Positions 1-51,457 of a stretch of DNA of 51,457 nt are shown in pieces. This DNA comes from an uncultured Candidatus Rokubacteria bacterium (GTDB lineage Bacteria; Methylomirabilota; Methylomirabilia; Rokubacteriales; DASRDR01). The position numbers and the translations under genes are program-made. How positions within the stretch are numbered: position 1 is the first letter of the stretch; each line of letters starts with the position of its first letter. The DNA lies in contig CAWDVE010000007.1 in NCBI GenBank assembly GCA_963805625.1, forward strand, positions 1-51,457, written 5' to 3'. The notes beneath the pieces were generated by a model that was not told the origin of the DNA, did not search any database, and was given only the letters and a program-made list of their open reading frames with translations.

Positions 1-4
1 GGAG

Positions 5-221
5 GGCACCGGGCGACCTGCGCCACACCCCGGCCTTCGGCGGCCTCAGGCCTTGGGTGAACCAAGAAGCGAGGATCGGATTGGGGTCAGTGTCCGAGAA
101 TTGTCCGAGAACCTACGCCATGCCTGCCCAACCAGGCCCAAAAGAGGGCGGGCGAAGCCCGCGAAAACACTTGGTCTATATTGGTCCTGGTTGGCGTGGG
201 TCTCGCCCGCCGTCGGTCTCT
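5..221 (+). repeat. Arm family A upstream of att1
   Basis: Near-identical to 15454-15597 and similar to 37181-37396 and 40379-40500. Contains TGTCCGAGAA-T-TGTCCGAGAA at 91-111. Confidence 0.9.
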
Positions 222-266
222 TACAGTAATCAGTAGGTTGAGGTTCGATTCCTTCACGGCTCACCA
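218..266 (+). repeat. tRNA-Lys(CTT) 3'-half fragment, att1
   Basis: ctctTA-cag-TAatcagtaggttgaggttcgattccttcacggctcacca: anticodon loop, T-arm and CCA present, no 5' half. Has a 5-bp insertion and a 1-bp deletion. Confidence 0.9.
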
Positions 267-269
267 CTC

Positions 270-300
270 GGGGCGAGGGGCCCTGAACCCCTCGCGCCTT
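270..300 (+). terminator. GC hairpin after att1 (downstream family D1)
   Basis: ggggcgagggg-ccctgaa-cccctcgcgcc-tt. The same hairpin follows att3, 4, 5, 7 and 9. Confidence 0.6.
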
Positions 301-418
301 CTGCCGCATCAGTAGGTTGCCGTTGCCCATTGGGAAACCCTCGCTGGCACCCCATCCGCACCGCCGCTACAATTCCGCTATCTTCTTCCACAAACCCGAA
401 CTTCCGAAGGAGCACCCT

Positions 419-1333
419 ATGGCCAGCGTCTCCCAGCTCGGTTACGTCGGGATCGGCACCAGCGACGACAAGTCGTGGCAGGATCTCGCCACCAATATCC
501 TCGGCATGCAGGTCGTCCCCGGGGACGACAGGTCCACCTCCTATCTCCGCATGGATGAGTACCACCACCGCCTGGAGCTACGCGCCAACGGCAACGACGA
601 CCTCGAGTTCGTCGGCTGGGAGGTAGCCGATGCCACCACCCTCCAGCGTATCGCCCAGCAGCTCGAGGACGCCGGGGTGAGGGTCACCCCGGGCACCCGC
701 GACGAGGCCGACGACCGCCGCGTCATCGACCTCTTCAAGTGCGTCGACCCTAACGGGATCTCCACCGAGATCTTCTGCGGCCGGCCAGTCAACCAGCAGC
801 CCTTTCATCCGGCCCGCCCCATGAGTGGCTTCAAGACCGGCGACATGGGCCTCGGCCACATCGTGGTCTACGCGCACCGCTTAGATGACACCGTGCGCTT
901 CTACCGCGACCTCCTCGGCTTCCGGGTGTCCGATTTCACCGAGGTCCGAACGCCCGGCGGCAAGATTCGCCTTGCCTTCCTCCACTGCAACCCCCGCCAC
1001 CACTCCATCGCCATCCTCGAAGCCCCCGGTGCGCCCAAGCGCATCAACCATGTCATGTTGGAATGCAACTCACTGGACGACGTTGGCTCCGGCCGTGACC
1101 TCTGCCTGCAGCGCGGTGTCCCGATCGCCATCGACCTTGGCCGCCACATGAACGACCATATGGTCTCCTTCTACATGGCCAATCCCTCCAAATTCGCCAT
1201 CGAATATGGCTGGGGCGGCCGCACCATCGACGACACGACCTGGCAGGTCGAGCACTACACCGCCGTCGACAGCCTCTGGGGTCACCCCCAGCTCCGCGAC
1301 CTGGTCACCGGCAAGGCGCCGGGAGAGAAGTAG
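419..1333 (+). CDS. Extradiol ring-cleavage dioxygenase (BphC/HsaC-like, VOC family)
   Basis: RBS AAGGAG, start MASVSQLGYVGIG. Motifs GLGHIV, HCNPRHHS, NHVMLE, LGRHMND, IEYGWGG. Confidence 0.92.
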   Translation: MASVSQLGYVGIGTSDDKSWQDLATNILGMQVVPGDDRSTSYLRMDEYHHRLELRANGNDDLEFVGWEVADATTLQRIAQQLEDAGVRVTPGTRDEADDRRVIDLFKCVDPNGISTEIFCGRPVNQQPFHPARPMSGFKTGDMGLGHIVVYAHRLDDTVRFYRDLLGFRVSDFTEVRTPGGKIRLAFLHCNPRHHSIAILEAPGAPKRINHVMLECNSLDDVGSGRDLCLQRGVPIAIDLGRHMNDHMVSFYMANPSKFAIEYGWGGRTIDDTTWQVEHYTAVDSLWGHPQLRDLVTGKAPGEK

Positions 1334-1345
1334 ACCGTCCATCGG

Positions 1346-1544
1346 GTGAACCCATTCGCTGGGCACGGTCTCGTGGGTGAAACGAGTCGTAGGGCATATA
1401 TGGCGTCGGAGACTGGTTCCAGGCTGGTTCCAACGCACGCGAAGGCACCGTGAGGCGAGAACGGGTCGCCTCACGGCGCTTCTTTGATCTGACGTGGTGA
1501 TAGCTGCGGATGGCGTGTGGTGCGCCGCGACCGGATGGGACTCT
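1346..1544 (+). repeat. Arm family B upstream of att2
   Basis: Near-identical to 28606-28803. TGGTTCCA direct repeat at 1414 and 1425. Confidence 0.9.
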
Positions 1545-1554
1545 TAATCAGTAG

Positions 1555-1812
1555 GGCTCATCCGGGTTTTCCGTGGGTCACCCCCAGAGGTGGGGGGAGC
1601 CTCTGCGTGTTCCGGGGCCGGACAGCCGCATGGCACTCGTGGTGGGTGGCGTGGCCCCCGGCCGCTTCTGGAGCGGTCACCCAAGCCAAGGGGGCGGGGG
1701 GGTCGTCCACCGGAAGCGACCCAGGACCCCCAGTGTCTGGTGGACCGGGGTACCCCAAGTGACCGGGGTACCCCAAGTTGTAGGGGCTACCCACGGAAAA
1801 CCCGGAAGAACC
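1555..1812. mobile_element. 258-bp MITE, ISL3-like ends
   Basis: 30-bp imperfect TIRs (GGCTCATCCGGGTTTTCCGTGGGT.. / ..ACCCACGGAAAACCCGGAAGAACC, 26/30 match). 8-bp TSD ATCAGTAG at 1547-1554 and 1813-1820. No transposase. Confidence 0.88.
1743..1778. repeat. 18-bp tandem duplication inside the MITE
   Basis: GACCGGGGTACCCCAAGT x2, each with the palindrome GGGGTACCCC. Confidence 0.9.
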
Positions 1813-1854
1813 ATCAGTAGGTTGAAGGTTCGATTCCTTCGCGGCTCACCACGC

Positions 1855-1886
1855 AATCCCGGGGGTTTCCAGCCCCCGGGATTCTT
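1855..1886 (+). terminator. Hairpin after att2
   Basis: aatcccggggg-tttccag-cccccgggatt-ctt. Confidence 0.6.
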
Positions 1887-2216
1887 GTCTCAGGGTCCAG
1901 TAGCGGGATAGGAACCCACTCCAGAACCACTCCTCCGGTTGGGAAAGGCGGCGCAACATTGTGGGGGTCTGTTCCCGATGGCCCGGTTCTTGACCCGACA
2001 CGCCGACCTTGCGAGCGCAGGTGCCCGGGATAGTGCGTGTGATCACACGCATCGGCGTGCTTCCCAAGCACGGCCGCGGTGTTGCTCGATCCGGAGGACT
2101 TCGACGACATGCTGGGGAGCTGGACCCTGGGTCTTTCGGAAGGCGGTCCCTGGTGAGCCTACTCGAGGTCGGAAAGAACTTTCGCGGCCGACTGTCCCGC
2201 AATGGGCGCCGGGCTG

Positions 2217-3758
2217 TCAGGGGCCATTGCGGTGGAGGTTGAAGCGGCGGAGGTCGATCTGCGCGTTCGGGTAGGGCTTCCAGGCGAGAGACCGGCGGAG
2301 ACCGTACACGTACACCGGTTGTAGGACCGGGATCCAGGGCAGATGCTCGAGAAAGATGTCCGTCATCTCTCTGTATGCCTGGCGCCGGAATCGCTCGTCG
2401 ACGCTGACGTGGGCGGCAGCTCCAAGCTCGTCGAAGCGGTGATGGCGCCACAGGTCATGACCACCTCCGGGCCCGAGAAGGCGCCACATCAGCCCGTCGG
2501 GATCGGCGACGGTCGAGATGGGAGCCGCCCACCGGAGCCCCTTGAAGCTTCGCTCTCGGGTCTTCTGTGCGAGGACCGAGTACTCCACGATCTCCAGGTG
2601 GGCATTGATCCCGACATCGCGCCACATGCCAACGACCGCCTCGCCCATCGTCTTGTCGTTGGTCAGGTACCCCGTCGTGGATTCCAGGACCACTTCCTCG
2701 TTACGGTACCCGGCCTCGCTCAGGCGGCGGCGGGCGAGAGACGGGTCGTAAGAAAGCGGGGGCCGCGTCTCCTCGTAGAAGCTGTCCCCGCGAGGGATGG
2801 GACCGTTGGGAAGGAGTCCCCGGCCCCGCCAGAGTTCCTTGATGATGGTCGGTCGGTCGATGGCGAGCGACAGCGCCTGCTTGACCAGCGGGTTGTCGAG
2901 GGGCGGGCGCCGGGAGTTGACGCCGAGCACGTACAGCGCATCGAGCAAGATCTCTTCCACTTTAGTCGCGGGATTCCCGTCCACCCGATCGATGTGATCC
3001 GGCCCGATACCACTCGTGAGATCCACCTCGCCGCGGAGCAGTGCAGCAATGCTGAGCGCGGGCTCCGGGATCGTCCGGAAGACGACCCGTTCCGCATCGA
3101 TTGCGCCACCCCAATAGTCTGGCACTGCCGCCAGCACGAGCCGGTCGCCGGTGACGCGCTCTACGAACCGCACCGGCCCTGTCCCCACCGGCTGCGCCTC
3201 AACCCCGTCGGGGCCCACGCTTTCCACGTACCGCCTGGAAAGTATCTGCCCGCCGAGGAAGGCGAGGCGTGCTGGCAGGAGCGGGTCGGGTGCACGCATG
3301 TGGAACCGGACAAGGTAGGGGTTGGGCGTCTCGATCCGCTCCACGGTCGTAAAGGTGGATGCGACGAGCGCCTTGGCGGCGGGATCGTAGGTGCGCTCGA
3401 TGCTGTACTTGACGTCAGCAGAGGAGAATGGGTCCCCGTTGTGGAATCGAACGCCACGGCGGAGCTGGAACTCCCAGATGGTCGGTCCCACGAGCTTCCA
3501 GGTGAGCGCGAGCGACGGGTAGAGCCGGTGGTCCCGCCGCCGCGCGACGAGCGTGTCGTAGAGGACGAACAGCGCACCGAGGTCGGTGCTGTAGTGGGGA
3601 TCGAGGCGCGCGACATCGGTCCCCTGGGCGATGACGAGATCTCGGGAGCGCGCCTCCTGGGCCAGCGCCCAGGGCGCGAGCCCGCCCACGGCGCTTGCCA
3701 GTACGCCGCCGGTTTTCCGCAGGAGGGTCCGGCGCGAGAGGTCCCTGGCCCCGCTCAC
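2217..3758 (-). CDS. ABC transporter substrate-binding protein, family 5 (peptide/nickel), Tat signal
   Basis: GTG start overlaps the upstream stop. SRRTLL Tat motif, LRRGVRFHNGDPFSSADVKYS, PVGTGP. Confidence 0.88.
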   Translation of the reverse strand: MSGARDLSRRTLLRKTGGVLASAVGGLAPWALAQEARSRDLVIAQGTDVARLDPHYSTDLGALFVLYDTLVARRRDHRLYPSLALTWKLVGPTIWEFQLRRGVRFHNGDPFSSADVKYSIERTYDPAAKALVASTFTTVERIETPNPYLVRFHMRAPDPLLPARLAFLGGQILSRRYVESVGPDGVEAQPVGTGPVRFVERVTGDRLVLAAVPDYWGGAIDAERVVFRTIPEPALSIAALLRGEVDLTSGIGPDHIDRVDGNPATKVEEILLDALYVLGVNSRRPPLDNPLVKQALSLAIDRPTIIKELWRGRGLLPNGPIPRGDSFYEETRPPLSYDPSLARRRLSEAGYRNEEVVLESTTGYLTNDKTMGEAVVGMWRDVGINAHLEIVEYSVLAQKTRERSFKGLRWAAPISTVADPDGLMWRLLGPGGGHDLWRHHRFDELGAAAHVSVDERFRRQAYREMTDIFLEHLPWIPVLQPVYVYGLRRSLAWKPYPNAQIDLRRFNLHRNGP

Positions 3759-4678
3759 GGCCGCCACAGGGTCGCGCGACACTGCGCTGGGAACTGGCGC
3801 AGGTACGAATCGAGCCGGAGCGCAAGTACCTCGCGACACGCGGCCCGGTCCTCGTCCGGATCGATCAATGGTGCCGGCAGGGGCGGATGGATGGTGATGA
3901 CGCGGTGACGACCGTCCCGGTGGGCCAGCACCGGCAGCGTCGTGGCGCCAGTGTGCCGACGCAGCACGAACCACCCCGATCGGATGACAAGTGGCCCGCC
4001 GGGCAGGGGGATCCGGAATGCCGCCGCTCCGTTCGCCCCGTCGGCCGCGATGGAGAGGAGACCTTTGGCGCCAAGATGCTGCCGTGCCTGGTGGAGAGCC
4101 ACCGCCCAGTGGCTCGGCTCCCCGCTGTCGACTGGGATGGACCCGAGTGAGCTGTGGATCCGGCGCCACCCGGAACCCATCGAGAAGTCCAGCCCGACCG
4201 GGCCATGGAGTGACCTCACCGGATAGTCGAGGAGTCGTAGGGCCAGACCGGACCCCGGCGGGCCCACGTGGAAGCCCAGGAGGATCACGCCGCCCCGCTC
4301 CCACGCCCGTGCCAGATGCTCCTCCCCGATGACCTGGAGTCGGTCGCGCAGGATCTGGGGATCTCGGATTCCCACCAGCGCCTCCTGGGCTACGAACCGC
4401 CCGTGATGAGCGAGCAGGGCGAACGCGAGACCCCAGCGACCGCGACGCCCTCGAGGTTGCGCGGATGACCACTCGAGCGCACGCCGGAGGAGTGCTGGTC
4501 GGGCGAGGGCCTGAAGAACGGCCAGGCCCGCCATAACCTCCTCGCCCACCGGCCACGGCAAGGAATCTAAAGCCCGGGCCACCCAGCCTGTTAGAGCCGC
4601 GCCGCGACCTCGCCGGGTCGGCGCCCGGTCGGACCAGAGGTCGGGGACACCCTGGGCATGGACTCCAGGGGCGCTCAC
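3755..4678 (-). CDS. Lysophospholipid/lipid A-type acyltransferase (LpxL-like)
   Basis: GEEHLARAWERGGVILLGFHVG and IAADG motifs. Coupled to neighbours by GTGA overlaps. Confidence 0.7.
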   Translation of the reverse strand: MSAPGVHAQGVPDLWSDRAPTRRGRGAALTGWVARALDSLPWPVGEEVMAGLAVLQALARPALLRRALEWSSAQPRGRRGRWGLAFALLAHHGRFVAQEALVGIRDPQILRDRLQVIGEEHLARAWERGGVILLGFHVGPPGSGLALRLLDYPVRSLHGPVGLDFSMGSGWRRIHSSLGSIPVDSGEPSHWAVALHQARQHLGAKGLLSIAADGANGAAAFRIPLPGGPLVIRSGWFVLRRHTGATTLPVLAHRDGRHRVITIHPPLPAPLIDPDEDRAACREVLALRLDSYLRQFPAQCRATLWRP

Positions 4679-4938
4679 TCGCGCGGTCCAGCCCGGACGA
4701 CCGATGCAAGCGTTCCTAGGCTGGTCAAGTCCTGCGGGCCGACCCCTCGGTCGCCCTCGAGGGTCACGCCCATCTCTTCCTCGCACGCGAGCAGCACCTC
4801 CAGGAGCTCAACGGAGTCCAGCCAGAAACCTCCCTCGCCCAGCAGGGTCTCCGGGCCGATCGTGGCCGGGCGGCGGTCGGGGCCGGCCACCCGGACGACG
4901 ATCGCCCGGATACGGTCGAAGGATGGGTCGACGGTCAC
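4675..4938 (-). CDS. Acyl carrier protein
   Basis: Acidic ~87 aa protein with WLDSVELLEVLLACEEEMGV phosphopantetheine motif. GGAG RBS before GTG. Confidence 0.85.
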   Translation of the reverse strand: MTVDPSFDRIRAIVVRVAGPDRRPATIGPETLLGEGGFWLDSVELLEVLLACEEEMGVTLEGDRGVGPQDLTSLGTLASVVRAGPRE

Positions 4939-4973
4939 GATAGGAGGCTCCAGCGCGGACGCGAGGTTGCTGC

Positions 4974-6383
4974 TTATCCCAGTAGAGCCCGGCATGCGGT
5001 TCGATCGACCTTCCCGCCGGGCAGGCGCGGAAGCTCGCGAACGAAGCGAATCACCCGAGGGTAAGACCAGGGCGGAAGATGCTGCGCGACGTGCGCACGA
5101 ATGGCCTCCCCGGTCGGGTTGTCCGTAGTCTCCAAGAGCGCGGCGAGCACAGGACCGGCGGGCCCCTCGGCCGACAGCACCTCGGCCTCAACGACCGCGG
5201 GGTAGCTGGCGAGCACCGCGGCCACCTCGGCGAGGTTGACCAGATGACCGGCGCCTGTCTTGACGCAATCGTCCAATCGTCCGAGGAAGTGGAGATACCC
5301 GGCCTCGTCCAGGCGACCGAGATCGCGCGTCGGTCGCCACCCGTCGCGCTCCAGCACGGGCTCCAGGGCTGGCGGATACCCATAGCCTTCCATCGGCCAC
5401 GGGGTCCTTGCCCAGATCCGACCGCTCCGTCCGGCCGGGAGTGGCTCCCATGGATCGTCCCCGATTCGCACGTCGGCACCCGCCATGGGTCGCCCCAACG
5501 TTTCTGGTCGAACATTGGCCGCCACAGCGGCGTCGAGCGTCACTGGTCCGGTCTCCGTACTCGAGTAGCCGCCCCGGAGTGGCACGCCGAAGCGTTCCTG
5601 GAAGGCGCGGAAGACGCGCTCGGGGACCTTCAGGCTGGAACAGGCGGCTGGTGCCCTGCACACCCGTGGGGGAGCGCTGCGCACCAGCGCGTCCGCCATG
5701 ACAGCACTGCCCGACCAGTAGTGATACTCGCCGGAGGCGAAGAGTGCGAGCAGGGCGCGGTGATCAAAGCGCTCCAGGAGGCCAACGTGGCAGCCCGCAA
5801 CGGTTGCCCCCAAGAGGGCGTCGTTCAGCGCGTGTCCCCGGAAGAGTGGGAGCGCGCACGCGATGCCGCCGCCCGGTGGCACCGCGAGCGCCTCGAGCCG
5901 CGCCGACGCTGCGGCCAGGAGCTTCGGCATAGACCGGTACACCGGCTTGGGCGGACCCGTGGTGCCCGACGTGAACATCACGAGCCCGGGGCCAGTCAGG
6001 ATGGCGAGCCCGGCACTGCCCAGCCCAGCCCCGATCCTGGGCTCGGGCACGACCGCCGGTCTCAGCCCCAGGCGTTCGGCCGCCGGCGCAAGGCCCGTGA
6101 ACCAGGGCAGGAGGAAGACCAGCGTCCCGGTCGGTAGGGGGGGCGACGTGCGCCACGCCCGCTGGTCTGGCGGGAGGACGATCAGCGGAACGGGCAGGGA
6201 AGAGAGCGCGAAGAAGAGCGCCACCGCCAGGGGGTGATTCGTCATCACCACGGCGATCGCGCCCGACGGTCCACCGAGGTCGCCCAGGGCGAAATCACGC
6301 CAGCCGGCCGCGATCCCCGCCAGCTCCTCGGACGCCCACCGCCGCCCCTGGAACAGCGTCGCGGGTGGATTGAAGCTCGGCAT
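4974..6383 (-). CDS. AMP-dependent ligase (class I adenylate-forming, acyl-CoA/acyl-ACP ligase)
   Basis: MFTSGTTGPPK, GYSSTETG, TRDLG, LPRLPGGKVDR. Confidence 0.88.
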   Translation of the reverse strand: MPSFNPPATLFQGRRWASEELAGIAAGWRDFALGDLGGPSGAIAVVMTNHPLAVALFFALSSLPVPLIVLPPDQRAWRTSPPLPTGTLVFLLPWFTGLAPAAERLGLRPAVVPEPRIGAGLGSAGLAILTGPGLVMFTSGTTGPPKPVYRSMPKLLAAASARLEALAVPPGGGIACALPLFRGHALNDALLGATVAGCHVGLLERFDHRALLALFASGEYHYWSGSAVMADALVRSAPPRVCRAPAACSSLKVPERVFRAFQERFGVPLRGGYSSTETGPVTLDAAVAANVRPETLGRPMAGADVRIGDDPWEPLPAGRSGRIWARTPWPMEGYGYPPALEPVLERDGWRPTRDLGRLDEAGYLHFLGRLDDCVKTGAGHLVNLAEVAAVLASYPAVVEAEVLSAEGPAGPVLAALLETTDNPTGEAIRAHVAQHLPPWSYPRVIRFVRELPRLPGGKVDRTACRALLG

Positions 6384-6606
6384 TGAGGGCACCCTCTCTC
6401 CGTGCTCGATGCGGGTCTTTCGGGCCGAGAATCGGTCAGAACCGACATCGCGTCAAGCGGACGTCGGTCGCATGGACGAGTGGCGCAGCGTTCGATGATT
6501 CCGGCGAGCGGTCCAGCGCCTTGGGTGGATTGATCCACACTTGGGTGGGGCACGCCGGTGGCCGGGGCAGTCCGCGAGGGAAGCGCTCGGGGTGGGCCGC
6601 GTAGGC

Positions 6607-6765
6607 CGTGGCGAGCTCCTCAGCGGCGCGAAGACCGTGCCCGCGTCGGAGACGACCGTCATCAAGTCGGTGGGCCTCGCGATCAAGGACCTGGCGACGG
6701 CGCGCCTCGTGTACGACGCGGTCCTCACGCGGGGGCCACGGGCAGAACCGCCGGCCGGGGGGTGA
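6607..6765 (+). pseudogene. Ornithine cyclodeaminase/mu-crystallin C-terminal fragment
   Basis: GELLSG..TTVIKSVGLAIKDLATARLVYD matches the OCD C-terminus. No N-terminus. Confidence 0.7.
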
Positions 6766-6780
6766 CCCCTCCCCCCTAGC

Positions 6781-8388
6781 TCAGCTGTCCTCTCCGGGGC
6801 CCCGGCTCGGCCGTTCGGAGTGCAGATGCATGACCTTGCCGGAGGCGAGCGCGATCGGCGGCCGCCGCTCGACTCGCAGGAAGTCGGCGTGCTGCCAGAG
6901 GAGGCCTACGAGGCGCTCGATCCCCGAGCCGGGCCCGATCGCCTCGAGGAACACTCGGGCCGCCTCTCCGGAGCGGAGCGGTCCGACCGCGGGATGGATC
7001 AGGAGTCGAAGGCTCGGGTGGCCGTCCGACGTTTCGGACTCGACCAGCTGGTAGTCGCCCGGGCGCCCGCCGAGCCGAGCGGGTAGGACGTGCTCGAGCA
7101 CCCGGATCACGTCCGCGTCGAGAAAGGCGATGCCCCCCGCGGTCAGCTTCTCGAAGCTCCGGATCGTCTCGAGGTGGGTCGCCCAGCCGAGCGCCTCCAG
7201 GGGGCAGCCGCACCGCCGGCGGACCAGCCGGGCCTCGTCGCCCAGCGACACGTTCAGGAGGACGAACGGCGCGCTCGGGAGCAGCGAGGAGAGGAGCAGG
7301 GCGAACGGCGACAATCCGGCAGGGCCTCCGGCCGAGCTCGGCTGGATGACGGCGTGGGTGTCGTCGAGCAGGTGCACGTCGTCGGGGACCCGAGGCGCCA
7401 GGCACCCGGCGCCGAGCGGGCCGCCCATCTCCATGGCGCCGTAGCTCGTCGCCACGTCCGCCCGGACCCGGCGAATGAGCTCGAGGCGCGTTTCGGTGAC
7501 CGGCTCGCCCGAGAGCGTGAGGCGGACGCCTTCGAGGTCCGCGCCGGCGTCGAGGGCGGCATGGGAGAGCCGGGCCGCAGGACTCGGCGCCAGGAAGAGG
7601 TGCGGGGTCCCTCCGCCCCGGCGGACGTCCACCATCCACCGGACGATCTCGTGCGGTGAGTCGACCGGAACGTGCTGCATCCGAGGGAGCGGCACCCCGG
7701 CCAAGAGACCGCCCCACCGCATGGCCCGCGCGCTCCAGCGATACCGAGGATGAAGCTCCAGCGAGCCGGGATCGACGGGAGAGAACCAGCGGACCGGCAC
7801 GGCCCCGGCCGCCGCGTACCGGAGCAGCACCCGCATCGGCGTGCCACCGGGAACGGTCCACACCGCGTGACTCGCCCGCGTCCAGCCGCGGGCGTCCAGC
7901 ACCAGCCGCTGGTCGACGGCATGGTCGCGGACGGAAGCGAGATCGAGCAGGGCCACCGTCGGGGTCCCCCGGCTTCCGCCCGTGTGAACCGGGACGTGCG
8001 CGACCGTTGACGGATTCCGGAGTCGACCGGGATCGGCGGCGATGGTGGTGGTGCCCCGGGTGACCGGGCGCCGCCCCTTGAACTCGTCGACCGTGAGATA
8101 CACGCCCTTCACGAACAGGACGCGGAGCGCCTGCTCAATCCCGTCCTGGCTCACGAGCCGCTCGAGGTCACCGTATTCACAGCCTGCGAAGTCCAGCAGC
8201 TGGCGATAGGGACTCTCCGGATTGCCGTAGAGGGCCCGGCGGGCGAGGGCGAGGAAGGTGTGTTCCCGTTGCTCCAACCGGCGGCGAAGGATGACTCGAG
8301 CTTCCTGCCCGGTGACGGGCCGGCGAAGGAACGCGGGGAGGCGGAAGAAGAACCTCGACGCGACGAGGAGGTCCGGCAGTGAGCTCAC
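6781..8388 (-). CDS. Phenylacetate-CoA ligase/F390-synthetase-like protein of unknown function
   Basis: TGGSRGTP loop, SGEP, YGAME, LNVSLGD, SGK near the C-terminus. Paralog of 16191-17786. Confidence 0.7.
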   Translation of the reverse strand: MSSLPDLLVASRFFFRLPAFLRRPVTGQEARVILRRRLEQREHTFLALARRALYGNPESPYRQLLDFAGCEYGDLERLVSQDGIEQALRVLFVKGVYLTVDEFKGRRPVTRGTTTIAADPGRLRNPSTVAHVPVHTGGSRGTPTVALLDLASVRDHAVDQRLVLDARGWTRASHAVWTVPGGTPMRVLLRYAAAGAVPVRWFSPVDPGSLELHPRYRWSARAMRWGGLLAGVPLPRMQHVPVDSPHEIVRWMVDVRRGGGTPHLFLAPSPAARLSHAALDAGADLEGVRLTLSGEPVTETRLELIRRVRADVATSYGAMEMGGPLGAGCLAPRVPDDVHLLDDTHAVIQPSSAGGPAGLSPFALLLSSLLPSAPFVLLNVSLGDEARLVRRRCGCPLEALGWATHLETIRSFEKLTAGGIAFLDADVIRVLEHVLPARLGGRPGDYQLVESETSDGHPSLRLLIHPAVGPLRSGEAARVFLEAIGPGSGIERLVGLLWQHADFLRVERRPPIALASGKVMHLHSERPSRGPGEDS

Positions 8389-8588
8389 GTTGGAACCCTT
8401 CCCACGATGGTATCCCCGCGAAGGACCTACAGCGACGGTCGGTTGGCGAGCCCCGAGAGGCTCAGTGACCGGATTCGGCGTGATAGTTTAGGCGGCGATG
8501 AGATCCCGCGGGTCGTCCGCCCGCTCGCTTGCCGAACGCACGAGGGTGGGCGGACACCAGGGAGCTCTGCGAGCGTCCGACCGAGTCC

Positions 8589-9554
8589 ATGGCGGCTGAC
8601 CCGGAGCGACCGTGCCCTCTGTGCGGGGCGACGACGGTGCGGCTCGTCATTCCGACGTCGATCCCAAGCGCGGCCGGGGTGCCCTATCGCGTCGTGGCCT
8701 GCACGGCCTGCGGGCTCCGGTACACGCGCCCGCTGCCGAGCGCGGCCGAGCTCGAGGCGCTCTACCCGCCGGGGTACCACACGAACAACTCCCCGCGGCT
8801 CTGGAGCCGGGACTTCCCCCGGGTTGTCCTCGAGCGGTGGGTGATGTGGGAGCGGCGCCGTGACCTGACCGGGCTGCCGCGCGGTCGGGTCCTCGACGTG
8901 GGCTGCGGCAACGGAGGGTTCCTCGCCAGCCTGCAGGTCCGGGGGTGGACGGTCCAGGGCACCGACACCTCTGCGCCCGGGTGCGAGGTCTCCCGGTCCA
9001 GGGGAATCCCCGTGCACCACGGCGATCTCGCCGGGGCAGGATTTCCGGACGGGTCGTTCGACGTGGTGACCCTCTGGCACGTGCTGGAGCACGTCGCCGA
9101 GCCCCTGACGGAGCTCGCGGAGATCCGGCGCATCCTGCGTCCGGGGGGGCGCCTCGTGGTCCAGGTGCCCGACGCCGATTCCCTCACGCTCCGGCTGTGC
9201 GGCGATCGATGGTTTCCGTTTGACGTGCCGCGGCATCTCCAGCACTTCACGCCCCAGTCGCTCCGGGAGACGCTGGAGCGGGCCGGGTTCGTGACGCTTC
9301 GCGAGCGGCGCTTCCAGCTCACGGACGTGGCCGCGTCCTTCTACAGCTTCCTGCGCGTCGTGACCCCGCCTCGGAGCGGGTCCGTGCGGTGCTTCGGCCG
9401 CGACTACAAGTTCGCCTCCGTGGGCGCCCGCATGCGCTTCCTGGCGGTGGGCCTTCCCATCCTGGCCTGCTGTTTTCTCTACACGCCGTGCGCTCGGGTG
9501 CTCACCGGTCACGGTGAGACCATCACGGCGTCCTGTCGAGTGCGGTCGCCGTGA
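8589..9554 (+). CDS. Class I SAM-dependent methyltransferase with N-terminal Zn ribbon
   Basis: CPLC...CTAC, VLDVGCGNG, FDVVTLWHVLEHV. Confidence 0.9.
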   Translation: MAADPERPCPLCGATTVRLVIPTSIPSAAGVPYRVVACTACGLRYTRPLPSAAELEALYPPGYHTNNSPRLWSRDFPRVVLERWVMWERRRDLTGLPRGRVLDVGCGNGGFLASLQVRGWTVQGTDTSAPGCEVSRSRGIPVHHGDLAGAGFPDGSFDVVTLWHVLEHVAEPLTELAEIRRILRPGGRLVVQVPDADSLTLRLCGDRWFPFDVPRHLQHFTPQSLRETLERAGFVTLRERRFQLTDVAASFYSFLRVVTPPRSGSVRCFGRDYKFASVGARMRFLAVGLPILACCFLYTPCARVLTGHGETITASCRVRSP

Positions 9555-9585
9555 CGCGCGCCCGATCCTGGCCCACGACGCGAGC

Positions 9586-9726
9586 TTGCAGCAACCGCTC
9601 GACCAGGAGGATCTTCCCGTGCTCGTTCATCGCGCTCCGACAATTGCTCAGGATCTCAAGCGCCCGTTCGTCGTTCCAATCGTGGATGATGTTCTTCAGA
9701 ATGTACTCGTCCCATCCGGACGGCAC
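9586..9726 (-). pseudogene. O-methyltransferase (Methyltransf_2) fragment
   Basis: YILKNIIHDWNDERALEILSNCRSAMNEHGKILLVE. Confidence 0.75.
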
Positions 9727-9860
9727 CGGATTCCTCGGCTATGTCGAGGGCGGTGACGGGCCCAAGGAAGGACCAGGAAAGATCCTTAGGACTGCCTACC
9801 TCGGGCTCAGTGGGCCGACCTCGCGCCGCCCGCGAGCGCCAGAGGCCACCAGCGACGGGC

Positions 9861-10241
9861 TCAGGGCGCCGTCTCCTCGAGCGTCGCGACCAGTGCGCGC
9901 CACCAGCGACGCGACGGAGGACGCCGGCTGGCATCGGCCCGGATGGTGAACGTCCAGCGGGTCGGTCTCCCGTCGTTGCGGGCTGGATAGAGGCTCTGGC
10001 TGCCGAAGGCGTCCAGGGAGACCCCCGCGTCGAGGTAGGGCCGCACGTCCCGGAAGTGGCGCGCCTCGAACACGACGTGCGCCGCGCGTGAGCCGGCCCG
10101 ACCGTGGCCGGCGCACACGGAGCGGAGCCGGAGGCCCGGGAGGGCGTTGAGTCGGTCGAGGACGCTGTGGTCGAGACCGCGGTCCACGAGGTGGAGCCGG
10201 CCGTCGGCCGCCCGGTACGGCACGGAGCACGCGCGACTCAT
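9861..10241 (-). CDS. Hypothetical protein
   Basis: ATG start, protein-like composition, SVCAGH motif. Confidence 0.5.
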   Translation of the reverse strand: MSRACSVPYRAADGRLHLVDRGLDHSVLDRLNALPGLRLRSVCAGHGRAGSRAAHVVFEARHFRDVRPYLDAGVSLDAFGSQSLYPARNDGRPTRWTFTIRADASRRPPSRRWWRALVATLEETAP

Positions 10242-10387
10242 CCGTCGTCCCGGTGCTCCATTGTACCGGGCCGGGGCCACGTCCCGGCAGGCCGCTGTTG
10301 CGCAGGGCTGGCGCCTCGCCTAGGCTCAGGGGGGTCGGCGGTCGAGCCGGTGGCCCGGAGGGCGGCCGCTGGCGGCGAGGAGAGCGG

Positions 10388-11653
10388 ATGCCAGCGCGCT
10401 TGCTCATCACCAGCGCCGGACGCGGCGCGAGCAACAATCTCGTGCGGAGCCTGCGCGCTGGGGACCGCTCGCACGTCGTCGTCGGCTGCCACGACGACCA
10501 GTTCGTGCTGAAAAACTCGGCGGCTGACCGGAACTACCTCGTCCCGCCGCCCGGGCACTGCGGGTGGCTCGACGCCCTCCGCCACGTCGTGGCCGTCGAG
10601 CGGATCGACCTGGTCATCCCGGTGACCGACACCGACGTCGTCGCGCTCTCCCGCGCGCGGGCTGCTCTCGGGCGGCGGGTGTTCCTGCCCCGGGCGGCCG
10701 TGGTCGACGTCTGCCAGGACAAGTACCGCCTGCTCGCGCGGCTCCGCGCCCACGGCGTCCCGGCCCCCGCCACCCATCCCGTGACCGAGTTGACCGGGCT
10801 GGGCGGCCTCTTCCGGCGGTTGCGGCGCCAGCCGCTGGTCTGGTGCCGCGCGCGCACCGGCACCGGCGCGCTGGCCGCGATCCCGGTCCGGACCGCCGGG
10901 CACGCCCGCAACTGGATCGAGTACTGGCGGGACGTGCGCGGCGTCCCGGTGAGCGCGTTCGTCCTCTCGGAGTACCTGCCGGGCCGGGACTTCGGCTGCC
11001 AGAGCCTTTGGAAGGACGGCCGGCTGGTGCTCGTCAAGACCTACGAACGACTCTCGTACCTGGGCACGGGGAACCAGCCGGCCGAGGTCTCCTCCGTGTC
11101 GGCGCTCGCCCGGACGGTGGTCGAGCCGGACGTGGTGGAATGCTGCGTCCGGGCGATCCGGCTGCTCCATCGGGCGGCGTCGGGCGTCTTCAGCGTCGAC
11201 CTCAAGGGGGACGCCGACGGGAGCCCCTGCATCACGGAGATCAATGCGGGTCGGTTCTCGTCGGCGACCAACCTGCTCGACCTCGTCGGCACGCACAACA
11301 TGGCGGCCACGTACGTCAACCTGGCCCTCGGCGAGCCGGTGGCCCTGCGCGACGAGTACGACGTCACCGAGCCCCGCTACATGCTGCGGGACGTCGACTG
11401 TCTGCCGCGCATCTTCGACGCTCAGGAGTTCTTTCACGCCGTCGCGGACGCCCGGGATCCAGCCCGGCGGCTCCGGGACCGCGCCCGGCGGCGGGCGACT
11501 CACAACCCGACCGGGCGGACACGGGAGGTGCCGAGATGGGGCACATTGCAGTCAACGAGACGTTCCGGTACGGCCGGACCTTCATCCGGATCGCGGCGAC
11601 GCCCCAGAGCCCGAAGACGCGCGCGCTCCTCCGGAAGTTCAGGGCGGAGGTGA
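10388..11653 (+). CDS. ATP-grasp ligase (CarB-like family)
   Basis: IDLVIPVTD, CQDKY, SEYLPGRDF, FSVDLK, ITEINAGRF. The C-terminal ~40 codons overlap the next ORF. Confidence 0.8.
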   Translation: MPARLLITSAGRGASNNLVRSLRAGDRSHVVVGCHDDQFVLKNSAADRNYLVPPPGHCGWLDALRHVVAVERIDLVIPVTDTDVVALSRARAALGRRVFLPRAAVVDVCQDKYRLLARLRAHGVPAPATHPVTELTGLGGLFRRLRRQPLVWCRARTGTGALAAIPVRTAGHARNWIEYWRDVRGVPVSAFVLSEYLPGRDFGCQSLWKDGRLVLVKTYERLSYLGTGNQPAEVSSVSALARTVVEPDVVECCVRAIRLLHRAASGVFSVDLKGDADGSPCITEINAGRFSSATNLLDLVGTHNMAATYVNLALGEPVALRDEYDVTEPRYMLRDVDCLPRIFDAQEFFHAVADARDPARRLRDRARRRATHNPTGRTREVPRWGTLQSTRRSGTAGPSSGSRRRPRARRRARSSGSSGRR

Positions 11654-11736
11654 GGACCCTTGAGAAGAAGTGGAAAGTCGCCGTCGCGGCGAAGAAAAAG
11701 CAGGAGGGGCGGGCGGCGCGCCGGGCGAAGCGCTGA
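11536..11736 (+). CDS. Small basic protein (66 aa)
   Basis: Strong RBS GGGAGGT. MGHIAVNETFRYGRTF...KKKQEGRAARRAKR. Confidence 0.65.
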   Translation: MGHIAVNETFRYGRTFIRIAATPQSPKTRALLRKFRAEVRTLEKKWKVAVAAKKKQEGRAARRAKR

Positions 11737-11743
11737 CGACGCG

Positions 11744-11890
11744 GTGGTCGAGACGATCGCGCTGACGGGACGCGTCGGCAGCCACGCGATCGAGGCGCTG
11801 CAGCTCGAGATCCGGTGCCTGGCCGCGGCGTGCGGGCTGGACGTCACCGACATCCGGGTCGAGACCCGGCCGCCGGCGCCCTCACGCTGA
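11744..11890 (+). CDS. Small hypothetical protein
   Basis: VVETIALTGRVGSHAIEALQLEIRCLAAACGLDV. Start uncertain. Confidence 0.4.
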   Translation: MVETIALTGRVGSHAIEALQLEIRCLAAACGLDVTDIRVETRPPAPSR

Positions 11891-14800
11891 CGGCGCGAGC
11901 GCCGCCCGCACGCGCTCGAGCCAGAACGGCATCTCAAGCGCGCGGAAGGCCGCCTCGGCGGCCGCCAGGAGCGGATCGGCCTCCGCGCGCCGTCCCGCCC
12001 GCCGGTGATGCTGGCCGAGCCCGAGGAGACACCGGGCGTGGAGCGGCCGCATGCCGAGCTGGTCGGCGCGGTCGATGGCCTGGCGGAAGAGCGTCGTCGC
12101 CTCGTCCCCGCCCGGCGCCTCCCGGGATGCGGCGATCTCGGCCGCGAGACGCAACGCGTACGCCTCGTGCCCGAGCTCCTTCTGCCGGCGGGCGAGCTCG
12201 AGCGCCCGCGCGGCGCCCGCCGCCGCGTCGTCGACCCGCCCGGCCGCGAAGTACCCCTCGGCGAGCTGCACGAGCAGCAGAGGATGGCCGCCCATCCGCC
12301 GCATCGCGGAGGCCTCCCGCTCGGCCTCCTCCAGGATCGTCACCGCCTCCCGAGGGCGCCCGGCCAGCGCGTAGGCCGCGCCGAGCGACGAGCCCAGCAG
12401 CGGGAAGATCAGCGGCAGGGTGGACGCCCGGCAGAGCTCGAGCCCGCGCTCGAGGACCGCGATGCTCGGCGGGATCTCCCCTTTCACGAGGCGGAGCGTC
12501 CCGGCACCGTAGCAGGCGAACGCGAGGCTGTAGACGTGGGCGGCTTCCTCAGCGATCGCGATGGCCTCGTCGGCGTGCGCGGCGGCGCGGCGGAACTCGC
12601 CGAGCTCGGCGAGACAGGCCACCAGGTAGATCCGGCAGAAGACGGAGAGCAGCCCGGTCGTGCCCAGGGACTTGCCGCGCAGGTCGCCCTGGAGCGGCTC
12701 CACTGTCCCGGCGAGCAGGGCCACGGCGCGCCGGTAGTCGCCCCGGACGCCGCACGCCGGGCCGAGGCCCGAGGTCGCCACGATCGAGAGCAGGACGTCG
12801 CCCGTCCGGCTCGCGATGCCCACCGCCCGCTCGCCCACCGCTATCGCCGCGTCGAGGTCGCCCATGAGCCGGAAGTACTGGCACATGAAGGCGGAGACGC
12901 GCACGAGGCGGCGCTCGTCACCGAGCGGCTCGACCTCCGCCTCGGCCGCGCGCAGATGCGCGAGGATCCGTTCGAACTGCCCGAGCGGGTGCAGCGAGTT
13001 GCGGAGATCGAGCCGGATGTCGATCGCGCGTTCGATCGTCTCGCGGCTCGGCAGCAGGTGGGACAGGGCGTCGAGGGCCTGCTCGAGGCGGGCGACCGCT
13101 TCCTGGTGCGCCGAGCGCGACGCCGCGGTCAAGCCGGCCTGGCGGAGGTAGCGCACCGCCTTCTCCCACAGCGCGCCGCGGAACGCGTGATGGCCGAGGA
13201 GCTCCACCTGCTCGGCGGTCGGCTCGGCGGACAGCGGCTCGAGGGCATCGACGATCCGGCCGTGGAGCTCCCGGCGGCGATCCTGGGCGAGGCCGCCGTA
13301 GGCGACCTCGTGCGTGAGCGCGTGCTTGAACGTGTACTCGGGGTCGGGGAGGATTGGGACCTCGTAGAGGAACTCCGCCGCCTGCAGACCGGCCAGGCCG
13401 CCTCGCAAGGACTCGGCGTCGAGCTCCGTGATCGTGCGCAGGACGCCGAGCCGGACGTCCTTGCCGACGACGGCGGCGCACTGGAGGAGCCGCTTCTGCT
13501 CCGGCGCCAGACGATCGATGCGCGCCGCCAGGACCGCCTGCACGGTCGCGGGGACCAGAGCGACGTCGAACGGCTTCGCGAGGCGGTACGCCCCGCGCTC
13601 ACCGACCACCACCCCAGTCTCCACCAGGCTCCGGACGCTCTCCTCGAGGAAGAAGGGGTTCCCCTCGGTGCGGTCGATCAGCGAGCGCGTGAGGGGTAGC
13701 AGGTCGGCGTGGTCCCCAAGCAGGGCGCGGATCAGCTCCTCGGCGCTCTGCGGCGGCAGCGGGTCCAGGCGGATCTGGCTGTAGTACGTCTTGCCGGCCC
13801 ACGCGTGCCGGTACTCCGGACGGTAGTTGACCAGGAGCAGGATGCGCGCGACCGGCAGGCTCTCGACCAGGCTGTCGAGGAGCGCCTGGGTCTCGGTGTC
13901 GATCCAGTGCAGGTCCTCGAACACGAGCAGCAGCGGCTGCACCTGGCTCTCCCGCGCCAGCACGCGCTTCGCGGCGTCCAGGGTGCGGTGCCGGCGCTGG
14001 AACGGGTCGAGCGCCTGCCACGCGCGCTCGTCGACCGGGGCGTCGAGTAGCGCGAGCAGCGCGGGGAGCGCCGGCTTCAGCGCCTCATCGAGGGCAAGGA
14101 GCTTGCCGATGACCTTCTCGCGGACGTGGCGTGGACCGTCGCCGGCCTGGATGGCGAAGTATCCCTTCAAGAGGTCGATCACCGGCAGGTAGGGGGTCGC
14201 CCGGCCGTAGGAGACCGAGCTCGCCTGCAAGACCCGCCAGCCGTGGGTCCGGTGGGAATGGGTCAGCTCCCAGACGAGGCGACTCTTGCCGACGCCCGCC
14301 TCGCCGACGAGCGCCACCACTTGCCCGCGACCGCTCGCGGTGGAGCCCAGAGCGTGGTGGAGCTGCTCGAGCTCGTGCTCGCGCCCGACGAACCGCGTCA
14401 GCCCCCGGGCGGCCGCCGCCTGCAGCCGGGAGCGCGGACGGGCTGCCGCCGTCAGCTCGTAGACCTCGACCGGGGAGGGCAGCCCCTTCACCGGAATCGG
14501 GCCAAGCGGCTGGACCTCGACGTATCCCTCGGCCAGCCGCAGCGTGTCCGGAGCCAGCAGGATCGTCCCCGGGCGGGCCAGCTGCTCCATCCGCGCCGCC
14601 AGGTGGGTAGTTGCCCCCACCGCCGAGTAGTCCATCCGCAGGTCGCTGCCGATCGCGCGGACCATCACCTCGCCGGAGTTCAGCCCAACCCGCACCTGGA
14701 CGTCCGCCCCGTGCGCGCGCCGCACGTCCCCCGCGTAGCGGCGCATCGCCGCCTGGAGGTCCAGCGCCGCGTAGCACGCCCGCACCGCGTGGTCCTCGTG

Positions 14801-15238
14801 GGCCAGCGGGGCGCCGAAGAGCGCCATGATGCCGTCGCCCATGACCTGGTTCACAGTCCCCTCGTAGCGATGGACGGCCTCCATCATCCGCTCGAGGACG
14901 GGGTCGAGAAGCTTCCGGGCCTCCTCAGGATCGCGGTCAGCCAATAACTCCATCGAGCCCTTGAGGTCGGCGAAGAGCACGGTGACCTGCTTGCGCTCGC
15001 CTTCGAGCGCGCTCCTGGACGTCAGGATCTTCTCGGCGAGGTGCTTGGGGGTATACGCCTGGGGCGACGGAGATCGCCCGGGTGGAGCACTTACAGGCTG
15101 ACCGCACTCCAGACAGAACTTGGCGCCCGCCAGAACTGCCGTGCCGCACTGGGCGCACGTGGGCGCAAGCCGGCTCCCGCATTCGAGGCAGAACTTCGCC
15201 GGCGGCGGGTTCTCATGCTGGCACCGGGGACAGTGCAT
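11882..15238 (-). CDS. Double Zn-ribbon / class III adenylate-guanylate cyclase / AAA ATPase / TPR protein
   Basis: CPRC..CLEC, VTVLFADLKGS, MGDGIMALFG, GEAGVGKS, FEDLHWID, FKHALT, TPR-like C-terminus. Confidence 0.92.
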   Translation of the reverse strand: MHCPRCQHENPPPAKFCLECGSRLAPTCAQCGTAVLAGAKFCLECGQPVSAPPGRSPSPQAYTPKHLAEKILTSRSALEGERKQVTVLFADLKGSMELLADRDPEEARKLLDPVLERMMEAVHRYEGTVNQVMGDGIMALFGAPLAHEDHAVRACYAALDLQAAMRRYAGDVRRAHGADVQVRVGLNSGEVMVRAIGSDLRMDYSAVGATTHLAARMEQLARPGTILLAPDTLRLAEGYVEVQPLGPIPVKGLPSPVEVYELTAAARPRSRLQAAAARGLTRFVGREHELEQLHHALGSTASGRGQVVALVGEAGVGKSRLVWELTHSHRTHGWRVLQASSVSYGRATPYLPVIDLLKGYFAIQAGDGPRHVREKVIGKLLALDEALKPALPALLALLDAPVDERAWQALDPFQRRHRTLDAAKRVLARESQVQPLLLVFEDLHWIDTETQALLDSLVESLPVARILLLVNYRPEYRHAWAGKTYYSQIRLDPLPPQSAEELIRALLGDHADLLPLTRSLIDRTEGNPFFLEESVRSLVETGVVVGERGAYRLAKPFDVALVPATVQAVLAARIDRLAPEQKRLLQCAAVVGKDVRLGVLRTITELDAESLRGGLAGLQAAEFLYEVPILPDPEYTFKHALTHEVAYGGLAQDRRRELHGRIVDALEPLSAEPTAEQVELLGHHAFRGALWEKAVRYLRQAGLTAASRSAHQEAVARLEQALDALSHLLPSRETIERAIDIRLDLRNSLHPLGQFERILAHLRAAEAEVEPLGDERRLVRVSAFMCQYFRLMGDLDAAIAVGERAVGIASRTGDVLLSIVATSGLGPACGVRGDYRRAVALLAGTVEPLQGDLRGKSLGTTGLLSVFCRIYLVACLAELGEFRRAAAHADEAIAIAEEAAHVYSLAFACYGAGTLRLVKGEIPPSIAVLERGLELCRASTLPLIFPLLGSSLGAAYALAGRPREAVTILEEAEREASAMRRMGGHPLLLVQLAEGYFAAGRVDDAAAGAARALELARRQKELGHEAYALRLAAEIAASREAPGGDEATTLFRQAIDRADQLGMRPLHARCLLGLGQHHRRAGRRAEADPLLAAAEAAFRALEMPFWLERVRAALAPSA

Positions 15239-15379
15239 GCCCCAACGTCTCCACGCAGAGTGCCGCCAGACTAGCCCAGCGGAATTAGGGGAGCAACCAG
15301 ATCGGTCCTTTCGGGTGTATCCGGCTACGCCTACGGCTCCTGTTGGGTGCCGGGCACCCACTCGACCGCTCCCCCCCCG

Positions 15380-15450
15380 CCAGCAGCGAATCCGGGACGG
15401 CAGTCCTTGGAGGACCTAGCCGGGATTGGGTGGAAGACCCCGGCCTCGAG
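15380..15450 (-). pseudogene. Degenerate PD-(D/E)XK/Cas4-like nuclease C-terminal remnant
   Basis: DNA similar to 41279-41347. Reads EAGVFHP..(K)DC..RCW with frameshifts. Confidence 0.5.
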
Positions 15451-15453
15451 CGG

Positions 15454-15638
15454 CGGATTGGGTCAGTGTCCGAGAATTGTCCGAGAACCTACGCCATGCC
15501 TGCCCAACCAGGCCCAAAAGAGGGCGGGCGAAGCCCGCGAAAACACTTGGTCTATATTGGTCCTGGTTGGCGTGGGTCTCGCCCGCCGGCGGTCTCTTAA
15601 TCAGTAGGTTGAAGGTTCGATTCCTTCACGGCTCACCA
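15454..15638 (+). repeat. Arm A plus intact tRNA-Lys 3' half (att3, core 15594-15638)
   Basis: TGTCCGAGAA repeat at 15467 and 15478. Perfect ctcttaatcagtaggttgaaggttcgattccttcacggctcacca. Confidence 0.92.
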
Positions 15639-15641
15639 TTC

Positions 15642-15674
15642 GGGGCGAGGGGCTCTGAACCCCTCGCCCCTTCT
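15642..15674 (+). terminator. D1 hairpin after att3
   Basis: ggggcgagggg-ctctgaa-cccctcgcccc-ttct, perfect 11-bp stem. Confidence 0.65.
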
Positions 15675-15977
15675 ACACTTTCAGCCCCAGCATCGCTCAC
15701 TCTCAACGTCTCTGGCTGACGTCCACGGCCGTGGTTCCAGTTTCTGGTTCCAGATCGGCTGGGGGTCCCCCGTCCCGGACGGAGCTCCACGCGCTGTGCG
15801 AGGGCGCGGGTCTATATGTGAGCGAGGAGACCAGCTTCTCGCGCTTCCACATCATCGTCGCCACGAAGCGCCGATCTTCCCGCGACGAGACGCCCGGCCA
15901 CGTCGTCAGTTGCTCAAGGACGCCCGGCTCCGCATCGCGCACGCGCATCTATGGCGTGGGGCGGGCCCCCGAGGACT

Positions 15978-16077
15978 CGGTGACCTGCCGATCGAGCCGC
16001 CGACCAGGTTCGCACTCGTGAGCGATCCGAAGACCGCAGCGGCAATCGGGCTCACGTTCCCGCTGTCGGTGCTGGCC
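15978..16077 (+). pseudogene. ABC substrate-binding protein C-terminal fragment
   Basis: GDLPIEPPTRFALVSDPKTAAAIGLTFPLSVLA resembles the [25 protein letters not shown] motif. Confidence 0.65.
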
Positions 16078-16190
16078 GGGTGGCGTCCCGGCTCGGGTGG
16101 AGAATGCAGGGCGCGACTTCCGGTTCCGCGGCATGACAGTGCCTCACTCGGTGACGGTATCCGCCCGATCCTAGACCCGGCGGCGCCGGG

Positions 16191-17786
16191 CTACTGGACC
16201 GTGGAGCCACCGGGCCGGCGCACGTAGAGGAGCTTCCCTGACTCCGTGGGTCGGGGGGCCGTGCGTTCCATCCGGACTACGCCGGCGGCGCGCCACTGGA
16301 GGCTCAGCACCCGCCCGGGACCGGAGCCGTCGTCGAGGGCCGCCAGGAAGGCGTCGACCAGCGCGGCCGGGTCCAGCGGCCCCAAGCGGGGGTGAGCCAG
16401 CACCGTCACGATCGGCTGCCCTGCCTCTCCCTCCGTCTCGACGATCTGGTAATCCGCCGGCATGCCGCCGAAACGGGCGGGAAGGATCTCTTCCAGGATC
16501 GGTACCACGTCGGCGTCATGAAATGTCATGCCGCCCGCCGTGAGCTTCTCGAAGCTGCGGATCGTGTGGAGGCGCATCTCCCAGCCGAGCCGCTCGAGGA
16601 CACACCCGCACGGGTGCCCGGCCACGATCGCCTGGTCGCCGAGGGAGACGCTGAGCAGCCGGAGGGGCGCCGTGGCGCTCAGCGCGGTGATCAGGAGGGC
16701 CCGGGACGGCAGTGGGCCGCCCGGGCCAGCCTGGATCATCGCCAACAGGTCGGACACGACGTGGACGGAATCCGCAGCATCGGGCTGGACGCATCCGACG
16801 CCGATCGCCCCGCATTCGACACTGGCGTAGCGGGGGACCGCCACCGCACCGGCGGCCTGGATCGTCGCCAGCCGGCGGGGTGTGAATGGCTCACCTCCCA
16901 CGGTGAACTGCGCGCCGGCGAGGTCGACACCGGCCTCGAGCGCCGTCTGGCAGATCCGGACGGCAGGGCTGGCGAACGTGACCAAGTGCGGCGTACCGCC
17001 GTCCTGCAGCACGCTCCGCATCCACTTGACGATCACCCGGGGATCGTCGAGGGGCACGTAGCGTGGCCGCGGCAGCCGGACCCCGCCGAGCCAGGTCCCG
17101 CCGCGCATCGCGGAAGCGCTCCACCGGTAGCGCGGTCGAAGCCCCGGGGCCGCCGGGTTTACCTGCCAGAACCACGCCCGAGGCGTGATCCCGAAGGCGA
17201 GGAACTCGAGGACGTGCAGCAGCGTGGTGCTGCCGGGCACGCCCCAGTGGCCGAAGGCCCATCCCATGCCGCCGCGCGCGTCTAGCGCCGCGCACCGGCT
17301 GAGGGCCGACTCGCGAATGAACCGGAGGTCGTGGAAGACGGGCGTGCCCTGTCCGTGCGAACCGCTCGTCTGGGCGTAGAGGCCGATCGTCCCGGTGGTC
17401 CGCAGCGTGTCCGGCTCGATCCAGCGCGTCGCGCTGCCCCGCACCACCGGGCGGCGTCCTTTGAACTCGTCCGCCGTCAGGTACACGCCACGACGGTAGA
17501 GGGCGGCTAGTGCGCCCTCGACGCCCTCGGCCTGGACGAGCCGCTCGAGATCGCCCATCTCGCAACCGGCGAGGTCGAGGAGCCAGCGATACGGGCTGGC
17601 GGGAGGGCCGGCGATCTCCTGCCGCACCAGCGCGAGAAAGCGTGGGCTCCGGGTGGCCAGTCCCGATCGCACGGCCGCCCGCGCGGCATCCGCCGTCATC
17701 GGGCGACGCACGAAGTGCCGGAGACTGCCCAGCAGGCTCAGGCTGGCGCGCGTGTCCCGGATCGCTCCGGTGAGGCGCCGACCCAT
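16191..17786 (-). CDS. Phenylacetate-CoA ligase-like protein, paralog of 6781-8388
   Basis: Shared GVYLTxDEFKGRRPV, TSGSHG, TIRSFEKLTAGG. Confidence 0.72.
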   Translation of the reverse strand: MGRRLTGAIRDTRASLSLLGSLRHFVRRPMTADAARAAVRSGLATRSPRFLALVRQEIAGPPASPYRWLLDLAGCEMGDLERLVQAEGVEGALAALYRRGVYLTADEFKGRRPVVRGSATRWIEPDTLRTTGTIGLYAQTSGSHGQGTPVFHDLRFIRESALSRCAALDARGGMGWAFGHWGVPGSTTLLHVLEFLAFGITPRAWFWQVNPAAPGLRPRYRWSASAMRGGTWLGGVRLPRPRYVPLDDPRVIVKWMRSVLQDGGTPHLVTFASPAVRICQTALEAGVDLAGAQFTVGGEPFTPRRLATIQAAGAVAVPRYASVECGAIGVGCVQPDAADSVHVVSDLLAMIQAGPGGPLPSRALLITALSATAPLRLLSVSLGDQAIVAGHPCGCVLERLGWEMRLHTIRSFEKLTAGGMTFHDADVVPILEEILPARFGGMPADYQIVETEGEAGQPIVTVLAHPRLGPLDPAALVDAFLAALDDGSGPGRVLSLQWRAAGVVRMERTAPRPTESGKLLYVRRPGGSTVQ

Positions 17787-17897
17787 TGTCACGGTGCGTC
17801 GCTCCGATGTACCCTCGCCGCGGTGACCGCCGCGGGCGTACCATCGCACGCCGTTGTCGCGTCCGGCAACCCCGGGAGGCCGGCTGGTCAGGATGGC

Positions 17898-18710
17898 ATG
17901 GCCGTCGCCGATGTGGCCTGTCGGTTCGAGGGAGTGGTCAAGATGTTCACTGCCACGGACGCGCTGGGTCGGCGACCCTCCCTGGTGGCGGTCCGCGACG
18001 TGAGCTTCGACGTGCTCCGGGGGGAGTTCGTCGCGCTCCTGGGCCCGAGCGGCTGCGGCAAGTCGACTCTTCTCAACATGCTGGCCGGCCTCGTCGCGCC
18101 GACCACGGGCCGTGTCGTGTTTCAGGGGCGCCCGGTGACGGAGCCGAACACGGCGATAGGCTACGTGAGCCAGGACGATCACCTCCTGCCGTGGCGCACT
18201 CTCCTGGAGAACGTCCAGCTGCCGCTCGAGTTCCGGGGCGTGCCGTCGCGCCACCGCCGCGCGCGGGCACTCGAGTACATCGCCACCGTCGGTCTGGCGG
18301 GATTCGAGGAGAGCTATCCGCACGAACTGTCCGGCGGGATGCGCAAGCGCGCCGCGGTCGCGCGCGCCCTGGTGGCCGACCCGGACACGCTCCTGATGGA
18401 CGAGCCGTTCGGCTCGCTCGACGCACAGACCCGGTTCGTCCTGCAGCGCGAGCTGTTGCGCCTCTGGGAAGGGACCGGACGGACCGTGGTCTTCGTCACC
18501 CACGACCTCCTGGAGGCGATCGCCCTGTCCGACCGTATCGTGGTCTTCACGCGCCGCCCAGCCCGTGTGAAGACGGTCCGCGCCGTGGCGGTGGCTCGCC
18601 CTAGAGATCCGCTCGACGTCCTGGCCTCGCCGGCGGGCCGGGAGCTCCACCAGGCGCTCTGGTCCGATCTCAGCGACGAGATCGCGGGCTCCGGCAGCGG
18701 GACCCTCTGA
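17898..18710 (+). CDS. NitT/TauT-family ABC ATP-binding protein
   Basis: GPSGCGKST, LSGGMRKR, LLMDEPF, VTHD. Confidence 0.92.
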   Translation: MAVADVACRFEGVVKMFTATDALGRRPSLVAVRDVSFDVLRGEFVALLGPSGCGKSTLLNMLAGLVAPTTGRVVFQGRPVTEPNTAIGYVSQDDHLLPWRTLLENVQLPLEFRGVPSRHRRARALEYIATVGLAGFEESYPHELSGGMRKRAAVARALVADPDTLLMDEPFGSLDAQTRFVLQRELLRLWEGTGRTVVFVTHDLLEAIALSDRIVVFTRRPARVKTVRAVAVARPRDPLDVLASPAGRELHQALWSDLSDEIAGSGSGTL

Positions 18711-18712
18711 GG

Positions 18713-19609
18713 ATGGAGCGGTCAGCCCGGCCGGGGGTCGAGCCCACCCGAACGGGCCAGGAGGGGCGGGTCCCGGACGAGGACGCGGCGCTCCGCGAGA
18801 CGATCGAGGGGTACGCGCGGCGCCTGAATCGCCGTCGGTGGTGGACCGTGCGGATCGGGCAGGCGGCTCTGGTGCTGGCCGTCCTGGCCGCCTGGACCTT
18901 CGCGGCTGCCCGCTGGATCGACCCGCTATTCATCAGCACGCCGCGGGCCGTGTTCGACGAGCTCGTCACGCTGATCGGGAGCGGCCAGCTCGGGCGCCAC
19001 CTCGGCATCACGCTCGCCGAGGTGCTGGCAGGGTACGCTGCCGGTAGCGCGGCCGGCCTTAGCCTGGCGTTCGTCATCTCGCAGACGCCGACCTTCGGGC
19101 TGCTCATCGAGCCGTTCGTGCTGGCGTGTTACGCGGTCCCCCGGGTCGCTCTCGCACCGCTCATCGTCATGTGGTTCGGGATCGGCTTCCTGCCCAAGAT
19201 CGTCCTGGCCGGCACACTCGTGTTCTTTCTGGTGTTCATGAACGCGCTCGTCGGATTCCGGAACGTGAACCCGGCACTCGTGGGCGTCGCCCGGGTCATG
19301 GGTGCCTCGCGGCGCCACGTGCTGACGAAGATCGTCCTGTGGTCGGCGATGCCGTATCTCCTGGCCACCCTGCGACTGAGCCTCCCCAGTGCGGTCATCG
19401 GGGCCATCATCGGCGAGTTCATCTCGGCGAATCGAGGGCTCGGCTATCTCATCAGCGCGATGTCCAGTCAGTTCAACACGGCCGGGGTCTTCGCCGGCAT
19501 CATTAGTCTGATGGTCGTGGTGGCGACGCTCGACCTCGCGGCAGCCGCGATCGAGCGCCGGCTCCTCCGCGGGCAGGCGTGCCCAGCGCTCGGCCGGGAG
19601 CCGATGTGA
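18713..19609 (+). CDS. NitT/TauT-family ABC permease
   Basis: VPRVALAPLIVMWFGIG, GAIIGEFISANRGLGYLI. Confidence 0.9.
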   Translation: MERSARPGVEPTRTGQEGRVPDEDAALRETIEGYARRLNRRRWWTVRIGQAALVLAVLAAWTFAAARWIDPLFISTPRAVFDELVTLIGSGQLGRHLGITLAEVLAGYAAGSAAGLSLAFVISQTPTFGLLIEPFVLACYAVPRVALAPLIVMWFGIGFLPKIVLAGTLVFFLVFMNALVGFRNVNPALVGVARVMGASRRHVLTKIVLWSAMPYLLATLRLSLPSAVIGAIIGEFISANRGLGYLISAMSSQFNTAGVFAGIISLMVVVATLDLAAAAIERRLLRGQACPALGREPM

Positions 19610-20769
19610 ACCGACGCCGGCCCTCGAGGGCATTCGCCTGTGGGCGGCGCGCGCTGCCGGTCCTGGTCTTCCTCATGCTCGGGCTCGATGCCGGAGCCTC
19701 GCCGGGCGCCCGGATCCTGATCGCGGACGGGCGCGTGACAGGAGCTCCGCACCATGGCGCGCTGACCGCGCAGGCCGCGGCCCCCGGGGCGGGAGCCGCG
19801 ACCGGGGCGCGCTTGGGACGCATCCGGGTGGCGTATTTCCCGACACTCTACAATCTGCCGCTCTGCATCGCCCACGAGCTGGGCTTCTGGCGCGCCGCCG
19901 GGCTCGAGTCGGAGCTCGTTCCGGTGCGATCGGGCCCCCTGGTGCTCTCCGCCCTTGTGAGCGGGGGCGCGGACTACGCGGTGCCCAGCTTCGACAGTCT
20001 CGTCCAGCTGCAGGAGCGGAGCCGGCGAGACACCATCGCTATCGCGAGCGTGTTGACCCGGCTCACCATGAACGTGGTGCTGCACCGGGACGTCGCCGCG
20101 GCGCGCGGGGTCAGCAGGGCGAGCCCGCTGGCCGAGCGCTTCCGTGCACTTCGCGGCCTCACGCTCGGGGTCACCCAGCCCGGCGCGGTCAGCGACCTCT
20201 ACGCCCGCTACTTCCTGCGTCGCGCCGGGGCCGATCCGGAGCGCGATGCATCCCTGGTTGCCATCGGTGACGGCACCGCTCTCCTCGCGGCCCTCCGGAC
20301 CCGCCAGATCCAGGGGTACGTCCTCTCCGCGCCCACGCCTCAGATCGCGGAGCGCGAGGGATTCGGCACGATCCTGATCCGCCCCTCGCAGGGCGACGTG
20401 CCCGAGCTGACGGACTTCGCGGCCGTCGTCCTGGTGACCGGGCAGCAGCACGCCACGCGAAATCCCGAGCAGGTCTCGGCGTTCCTGGCCGGCCTGACGC
20501 GGGCCCGCCGAATGGTGGTGGAGGCGGCCAGGTCGGCCCCGGTGCGGGGCGTGGTTCAGAAGTACTTTCCTGGCATGACGGACGAGGTTCTCGCGATCTC
20601 GCTCGACGACATCCTTCCGGCCCTCTCTCCGGATGGGCGCCTGAGCGAGCCAATGATCCGTCGGACGCTGGAGGTGCTCGTGGATACGGGGCAGATTCCC
20701 GGGGCGTGGCGGAGCCGCTCCGCCGCCGAGGGGGATCTGTGGACGAATCGCTTCCAGCCCCCGCCGTGA
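19606..20769 (+). CDS. NMT1/SsuA-like ABC substrate-binding protein
   Basis: IAHELGFWRAAGLE, LGVTQPGAVSD, WTNRF. GTGA overlap with the permease. Confidence 0.85.
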   Translation: MNRRRPSRAFACGRRALPVLVFLMLGLDAGASPGARILIADGRVTGAPHHGALTAQAAAPGAGAATGARLGRIRVAYFPTLYNLPLCIAHELGFWRAAGLESELVPVRSGPLVLSALVSGGADYAVPSFDSLVQLQERSRRDTIAIASVLTRLTMNVVLHRDVAAARGVSRASPLAERFRALRGLTLGVTQPGAVSDLYARYFLRRAGADPERDASLVAIGDGTALLAALRTRQIQGYVLSAPTPQIAEREGFGTILIRPSQGDVPELTDFAAVVLVTGQQHATRNPEQVSAFLAGLTRARRMVVEAARSAPVRGVVQKYFPGMTDEVLAISLDDILPALSPDGRLSEPMIRRTLEVLVDTGQIPGAWRSRSAAEGDLWTNRFQPPP

Positions 20770-20909
20770 CCGGTCCGAGGGGGGCTCGCCTTCCGTAGAG
20801 GCGGCTCAGAGGCCCCAACCAGATTCGGAATCTGGAGCGCGTCACTCGCGGGTCACCGAATGGCCGAATGGCACTGTCCGGCTACCCCGCGCCAGGAGGA
20901 CCGAACGGG

Positions 20910-21099
20910 AATCGATCTGGTCCGGTGACGAGGCGGTGACAAACTCCGCGGAACTCACCCGCACTCAGATGACCAACCGTCACGCGGCTACATCGTAGAT
21001 TCGTTGAATTGGGGCGTCTGGGTGCTCCTGGATTCGATCCCGGAACCTTCTCTTATAATAATCAGTAGGTTGAAGGTTCGATTCCTTCACGGCTCACCA
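20910..21099 (+). repeat. Arm family C plus tRNA-Lys 3' half (att4, core 21050-21099)
   Basis: CGGTGAC repeat at 20923 and 20934. ctctTA-taa-TAatcag...ggctcacca followed by the D1 hairpin. Confidence 0.9.
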
Positions 21100-21240
21100 T
21101 TCGGGGCGGGGGGTCTTGGACCCCTCGCCCCTGGTACTTTCCGGCCTGTCGAGACCACACGTGCTCCACCTAAGGCTGATTGATATGATTTCCTTCAGCC
21201 GGAGCCGCAGGAGCCGCGGTCTTCAGGGAGGACGTCGAGC

Positions 21241-22404
21241 ATGATCACCAGGTTCGGAAGCCTATTCGCGGGGCACGTCGATCTGGACAATGAGGGGTTT
21301 GACGGAACGCCCGTTAACGATCGCTGGCTCTCCGACGACGACCTGACCACGGTGTTTCCCAAGAGCGAGGCTATCGCCCGACTGATGGACCGGACCGGCT
21401 ATGACACCTTCTGGCTGGCCGAGCACCACTTCCAGCGGGAAGGCTACGAGTGCATCCCCAACATTTTGATGCTGGCCCTTCACCTCTGCCACATCACCCG
21501 CACCATCAAGATCGGCTGTGGCTTCAACATCGCACCGATGTGGCATCCGCTCCGGCTGGCCGAGGATTAGGCCACCGTCGACTGGCTGACCAACGGTCGG
21601 GTCGTGTTCGGTGTCGGCCGTGGCTACCACACCCGCGAGGTGGAGACGTTCGGGGCGCCCATGCTCGACCAGGACGCCAACCGCGAGCTGTTCGAAGAAC
21701 AGGTGGAGCTGATCTTCAAGTCGTTCAACGAGCGCGCCTTCGCGCATCAGGGCAAGCACTACACCATCCCGCCCCCGGTGCCCTACCGGGGCTACGAGCT
21801 CCGGGAGATCACGCTGGTGCCGCGCCCGAAGACGCTGCCCGTCGAGTGCTGGCAGCCGGTGGTCAGCGCGAGCCCGCGGGCCCTGGATTTCATGGCCAAG
21901 CACGACATCCGAGGGATCATCGGCGGGGGCGCGGCGCCGGGTGGGGCGCAGGAGAAGGTCGTCCAGGCCTTCCGCGAGGCGCGGGCCCGGGCGGGGCGAG
22001 AGGGGGCGCTGGGCGCGGGCCTCTGCATCGGCTTCTCGTTCCATATCGCCGACAGCGTCGAGCAGGGCATCAAAGAGGCGACGCCGTTCTTCGAGGAGAA
22101 CATCAAGATGTTCGCGCCCCTCGGCTTCGTGCCCGGCCTCACGCCCGAGCAGATCGAGGCGGTGGCGGACCCGAAGCGCTGGCGTCAGGCCAACCTGCCC
22201 ACCTTGCGTCACGCGATCAAGGCCGGCACGTGGCTGATCGGCCCCCCCGAGGAGATCACCGAGCGGTTGATGGAGCTCCAGCACAAGTATCCGGGCCTCG
22301 AGGTCGTCAACGTTGGCCAGCCCGTGGGCACGCCCCAGGCCGTGATCCTGGAGCAGCTCGAGCGCTTCTCGGTGCAGGTGATGCCCGCCTTCAAGCGCAA
22401 GTAG
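21241..22404 (+). pseudogene. LLM-class flavin-dependent oxidoreductase with in-frame TAG (21568-21570)
   Basis: WLAEHHFQ, HPLRLAED*ATVD, FGVGRGYH. The frame continues past the stop. Confidence 0.85.
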
Positions 22405-22485
22405 TCGGACCGTGGACAGCGGTGAGGGCCACCCACGCACGGCCCAGGAGGACATTGGCGGTTCCCGTCCGGCCCGAGGCCGCGA

Positions 22486-22664
22486 TTCTGGTTCCAGGAT
22501 GGTTCCAACTCACCCGGATGTACGACGACGTACGAGAGGGAACGCTCAAGGTGTGTTCTCGACCTGACGGACGGATGGGGGCTGGTGAGTGGCGGTGCGT
22601 GGCCTCCGACGTGGACTCTTAATTAATCAGTAGGTTGAAGGTTCGATTCCTTCACGGCTCACCA
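22486..22664 (+). repeat. Arm B-related plus tRNA-Lys 3' half (att5, core 22616-22664)
   Basis: TGGTTCCA repeat at 22489 and 22500. ctcTTAA-TTAAtcag... followed by the D1 hairpin. Confidence 0.9.
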
Positions 22665-22931
22665 CTCGGGGCGAGGGGGCCAAGACCCCTCGCCCTTCTG
22701 AATCTTCGGTCTCCTTACCGGTCGCGCCTGGACTTCCTGCCTGGGTTGGCTTCGAGGTCTTGGTGCCAGATTCTGGTTCCAGATCAGCCCCGGAGCAGAC
22801 GTACCGTTCACGGTCCGTCGTCCATTCTGGCTGGCGGTGTTCCTCCGGCGGGGGGGACTGGTCAACATTCACGGACGTCCGACTCCGCCCACCGAGCGCC
22901 TGACGCGGAGGTAGGACGCGCGACGAGCGGG

Positions 22932-23609
22932 TCAGCCCGGCGCCCGTCCGGCCGGCGCCACTGCGTCCGCTCCGGCGCCCGCGCCGACCACGACGCCGAT
23001 GACGCTGCCGATGATCGCGCCGGCCACGACGTCGCTGAACCAGTGGAACGTGATGGACACTCCGGCCGCCATGAAGGCCGCGTAGGCCGCCGTGACCCAC
23101 GCGACGCCGCGGTTCCCGCGGTAGAGCAGCGCCAGCGCGACTGCGCCCGCGAAGGCCGTCATCACGTGCGACGACGGCCAGCCCCAGAACACACCTCCGC
23201 GCAGGAACCCGAAGCGGAACACCCGGCTCACGTCGTCGAACGCGCCGTCGTGGACCGATGTCGGGCCCGGCCGCCCGGTGAGCGCCTTGTACGCCGCGCA
23301 GATCCCGACGGCGAGCACCTCGCTCTCGGCGACGCGCCACGCGCTCGTCGTCAGCCGCCCGTCGCGACGAAGCCAGCCAACCGCCAGCATCGCAAGTGGT
23401 GCCGCAACCGGCGTCCAGAAGCCGATCCGGCCCGCCAAGAACGCGAGCGTCCGGATCTCGGTCCCCTGCGCGGTCGCCGCGACCCAGCCGTCGACACCGG
23501 ACGTCACGAAGACGACCGTCAGTCCGATCGCCAGTAGGTGCCACGGCAGGCGCCGTTGCGCGAACACGCGCGCCAGGTCGCGTGCCAGCCTCCGGAGCGG
23601 GCCCGTCAC
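22932..23609 (-). CDS. PAP2-family membrane phosphatase
   Basis: KALTGRPGP, WPSSH, HWFSDVVAG motifs. Confidence 0.85.
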   Translation of the reverse strand: MTGPLRRLARDLARVFAQRRLPWHLLAIGLTVVFVTSGVDGWVAATAQGTEIRTLAFLAGRIGFWTPVAAPLAMLAVGWLRRDGRLTTSAWRVAESEVLAVGICAAYKALTGRPGPTSVHDGAFDDVSRVFRFGFLRGGVFWGWPSSHVMTAFAGAVALALLYRGNRGVAWVTAAYAAFMAAGVSITFHWFSDVVAGAIIGSVIGVVVGAGAGADAVAPAGRAPG

Positions 23610-23895
23610 CGGTCCATCGTCTCACCCTCGGAGACGGCGTGCCAGTCGGCCCGATGGTTTCCCCCCGTGAAGCCGTCGAGGGTCCGGCATCGGTCTGGCG
23701 GCCCTGCTCGGCGAGCTCGACCATGGCGCGGCGGCCGGACCCGGGCCAACCATCGGTCAGCCTTCCCGGGGAGCGTTCCGCCTGGCCCGGCGAAGACGTG
23801 GGTGTGGCCGTCAGGAAGCCGACGCGTGGCTGGGTCCATGAGCACGTTCCGAACGTCGACGCAATGGCACGCCCCGCCGGCGTGCACGCGCACGA

Positions 23896-24795
23896 TCAAG
23901 TGATACGGCTGGACTCTCCAGCGAGATTCGCTGCCGGAGCGTGGCGTGGAGCCCGTGCCTCGGCGGTCTGCACCACAGTGAGCACCAGCGCCGCCACTGC
24001 CAGTCCGGCCAGCGCGTCCACTGCGTAGTGAAACTGCCCGTAGACCGTGGCGAGGATCAGGCCGGTGGTGAAGGGGAGGAGCGTCAAACCGAACCGGCGC
24101 CAGTGCCGCAGGGCCATGCCGGTGGCCACGACCGCCGCTGCGACGTGTGATGAGGGGAAGGCGGCGCCCCACGAGTCGCCGTGATCGAGGAGCCATGCGG
24201 CGAGACGCGCCGGCCACACCTCGGTTGCGGCGTTGTGCGCCATGTCGAAGGCGTAGCGTGGGCCGGCGACCGGGAAGAACAGGAATGCTGCGTAGCAAAG
24301 GTAGAACGTCATCATGATCGCGAGGATGGTGTGGCGTGACGCATCGCGGCGACCGGCAAGCCACAGGCCGAGCGGCGACCCGTAAAGGATTGGGTAGTAG
24401 GCGAGGTAGCAGGTGTGCAGGACCCATGACAGGAGGCGGTGCGGCTGCTCGCGGATCCAGCGGTAGGAGACCTGCGAGCCGAATATCGAGGCCTCGAGCT
24501 GCTGGATCGACGGCTCATTCCGGAATCCGGCGCCGACCGTGAGCACGTGGACCTCTCCGTACAGCCCGGCGAGCAGTAGAAGCGGGTACCAGTCGCCGAA
24601 GAAGCGGCCGATCGGGCCGGCCGCGCGCGCCCGCGGTGCCAGTATCACCAGCGCGACGAGCAATGTGTGGACCGCGAGCAGCGCAGCGCGTCCCGCAATG
24701 GTCTCGCCCGGGAACGGGTGCAATACCGCGATGGTGGCGAGCCCTACGTAAGCGAGCGTGGCAAGGTCGATGGCGGTCAAGCGACTCCCGCTCAC
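23896..24795 (-). CDS. PAP2/AUR1 (inositol-phosphorylceramide-synthase-like) membrane protein
   Basis: FPVAGPRY, AAFPSSHVA, YGQFHYAVDALAG. Multiple TM segments. GTGA overlap. Confidence 0.75.
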   Translation of the reverse strand: MSGSRLTAIDLATLAYVGLATIAVLHPFPGETIAGRAALLAVHTLLVALVILAPRARAAGPIGRFFGDWYPLLLLAGLYGEVHVLTVGAGFRNEPSIQQLEASIFGSQVSYRWIREQPHRLLSWVLHTCYLAYYPILYGSPLGLWLAGRRDASRHTILAIMMTFYLCYAAFLFFPVAGPRYAFDMAHNAATEVWPARLAAWLLDHGDSWGAAFPSSHVAAAVVATGMALRHWRRFGLTLLPFTTGLILATVYGQFHYAVDALAGLAVAALVLTVVQTAEARAPRHAPAANLAGESSRIT

Positions 24796-25760
24796 AGCCA
24801 GCCCATCTTCTGGTACCACACCGCGGTGCGGCGAAGCCCCAGCTCGAGGTCGATCTCGGCCCGCCATCCTGTGTCGCGCGTCAGGGCGTTCCCTCGGCAG
24901 GTCCAGGCCGGTGCCAGATACTCCTCCGCCTTGTCGGCTGAGAGCAGGGTAGCGCGGCCGGCGAGATGCGCCAGCGAGCCAACCGTCCACAGCACGGCGC
25001 GCGCCACGAGCGCCGGGACGGGCACAATGCGGGGCGTGGTCCCGAGCGCCCGGGCACAGGCGCGTACCATGTCGAGGCTCGTCGTAGGGGCGGGATGGGT
25101 CGCAAAGTATAGGCGGCTCTGCGCCGCTGGGCTGTTGGCCGCTGCGACGAGCGCATGCGCGAGGTCCTCAGCGTGAATGACCGACAGCTCTTGCGACCCG
25201 TCGCCGAACACGAGTGCCACCCCGCGCTTGACGAGCCGAAAGATCTTGAGCGTAGCACGGTCCCATTCGCCGTACACCACCGGCGGACGGACGATGGTCC
25301 ACGGCAGAGATACCGCTCGGACCAGCGCTTCGGCCGCGAGCTTGGAACGACCGTAGTCGGTGACCGGGGTGGGGGTCCGGCTTTCGTCGATCGGTTGGCC
25401 CCGGACAGTCGGCCCGGCGGCCGCGAGCGAGGAGACGAGCACGAAGCGCCGCGCGCCCTGTTCCTGGGCCGCCGCGAGTACGTTCGCCGTCCCGTCGCGG
25501 TTGGTGGCCATGAATTCACTGGGGGCGCGCGCCACGATCTGACTCGCCAGGTGATAAACAACATCCGCGCCGGCGCCTCCCTCGCGCAGAGCCGCGAGGT
25601 CATCGAGATCACCGCGTACGAGCCGCACGCCGGTCCAGCCGAGCCGCTCTGCGAGTTCGGGTCGGCGCACTAGACAAGTCACCCGGTCACCGCGGGCCTG
25701 CAGCACCTTGACCAGATGAGCCCCGACGAAGCCGGTGCCCCCGGTCACGAAGACGTTCAC
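24792..25760 (-). CDS. NAD-dependent epimerase/reductase (extended SDR; candidate ceramide/3-ketosphinganine reductase)
   Basis: VTGGTGFVG, SSLAA, YGRSK, RPPVVYG. Confidence 0.85.
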   Translation of the reverse strand: MNVFVTGGTGFVGAHLVKVLQARGDRVTCLVRRPELAERLGWTGVRLVRGDLDDLAALREGGAGADVVYHLASQIVARAPSEFMATNRDGTANVLAAAQEQGARRFVLVSSLAAAGPTVRGQPIDESRTPTPVTDYGRSKLAAEALVRAVSLPWTIVRPPVVYGEWDRATLKIFRLVKRGVALVFGDGSQELSVIHAEDLAHALVAAANSPAAQSRLYFATHPAPTTSLDMVRACARALGTTPRIVPVPALVARAVLWTVGSLAHLAGRATLLSADKAEEYLAPAWTCRGNALTRDTGWRAEIDLELGLRRTAVWYQKMGWL

Positions 25761-26872
25761 AGCGCTTTGTCGTAGACGCGGTAGGTCTTGTAGCGTCGGA
25801 AACCGAGCCGCACGATGGCGTTGTTCATCAGCCGGTTGTCCTCGAGGATCCACCCCGCCTCGCCCCACCGGTATCCGCGGGCGATGGCTTTGGTCCAGAT
25901 CCAGTGGTACATCAGGGTGTCCACGCCGGTGTAGCGGTACTCCCTGAGGGCGCCCAGCAGGAGGATGCGGAGGCGTGAGACCTTGCGGGCATGCCAGAGA
26001 ACCCTGAGGATGCCGGGAAAGAGGCGGCCGGAGGGGTTGTAGCGCAGCGCCTGGTTCAGGTCGGGGAGCGCAACGGCGAAACCGATCGCCTTGGCAGCAC
26101 GCTCGGCGAAGCACACGAGATCGGGCACGATGAGAGGCTTCAGCTGCTGTGCCAGGTGTTCGATCTCCGCGTGGGTCATCGGCACGAAGCCCCAGTTCTT
26201 CTCCCATGCCGCGTTGTAGAGTCCCTTTAGCATTTCCACCTCTGCTGCGAAGCGCGACATGTCGAGGGCACGGAGGGTGATGCCTTGACGCTGCTCAACC
26301 AGTTGCACGGCGCGAGTGATGCGCTCGGGAGGCATGGTGGCGGGGCTCTCGTACGCCCACAGGTCCTTCGCCTTCACGAAGCCGTAGCGGTCATGCAGCA
26401 CGGTGTAGTAGGGCGGGTTATGCGGCGTCATGAGCGTGGCCGGTGTCTGGAACCCGTCGACGAGCAGGCCGCACTCGTCGTTGATGGAGGGGCTCATCGG
26501 CCCGCGCAGTGTGTCGCATCCACGGGCGCGGAGCCAGGCGGCGGCGGCGCCGAAGAGCGCGTTCGCGACGCGCTGGTCGTCCACCGATTCGAAGAAGCCG
26601 TAGAACCCGACCCGATCGCCATGTTCGCGGTTGTGGGCGTCGTTCTTGATGGCCGCAATCCGTCCAACCGTCCGCCCGTTCGATCGCCCAACAAAGCACT
26701 GGGCTGTCGCGTGTCGGAAGAAAGGGTTCTTCGCGGGGGACAGGCGCGTGCGGACTTCCATCCTCAGCGGAGGTATCCACAGGGGATCGTGGCGGTAGTG
26801 CTCGTAGGGAAAGGCGATGAACCGATCGTGATCGCGCCCGCCCACGACTGGCAGGATCTCTACCGCGCTCAG
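25757..26872 (-). CDS. GNAT N-acyltransferase (bacterial ceramide synthase bCerS-like)
   Basis: FIAFPYEHYRHDPLWIPPL, VGRIAAI, GFFES, RGPMSPSINDECGLLVDGF, WILEDN, YKTYRVY. Start is CTG at the overlap or GTG 26845. Confidence 0.8.
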   Translation of the reverse strand: MSAVEILPVVGGRDHDRFIAFPYEHYRHDPLWIPPLRMEVRTRLSPAKNPFFRHATAQCFVGRSNGRTVGRIAAIKNDAHNREHGDRVGFYGFFESVDDQRVANALFGAAAAWLRARGCDTLRGPMSPSINDECGLLVDGFQTPATLMTPHNPPYYTVLHDRYGFVKAKDLWAYESPATMPPERITRAVQLVEQRQGITLRALDMSRFAAEVEMLKGLYNAAWEKNWGFVPMTHAEIEHLAQQLKPLIVPDLVCFAERAAKAIGFAVALPDLNQALRYNPSGRLFPGILRVLWHARKVSRLRILLLGALREYRYTGVDTLMYHWIWTKAIARGYRWGEAGWILEDNRLMNNAIVRLGFRRYKTYRVYDKAL

Positions 26873-28050
26873 ATGATCCCCAGCATCTTCCCAATCCGCG
26901 CGAAGCCTTCCAAGGCGAGATCGATCTGCTCTGGTGTGTGAGTGGCCATCAGGCTAGTCCGGAGCCGGCACCGCGATGGGGACACCGCGGGCGGCACTAT
27001 CGGGTTGGTGAAGACGCCGGCATCGAAGAGGTGGCGCCAGAACAGGAAAGTCTTGGCGAGCGGTCCAACCAGCACCGGAACGATCGGCGTTTCCGTCGGG
27101 CCGATGTCGAAGCCGAGGGACCGGAGCCCCTCCTGCAGCCGACGGGTGTTCTCCCAGAGATGCTTCCGCCGGTCCGGCTCTCGCTGCATGACGTGCAGGG
27201 CGGCCAGCACGCCCGCCGTGTTCGCCGGGGGGAGAGCAGCGGTAAAGATCATCGGGCGCGCGTGGTGCCGCAGGAAGTGAATCACGGGCTCGGTGCCCGC
27301 CACGAAACCGCCGATCGAGGCCAGCGACTTCGAGAACGTTCCGACGATCAGGTCCACCTCGTCCACTACGCCGAAATGGGCAGCGGTGCCGTCGCCCCTG
27401 GGACCTAGCACGCCTACCGAATGGGCGTCGTCGACCGCCAGCGCGGCGCCGTACTTGCGGGCGATGCGGACCAGCCCAGGCAGGTCGGCGATGTCGCCTT
27501 CCATCGAGTAGATGCCGTCCACGACGATCAGCGTGCCGGTGTGCTTGGAGACCTTCCGGAGCTTGCGTTCGAGTGCAGCCAGGTCGCCGTGGTTGAAGCG
27601 CACCATCTCCCCGTCCGACATCCTCGCGCCGTCCACGAGCGAGGCGTGGTCGAGTTTGTCGAGAAAGACGACGTCGCCCCGACCCACGAGCCCCGAAATC
27701 AGACCCAGGTTCGCCTGGTATCCGGTCGAGAACGCGAGGCACGCTTCCTTGCCGAAGAACACCGCCAGTTCGCCCTCGAGTTGCTCGTGCAGCTCCAGCG
27801 TGCCGTTCAGGAACCGGCTGCCCGTGCACCCCGAACCGTACCGCTCGAGCGCGGCTTTCGCCGCCGCAAGGACTTCCGGATGGTGCGTGAGCCCCAGATA
27901 GTTGTTGGAGCCCATCATGAGCCGCTGCTTTCCTTCGATGACGACGACGGTGTCCTCGGAATCGGAGAGCGGCTTGAAATACGGGTACAGCCCCGCCGCT
28001 TGGAACTCACGCGCGCGGGTGAAGGACCTGCACTTGTCGAACAGCACCAT
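26869..28050 (-). CDS. spt: Serine palmitoyltransferase (alpha-oxoamine synthase family)
   Basis: GLYPYFK, MGSNNYLGLT, GCTGSRFLNGTL, DDAHS, GTFSKSLASIGGF. Resembles Bacteroidota-type SPT, and the operon context agrees. Confidence 0.8.
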   Translation of the reverse strand: MVLFDKCRSFTRAREFQAAGLYPYFKPLSDSEDTVVVIEGKQRLMMGSNNYLGLTHHPEVLAAAKAALERYGSGCTGSRFLNGTLELHEQLEGELAVFFGKEACLAFSTGYQANLGLISGLVGRGDVVFLDKLDHASLVDGARMSDGEMVRFNHGDLAALERKLRKVSKHTGTLIVVDGIYSMEGDIADLPGLVRIARKYGAALAVDDAHSVGVLGPRGDGTAAHFGVVDEVDLIVGTFSKSLASIGGFVAGTEPVIHFLRHHARPMIFTAALPPANTAGVLAALHVMQREPDRRKHLWENTRRLQEGLRSLGFDIGPTETPIVPVLVGPLAKTFLFWRHLFDAGVFTNPIVPPAVSPSRCRLRTSLMATHTPEQIDLALEGFARIGKMLGII

Positions 28051-28280
28051 GTGCTGCAGCGTCTCAGGCCACACGACGCCTCGCGACCTGTGGGACAACC
28101 TAGCCCGATAGCCCTAAATTGGCAAGGGCGGCACATCCAGTCCGGACTTCGGGGACCCAAGGCTGACCCGAACGTTCCGGCGGCCTCTGGGGCGGACGAC
28201 CCAAGGACCTTGGGGGACCTGGATGGCCCCTCCGCGGCGGCCACCCAGGTTGCGGCACCACAGCCGGCAGCCCCGCGTGA

Positions 28281-28550
28281 ATCGCCATTCTGGAAGCCCC
28301 CAGCGCGCCCAAGCGCATCAACCATGGCATGTTCGAATGCGACTCACTGGACGACGTCGGGTCCGGCCGCGACCTCTGCCTCCAGCTGTATGGCCAACCC
28401 TCCAAGTTCGCCCTCGAATAGGGTTGGGGCGGCCGCACCATCGACGACACGACCTACCCGGTCGAGCACTACACCGCCGTCGACGACAGCCTCTGGGGCC
28501 ATCCCCAGCTCCGCGACCTGGTTGCGGGCAAGCGCCCGGGAGAGAAGTAG
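28281..28550 (+). pseudogene. Degenerate copy of the 3' third of the extradiol dioxygenase (1007-1333)
   Basis: Clear DNA similarity with an internal deletion, frameshifts and a TAG in EYGWG. Confidence 0.9.
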
Positions 28551-28605
28551 ACCGTCCATGAGCCGTGCGCTCCCCGAGCTTACGTGCCGGCCTGCTGAGA
28601 TCGAG

Positions 28606-28849
28606 TGAACCCATTCGCTGGGCACGGTCTCGTGGGTGAAACGACTCGTAGGGTACGTATGGCGTCGGAGACTGGTTCCAGGCCGGTTCCAACTCACGCG
28701 AAGGCACCGTGAGGCGAGAGCGGGTCGCCTCACGGCGCTTCTTTGATCTGACGTGGTGATAGCTGCGGATGACGTGTGGTGCGTCGCGGCCGGTTGGGAC
28801 TCTTATTCTAATCAGTAGGTTGAAGGTTCGATTCCTTCACGGCTCACCA
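28606..28849 (+). repeat. Arm B plus tRNA-Lys 3' half (att6, core 28800-28849)
   Basis: Near-identical to 1346-1546. ctctTA-ttc-TAatcag...cca followed by hairpin D2. Confidence 0.92.
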
Positions 28850-28890
28850 CTCGATCGGGGGGCGGCGACGCCCCCCGATTCGTCTTTCGG

Positions 28891-28997
28891 GCCGGTTCCC
28901 GCTCCCGCGACGATCAGGAGCGGCCCCTGATCGTGGGTGACCGCCTCGGTCCGGGTCGGGTTCAGCCCCTCAAGGATTCCGGCCGCCAGGTCGTCCG
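28891..28997 (-). pseudogene. UvrD/PcrA helicase N-terminal fragment
   Basis: ILEGLNPTRTEAVTHDQGPLLIVAGAGTG, broken inside Walker A. Confidence 0.7.
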
Positions 28998-29198
28998 GCG
29001 GGCTAGGTCGAGTGGTCGCGCCAGGCGTCTCAGGGCAGGACACGCTCGAACTTAGCGCCCGCCGCCGCCCCGGATAAGGGAAGGCGCCACTCCAGTCGAG
29101 CGCTCGGCCTTCGTCCATGGCCCGGACCAACGGCTCACGCTCGTGTGCCCGCCGCTCAAGGTCCCGTGGGCGAGCCAGGAGTGACGATGACCGGGGGG

Positions 29199-29915
29199 TC
29201 ACAGCGCCACGTCGCCGAGAAAGATCCGCCTGACCTCGGGAGACTGGAGCAGGTCCGCCGCGGTGCCCTCGAGGAGGGTCCGGCCCGACTCGAGGATGTA
29301 GCCGCGGTTGGCCAGGTTCAGAGCGAGCTCCACATTCTGCTCGATGAAGACCACCGTGATGCCCTCCTCGTCGCGGATCCGCCGGATGACGCCACCGATC
29401 TCCTGCACCACCCGGGGCGCCAGGCCGAGGAACGGCTCGTCGATCATCAGGAGCCGCGGGCACGCCATCAGCCCGCGCGCGATCGCGACCATCTGCTGCT
29501 CGCCGCCCGACAGCGTGTGGGCGAGCTGCGCGCGCCGGTGGCGCACGACCGGGAAGACGGCCTCGATCCGCGCCAGCGTCTCGGCCCGGCGCGCCCGCGC
29601 GCGGGCGTTGTGAGCACCCAGCAGCAGGTTGTCGAGCACGGTGAGGAAGGGAAACAGCCGCCGACGCTCCAGCACGTGCGCGAGGCCCTCCGCGACCGTC
29701 CGGTGGGGCGGTAGACCGTCGATGCGCCGGTCGAGGAACGTGATCCTTCCCCGGCGGGGGCGCAACAGCCCCGAGATCGTGTTCATGAGGGTCGACTTGC
29801 CCGCACCGTTCGGCCCCAGGAGGCAGACGATCTCACCCTCCCCGACGTGGAGCGCGGCCTCCCACAGGACCTGGAAGTCCCCGTAGGCCACGTCGAGTCC
29901 CTCGACCCTCAGCAC
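29199..29915 (-). CDS. livF: Branched-chain amino acid ABC ATP-binding protein
   Basis: GPNGAGKST, LSGGEQQMVAIARGLM, EQNV. Confidence 0.9.
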   Translation of the reverse strand: MLRVEGLDVAYGDFQVLWEAALHVGEGEIVCLLGPNGAGKSTLMNTISGLLRPRRGRITFLDRRIDGLPPHRTVAEGLAHVLERRRLFPFLTVLDNLLLGAHNARARARRAETLARIEAVFPVVRHRRAQLAHTLSGGEQQMVAIARGLMACPRLLMIDEPFLGLAPRVVQEIGGVIRRIRDEEGITVVFIEQNVELALNLANRGYILESGRTLLEGTAADLLQSPEVRRIFLGDVAL

Positions 29916-29925
29916 GGCCGCGCCC

Positions 29926-30648
29926 TCACTCCGCGTACGCCTGCCCGAGGTAGGCCTCGACGACCCGACGATCGCGCGCGACGACGCCGGGCGGGCCGTC
30001 CGCGATCACCTCACCCAGGTAGAGCGCGACGATGCGCTGGGCCACCGCGGTGATCACGCGCATGTTGTGCTCGATGACGAGCACGGTCAGGCCGCCCTGG
30101 TGGAGCTCACGGACCAAGCGCACGAGCCCAGGGATGCTGCCCTGGTCGACGCCGCCGGTGACTTCGTCGAGGAGCAAGAGCCGCGGGCGCGTGGCCAGCG
30201 CGCGCGCCAGCTCGAGGCGCTTGCGCTGCCCCGTCGAGAGCGTCCGGGCGTGGGCGTCGCCCTTGTCGGCGAGCCCGACGCGGTCGAGGATCGCGCGGGC
30301 CTGCTCACGGGCGTGGCGGACGTCCCGCGTGCGCGTGAGCGCGCCGACGACCACGTTCTCGAGAACGGTCAGGCCCGGGAAGGGCCGGAGTTTCTGGAAG
30401 GTCCGCGCCACGCCGAGCCGGCAAACCCGGTCCGGCGAGAGACCGGTGAGCCGGGCACCGTCGAGACGCACCTCGCCGCTGTCTGGCCGATAGAAGCCGG
30501 TGATGATCTCGAAGAGGGTCGATTTGCCAGCGCCGTTCGGCCCGATGATGCCTACCAGCTCACCCGGCACCACCTCGAACGACACGTCCCGATTGGCGAC
30601 GACGCCCCCGAACTGCTTGCTGACGCCACGGACGGAGAGCAGGCTCAC
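29926..30648 (-). CDS. livG: Branched-chain amino acid ABC ATP-binding protein
   Basis: KQFGGVVA, GPNGAGKST, ARTFQ, IEHNM, VEAYLG. Confidence 0.9.
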   Translation of the reverse strand: MSLLSVRGVSKQFGGVVANRDVSFEVVPGELVGIIGPNGAGKSTLFEIITGFYRPDSGEVRLDGARLTGLSPDRVCRLGVARTFQKLRPFPGLTVLENVVVGALTRTRDVRHAREQARAILDRVGLADKGDAHARTLSTGQRKRLELARALATRPRLLLLDEVTGGVDQGSIPGLVRLVRELHQGGLTVLVIEHNMRVITAVAQRIVALYLGEVIADGPPGVVARDRRVVEAYLGQAYAE

Positions 30649-31619
30649 GGCCGGGCCTCCGCGACGGCACGGCGGCGCAGCCGCTCGCCGAGCCAGCCCA
30701 CCAGCCCCTGCGGAACGAAGCGGACGACGAGGATCAGCACGCAGCCATAGATGATGAGGTAGATCCCGACGAGGCCGGCGCCCACCCCGCCGAAACGGGC
30801 ACGCAGGTACGTCTCGAGCGTGGTGATGAGGACGGAGCCCAGGAAGGGGCCGAGGGCGGTGCCGATCCCGCCGATGATCGAGGCGAGGGCAAAGCGGACC
30901 GAGAGGTCCAGCGAGAAAACGTAGAACGGATCCACGAAGCCGACGTACTGCGCCCAGAGCGTCCCGCAGGCCGCGGTGAGCGCAGCGCTCGCCGCGATCG
31001 CCAGCACCTTGAGCCGGCGCGCGGGGACACCGAGAGAGAGCGCGGCGTCCTCGTCCTCGCGCACCGCCGCCAGCTGATACCCGCGGCGCGAGCGCTCGAG
31101 GTACTGCTCGACGAGGTAGATAAGCACGGCGAGGCCGAGGACCAGGTAGACCCAGACCGTCTTCTCGGCGATGCCGAGGGTCCAGAAGCCCGGCCGGAAC
31201 GGCACCGGAATGCCCTCCGAGCCCTGGGTGAAGCCCCGCCACCGGCTGGCCACGATGAGCAGCACCTGCGAGAGCGCGATGGTCGCGAGGACGAAATAGG
31301 GACCGCGGAGCCGGTTGCTCAGGTAGCCGATCACCAGCCCGGCGACGGTGGACAGGAGGGCGCCGACGAGGAGCGCGATCCAGGGGGACAGGCTCCAGCG
31401 GGTCCCGAGGAGCGCCGTCGAGTAGGCGCCGAGGCCGAAGAACGCCGCGTGGCCGAGCGAGACCTGGCCCGCGTAGCCGCCGGCGATGTTCCACGCGGCC
31501 GACGTCGCCCCCCACAGGAGGATGAGGATCAGGGCGTCGAGCAGGAACGCATCGCGTACGCCGAGCGGGACGAGGGCGGCGAGCCCGAAGAAGCCGGCCG
31601 CGGCCGCCCCGCGCCCCAT
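30645..31619 (-). CDS. livM: Branched-chain amino acid ABC permease
   Basis: WNIAGGYAGQVSLGHAAFFGLGAY, AVREDEDAA. Confidence 0.9.
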   Translation of the reverse strand: MGRGAAAAGFFGLAALVPLGVRDAFLLDALILILLWGATSAAWNIAGGYAGQVSLGHAAFFGLGAYSTALLGTRWSLSPWIALLVGALLSTVAGLVIGYLSNRLRGPYFVLATIALSQVLLIVASRWRGFTQGSEGIPVPFRPGFWTLGIAEKTVWVYLVLGLAVLIYLVEQYLERSRRGYQLAAVREDEDAALSLGVPARRLKVLAIAASAALTAACGTLWAQYVGFVDPFYVFSLDLSVRFALASIIGGIGTALGPFLGSVLITTLETYLRARFGGVGAGLVGIYLIIYGCVLILVVRFVPQGLVGWLGERLRRRAVAEARP

Positions 31620-32500
31620 CAGGTCCCGAGCTGCTCGGCGCCGCGCTGGCCGAAGAGGCCGGCCGGGCGCACCAGGAGGATGCCGATAAACAGGAGGAGG
31701 TACAGCACCTCCTTCCAGGCCGTGCCGATGACGTACGAGCCCACGACTTCGACGGCAGCGACCATCAGGCTGCCGAGCAACGCGCCCGTCATGTCGCCGA
31801 GCCCGCCGAGCACGACCACCACGTAGGCGATCAGCACGAACTGAAGCCCGGCCGTGGGGTACACGGGATAGAGCGGCGCCAGGAGCACGCCGGCGGCTCC
31901 CACGGAGATGATCCCGATCGTCCACGTGAGGCCGTAAACCCGGTCGGTGTCGATGCCCATCAGCGCCGCCGCTTGCCGGTCCTGGGCGGTGGCGCGCATT
32001 ACCTTGCCGGCGTACGACCACCGCATGAACGCGAAGAGCGCGGCCGTGAAGCCGATCGACACCGCGAAGGCGACGACCTGCGCGAGGTTGAAGGCGGCGC
32101 CGCCCACCCGTACCGCCACCGACGCGGCCTCGCTCCGGACGAACCGGAAGTCGCCGGTCCAGAGGACGAGCGCCAGGTTCTGCAGGGCGATCGAAAGCCC
32201 CACGGTCGTGAAGATCTGGACGTTGTGCGACTCGCGGACGACCGGCCGCATCACGAGCCGGTAGCTGGCGAGGCCCGCCACGAAGAAGAGCGGGAGCGAG
32301 GCGACCAGGACCACATAGGGGTCGAGGGCCAGCCACGCGAAGGCCCAGAACGCCAGGTACATCCCGAGCATCACGAATTCGCCGTGGGCGAAGTTGACCA
32401 CGCGCATCACGCCGAAGATGAGCGTGAGCCCGATCGCGATGAGGGCGTAGATCCCCCCCAGGAGGACCGTGGAGATCGCGAGCTGCGGGAGCGCCTCCAT
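31619..32500 (-). CDS. livH: Branched-chain amino acid ABC permease
   Basis: YALIAIGLTLIFGVMRVVNFAHGEF, RPAGLFG. Confidence 0.9.
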   Translation of the reverse strand: MEALPQLAISTVLLGGIYALIAIGLTLIFGVMRVVNFAHGEFVMLGMYLAFWAFAWLALDPYVVLVASLPLFFVAGLASYRLVMRPVVRESHNVQIFTTVGLSIALQNLALVLWTGDFRFVRSEAASVAVRVGGAAFNLAQVVAFAVSIGFTAALFAFMRWSYAGKVMRATAQDRQAAALMGIDTDRVYGLTWTIGIISVGAAGVLLAPLYPVYPTAGLQFVLIAYVVVVLGGLGDMTGALLGSLMVAAVEVVGSYVIGTAWKEVLYLLLFIGILLVRPAGLFGQRGAEQLGT

Positions 32501-32563
32501 GCTAGGGGACGCGGCGCCCCAGGACGCGCCCCGGGCGCCGGCCGAGCGGGTGGCGGACGATCC

Positions 32564-33841
32564 CTACTTCCGCTGATCCCACGCGCCGAGCGGAATCCAC
32601 TTGGCGCGCTTGTCGGTGAACTCCTCCGGCCATACGGTGACCTGCTGCCCGTCCTGCCACTGGAGCATGTAGTGCTGGACGCGCTCGTTCGAGTTCTGGC
32701 CGCTCTCCGCAAACTTCACGCCCCAGCCGTTGAGGGCCGACCCCAACGGCAGATCCATCGCCATGACCGCCGCGCGGAACTTGTCGAGGTCGTCTGCCTT
32801 TGCCTGGTCGAGCACGAGCTTGAGGATCCAGAGGCCACCCGCCGCGAGCTGGTGGCCGCCGGCCGGGCTCGCGAGCCCGGTCTTCTGCTGGACGTAGTCG
32901 CGGAAGGCGCGCTCGATCCGCTGGCCCTCGGGCCGGAGCTTGTCGACCAGGAAGCCCGCGCTCGGCTCCAGCAACGCGAAGGGCCCGTTGCCGTCGGCGG
33001 CGAGCGCCTTGCCGAAGTCCGGGGAGCCGTAACCGGTGGCGCCGGCATGCACCAGCGCCTGGAACTGGAAGTTCTGTTCGCGCGCGGCGCGCCAGAAGAG
33101 AACCGCATCCTGGCCGCGGGCGATGTGGTGAACGATATCGGGGTTGAGCCCCTTGAGCTTGAGGACGACTGGGGTGAAATCGTTGGTGGTCGCGAACGCG
33201 TAGTACTCCATCGCGACCTCGGTCATCCCGAACTCCTGCTTGGCTCGCTGGCGCGCGGCCTCGGTCACACCCTGACCATACGAGGAGTCCTCGGACAGGA
33301 AGGCGACGCGCAGCTCGCTCGGCTTCTTTCCGAAGCGGTGGGCAAGGTGCTTTGCGATGAACTCGATGTTGTACCAGCCGAACCCGGTGCCGTCGATCTC
33401 GGTGCGGAACACGTTTTTCAGGCCGCGCCGGGTGAACCGCGGGTCGACGCAGGAGGTCTCCCAGTAGATGACGTTGTGGCGGGCCGCCGCCTCGCTGGCC
33501 GCCCCGCAGAGCGTGGAAGAGTAGGTGCCGGTGAGGATCTTCACGCCCTCCCGGGTGACCAGGCGCGTCGCCTCGGACGCCGCCGCAGTGGGATCGACGG
33601 CGTCCCCGGCGACCAGCACGAGCTTCTTGCCCATCACGCCGCCGAAGCGCTCGTTGATGAGATCCCGCATCAGCTCGTAGCCCTCGAGATGCCGCTTGCC
33701 CTCGAAAGCAAGGGGGCCGGTCAGGGGCTCGAGCACGCCGATCTTGTATTCGCCGCTGAGCGACTGTCCCTCGACGGTCCCGATGCCGACTGCGAGGGCG
33801 ACGAGCACGAGAGCCGTCACCGCTGCCTTGACGTAACGCAT
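32564..33841 (-). CDS. Branched-chain-type ABC substrate-binding protein
   Basis: Signal peptide, KIGVLEPLTGPLA, QWQDG. Confidence 0.88.
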   Translation of the reverse strand: MRYVKAAVTALVLVALAVGIGTVEGQSLSGEYKIGVLEPLTGPLAFEGKRHLEGYELMRDLINERFGGVMGKKLVLVAGDAVDPTAAASEATRLVTREGVKILTGTYSSTLCGAASEAAARHNVIYWETSCVDPRFTRRGLKNVFRTEIDGTGFGWYNIEFIAKHLAHRFGKKPSELRVAFLSEDSSYGQGVTEAARQRAKQEFGMTEVAMEYYAFATTNDFTPVVLKLKGLNPDIVHHIARGQDAVLFWRAAREQNFQFQALVHAGATGYGSPDFGKALAADGNGPFALLEPSAGFLVDKLRPEGQRIERAFRDYVQQKTGLASPAGGHQLAAGGLWILKLVLDQAKADDLDKFRAAVMAMDLPLGSALNGWGVKFAESGQNSNERVQHYMLQWQDGQQVTVWPEEFTDKRAKWIPLGAWDQRK

Positions 33842-34014
33842 GCCGTGGTCTCCCTTCCGCGTCGACTGCCCCGAATGGGGGCAGCGCGTGCAAGGACGAT
33901 GGCCGTCCCGTCGTTTAGGGTGTGCGAGGTCGGATTCTAGGGTGGCGCCCACCCGGGGTCAAGCCGGCCGCCGCGCCCATCGCCGTCGTTCCCCCCTCTG
34001 GGGCAGAGAACGAT

Positions 34015-34078
34015 GCTCACCATTCGGGGCGAGGGGCGCTGAACCCCTCGCCCCTTCTGCCACATCACTAGGTTGACG
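34015..34078 (+). repeat. att7 remnant: tRNA 3' end, D1 hairpin and mini-core
   Basis: gctcacca-ttcggggcgagggg..cccctcgccccttctgccacatcactaggttg matches 259-319. Confidence 0.8.
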
Positions 34079-34113
34079 GAGGAGGCAGGCCGAGCGGCCT
34101 CTCAATACCCTCA

Positions 34114-35882
34114 CTACGAACCTCCGGTACCACGGAGCTCCGTCTTGAAGGGCACTCGCTCGAGCGCGATGCGCAGCCGCTCGGGCAGCTCGCCTTCGGA
34201 CGCTGCGGCGGCGAGCGCGACCACGACCGTCTGGCGTTGCGCATCGAGCTCGATGGCCGGGCGATCCCGGCCGCCGTCGGCGGCGCAGATCTCCTCGACC
34301 AGCGCGGCGACCACGGCACGCGCCGCAAGCAGGCGCAGGTCGGGCTTGTAGATCTTGCCGACGTTGGTCATCGGCATGGTGTCGATGATGGTCACGCTCT
34401 TGGGGCGGGCCGGCGTTTCGTCGACGCGCAACGCGGCGAAGGCCATCAGCTCGGCCTCGGTGGCCGACGCGCCCGGGCGCAAGGTGACGAAGGCGACGGG
34501 GAGCTCGCCGGCGTACGCGTCGGGCGCACCGACCGCCGCGCACAACTGCACCGCCGAGTGGGCTGCGAGCGCATCCTCGATCACTTCGGGTCGATGTTGT
34601 GGCCGCTGCGGATGATCAGGTCCTTCGCGCGGCCGCTCAGGTTCAGGCGGCCCTGCGCGTCGAGCCAGCCCAGGTCGCCCGTGACGAGCCAGCCGTCGGC
34701 GGTGAAGACCTGCTCGTTATCCTTGGGGTCGAGGAAACCCGAGAACACGTTGGGCGACTTGAAGCGCACCCTGCCCTGCTCGCCCGGCGGCAGCTCGCGG
34801 TCGGGCGCCGCGCCGTCTCGGCCGAGCGCCACGATGCGCAGCCTGGCGTACGGCAGCGGGAACCCGACGCAGCCCGCGGGGCCCACCACCCCCGGAGGCG
34901 TGATCGAGGAGATGCCGGCCATCTCGGTCATGCCCAGGCTTTCGTGCACATGCAGGCCAAACAGGCGCTCGAAGCGCAACGCCAGCTCCGGCGAGAGCGA
35001 CGCGGCTCCCGTGCGGCAATAGTGGATCGAGGAGATGTCGGCCCCCTCCAGCGGCACCTCGGCTAGGGCGGCGAGCACCGTGGGCACGGCCGACAGGCTG
35101 GTCGGACGGTACTTCTCGACCAGGCGCCAGTAGTTGCGCAGCACCTCGCGGTTGCGCAGCAGCGAGGGCGTGGGGATGATCGTTTCCATGCCCGCCGACA
35201 GGGCCGCCAGCGAGGCGGGTAGCACGCCCGCCACATGGAACAGCGGAAAGCCGTTGATCGCGACGTCGGCGCTGGTCAGTCCGTTCATCTTCACGCTGGC
35301 CCAGGCGGTGAACACCTGCGCGCCGTGGCTGTGCCGGGCGAGTCTGGGCGCGCCGGTGGTGCCGCCGGTGTGGAAGTAGGCGGCGATGTCCTGCGGCGCG
35401 ATCTCGCGACCGCTGGCCAGCCGGTCGTCGACGCGCCGCGCGCGCTGTGCCTGGAAGTCGAGCACGCCCTGCGGCAGCACGATGCCCGCGTCGGCCGGCT
35501 CGTCGTGCGGCGCCACGCGCAGCACCTCCCTCAACGAGGGCACCTCGGCGCGGATGCGCATCGCCTTCGACCAGATGCCCGACTCGGCGTCGCTGCCATA
35601 GGCGATCAGCACCTTGGCGCCAGCGGTTCGCATCAGCGACACGAGCTTCTCGTTGCTGAGCAAGGGGTTGAGCGGCAGCACGATCGCCGCGGCTTCGCCG
35701 CCCCAGAGGGCGAGGTGGTATTCGAGACAGCCCGGCAGCAGCACGGCCACCGCGTCCTGCGGCCCGACGCCGAGTTCGTGCAGCAGGTTGGCGGTCTGGT
35801 GGATGCCGCGCAGCAGTTGCGCGTAGGTCCTGCGGATCGGCGCGTCGCCGGGGTCGGCGCTGCGCAGGAAGGTCAGCGCAAT
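34114..35882 (-). pseudogene. Acyl-CoA synthetase, 5'-truncated at att8 and frameshifted near 34584
   Basis: FHTGGTTGAP, GMTE, TGDLG. IIRSGHNIDPK/VIEDAL is split across frames. Confidence 0.88.
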
Positions 35883-35918
35883 CAGTAGGTTGAAGGTTCG
35901 ATTCCTTCACGGCTCACC
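35880..35918 (+). repeat. tRNA-Lys 3' half (att8) with no upstream arm
   Basis: aatcagtaggttgaaggttcgattccttcacggctcacc followed by hairpin D2 (same as after att6). Confidence 0.9.
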
Positions 35919-36091
35919 TTTTCGATCGGGGGGCGGCGCCGCCCCCCAATTCGTTTGTCCGGGAGAGAGGCGGCAGTCTGGGACGTTCCCGTGACCTCAC
36001 GGGGCCGGTGAGCGCGAGCATTGGCCGGCAGGACAGGGTCTCTGCTTCGCGTCCGACGGCAATGATAGAATGAGGCGCTGGTCGAGGAGTC

Positions 36092-36292
36092 ATGAGCAAG
36101 GTTGAGAGGATCGAGCAGGAGGTCCAGGCGCTCTCTCTAGCAGAGCTGGCGGAGTTTCGCGCCTGGTTCCTGGAGTACGATTGGGCGGCATGGGACCGCC
36201 AACTCGAACGAGACGTTGAGGCCGGTAGGCTTGATGACCTTGCTGAGAAGGCCCTTCGCGACCACGCAGCGGGCAAGACCACGCCGCTCTGA
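36092..36292 (+). CDS. Putative antitoxin
   Basis: RBS GAGGAG, acidic 66 aa, WDRQLERDVEAGRLD. Overlaps the toxin-like gene. Confidence 0.75.
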   Translation: MSKVERIEQEVQALSLAELAEFRAWFLEYDWAAWDRQLERDVEAGRLDDLAEKALRDHAAGKTTPL

Positions 36293-36543
36293 CTCACCAC
36301 GCCTCTCCGGAATTCTGGGCGGCCTATCGGTCCTTGCCGCCACAAGTTCGGAACCTCGCCGATGAGGCGTACGCGCGGCTGAAGCAAGACCCGCGTCATC
36401 CATCGCTCCACTTCAAGAAGGTTGGTCGCTTCTGGTCTGCCCGGGTCGGGGCGCACCACCGCGCGCTTGCCGTAGAAACGGGCAACGAGCTCGTATGGTT
36501 CTGGATCGGAACCCACGCCGACTACGATAGGCTGCTTGGCTAA
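36289..36543 (+). CDS. RelE/ParE-like toxin
   Basis: FWAAYRSLP, DPRHPSLHFKKV, WSARVG, WFWIGTHADYD. Confidence 0.75.
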   Translation: MTHHASPEFWAAYRSLPPQVRNLADEAYARLKQDPRHPSLHFKKVGRFWSARVGAHHRALAVETGNELVWFWIGTHADYDRLLG

Positions 36544-36637
36544 CATGCGTTTGCTGCCGGCGGCGCGTCGGGCGCGCCGCCGCATAGCCGATCCGATCGC
36601 ATGGTCCCCTGTTCGGATGGTCGGGCCCGGTCTCGTG

Positions 36638-36710
36638 AGGCTCGAATCTTCGGTGACATGCCGGTGCCAAACTCCACCGAACTCTTCCGCACTCAGACCA
36701 CCATCGGTCA
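36638..36710 (+). repeat. Orphan arm C segment
   Basis: aggctcgaatc..cggtgacatgccggtgccaaactccaccgaactc, near-identical to 41401-41446. Confidence 0.8.
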
Positions 36711-37180
36711 GGGGTCGTGTCCCGGGTGTGGTGGAAAAATGAAAGGCGCATTCTTCCGGTGAATGGGTCAATCTCAAGCCAGCCGCCTGGCAGGGCGGCC
36801 ACCGGAGGAACGCGCCCTTCTGGCAGTGTGTGCGCGATCGGATTCGACAGAAGCAGCTGGCGATCGCGCCCACCCCCAAAGCACCTGCCATGCCCGGCGA
36901 ACGCTGGACCGGTGTGAGCACCGGCGAAGGCTCTGGCTGTCATCCGCTCACCTTGACGCTCACGATCAACGAGCGGGAGATCTCACGCTACGCGACGATG
37001 CAAACTGCCGCGGTCACGCTGTACTGGGAGGCGACGGGTCAGGTGCTTCCGGGGAATGCCGTCGACGGAGGCAGCCCTCACGCTGCGGCAACCGTCAAGC
37101 CTGAACTGCCGGGAGCCGAGATCCGCAGTATTGACCCGCTCACGTTGACGTGTGCGGCCGGCGCGGGCAGTGTCAAGGAC

Positions 37181-37437
37181 GGCGCCGGGCGGCCCCTCCC
37201 ACGCCCGGGACTTGGGCGGCCTCAGGCCTTGGGTGAGCGAAGAAAGGCGAGGATCGGATTGGGTCGGTGTCCGAGAATTGTCCGAGAACCTGCGCCGTTC
37301 CTACCCAACCAGCCCAAAGACGGCGGGGGAAGCTCGTGAAAACACTTGGTCTGCGTTGGGTTAGGTTGGCAGGAGTCACGCGCGCCGTCGGTCTCCTAAT
37401 CAGTAGGTTGAAGGTTCGATTCCTTCACGGCTCACCA
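37181..37437 (+). repeat. Arm A plus tRNA-Lys 3' half (att9, core 37393-37437)
   Basis: TGTCCGAGAA repeat at 37268 and 37279. ctcctaatcag...cca followed by the D1 hairpin. Confidence 0.9.
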
Positions 37438-37554
37438 TTCGGGGCGAGGGGCCCCGAACCCCTCGCCCCTTCTGCATTTCGGCCTCCTTGCCGGCGGGAG
37501 GTGATACCGAGAGGAGCGCCCTCTCGGAGACAACGTGACTGCGGCGTGCTCCTC

Positions 37555-37830
37555 TCAAGGGGTTTCTGGATAGGTTCGCAGTCTCATGCCGGACGCTTTG
37601 TCAAACACGTGGTACCGCTTGAAGGTGAGCCCCACCTGAGCACCGGTCCGGCGGTTCTCATCGCCGGAGGCCTGGGCGTGGACCTCGTGCTCCCCCAGAC
37701 GGATGGTGAAGAGCGTGGTGTTCATTGGGGGGAGGCTCAGGGTGCTGGCAATGGTCCCCCTGAGGGTGTCGTCTCCTTGCTCGCTAGAGATCTCGACGTG
37801 CTCGGGACGCACACCCACCCAGACATTCCC
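37555..37830 (-). pseudogene. ABC ATPase C-terminal (TOBE) fragment
   Basis: VWVGVRPEHV...HVFDKASGMRL. No ATPase core. Confidence 0.65.
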
Positions 37831-37924
37831 GAGCCGCTGCCCCTGCGGCATGCACCGTGCGTCGATGAGGCCCGCTCGACCTCGATACTGGACGGCCTGC
37901 GCGGGCGGCGTCAAGGACGCCAGC

Positions 37925-38007
37925 GGGCGGCTGGCGAGGGGCGGTGCGTGGACTCCGACGGGGACTCTCAATCAGCAGGTTGAAGGGTCGATTCCTTCAC
38001 GGCTCAC
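37925..38007 (+). repeat. Partial arm B' plus degenerate tRNA-Lys 3' half (att10)
   Basis: ggcggtgcgtggactccgacggggactctcaatcagcaggttgaagggtcgattccttcacggctcac. The arm matches 22591-22620. Confidence 0.85.
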
Positions 38008-38107
38008 GAGTTGCGGCGGGGCTCTCAGAGCCCCCCTTGTTTCAGCGTTCAAATCGAGGATATGGATTGAGAGGTGCCGATGTCGCGACGAGGGAGCACC
38101 CCGACCA

Positions 38108-38665
38108 TGACCAATGAGGCGCTGCGTACGATCTTGCCGATCGCCGGCTGGGGCGAGGATCGCACGCGCGCGGTCGAGATCATCGGTGGCACCGATCCGA
38201 TCCTGCCGACGCCGTTCCGCATCGGCGAGACCGCCGCGGCCGCGCTGTCGGTGGTCGGCCTCGCCGTGTCCGATCTGTGGGCCTTGCGCACCGGGCGCCG
38301 TCAGGCGGTCGCGGTCGACAGCCGCCAGGCGACGGCCTCGCTCCGCAGCGGGCGCTACATGAAGCTGAACGGGGCGCCGGTGTCGACCGAGCACAATACG
38401 GTGATGGGGTTCTATCCGGCCAAGGACGGGCGCTGGAGCTATCTCCACTGCAACTTCCCGAACCATCGTGCCGCCGCCCTCCGCGTGCTCGGCGTCCCGG
38501 AAGATCGCGAGGCGGTGCGCCACGCAGTGGCCAAGAGGGATGCGCTCGAGCTCGAGGAGGCGATCATCGCTGCGAAAGGCGCGGGCGGCATGGTGCGCAC
38601 CATGGCCGAATGGGTTCAGCACCCGCAGGCGCCGCGATCGCCTCGCTGCCGCTGATGGAGATTGA
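38108..38665 (+). pseudogene. CaiB/BaiF CoA-transferase N-terminal fragment
   Basis: DPILPTPFRIGETAAAAL, FYPAKDGRWSYLHCNFPNH, WVQHPQ then breaks off. Confidence 0.75.
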
Positions 38666-38898
38666 GGACATCCGCCGCTCTCCACGTCGTGTAGGTGGAT
38701 GTCCCAGCCTCCATGACTGGGCGGGGGGTCGCGCGACGCCGGCTGGCAACGTGAGCACCTGTCGCCGAACCGGCTCGCGATTCTGCCCCTTCTCATCCCC
38801 TATGAGATCTTCATGGGCCCGGCACTGGCCCGGACGGTGTTGCCGTTCTCGAATGGTGAGGGTGGCGCGCCCGCACCCGTGTGGACGGGAAGGGCCCC

Positions 38899-40082
38899 CT
38901 AGTGATGAGCGTGGATCCCGCGATACACTGCGTCGCGCAACGCTTTCTCGCGCGGATCATCCGTGAGGTGGAAGTCCAGCTTGTTCATCACGTAGGCGTA
39001 CCCCAGCCGGGTGTCAGGATCGGCAAACGCGAAGGACCCGCCGGCCCCGGGCCCACCGAACGCCCGTTGGCTCGACCCGAACCAGACCTCGGGACCGGGC
39101 CGCAGGAACCCGAGCGAGAAGCAGCTCGGCACGCCGAGCACCTCGTCCCGTGCGCCCGCCATCACCGGGGGGGCGGTGACCAGAGCCATCGTCTCTGGGG
39201 GAATGCCGAGCTCCATGCCGCCTTCGGCGAACACAGAATAGGCTCGTGCGATGGCGCTCGCCGTGCCCACGCCGTTGCCGGCGGGCACTTCGACCTCGAG
39301 GTACGCTCGGTCGTTCGGGTCGACGCCCACACCCACGAATGACCGGCGCAAGAGGGAGCCGGGACGAATCATCTTCAGGGTCACCGCAGGGGGCGTGTAG
39401 CGTAGCGCCAGGAGACCCCGCCAGGGCGAGAGGAGCTTGACCCGGGCGAGCGGTCGCTCGCGATCTCCCGCGGTAGCCCGATGAAGAACTCGAGGCCCAG
39501 CGGGAGGGCGATTTCCTCGGGGAAGAAGCGGCCCAGCGAGCGATGCGACGGGTCGACGCGGCGGATAAGCTCCTGCATGTACAACCCGAGCGTCATCGTG
39601 TGGTAGCCGTGGCGCGTGCCCGGCGGCCACGCCGGCGTCTGGCGCGCGAGCAGGCGGGCCAGGTAGTCGAGGTCGCGCAGTTTCTCGAGCGTCAGCTGCT
39701 CGTCGAGCAGAACCAACCCGGCCTCGTGGCCGAGCAGCTGCCGCACGGTGACGGCGGCCTTGCCGTTTTGCGCGAACTCGGGCCAGTAGCGAGCGACCGG
39801 TGCTTCGTAGTCCAGCCAGCCGCGACCGTTCGCCACCGCTAGCGTCATCGCGGAGAGCCCCTTGGTCGTGGACATGACGACCACCATAGTGTCCTCAGTC
39901 CACGGCTCGTCGCCCCCGGGCGTGCGGCGGCCGCCCCAGAGATCGACAACCTTCTCGCCGCGCCAGTACGCCGCGACCGCGGCGCCGATCTCGCCCCGCC
40001 GGGTGAAGTTGCGCTCGAACTCGACGCGCACCTCTTCGAGGCCCGGAGAGACGTACCCGTCGACGTGAAGTGCCGTGTTCAT
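38899..40082 (-). pseudogene. Serine hydrolase/beta-lactamase-family esterase, frameshift near 39455
   Basis: VVDLWGG, STTK, YWPEFAQNGK, GYH; then GAGGSFAFADP in another frame. Confidence 0.85.
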
Positions 40083-40378
40083 GGGAATGGCCCCTGCGGT
40101 GCGGTGCGGGGAGGGGGAACCAAAGGCGACGAACGGAGCAGCTGGACAGCGAACACGACGACCCAGAGCATGTACCCCCGCGTTGATGCGCCCCCACACG
40201 CCGATGCACGGGGTGGGAGGATTCGCCGCGACGCGGGGTCCAGCGATACCGGTGAGCGTGCCGAATCCGAGAACGTAGGCGATCCAAGCCGCGTGTCCCG
40301 GTCCAGGTCCTCGGATCCCGTCATCTCGGCTTCCCTCCTTCGGCCGGCGAGAACCGAGAACGTGGCGAACCGAATCTC

Positions 40379-40500
40379 TGTCCGAGAATTGTCCGAGAAC
40401 GGGCGCCATATCTACCCAACGAGGCCCAAGTCAGGGCGGGCGAAAGCCCTGGAGCCACTTGGCCCACGTCGGCGTGGACTGGCAGGGGTCACCGTCGCCG
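40379..40500 (+). repeat. Orphan arm A, tRNA core missing
   Basis: TGTCCGAGAA repeat at 40379 and 40390. Diverged copy of 91-215. Confidence 0.75.
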
Positions 40501-40606
40501 GGTCCAGCGGCACCCCCCAGGGGTTCAAGGCGGCGCTCGAGCGGATCAAGGCACAGGCGCGGATGGGACGGACGACGACCCCGAAGTGACGCGATCTCCA
40601 GGCGCG

Positions 40607-41083
40607 TCAGGGGGCGGCGCCCGCCCAGGGTGTGTGGAGGAGGGTGAACTCGCCGATCGTCCGCTCGCCGGCCGGGCCGACGCCGAGGAGGCCGAGCCGC
40701 GCCCGGCCGGCCGGCAGGGGGCGGATCGCGTCGCCCGGCTCCACGAACACCACCTCGCCGCGCGCGACGTCGACCGGGACGTCGGTCCAGCGCGCACCGA
40801 GGTCGAGGCCCGCCGGCGCCTCGAGGTAGACGAGGTCGACCCGCTCGCCGGCGCGCAGCGGGGCGCGGAGCGTCACGGCGATCAGGTCGTCGTCCGGCCC
40901 GGCCGTGCAGCGGGTCTGGCCGCCGGCCTCGACGACGTGGCGCCGGATGCGCACGCCGTCCCGCTCGAGGCGCGCCAGGAGGGCCGGCGTGAGCACGAGC
41001 GGCACCCGGCCGCGGGCGATCAGCTCCCGGGTCGCCGCGGAAAGCACCCAGTCGGTGCCGGGACTCAGCCGGCATTTCGGCAT
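40607..41083 (-). CDS. Hypothetical protein, possibly 5'-truncated
   Basis: High GC3, protein-like sequence ending GEFTLLHTPW. Confidence 0.45.
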   Translation of the reverse strand: MPKCRLSPGTDWVLSAATRELIARGRVPLVLTPALLARLERDGVRIRRHVVEAGGQTRCTAGPDDDLIAVTLRAPLRAGERVDLVYLEAPAGLDLGARWTDVPVDVARGEVVFVEPGDAIRPLPAGRARLGLLGVGPAGERTIGEFTLLHTPWAGAAP

Positions 41084-41269
41084 GGAGACGGTGACCCGCG
41101 GCGCCCCTCACCGGGGAGGCGCGCTCCGACGGATTCGCTTCGAACGTACGCTGACCGGCCGCGGCGCCGGGAAGGCGATGATGGGTGAAATCGTGACTCC
41201 CTTGCCGGAGATCTGGGGCGGGCTGCTGAGCGGCCAGGGCAAGCGATGGGTCCTGGCCAATCGCGCTAC

Positions 41270-41390
41270 TCCCACGCCCAGCAGCGGCTCCGAACGGGCA
41301 GTCCTGGCAAGCCCAGCCGAGGGTCGGGTGGAAGACCCCAGCCTCGGTCGTGTGGAGGACCTTTGCGACCAGGAAGAGCCGCTGGTCGTT
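41270..41390 (-). pseudogene. PD-(D/E)XK (Cas4/AddB-like) nuclease C-terminal fragment
   Basis: EAGVFHPTLGWACQDCPF, then after a frameshift SRCWAW (CxxC..C motif). Confidence 0.6.
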
Positions 41391-41400
41391 CCCTATTCGG

Positions 41401-41558
41401 AGGCTCGAATCCCGGTGACATGCCGGTGCCAAACTCCACCGAACTCCCCCGCACCCAGCCGACCATCGGTCCGGCCGCCTCGCAGGCAATTCATGGGATT
41501 AGATCGCCTGAGTGTTTGGGAGATCGGTCCCAGAACCACCTCCCTTCACGGCTCACCA
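41401..41558 (+). repeat. Arm C plus internally deleted tRNA 3' end (att11)
   Basis: CGGTG(A/C)C repeat at 41413 and 41424. ctc|ccttcacggctcacca. Confidence 0.82.
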
Positions 41559-41559
41559 C

Positions 41560-43233
41560 TCAATCCACGCCGTCAGGGGCGGCCTCCGAGGGCCGCCCCT
41601 CCGCTTTCAAGCCGAGTTCCTGCATCGCCACTTCGCGCAGCCGGAACTTCTGCACCTTGCCGCTGGAGGTCATGGGGAATTCCTTGATGAAGAGGATATG
41701 GCGGGGGATCTTGAAGCTGGCGAGCTTGCCCCGGCAAAAGTCGCGCAGGTCGTCCGCCGTCACGCTTTTCTCCGGGTTGACGACGACGCAGGCCGCGCCG
41801 ACCTCGTTGAGGCGTTGGTCGGGCACACCGACCACCTTGACTTGGTTGACCGCCGGGTGCTTCAGGAGAAAGGCCTCGACCTCGACGGGATCGACGTTTT
41901 CGCCACCCACCTTGAGCATGTCCTTGTAGCGGCCGAGGAAGCGCACCATGCCATCCTCGCGGAGGATGGCCAGATCCCCCGTGTGCAGCCAACCCTCTGC
42001 ATCGATCGCCCGGGCCGTTTCCTCGGGTTGCCGGTAGTAGCCCTGCATGACGGCGTACGCCCGCACGCACAGCTCGCCCATCATGCCCGAGGGCAGACAC
42101 TGCCCAGTCGCGGGATCGATGATCTTGAACTCGTGGCGCGGCAGCGGCCATCCCGACCCCAGGCAGCGGTCATCCTCCGGAGAATCCAGAAAGGACAGCA
42201 ACGCTGCGACCCCCACCTCCGTCATCCCCCACCCGGTCAACGTCTTACAGAGGGCCCGTTGTGTCTTGCGTGCCACCGGTTCAGTGCTCGCCATGCCGGC
42301 GGCGAAGATACCAGTACGCAGGGAGCTACGGTCAGTCGTGGCGCACCGAGGATGATCCACCAGGTCGTGAAAGTGGGTATCGAAGCCATGCAACATGGTG
42401 ACCTTCTCACGCGCGATCAAAGCCAGCGCCTCGCCGGGCTCGAAGAGTGTCGTCAGCACCATCCGGGCTCCGGTTACCGCGGACATCAAGGGCCCTTCAT
42501 ACAGGCCGAACGCATGGAAGAGGGGCAGATACATCAGGATGACATCGCGTGGCGTCACGCCCATGCGATTGGCTTCGTCGACGACGTTGCGCAAGAGGCG
42601 ATGATTGTGCATCACCCCCTTCGGGAAGCCCGTCGTGCCCGACGTGTACATGACTAGAACGGTCTCATCTGGATCGACGGCACGGGCGCGGGCTTCGAGC
42701 ACGGCAGCGGGCACGTCATTCCCACGCCTCACGACGTCGCCCCACGCGTGTGTCCCCGGAAAGCGCTGTGTCCCCACCACGATCACGCGTCTGAGATCGG
42801 GCAACCGCGCTGCCCTGATGTCATCGGCGCCGACGTGGTCGAGCTCGGGGCACAGCTCCCGTACCACATCGAAGTACCTGACTGGGCCTGCACGATCGAC
42901 GGTGATCAGCGTAGTGCTATTCGAGTGGCGTACGACGTACTCGAGGTCGGCGGTCCCGAATCGGGTATTGATGGGGACGAGGAGGGCGCCGATCTTCATC
43001 ACCGCGAACATGAGATGCAGCCATTCGGGGCGATTGGGCATCCACAGGGACACCTTCTCTCCCGGCTGAATGCCGAGCGCGAGCAATCCTTTGGCGGCAC
43101 GAGTGGTGTCAGCCTGGAGGTCGGTGAACGACCAGCGTTGACCTTCATAGCACAGCGCTTCACGGGAACCGAAGTGAATGGCGGCGCGATCAACCAATGT
43201 CCCTAATGCCCCTTTTTCGAACCAGTCCCCCAT
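41560..43233 (-). CDS. Acyl-CoA synthetase (AMP-binding)
   Basis: MYTSGTTGFPKG, WGMTE, WLHTGDL, KVGGENV, MTSSGKVQK. Confidence 0.92.
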   Translation of the reverse strand: MGDWFEKGALGTLVDRAAIHFGSREALCYEGQRWSFTDLQADTTRAAKGLLALGIQPGEKVSLWMPNRPEWLHLMFAVMKIGALLVPINTRFGTADLEYVVRHSNSTTLITVDRAGPVRYFDVVRELCPELDHVGADDIRAARLPDLRRVIVVGTQRFPGTHAWGDVVRRGNDVPAAVLEARARAVDPDETVLVMYTSGTTGFPKGVMHNHRLLRNVVDEANRMGVTPRDVILMYLPLFHAFGLYEGPLMSAVTGARMVLTTLFEPGEALALIAREKVTMLHGFDTHFHDLVDHPRCATTDRSSLRTGIFAAGMASTEPVARKTQRALCKTLTGWGMTEVGVAALLSFLDSPEDDRCLGSGWPLPRHEFKIIDPATGQCLPSGMMGELCVRAYAVMQGYYRQPEETARAIDAEGWLHTGDLAILREDGMVRFLGRYKDMLKVGGENVDPVEVEAFLLKHPAVNQVKVVGVPDQRLNEVGAACVVVNPEKSVTADDLRDFCRGKLASFKIPRHILFIKEFPMTSSGKVQKFRLREVAMQELGLKAEGRPSEAAPDGVD

Positions 43234-43368
43234 GTCAGCGCCCCGGGTTCCGATCCTAGGCGGTCGCTAGCCCCGTTTCTCGATCCCCGCCTCCCGTGAC
43301 CCCGGCCCTCGGCCGCCGCCGGAGCCATCAGCCGGGCAGTAGCCCGCGCCGCGATGCAGGGGGCAAGC

Positions 43369-46300
43369 TTAGGCGCTTGCGAGCGACTCGAGCAGCCCCC
43401 GTGCATCCTTCAGATCGGCGGTGTCGAACCCTTCCGTGAACCAGCCGTAGACCTCTTCGATGTGCCGCCTCGCCTCGTCCCGCTTGCCCTGTTGCTGGAG
43501 GAGCCGGCCCAGGCTCGTGGCGGCCCGCAACTCGAGCGACCTCGCGCTCTGTCGTCGGGCGATCTCGAGCGCTTGGCGGAAGCACTGTTCCGCGTCGTCG
43601 GGTTTGGGGCTGGCGCTCAGGAGGAGCAGGTCCCCGCGGAGTCGAAGTAGCTCGGCTTCGTTGAAGCGGGCCGCGGTCTCCCGCGCCTGCGCCAGACCGT
43701 GGGCGACGGCCTGGAGCGCTTCGTCGATGCGACCGGCGACGCGGTACGCGTCAGCGAAGGCCGCCCAGCAATGCGGGAACTCGAGGATGGCATCGGAGTT
43801 GCGGCAGATGTCCATCCCCTGACTGATGCGGGCGAGCCCTTGCGCATGCTGTCCTTCGTGCGCCATCGCCCAGCCCTCCTCGACCATGCTGCAGCCGAGC
43901 ATGAACACGTTCGCCTGCTCGGTCGAGAGCCCGATGTTCGTCGCGGCGGCGGCCTTGGCCTCGGGAATCTCGCGGCGGAGGTGATGGATCACGCTCGCGA
44001 ACTGCATCGCGAGGCTCAGGCTGAACGCCTGCGCGAGCTCCCTCGCGAGCGCGATGCCTTCCGCGATACGCCGGGCGGCGCGATCGGGGTAGCCCAGATA
44101 CCAGAGCGCATACGCGGAGAAGATGCGGCACGCGACGCAGGGATCATAGCCCGCGTGCTGGTGGGCGAGGTCGCGGTGCTCGTCGAGGCGATAGAGCGCG
44201 ATCCCCTGCTCCAGGTGCTCCAGCGCTCGGGTGAAGTCGCCGCACCAGTAGAGCGTGTCGCCGAGGACATCGTGGGTGACCAGCCGCAGCGCGGGGTCGT
44301 CGGAGGTCTGGGCCAGTCGGAACAACTCCTCGCCGAGGCCGAGCGCGATCTTCAGCTCGCCGCGCAGCTCGTGAAATTCCCACAGGCCGCGTAGGACGGC
44401 GAAGAGCTCCGGCCGCTCGCCGAGCGCTCGGCATAGCTCGAGCGCCTGCCTATAGTTCGCGCCGACCTCGGGCGAGCCGAGCCCCTTCGTGGACATCAGG
44501 GCCGGCCCGAGCGCCGTGCGCACGGCGAGCTCGCGCTCGAACCGGTCGCGGCTCTCGGGCAACCCCGACAGGACACTCAGCGCCTTCGTGAAGTGGGCGA
44601 TGGCCTCGACATTTGCCGACCGCTCGACGGCCCGCCGCCCGGCGCGCTGCCAGTAGTCGACCGCCTGACCGGCCAGCCCGGCCTCGGTGTAGTGGTGCGC
44701 CACCAGCTCGGGCTGCGTCCCGGCGGTGTCCGGAAACCGGTCGACCAGGGTGTCACCGATGCGCTGATGGAGCTGCTGTCGGCGGCTCACCAGCATCGAC
44801 TGATACGCGGTCTCCTGGATGAGCGCGTGCTTGAAGACATAGGTCGCGTCGGGCGGCACGCCGCGCTGATGGAGCAGATCGGACTCGCCGAGCCGGGCGA
44901 GCGCGCGCCGGAGGGTGGCGTCGTCGATCGCGGCGACGGCGCGCAGCAGCTCGTAGTGAAACGTGCGCCCAAGCGCCGCGCCGATCTGGGCGACCTCCTT
45001 GATCGCGGCCAGGCGGTCGAGCCGGGCCATGAGCGAGTCCTGGAGCGTGGACGGGATCGCGAGCGGAGGCAACGCGTCAACCAACTCGTAGCGGTCGCCC
45101 CGATCGGCGAGCAGATCCGATTCGAGAACCGTGCGCGTGAGCTCCTCCACGAAGAGGGGCACGCCGTCGGTCTTCACCACGATCTGCTGGAGGACTTCGG
45201 CGGGCAAGGGCTTGCCGCCCGCCACCCCCTCGACCATCGCTTCGGTCTGCTTGCGCGTCACGCGGTTGACCGTGAGGTAGGTGAAGTGGCTGCGCGCGGT
45301 CCACGGCGGTCGAAACTCCGGACGCGACGTCATGAGCACCAGGATCGGCGACGCCGCCACTTGTCCGAAGAGGACGTCGACGAGCTCGAGGGTCGACGGG
45401 TCCGCCCAGTGCAGATCCTCGACGATGAGGAGGAGCGGCTGCTCCGCGGCGAGCGCGAGGAGAAGCGCGACGATGGCCTCGAACGTCTTCTCTTTCTGGC
45501 GCTGCGGTGTCAGATCCAGGGTCGGAACCGTGTCGGGAAGCGGCAGGGACAAGAACCCCGCCCACAGCGCGAGCGCTTCGGGCACGGCTAGGCCATACCG
45601 CGCCAGGCGCGCCTCGAGCTTCGCGAACCGCTTGGCGGGCACCTCGTCGCGATCGAACTGAAGCGCGCGCTCGAAGAGGTCGATGAAGGGATAGAGCGCG
45701 CTGTCCTGGTGGTAGGGGGAGCAGCGACACTCCCATCGGGTTGACCGCTCGGCGGCGATGCGCTCCTCCAGGACCCGCACCAGGCGCGACTTGCCGATGC
45801 CGGGCTCACCGCCGAGTAGCACCACGTGACCCCGGTCGTCCTTGACGTGATCCCAGCGGGCGAGGAGCAAGCCGACTTCTTGATCGCGTCCTACCAGCGG
45901 CGTGACGGTCACCGCGGCCGCAGCCTCGCGCGCGTGCGATGTCTGGCCGGCCGCCTCAACCCGATACACGCGCAGTGGGGCCGGCAGGCCCTTGACCACC
46001 TGCGCGCCGAGATCGGCCACCGGGACAGTCCCCCGGAGAAGGCGATGTGTCGCGGCGCTGATCACGACGGTACCGGGCTCGGCGATGGCCTGCAGGCGTG
46101 CCGCGACGTTCGGGGTCTCGCCGAGCGCCAGCGCCTCGCGCCGGCTCGTTCCGCCGATCGCGCCAACCACGACCGGACCCGTGTGGATGCCGATTCGGAC
46201 CGCGAGCGTGAGCCCCTGCTCGCGCTCGAGCCGTGCGTTCAACGGAGCGAGCGCTTCGAGAATCCCGACGGCGGCGCGAACGGCGCGGCGCGGATCATCC

Positions 46301-46749
46301 TCCCGGGCGATCGGATAGCCGAAGTACACGAGCAGACCATCGCCGAGGTACTGGGCGACGTTGCCGTGGAGCTGGCCGATCACGGTGTCACAGACCCCCT
46401 GATAGGACCGGACCACGTCGCGCAGCCGCTCGGGATCGAGCCGCGCGGCCAGCTCGGTCGAGCCGACGAGGTCGCAGAACATCACTGTGAGCTGGCGGCG
46501 TTCGGCCTCCGCGGGCGGTCTCGGCTCGTGAAGAGCCCCGGTGCTATCCGGAGCACTGGCAGGGGCGGGTGCCGGCACGGGTGGCGCGACGGGGCTTGCC
46601 TCCAGCAACGCTCCGCAACGATCGCAAAACTTGCTCCCCGCGTCGACGTTAGCGCCGCAGCTCGAACAGACGGTGGCCAGGAGTGCGCCACAGGCGCGAC
46701 AGAATCGCGCACCCTGTCGGTTCTCGTCGCGGCACCGCAAACAGATCAT
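43369..46749 (-). CDS. Zn-ribbon / adenylate-guanylate cyclase / AAA ATPase / TPR protein
   Basis: AERRQLTVMFCDLVGST, YLGDG, GEPGIGKS, EDLHWAD, WFTEGFDTADL. Confidence 0.92.
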   Translation of the reverse strand: MICLRCRDENRQGARFCRACGALLATVCSSCGANVDAGSKFCDRCGALLEASPVAPPVPAPAPASAPDSTGALHEPRPPAEAERRQLTVMFCDLVGSTELAARLDPERLRDVVRSYQGVCDTVIGQLHGNVAQYLGDGLLVYFGYPIAREDDPRRAVRAAVGILEALAPLNARLEREQGLTLAVRIGIHTGPVVVGAIGGTSRREALALGETPNVAARLQAIAEPGTVVISAATHRLLRGTVPVADLGAQVVKGLPAPLRVYRVEAAGQTSHAREAAAAVTVTPLVGRDQEVGLLLARWDHVKDDRGHVVLLGGEPGIGKSRLVRVLEERIAAERSTRWECRCSPYHQDSALYPFIDLFERALQFDRDEVPAKRFAKLEARLARYGLAVPEALALWAGFLSLPLPDTVPTLDLTPQRQKEKTFEAIVALLLALAAEQPLLLIVEDLHWADPSTLELVDVLFGQVAASPILVLMTSRPEFRPPWTARSHFTYLTVNRVTRKQTEAMVEGVAGGKPLPAEVLQQIVVKTDGVPLFVEELTRTVLESDLLADRGDRYELVDALPPLAIPSTLQDSLMARLDRLAAIKEVAQIGAALGRTFHYELLRAVAAIDDATLRRALARLGESDLLHQRGVPPDATYVFKHALIQETAYQSMLVSRRQQLHQRIGDTLVDRFPDTAGTQPELVAHHYTEAGLAGQAVDYWQRAGRRAVERSANVEAIAHFTKALSVLSGLPESRDRFERELAVRTALGPALMSTKGLGSPEVGANYRQALELCRALGERPELFAVLRGLWEFHELRGELKIALGLGEELFRLAQTSDDPALRLVTHDVLGDTLYWCGDFTRALEHLEQGIALYRLDEHRDLAHQHAGYDPCVACRIFSAYALWYLGYPDRAARRIAEGIALARELAQAFSLSLAMQFASVIHHLRREIPEAKAAAATNIGLSTEQANVFMLGCSMVEEGWAMAHEGQHAQGLARISQGMDICRNSDAILEFPHCWAAFADAYRVAGRIDEALQAVAHGLAQARETAARFNEAELLRLRGDLLLLSASPKPDDAEQCFRQALEIARRQSARSLELRAATSLGRLLQQQGKRDEARRHIEEVYGWFTEGFDTADLKDARGLLESLASA

Positions 46750-47215
46750 GCGGGAGCCTCCAGGATGAGACCGGCTGGTCGCGGCAACCGTAGCATCGCT
46801 CGGCGAAGCGGGTCAAACCCGTTTGACGAGGCGGGAGGATGTGCGAGTTCGCCGGGCGTTCAGGACCGCGGGGAGGAGCACATCAGTCCGACGCGCACTC
46901 TGACCAGACCGGGAACGAAGCTCTGATCGCCGTCCACGCATCAGATGGCGGCTGGTGCGCTAGCCACAAGCTGGTGTGGACGGCACCCGATTGCTCAGAA
47001 AGGCTTTTCTCCTTGAGGCTCCGCACGCGTCAGGGCGCGGTTGCGAGAGTCACTCGGGAACCTCAACGCTCGGGCGTAGAGAGGGCCCGCCGCCGCGCTC
47101 GCTCGGGCTGGCGGCAGTCGATGCGTGGTAGGTGGTCTGAGGCGTGAGGAGATGGTAAGAGATCTACCAAGCGCCAGTGCTACGGCGTACGGATGCGGAT
47201 GAAGAGGAGATCAGG

Positions 47216-47638
47216 ATGGCCGAAGCCAAGCTCGCCCCGAATCTTCCGGATTGGATGGTGGAGCACGCCAACCGCTATCTTTCGAGCGGCGGCACCGACG
47301 GGCACATGTACAAGATGACGCAGCCTGGTCGGCCGGAGATGACCGTGCCGTCTTTGCTGCTGACGACGACGGAGCGGAAGTCAGGAGAGAAGTTCATATT
47401 TCCGCTGTTCTATGGGGAGGTGGGCGACAGCTATTTCGTGGTCGCCTCCAAAGGCGGGGAGCCACACGTGCACCCCGGGCAGATCTGGGCCTCCGAGGAG
47501 TTTCGCGAGCAGCTCGCTCTGACTCCCTCCTTGTGGCGCACGACGCCGGTGCCCGGGCGCGGAGACGACGAGCGGTTCAACGTCAAGAAGGCGACGGAGC
47601 CGGACCTGTGGGTGCGTCTGTACCGGCTTGAATTCTGA
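47216..47638 (+). pseudogene. Chimeric ORF: F420-dependent nitroreductase (DDN) N-part fused to an unrelated C-terminus
   Basis: LLLTTTERKSG..PLFY..VVASKGG, then loses the expected HPxWYxNL motif. Confidence 0.6.
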
Positions 47639-47917
47639 AGGACACCTGTCGCTGTCTACAGATCGACCAGACTCACCGGACACGTGTGATCGAGGAGCAG
47701 TACATCGTCATCACTGATTTGCGCGGCTTCTTTGTCCTGGGCGACGCTGGCGGTGCGGGTGACGCGGAGGGGCCGCGACATCGAGGCGAGCGGCGGCTTC
47801 TTCATCGTGAGATCAGCCTACGGGTGGTCGTAGTGACATGTCAACCTCGTTGCCGAAGACCGTCCCGCCGTGGCTTCCGGACCCTGGCGCCCGTGCCCTT
47901 GCTTTTGATAGTACTAC

Positions 47918-47937
47918 TGTACTAGTATACAAGTACA
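47918..47937. promoter_or_regulatory. Operator-like palindrome
   Basis: TGTACT-N8-AGTACA in a rare AT-rich patch. Confidence 0.4.
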
Positions 47938-48131
47938 CTAACGAATGACCGGCTGGTTGGCGGTTCGTCCTGAGAAGCCATGGGCACCACTCACCCAGTC
48001 ATCAACCGGTGATGGGGAGACCATCTCGTCATCCAACAACCATTGCCGCTCGGAGGCCGCCAATGAGTCCAATGAGTACACAGCCGTTCGTCGTTGTGCC
48101 GAAGAGCTATCGGCATCCGCTGAATGTCGTC

Positions 48132-49022
48132 ATGGCACGGTGGACGTCCCGTTCGGTTATTACGCTGGTGGCGATGCTCCAGATCGGTTGCGCCTCGCTC
48201 GACCGAAGCGCTGGCGCACCCGCCGCCCGACTGCTGGGAGGGGAGACGGAGCTCGGCAAGGGGACCGTGTCAACCTATGCCGAGCGGAATCCCCGGGGTG
48301 AGCCCACGGCGATCGGTGTGGTGTTCTCGGCCACCGCACTGGACGGGTTGCCCCCGGGCGGCTCCGACTTTCATCACTGCGTCGACCGGAACAAGGACGG
48401 GATCGTCGATCGCATGACCGAGTGCATCCAGACCTACGAATATGTCATTCCCTTGCCGGACGCGGTTGCCCGACGGGGGGACATCCCGTTCAAGTGGGTG
48501 CTCCTGAACTGGAACCCGGCCGGCCACATCCCTCCAGGGATCTACGACGTCCCCCACTTCGATATCCATTTCTACATGGAGCCGATTGCGAATGTCTTTG
48601 CGATCGAGTCGGGTCCCTGTGGCCCCGAGTTCATTCGCTGCGACCAGTTCGAGGTGGCCAGGCGGCCACTGCCGGCCAACTATATGCATCCCGACTTCAA
48701 GGACGTGGAAGCCGCGGTGCCGGCGATGGGCAACCACCTCATGGACCTGACGTCACCCGAGTTCAACAAGCAGCCGTTCACACGCACATGGATCTTTGGC
48801 GTGTACGACGGCACGGTCACCTTCTACGAAGAGATGGTGACGCGGGCGTTCCTCATGAGCAAGCCCAACACGTGTTTCCCGATCAAGTCACCGCCGGCGG
48901 TCGCGCGGAGCGGCTTCTACCCGACGCAATCCTGCCTCCGACACGATGCGCGGACCGGGGAGTATGCCGTTTCGATGGAGACATTCGTCTTCCGGGAGGC
49001 GCAGCGGCTGGCAACACCGTAG
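48132..49022 (+). CDS. Putative lipoprotein, DUF5602-like
   Basis: Lipobox-like IGC, LNWNPAGHIPPGIYDVPHFDIHFY, VPAMGNH, TFYEEMVT. Confidence 0.7.
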   Translation: MARWTSRSVITLVAMLQIGCASLDRSAGAPAARLLGGETELGKGTVSTYAERNPRGEPTAIGVVFSATALDGLPPGGSDFHHCVDRNKDGIVDRMTECIQTYEYVIPLPDAVARRGDIPFKWVLLNWNPAGHIPPGIYDVPHFDIHFYMEPIANVFAIESGPCGPEFIRCDQFEVARRPLPANYMHPDFKDVEAAVPAMGNHLMDLTSPEFNKQPFTRTWIFGVYDGTVTFYEEMVTRAFLMSKPNTCFPIKSPPAVARSGFYPTQSCLRHDARTGEYAVSMETFVFREAQRLATP

Positions 49023-49224
49023 CCGCTCTGACCCGGAGGGCTGACGAGGCCTCCAGACTGGACGTCCACGCTCAAGTACCACGGTCGCCGCCAGGGGGGC
49101 GAAACTTAGGCCATATCGGAAGCCGGCACTTGAGCACCCAGTTGGCACCGACTACCACCAGTTGGATGCTGTCGAGTCAACCCGAGAACGTGGATTAACG
49201 AACGTGAACATGAGGAGGCACACC

Positions 49225-50169
49225 ATGGCCGACAGGAAAGTCATTGCGGTGGTAGGCGCGACAGGCGCCCAGGGAGGCGGCCTGGTCCGCGCCATTCTCG
49301 CCGACCCGAATGGCGGCTTCGCCTGCAGAGCCGTCACCCGTGATCCGAGCAAAGATCAGGCAAGAGCCCTCGCGGCCAAGGGTGTAGAAGTCGTGAAGGC
49401 CGATCTCGACGACGTGGAGAGCCTCAAGAAGGCGTTCGCGGGCGCTTACGGCGCCTACTGTGTTACCAACTTCTGGGAGCACTTCTCCGGAGAGAAGGAG
49501 AAGACTCAGGCCAAGAATATGGCTGAGGCGGCGGGGATGGCCGGGCTCACGCATGTGATCTGGTCGACGCTCGAAGACACGCGGAAGCTGATGGGTCCGA
49601 GCGATACGCGGATGCCGATGCTTCAGGAGAAATACCGCGTTCCGCACTTTGACGCCAAGGCTGAAGCGAATGCCTATTTTGCAGGCCTCCCCGTCACGTA
49701 CCTGGTGGCGTCGTTCTACTGGGACAACCTGTACGCGTTCGGCCTGGGCCCCAAGAAGGGGGATGACAGTGTGTACAGCTGGGCGTTCCCGATGGGCAAC
49801 AAGCGGCTGGCCGGCATCGCCGCTGAGGACATCGGTAAGGTCGCCTACGGCATCTTCAAGGCCGGGCCGCAGTACATCGGCAAGACCGTCGGCATCGTCG
49901 GCGAAAACCTGACCCTCAATCAGATGAGCGAGAAGCTTTCGACGGGCCTCGGCATCGTTGTCAAGTACCACGCCGTCGAGGCGGACGTCTATCGCGGCCT
50001 CGGCTTCCCCGGCGCCGATGAGATGGGCAACATGTTCCAGGTCTATCGCGACTTCGAGAAGGAGGTCCTCGGTGCGCGAAGCCTCGACGTCACGCGATCG
50101 CTCGATCCGTCGGTGCAGACCTTCGATCAGTGGCTCGCCAAGAACAGGAGCAAGATGCCTCTGGCGTAG
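49225..50169 (+). CDS. NmrA/HSCARG family NAD(P)-binding protein
   Basis: RBS GAGGAGG, VVGATGAQGGG, VPHFDAK. Confidence 0.92.
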   Translation: MADRKVIAVVGATGAQGGGLVRAILADPNGGFACRAVTRDPSKDQARALAAKGVEVVKADLDDVESLKKAFAGAYGAYCVTNFWEHFSGEKEKTQAKNMAEAAGMAGLTHVIWSTLEDTRKLMGPSDTRMPMLQEKYRVPHFDAKAEANAYFAGLPVTYLVASFYWDNLYAFGLGPKKGDDSVYSWAFPMGNKRLAGIAAEDIGKVAYGIFKAGPQYIGKTVGIVGENLTLNQMSEKLSTGLGIVVKYHAVEADVYRGLGFPGADEMGNMFQVYRDFEKEVLGARSLDVTRSLDPSVQTFDQWLAKNRSKMPLA

Positions 50170-50186
50170 GTGAAGGCGGGGCGCTG

Positions 50187-50450
50187 GAAAGGCGGGTCAG
50201 GCGCCCCGCCCGGGCGATGAGAAGAAACCGCAGGGTGCGCAGGCTGCGGATCACGTAGGCATACGTCCGTTTCCGGGACCGCGGCTTCGGCTCCGCCAGG
50301 GTGTCCAGCTGGAAGCTCCGGATCAGGTTGTGGGCGAGGATGCCGAGTTGCTGCCAGATGCTGTTGGCGGCGTAGTGCTTCGTGGGCACGACGTCGAGCG
50401 CGTACTCCCCTTTGAGTTCGCGATGGTCTTCTCCTGGGCCCCGGCCGCAG
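50187..50450 (-). mobile_element. IS1380-family transposase fragment
   Basis: DVVPTKHYAANSIWQQLGILAHNL, paralogous to 51027-51457. Confidence 0.75.
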
Positions 50451-50456
50451 CTGTCT

Positions 50457-50467
50457 GCGGCTCACCA
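50457..50467 (+). repeat. att12 remnant (tRNA acceptor 3' end)
   Basis: gcggctcacca followed by a GC hairpin at 50493-50515. Confidence 0.55.
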
Positions 50468-50536
50468 CCAAATCCACGTGGTTACTGTAAGTGGCGGCTC
50501 CGGGGCCGCCCCCGCCTTCCTGGTCCGAGTTCGTGG

Positions 50537-50674
50537 TCAGGGACGGGCTAGGCTCGGCAACGGGACCACGGTGGGGCCCGGGGCCTGCTGACCGACACAG
50601 TCCGCGTGCCGGATGGCGGCTTGGCGAAGGTCGCCCGCGTTGATGATGTGGTACCGGTCGAAGACGGAGCGGTC
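50537..50674 (-). pseudogene. Tyrosine integrase C-terminal remnant
   Basis: Translates DRSVFDRYHIINAGDLRQAAIRHADCVGQQAPGPTVVPL, matching the catalytic-Tyr box of phage-type integrases. Confidence 0.7.
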
Positions 50675-50872
50675 TAAACCATTGTGTTGTTAGCGGCACA
50701 CCTGACAGATTCAGCAGCCTCTAGAACCCGCTGCGAACTTTGAAGGCGATGAGTCTCTTGATGCTGGACCGGGAGATATGCCGGGCCGCTCGATCATATG
50801 GTTGCCTGAGCAACAGGTTCAACGATTCTCGGGCGATGGATCTAACGAGCCTGGCCATCCCTTTCCGCGGAG

Positions 50873-51008
50873 CGGTTCCAGGACGGTTCCAACTCACGTG
50901 AATGCTTGATGTGGTATACGAGGGACCGTTCAAGGCGCACCCCCGGTTTCACGGGTGGATGAGGGCTGGTGACCGGCGGCGCGCGGTGGACCTCGACGGG
51001 ACTCTTAA
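50873..51008 (+). repeat. Arm B' plus start of the att13 core
   Basis: CGGTTCCA repeat at 50873 and 50884. gggactcttaa, then the IS end. Confidence 0.8.
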
Positions 51009-51457
51009 CCCCAATCGGCGAATAAATCAGGCCACCAGACGGTGAGCGATCTGCCCATACAGTGTCTCGGTCGCGGGGTTCTGGGTCAGACGGAGCACGT
51101 TCCGCCCACCGAGTCGGCTCAGACGCCCGGCCCGGGCGATGAGCAGGAACCGAAGCGTGCGCATGCTGCGGAAGAGGTAGGCGTAGGTGCGCTTCCGGGA
51201 CCGGGGCTTCGGTTCGGCGAGGGTTTCGAGTTGGAAGCTGCGGATCAGATTGTGGGCCAGGATGCTGAGTTGCTGCCAGGCGCTGTTGGCCGCGTAGTGC
51301 TTGGTCGGGACCACGTCGAGCGCGAACTCGCCTTTGAGTTCGGCGAAGGTCTTCTCCTGCGCCCCACGCCCGCAGGCAAAGGCCCACAGCGCCGAGAGTC
51401 CCAGCGGCAGGTTCGTGGCCACGGCCGAGTACTCGTAGTGCCCGTCATCGGGAGTGA
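51009..51457 (-). mobile_element. IS1380-family element, 3' part (transposase 51027 to the window edge)
   Basis: GRGAQEKTFAELKGEFALDVVPTKHYAANSAWQQLSILAHNL. The end CCCCAATCGGCGAATA abuts ctcttaa. Confidence 0.78.

Follow-up and report, generated by a model that had tools for sequence, protein, structure and literature searches.

The 51,457-nt stretch of DNA analysed here (the window) is the middle part of a ~100-kb stack, behind tRNA-Lys(CTT), of cargo units that lack an integrase. Each unit would consist of cargo closed by a ~130-bp arm and a tRNA 3'-half copy. Visiting elements of several families, bearing an integrase, probably moved the units in cis and left them to decay as CIME-like passengers. 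Directly observed are the anatomy of the junctions, the integrase stubs, whole arrays lacking an intact integrase, the recurrence of units beside other neighbours, and an intact integrase with matching arm repeats at tRNA-Lys(CTT) at a metagenome locus (L078).

An earlier note had placed about 13 same-strand tRNA-Lys(CTT) junctions in the window, and tRNA-Lys(CTT) sequence is present at 13 of the 13 coordinates, always on the + strand. A 37-nt core matched the window eight times (at most 3 mismatches), compared with 0.00 in 100 shuffles; the copy at 218, which has a 1-nt gap in the core, was recovered by BLAST. ARAGORN and Rfam gave no match on the window. The fuller copies do carry tRNA 3'-half sequence, as that note had it, although most loops are altered. 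The copy at 1541 is an incomplete 3' half, interrupted by a 258-bp insertion and continuing at 1813-1851, and that at 35880 lacks its left side. The anticodon loop is lengthened by 4-5 bases in four copies (218, 21050, 22616 and 28800) and carries a substitution in two (37393 and 37965). With an undamaged anticodon loop in only one of nine window cores, at 15594, the array copy in the window is largely jammed. We considered the 5-nt loop insertions as IS630 excision footprints and rejected this, since the ends of three IS630 types in this genome (G000) mismatch.

The junctions are P-arm/core/hairpin hybrids with arms of at least five element families, in agreement with the P-O-P' hybrid att junctions at the anticodon loop proposed earlier. 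All lie on the + strand. Junction 1 (92-300) has a family C arm with a paired GTCCGAG repeat (92-110), a core (218-266) with a 5-nt loop insertion, and a hairpin. Junction 2 is split: its left part (1415-1554) holds a family B arm with a paired GGTTCCA repeat (1415-1432) and the core to tRNA nt 45, and its right part (1813-1882) the remaining tRNA 3' half and hairpin. The insertion between them (1555-1812) is bounded by terminal inverted repeats, is accompanied by an 8-bp target duplication and occurs once in the genome. At junction 3 (15468-15752), a family C arm precedes the undamaged core (15594-15638), a hairpin and a downstream paired GGTTCCA repeat (15733-15752). Junction 4 (20924-21132) carries a family A arm with a paired GGTGAC repeat, a core (21050-21099) with a 5-nt loop insertion, and a hairpin. 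Family B arms begin both junction 5 (22490-22782; core 22616-22664 with a TTAA duplication, hairpin, downstream paired repeat) and junction 6 (28674-28882; core 28800-28849 with a 5-nt loop insertion, hairpin); the insertion in junction 6 is missing from a contig of run X5.

Further along, the junction 7 remnant (34015-34050) is reduced to the final 8-9 nt of the tRNA and a hairpin, and junction 8 (35880-35950) to a left-truncated core and hairpin. Junction 9 (37269-37470) has a family C arm, core (37393-37437) and hairpin, and junction 10 (37926-38035) a short remnant of a family B arm, core (37963-38007) and hairpin. At junction 11 (41414-41600) a family A arm is joined to the final 16 nt of the tRNA, followed by a hairpin. 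The junction 12 remnant (50457-50535), left-cut by a DDE_Tnp_1_4 transposase piece, keeps the tRNA end, the hairpin and a single GTCCGAG repeat; junction 13 (50874-51008) keeps a family B arm and the anticodon loop, and is cut by a DDE_Tnp_1_4 insertion sequence reaching the contig end. Two more arms, also on the + strand, stand without a core: a fragment of family A (36652-36712) and one of family C whose core is lost (40380-40500).

Across nine genomes, the arms are retained on one side. The paired arm repeat upstream of the core is kept in 55 of 76 junctions, at -125 to -132 in 50 of the 55 and across all arm families, and the hairpin in 68 of 77, whereas the downstream paired arm repeat is kept in just 14 of 77. 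Conservation falls from ~90% to 50% a few bases beyond the arm repeat. Decay rises only weakly with distance from the tRNA (p=0.03, 0.12, 0.35).

The cargo between junctions is varied, and numerous genes are split or truncated. A single-gene unit (419-1333, + strand) encodes an extradiol dioxygenase (Glyoxalase/BphC_D1). It is followed by a ~14-kb unit (1883-15467) with a solute-binding protein, acyl-CoA ligase, methyltransferases and an AAA/TPR adenylate cyclase, and by a unit (15753-20923) with an NMT1-type ABC transporter (17898-20769) and one ORF without assignment. The luciferase-like monooxygenase unit (21059-22664, + strand) has its gene split in the window and lacks an arm repeat on the left. 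At the end of the PAP2/epimerase/aminotransferase unit (22623-28849) stands a fragment from the 3' end of the dioxygenase gene seen in unit 1. A branched-chain-type ABC transporter unit (29199-33841, - strand) has lost its right arm; pieces of an AMP-binding enzyme (34114-35879, - strand) have lost theirs to a deletion, the coding sequence continuing directly into the junction 8 core. A 570-bp unit holds only a TOBE-domain gene fragment (37555-37851, - strand). The CoA-transferase fragment after junction 10 occurs too in G004, G009 and on contig C20, and a ~9-kb unit (41560-50169) carries an AMP-binding enzyme, an adenylate cyclase, an F420 quinone reductase-like protein and NmrA.

The statement that no unit has an intact integrase holds, with two scraps to be added. 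None of the 60 window ORFs belongs to an integrase family, and a six-frame search of contig C7 for PF00589 found none. A tyrosine integrase C-terminal stub (50540-50689, - strand) points toward the tRNA end, and a weaker integrase-like scrap (23633-23854) lies inside the PAP2/epimerase/aminotransferase unit. Stubs oriented toward the tRNA end are found in the window, on C20 and in G002, G003, G008 and G009. These stubs show that the units descend from ordinary integrative elements. The whole arrays of G003 and G009 contain no intact PF00589 protein, and among 120 predicted proteins there is no phage, primase or relaxase family.

An intact enzyme does occur where a visiting element would be expected to sit. 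On the metagenome contig L078, an intact 395-aa tyrosine integrase, a hairpin and GGTGAC repeats lie immediately behind tRNA-Lys(CTT), the element being visible over 1.6 kb only. Relatives of this integrase adjoin tRNA-Lys in G020 and G021, and broken integrases are found at tRNA-Lys(CTT) in L065, L066 and L036. In total, an intact integrase is present at one of 15 lineage-type tRNA-proximal metagenome loci (six loci are too short to judge). Among viral contigs, one phage has a tRNA-Lys core yet a different arm type; relatives of the L078 integrase there reach only 22-26% identity, with one short 43% stretch, and are so distant that no phage helper was identified.

In relatives, the array is seen whole. 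The earlier note had asked for an intact tRNA-Lys(CTT) colinear with the array; it is absent from the window contig and present, colinear, in G003, G009 and G008. In G003 and G009, a single contig each holds the tRNA, 13-16 junctions and 90-118 kb, without an intact integrase. The window itself is a single contig, and the intact tRNA (C12:5135-5210) and eight further copies are spread over three other contigs; colinearity is not visible in the G000 assembly because the intact tRNA sits on a different contig. The flanks around the array are conserved and the same in G000, G001, G003, G004 and G009. As anticipated, unit content and order differ between relatives: each genome has a different set, core-bounded modules recur in new order, and 11-18% of each array is common to others at at least 88% identity. 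The two grounds for rejection named in that note that could be checked, lack of a colinear tRNA and unchanging content across relatives, are thus both contradicted.

Only two units of the window are shared whole with a relative. The luciferase-like unit is 96% identical in G003 (core genes 88%) and the PAP2/epimerase/aminotransferase unit 93% in G008, against 88-90% for core genes over the two comparisons, each with other neighbours and with homology ending at the cores. The former has neither integrase nor left arm repeat, yet it recurs. For both units the outer neighbours differ in arm and hairpin family at both ends; this places each of the four crossovers within the 45-bp core, which is also the shortest homology available for them.

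Transfer in cis would proceed as follows. An autonomous element would insert into the anticodon loop in front of the stack, and deletions from just past the tRNA terminator would then remove its integrase and left arm. Both the tRNA end and the hairpin would be spared, since the sole tRNA-Lys(CTT) depends on the front unit for them. A later visitor could excise using its own left arm and the right arm of a passenger, carry at least one unit to another cell, perhaps by uptake, in a capsid or in a vesicle, integrate there and afterwards leave alone. The passenger's sole requirement would be its right arm, and junctions left resident would decay. PMC5704250 and PMC7563491 describe such a process for CIMEs, and bioRxiv 10.1101/2020.12.28.424599 proposes it for tycheposon islands. 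Several results weigh against it here: neither excision nor a circle or composite was observed, resident arms bear no mark of continuing selection, one window core in nine has an undamaged loop, one in 15 tRNA-proximal loci has an intact integrase, the decay gradient is weak, and just two shared units concern the window.

A rather unlikely alternative is that each unit came once with its own integrase and decayed, later sharing and reordering being the work of RecA, which would cross over within junction repeats of 45-200 bp on DNA acquired by transformation. The many split or truncated cargo genes and the damaged anticodon loops would be expected of such fossils. Resident arm repeats are also under no extra constraint: private changes strike the repeats as often as the remainder of the arm (23/640 against 191/4255, p=0.35, family C left out of scoring), and nothing points to selection still acting on arms in residence. 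Within genomes, units with the same family at both ends are no commoner than chance would give (19 of 42, against 17.4 expected; p=0.31). In addition, the ComEC open frame is intact in five of five genomes, and a VirD4-type coupling protein (PF02534) was found in none of the five; with ComEC intact, RecA crossing in 45-bp cores could shuffle units too. Against this, the four crossovers of the two shared units all lie within the 45-bp core, and the sharp conservation edge at the arm repeat is simpler if the arm was repeatedly needed.

Supply of the integrase in trans, as the earlier note favoured, is doubtful. Units would then be true cassettes, excised and inserted singly by an integrase from a visiting element or from a resident gene elsewhere. 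Consistent with this, some unit ends match (B-B 3, D-D 3, C-C 1 and A-A 12 of 42; pooled p=0.03), and a 2.6-kb tRNA-proximal unit in G002 has family C arms on both sides with only an integrase stub inside. However, the matching is not significant within genomes, and we dropped the view of each unit as an intact two-ended cassette. Lambda-type excision requires the left arm repeat, which most units lack. Nor was a resident helper found in G000, where searches with the family A protein, the family C and D stubs and the G020 protein gave no intact family A integrase and no close full-length match to the stubs, and where no resident integrase was found beside family B and C arm repeats; a solitary family B-like repeat, at C10:604559, stands without an adjoining integrase. 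No full integrase of family B, C or E came to light. Cis supply by a visiting element fits the one-sided retention of arms better than trans supply.

That repeats led the assembly to join unrelated pieces of several strains is highly improbable: the genome is metagenome-derived with a 6% contamination estimate, and contigs break at cores and insertion sequences, but the same architecture and flanks stand on single contigs of G003 and G009, arm spacing is fixed in nine genomes, and a 588-bp contig from run X1, which may be the source sample, spans junction 5 without any difference. Read evidence consists of contigs only, with the small-share runs X13-X21 left out; among the joints listed (15 of 45) none is core-to-core, and circles could escape such data.

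The system is not an integron. Integrons and CALINs are stacks of exchangeable modules, the newest likely at one end, and the array resembles them in being such a stack. In contrast to them, it has no intI, whole arrays carry a tyrosine recombinase neither at their head nor internally, its boundaries are by anatomy phage-type arm-core-hairpin sites on a tRNA 3' half instead of attC sites, and its units are multi-gene, in both orientations and with their own promoters. The integron-like platform with one recombinase proposed earlier likewise lacks support, given at least five arm families, stubs that derive from ordinary integrative elements, no intact copy found in G000 of the integrases identified at this tRNA, and mostly damaged cores.

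The kind is already known, from CIMEs, Dehalococcoides ssrA islands and tycheposon islands; new here are the depth of the stack, the several families and the one-armed anatomy. CIMEs of the Streptococcus ICESt3 family (PMC5704250, PMC7563491) are decayed elements of 1-13 kb that have neither integrase nor transfer genes; their att sites persist, and an element inserted alongside takes them with it in cis; the S. agalactiae CIME target is tRNA-Lys CTT, the same isoacceptor. The window and the G003 and G009 arrays likewise hold integrase stubs only and no transfer genes; of the att sites, the right arm is kept in most junctions and the left arm repeat in few, and many loops are damaged. Bearing on ICE/IME origin are the stubs and the count of zero for PF02534. 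The CIME tandems described there comprise 2-3 elements with ICE/IME helpers present and a conjugation route, whereas here there are 13-19 junctions, at least five arm families, usually no helper, the right arm alone kept and no coupling protein found.

Closest in scale are the Dehalococcoides ssrA islands, for which the material in PMC3146451 gives over a dozen target repeats in 100 kb, strain-specific metabolic cargo in tandem, a conserved motif upstream of each repeat, and 15 islands without an integration module, suggested to be CIMEs. There, 16 islands have a serine recombinase module of one family at tmRNA; here, the integrases are of the tyrosine type, of several families and at an anticodon loop, none intact in whole arrays. 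In Prochlorococcus tycheposon islands (bioRxiv 10.1101/2020.12.28.424599, in part), the proximal end receives transient tyrosine-integrase elements specific for a tRNA, which leave cargo, partial tRNAs and integrase fragments, most islands lacking an intact element. Those leftovers are ascribed to imprecise excision with unclear boundaries, whereas nearly all units here end in a defined arm and core. The earlier tycheposon comparison stands for the manner of island growth, with intact integrases proximal to the tRNA in L078 and G020 and broken or absent ones in others, and fails for the units, which in the window, G003 and G009 have no integrase of their own between partial tRNA repeats. Alteromonas additive flexible genomic islands (PMC4898812) occupy fixed tRNA hotspots, with cassettes flagged by partial tRNA repeats and near-identical across species in differing order. 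The fixed site, genome-specific cassette set and reordered shared cassettes are found here too; in the part of that account drawn on, the repeats flank some cassettes only, and arm anatomy and mechanism are not given.

Transfer in cis offers a concrete, testable gene-exchange route for a lineage that is uncultured and abundant in soil and sediment; PMC5712423 reports the variation in its gene content as unexplained. CIME accretion, reported for 2-3 elements, would extend to 13-19 junctions and at least five integrase families of one shared geometry, and the prediction follows that one arm suffices for a passenger. Integrase-anchored island finders would likely miss such arrays, which lack an integrase. 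A bolder proposal, which we put forward tentatively, is that the tRNA genes of Rokubacteria-type cells may house deep stores of metabolic cassettes that carry no integrase and have been pared down to a minimal right arm of 130 bp. Any visiting element of matching family would lend integrase and left arm and ferry cassette blocks between species. If true, this would be an integron-like gene bank in which several transient families of integrase work at a single anticodon loop, and one cause of the unexplained cell-to-cell gene-content variation in the phylum.

An order-wide pattern search, uninformative on most other genera owing to different tRNA sequence and fragmented assemblies, found more than two copies in 4 members of the genus only. 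Copy number per assembly is 0-2 in fragmented and 12-19 in contiguous ones. Intact elements at other tRNAs are of the integrase-excisionase-primase type.

The tRNA-Lys(CTT) array is real and is a genus-level feature. All 13 sites listed in the earlier note proved to be tRNA-Lys(CTT) sequence on the same strand, and a 37-nt core has 8 matches in the window versus 0 in 100 shuffles. The window contains no tRNA gene and comprises all of contig C7 of the source genome (G000; 7.27 Mb, 28 contigs, ~69% GC); the intact tRNA-Lys(CTT) lies at C12:5135-5210, 5 kb off a contig end, and four further copies occur on each of C2 and C20. The terminal genes of C20 (a gluconolactonase-like gene, tRNA-Leu(TAG) and tig-clpP-clpX, names assigned by translation) also form the far array flank in four relatives (G001, G003, G004 and G009). 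The G000 array therefore covers at least ~93 kb, spread over separate contigs whose order is not established. Just behind tRNA-Lys, C12:2683-4654 holds a DDE transposase and a tRNA-Leu(CAG) 3' copy; the N-terminus of this transposase recurs near the far end of C12, again behind tRNA-Leu(CAG). This repetition suggests an IS-mediated inversion or a mis-join that parted tRNA-Lys from its array.

Among 14 same-genus genomes, the core pattern has 12 matches in G003, 18 in G008 and 13 in G009, with one or two in eight others and none in three. Most low-count genomes are fragmented or incomplete, but G004 has just two matches in ~30 contigs. The tRNA and the complete array share a single contig in G003 (16 junctions, ~118 kb) and in G009 (13 junctions, ~90 kb), where a PF00589 search returned, respectively, no match and a single C-terminal fragment. 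By Pfam, the cargo of these two arrays encodes transporters, oxidoreductases and regulators plus a single HerA_C fragment; families of integrases, primases, relaxases and phages are absent among 120 of the 133 predicted proteins (13 edge proteins and the farthest 10-20 kb per array were left out). The window cargo is similar, with several genes split or truncated. One 32-kb unit in G003 (C10, ~491-524 kb) is devoted to zinc/nickel/copper uptake (ZnuA, ZrgA, NicO, CopC, Fur), and separate window units hold two related 530-aa ORFs (6781-8388 and 16191-17786; 67-70% DNA identity in parts), neither with a Pfam match.

Each junction runs from an arm through the anticodon loop and tRNA 3' half to a hairpin. 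The arms form at least five families, each with a specific paired 7-10-bp repeat. We assembled 76 non-tRNA junctions from nine genomes, merging a split copy, dropping four artefact or edge rows and setting aside one further contig-edge row. Upstream of the core, the arm could be typed in 66 of the 76, and 55 retain a paired repeat; in 50 of those 55 its position relative to tRNA base 33 is -125 to -132, independent of family. Downstream, a typed hairpin is present in 68 of 77 and a paired repeat in 14 of 77, one being a stray right-arm piece, under a somewhat stricter pattern that missed a few degenerate cases. In alignments of 25 A arms and 15 B arms, differences amount to 8% within the repeats, 19% over the remaining arm and 51% immediately outside, and similar repeat pairs flank intact integrase genes at several other tRNAs in G000. 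From their position and textbook att anatomy, the repeats are putative integrase arm-binding sites. A short core-like CATCAG motif immediately past the hairpin, where junction and cargo meet (window 300-320 and 34055-34078, running on as tRNA sequence for 12 nt; similar in G003, G008 and metagenome loci L048 and L080), is a possible secondary recombination site. Directly before some family A arms lies a tRNA-Arg(TCG) 3' fragment (G003 near C10:468.7 kb; G008 C3, C4 and C98), indicating exchange of material between adjacent Arg and Lys stacks.

The junctions delimit 65 units of median length 3.8 kb. Unit 21059-22664 recurs in G003 at 95.8% identity and unit 22623-28849 in G008 at 93%; the tig-clpX region, for comparison, is 88% and 90% identical. 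For both units, homology ends at the cores and the neighbours on either side come from other families. Unit 21059-22664 is without integrase and left arm repeat in both G000 and G003 and was therefore repositioned after their loss. Across three arrays, only 11-18% of each is common to other genomes at ≥88%. Several results tell against an active cassette platform. Of 42 typed units (three duplicates dropped), 19 have two ends of one family (pooled p=0.03), while the within-genome test gave 19 observed versus 17.4 expected (p=0.31). Private changes are not rarer in arm repeats than in the remaining arm (p=0.35), and a trend of decay away from the tRNA reaches significance in one array out of three. 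All five genomes searched retain an intact ComEC, and none yielded a VirD4-type protein; the joints listed for metagenome contigs matched to the array include no circles or core-to-core joints.

Integrase C-terminal stubs oriented toward the tRNA end occur at window 50540-50689, on C20 and in G002, G003, G008 and G009; no intact copy of the integrases seen at this tRNA-Lys was found in G000. Of 95 metagenome matches, 15 have the lineage's tRNA-Arg(CCG)-tRNA-Lys layout, and three of these carry an integrase behind the hairpin, six being too short to tell. One of the three, L078, has an open 395-aa integrase frame, the only one, together with family A repeats, and relatives of this integrase adjoin tRNA-Lys in G020 and G021. 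The closest named relative of the tRNA-Lys integrase (79%) adjoins a core piece in a Ca. Rokubacteria record. A phage contig (L021:1668-3100) has an intact integrase adjoining the same core, with a different arm repeat family. Because intact elements at other tRNAs in G000 carry an integrase, HTH_17 excisionase-like genes and a primase or helicase (intact-looking examples of PICI or tycheposon type lie at C13:35-12093 and C21:8063-14146), elements visiting tRNA-Lys may, by analogy, be PICI- or tycheposon-like; the L078 sequence stops after the integrase.

We lean slightly toward cis-mobilisation of integrase-less passengers by such visitors. In an excising composite, the left arm would come from the visitor and the right arm from the passenger; the passenger's own left arm and integrase would thus be dispensable, which would explain the one-sided arm retention. 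The passenger's tRNA half and terminator would have to function after the visitor departs, and unmatched unit ends would be compatible with cis-mobilisation. RecA exchange and an integrase acting in trans remain rivals. CIMEs are defined as having lost integration and transfer genes while retaining att sites and moving in cis (PMC5704250; PMC7563491). Other reports describe more than a dozen ssrA repeats within 100 kb and 15 islands without integration modules in Dehalococcoides (PMC3146451), cargo and partial tRNAs proposed as leavings of transient elements in a tycheposon preprint (bioRxiv 10.1101/2020.12.28.424599), and cassettes common to different species in Alteromonas additive islands (PMC4898812). 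The literature searched, with most subscription journals outside its scope, yielded no published description of such arrays in Rokubacteria. We conclude that the array is a variant form of CIME accretion, deep, one-armed and drawn from several families, and is neither an integron nor a new class.

Of the nine window cores, eight carry damage within or next to the anticodon loop, which also weighs against an active platform. Insertions of 4-5 bases within the loop (window 218-231, 21050-21063, 22616-22628 and 28800-28813; G000 C2 ~7097-7105) would jam the crossover region; three have the form TA-nnn-TA, and one is missing from a contig of another strain. An IS630 origin was rejected, as resident IS630 ends differ from them. 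Loop changes from TTAA to TCAA or TTGA recur in many independent copies, well above other loop changes (G000, G003, G008, G009, G012 and G014).

Similar stacks occur in G000 at tRNA-Gly(CCC) (four copies, no PF00589 match) and tRNA-Arg(TCT) (six copies, an integrase adjoining the tRNA); these stacks, at C10:1711242-1792736, C12:122799-159611 and C17:8721-27863, have their own paired arm repeats. Eighteen tRNA-Glu(CTC) 3'-half pieces, scattered over 11 G000 contigs and forming no single array, may represent a separate repeat element.
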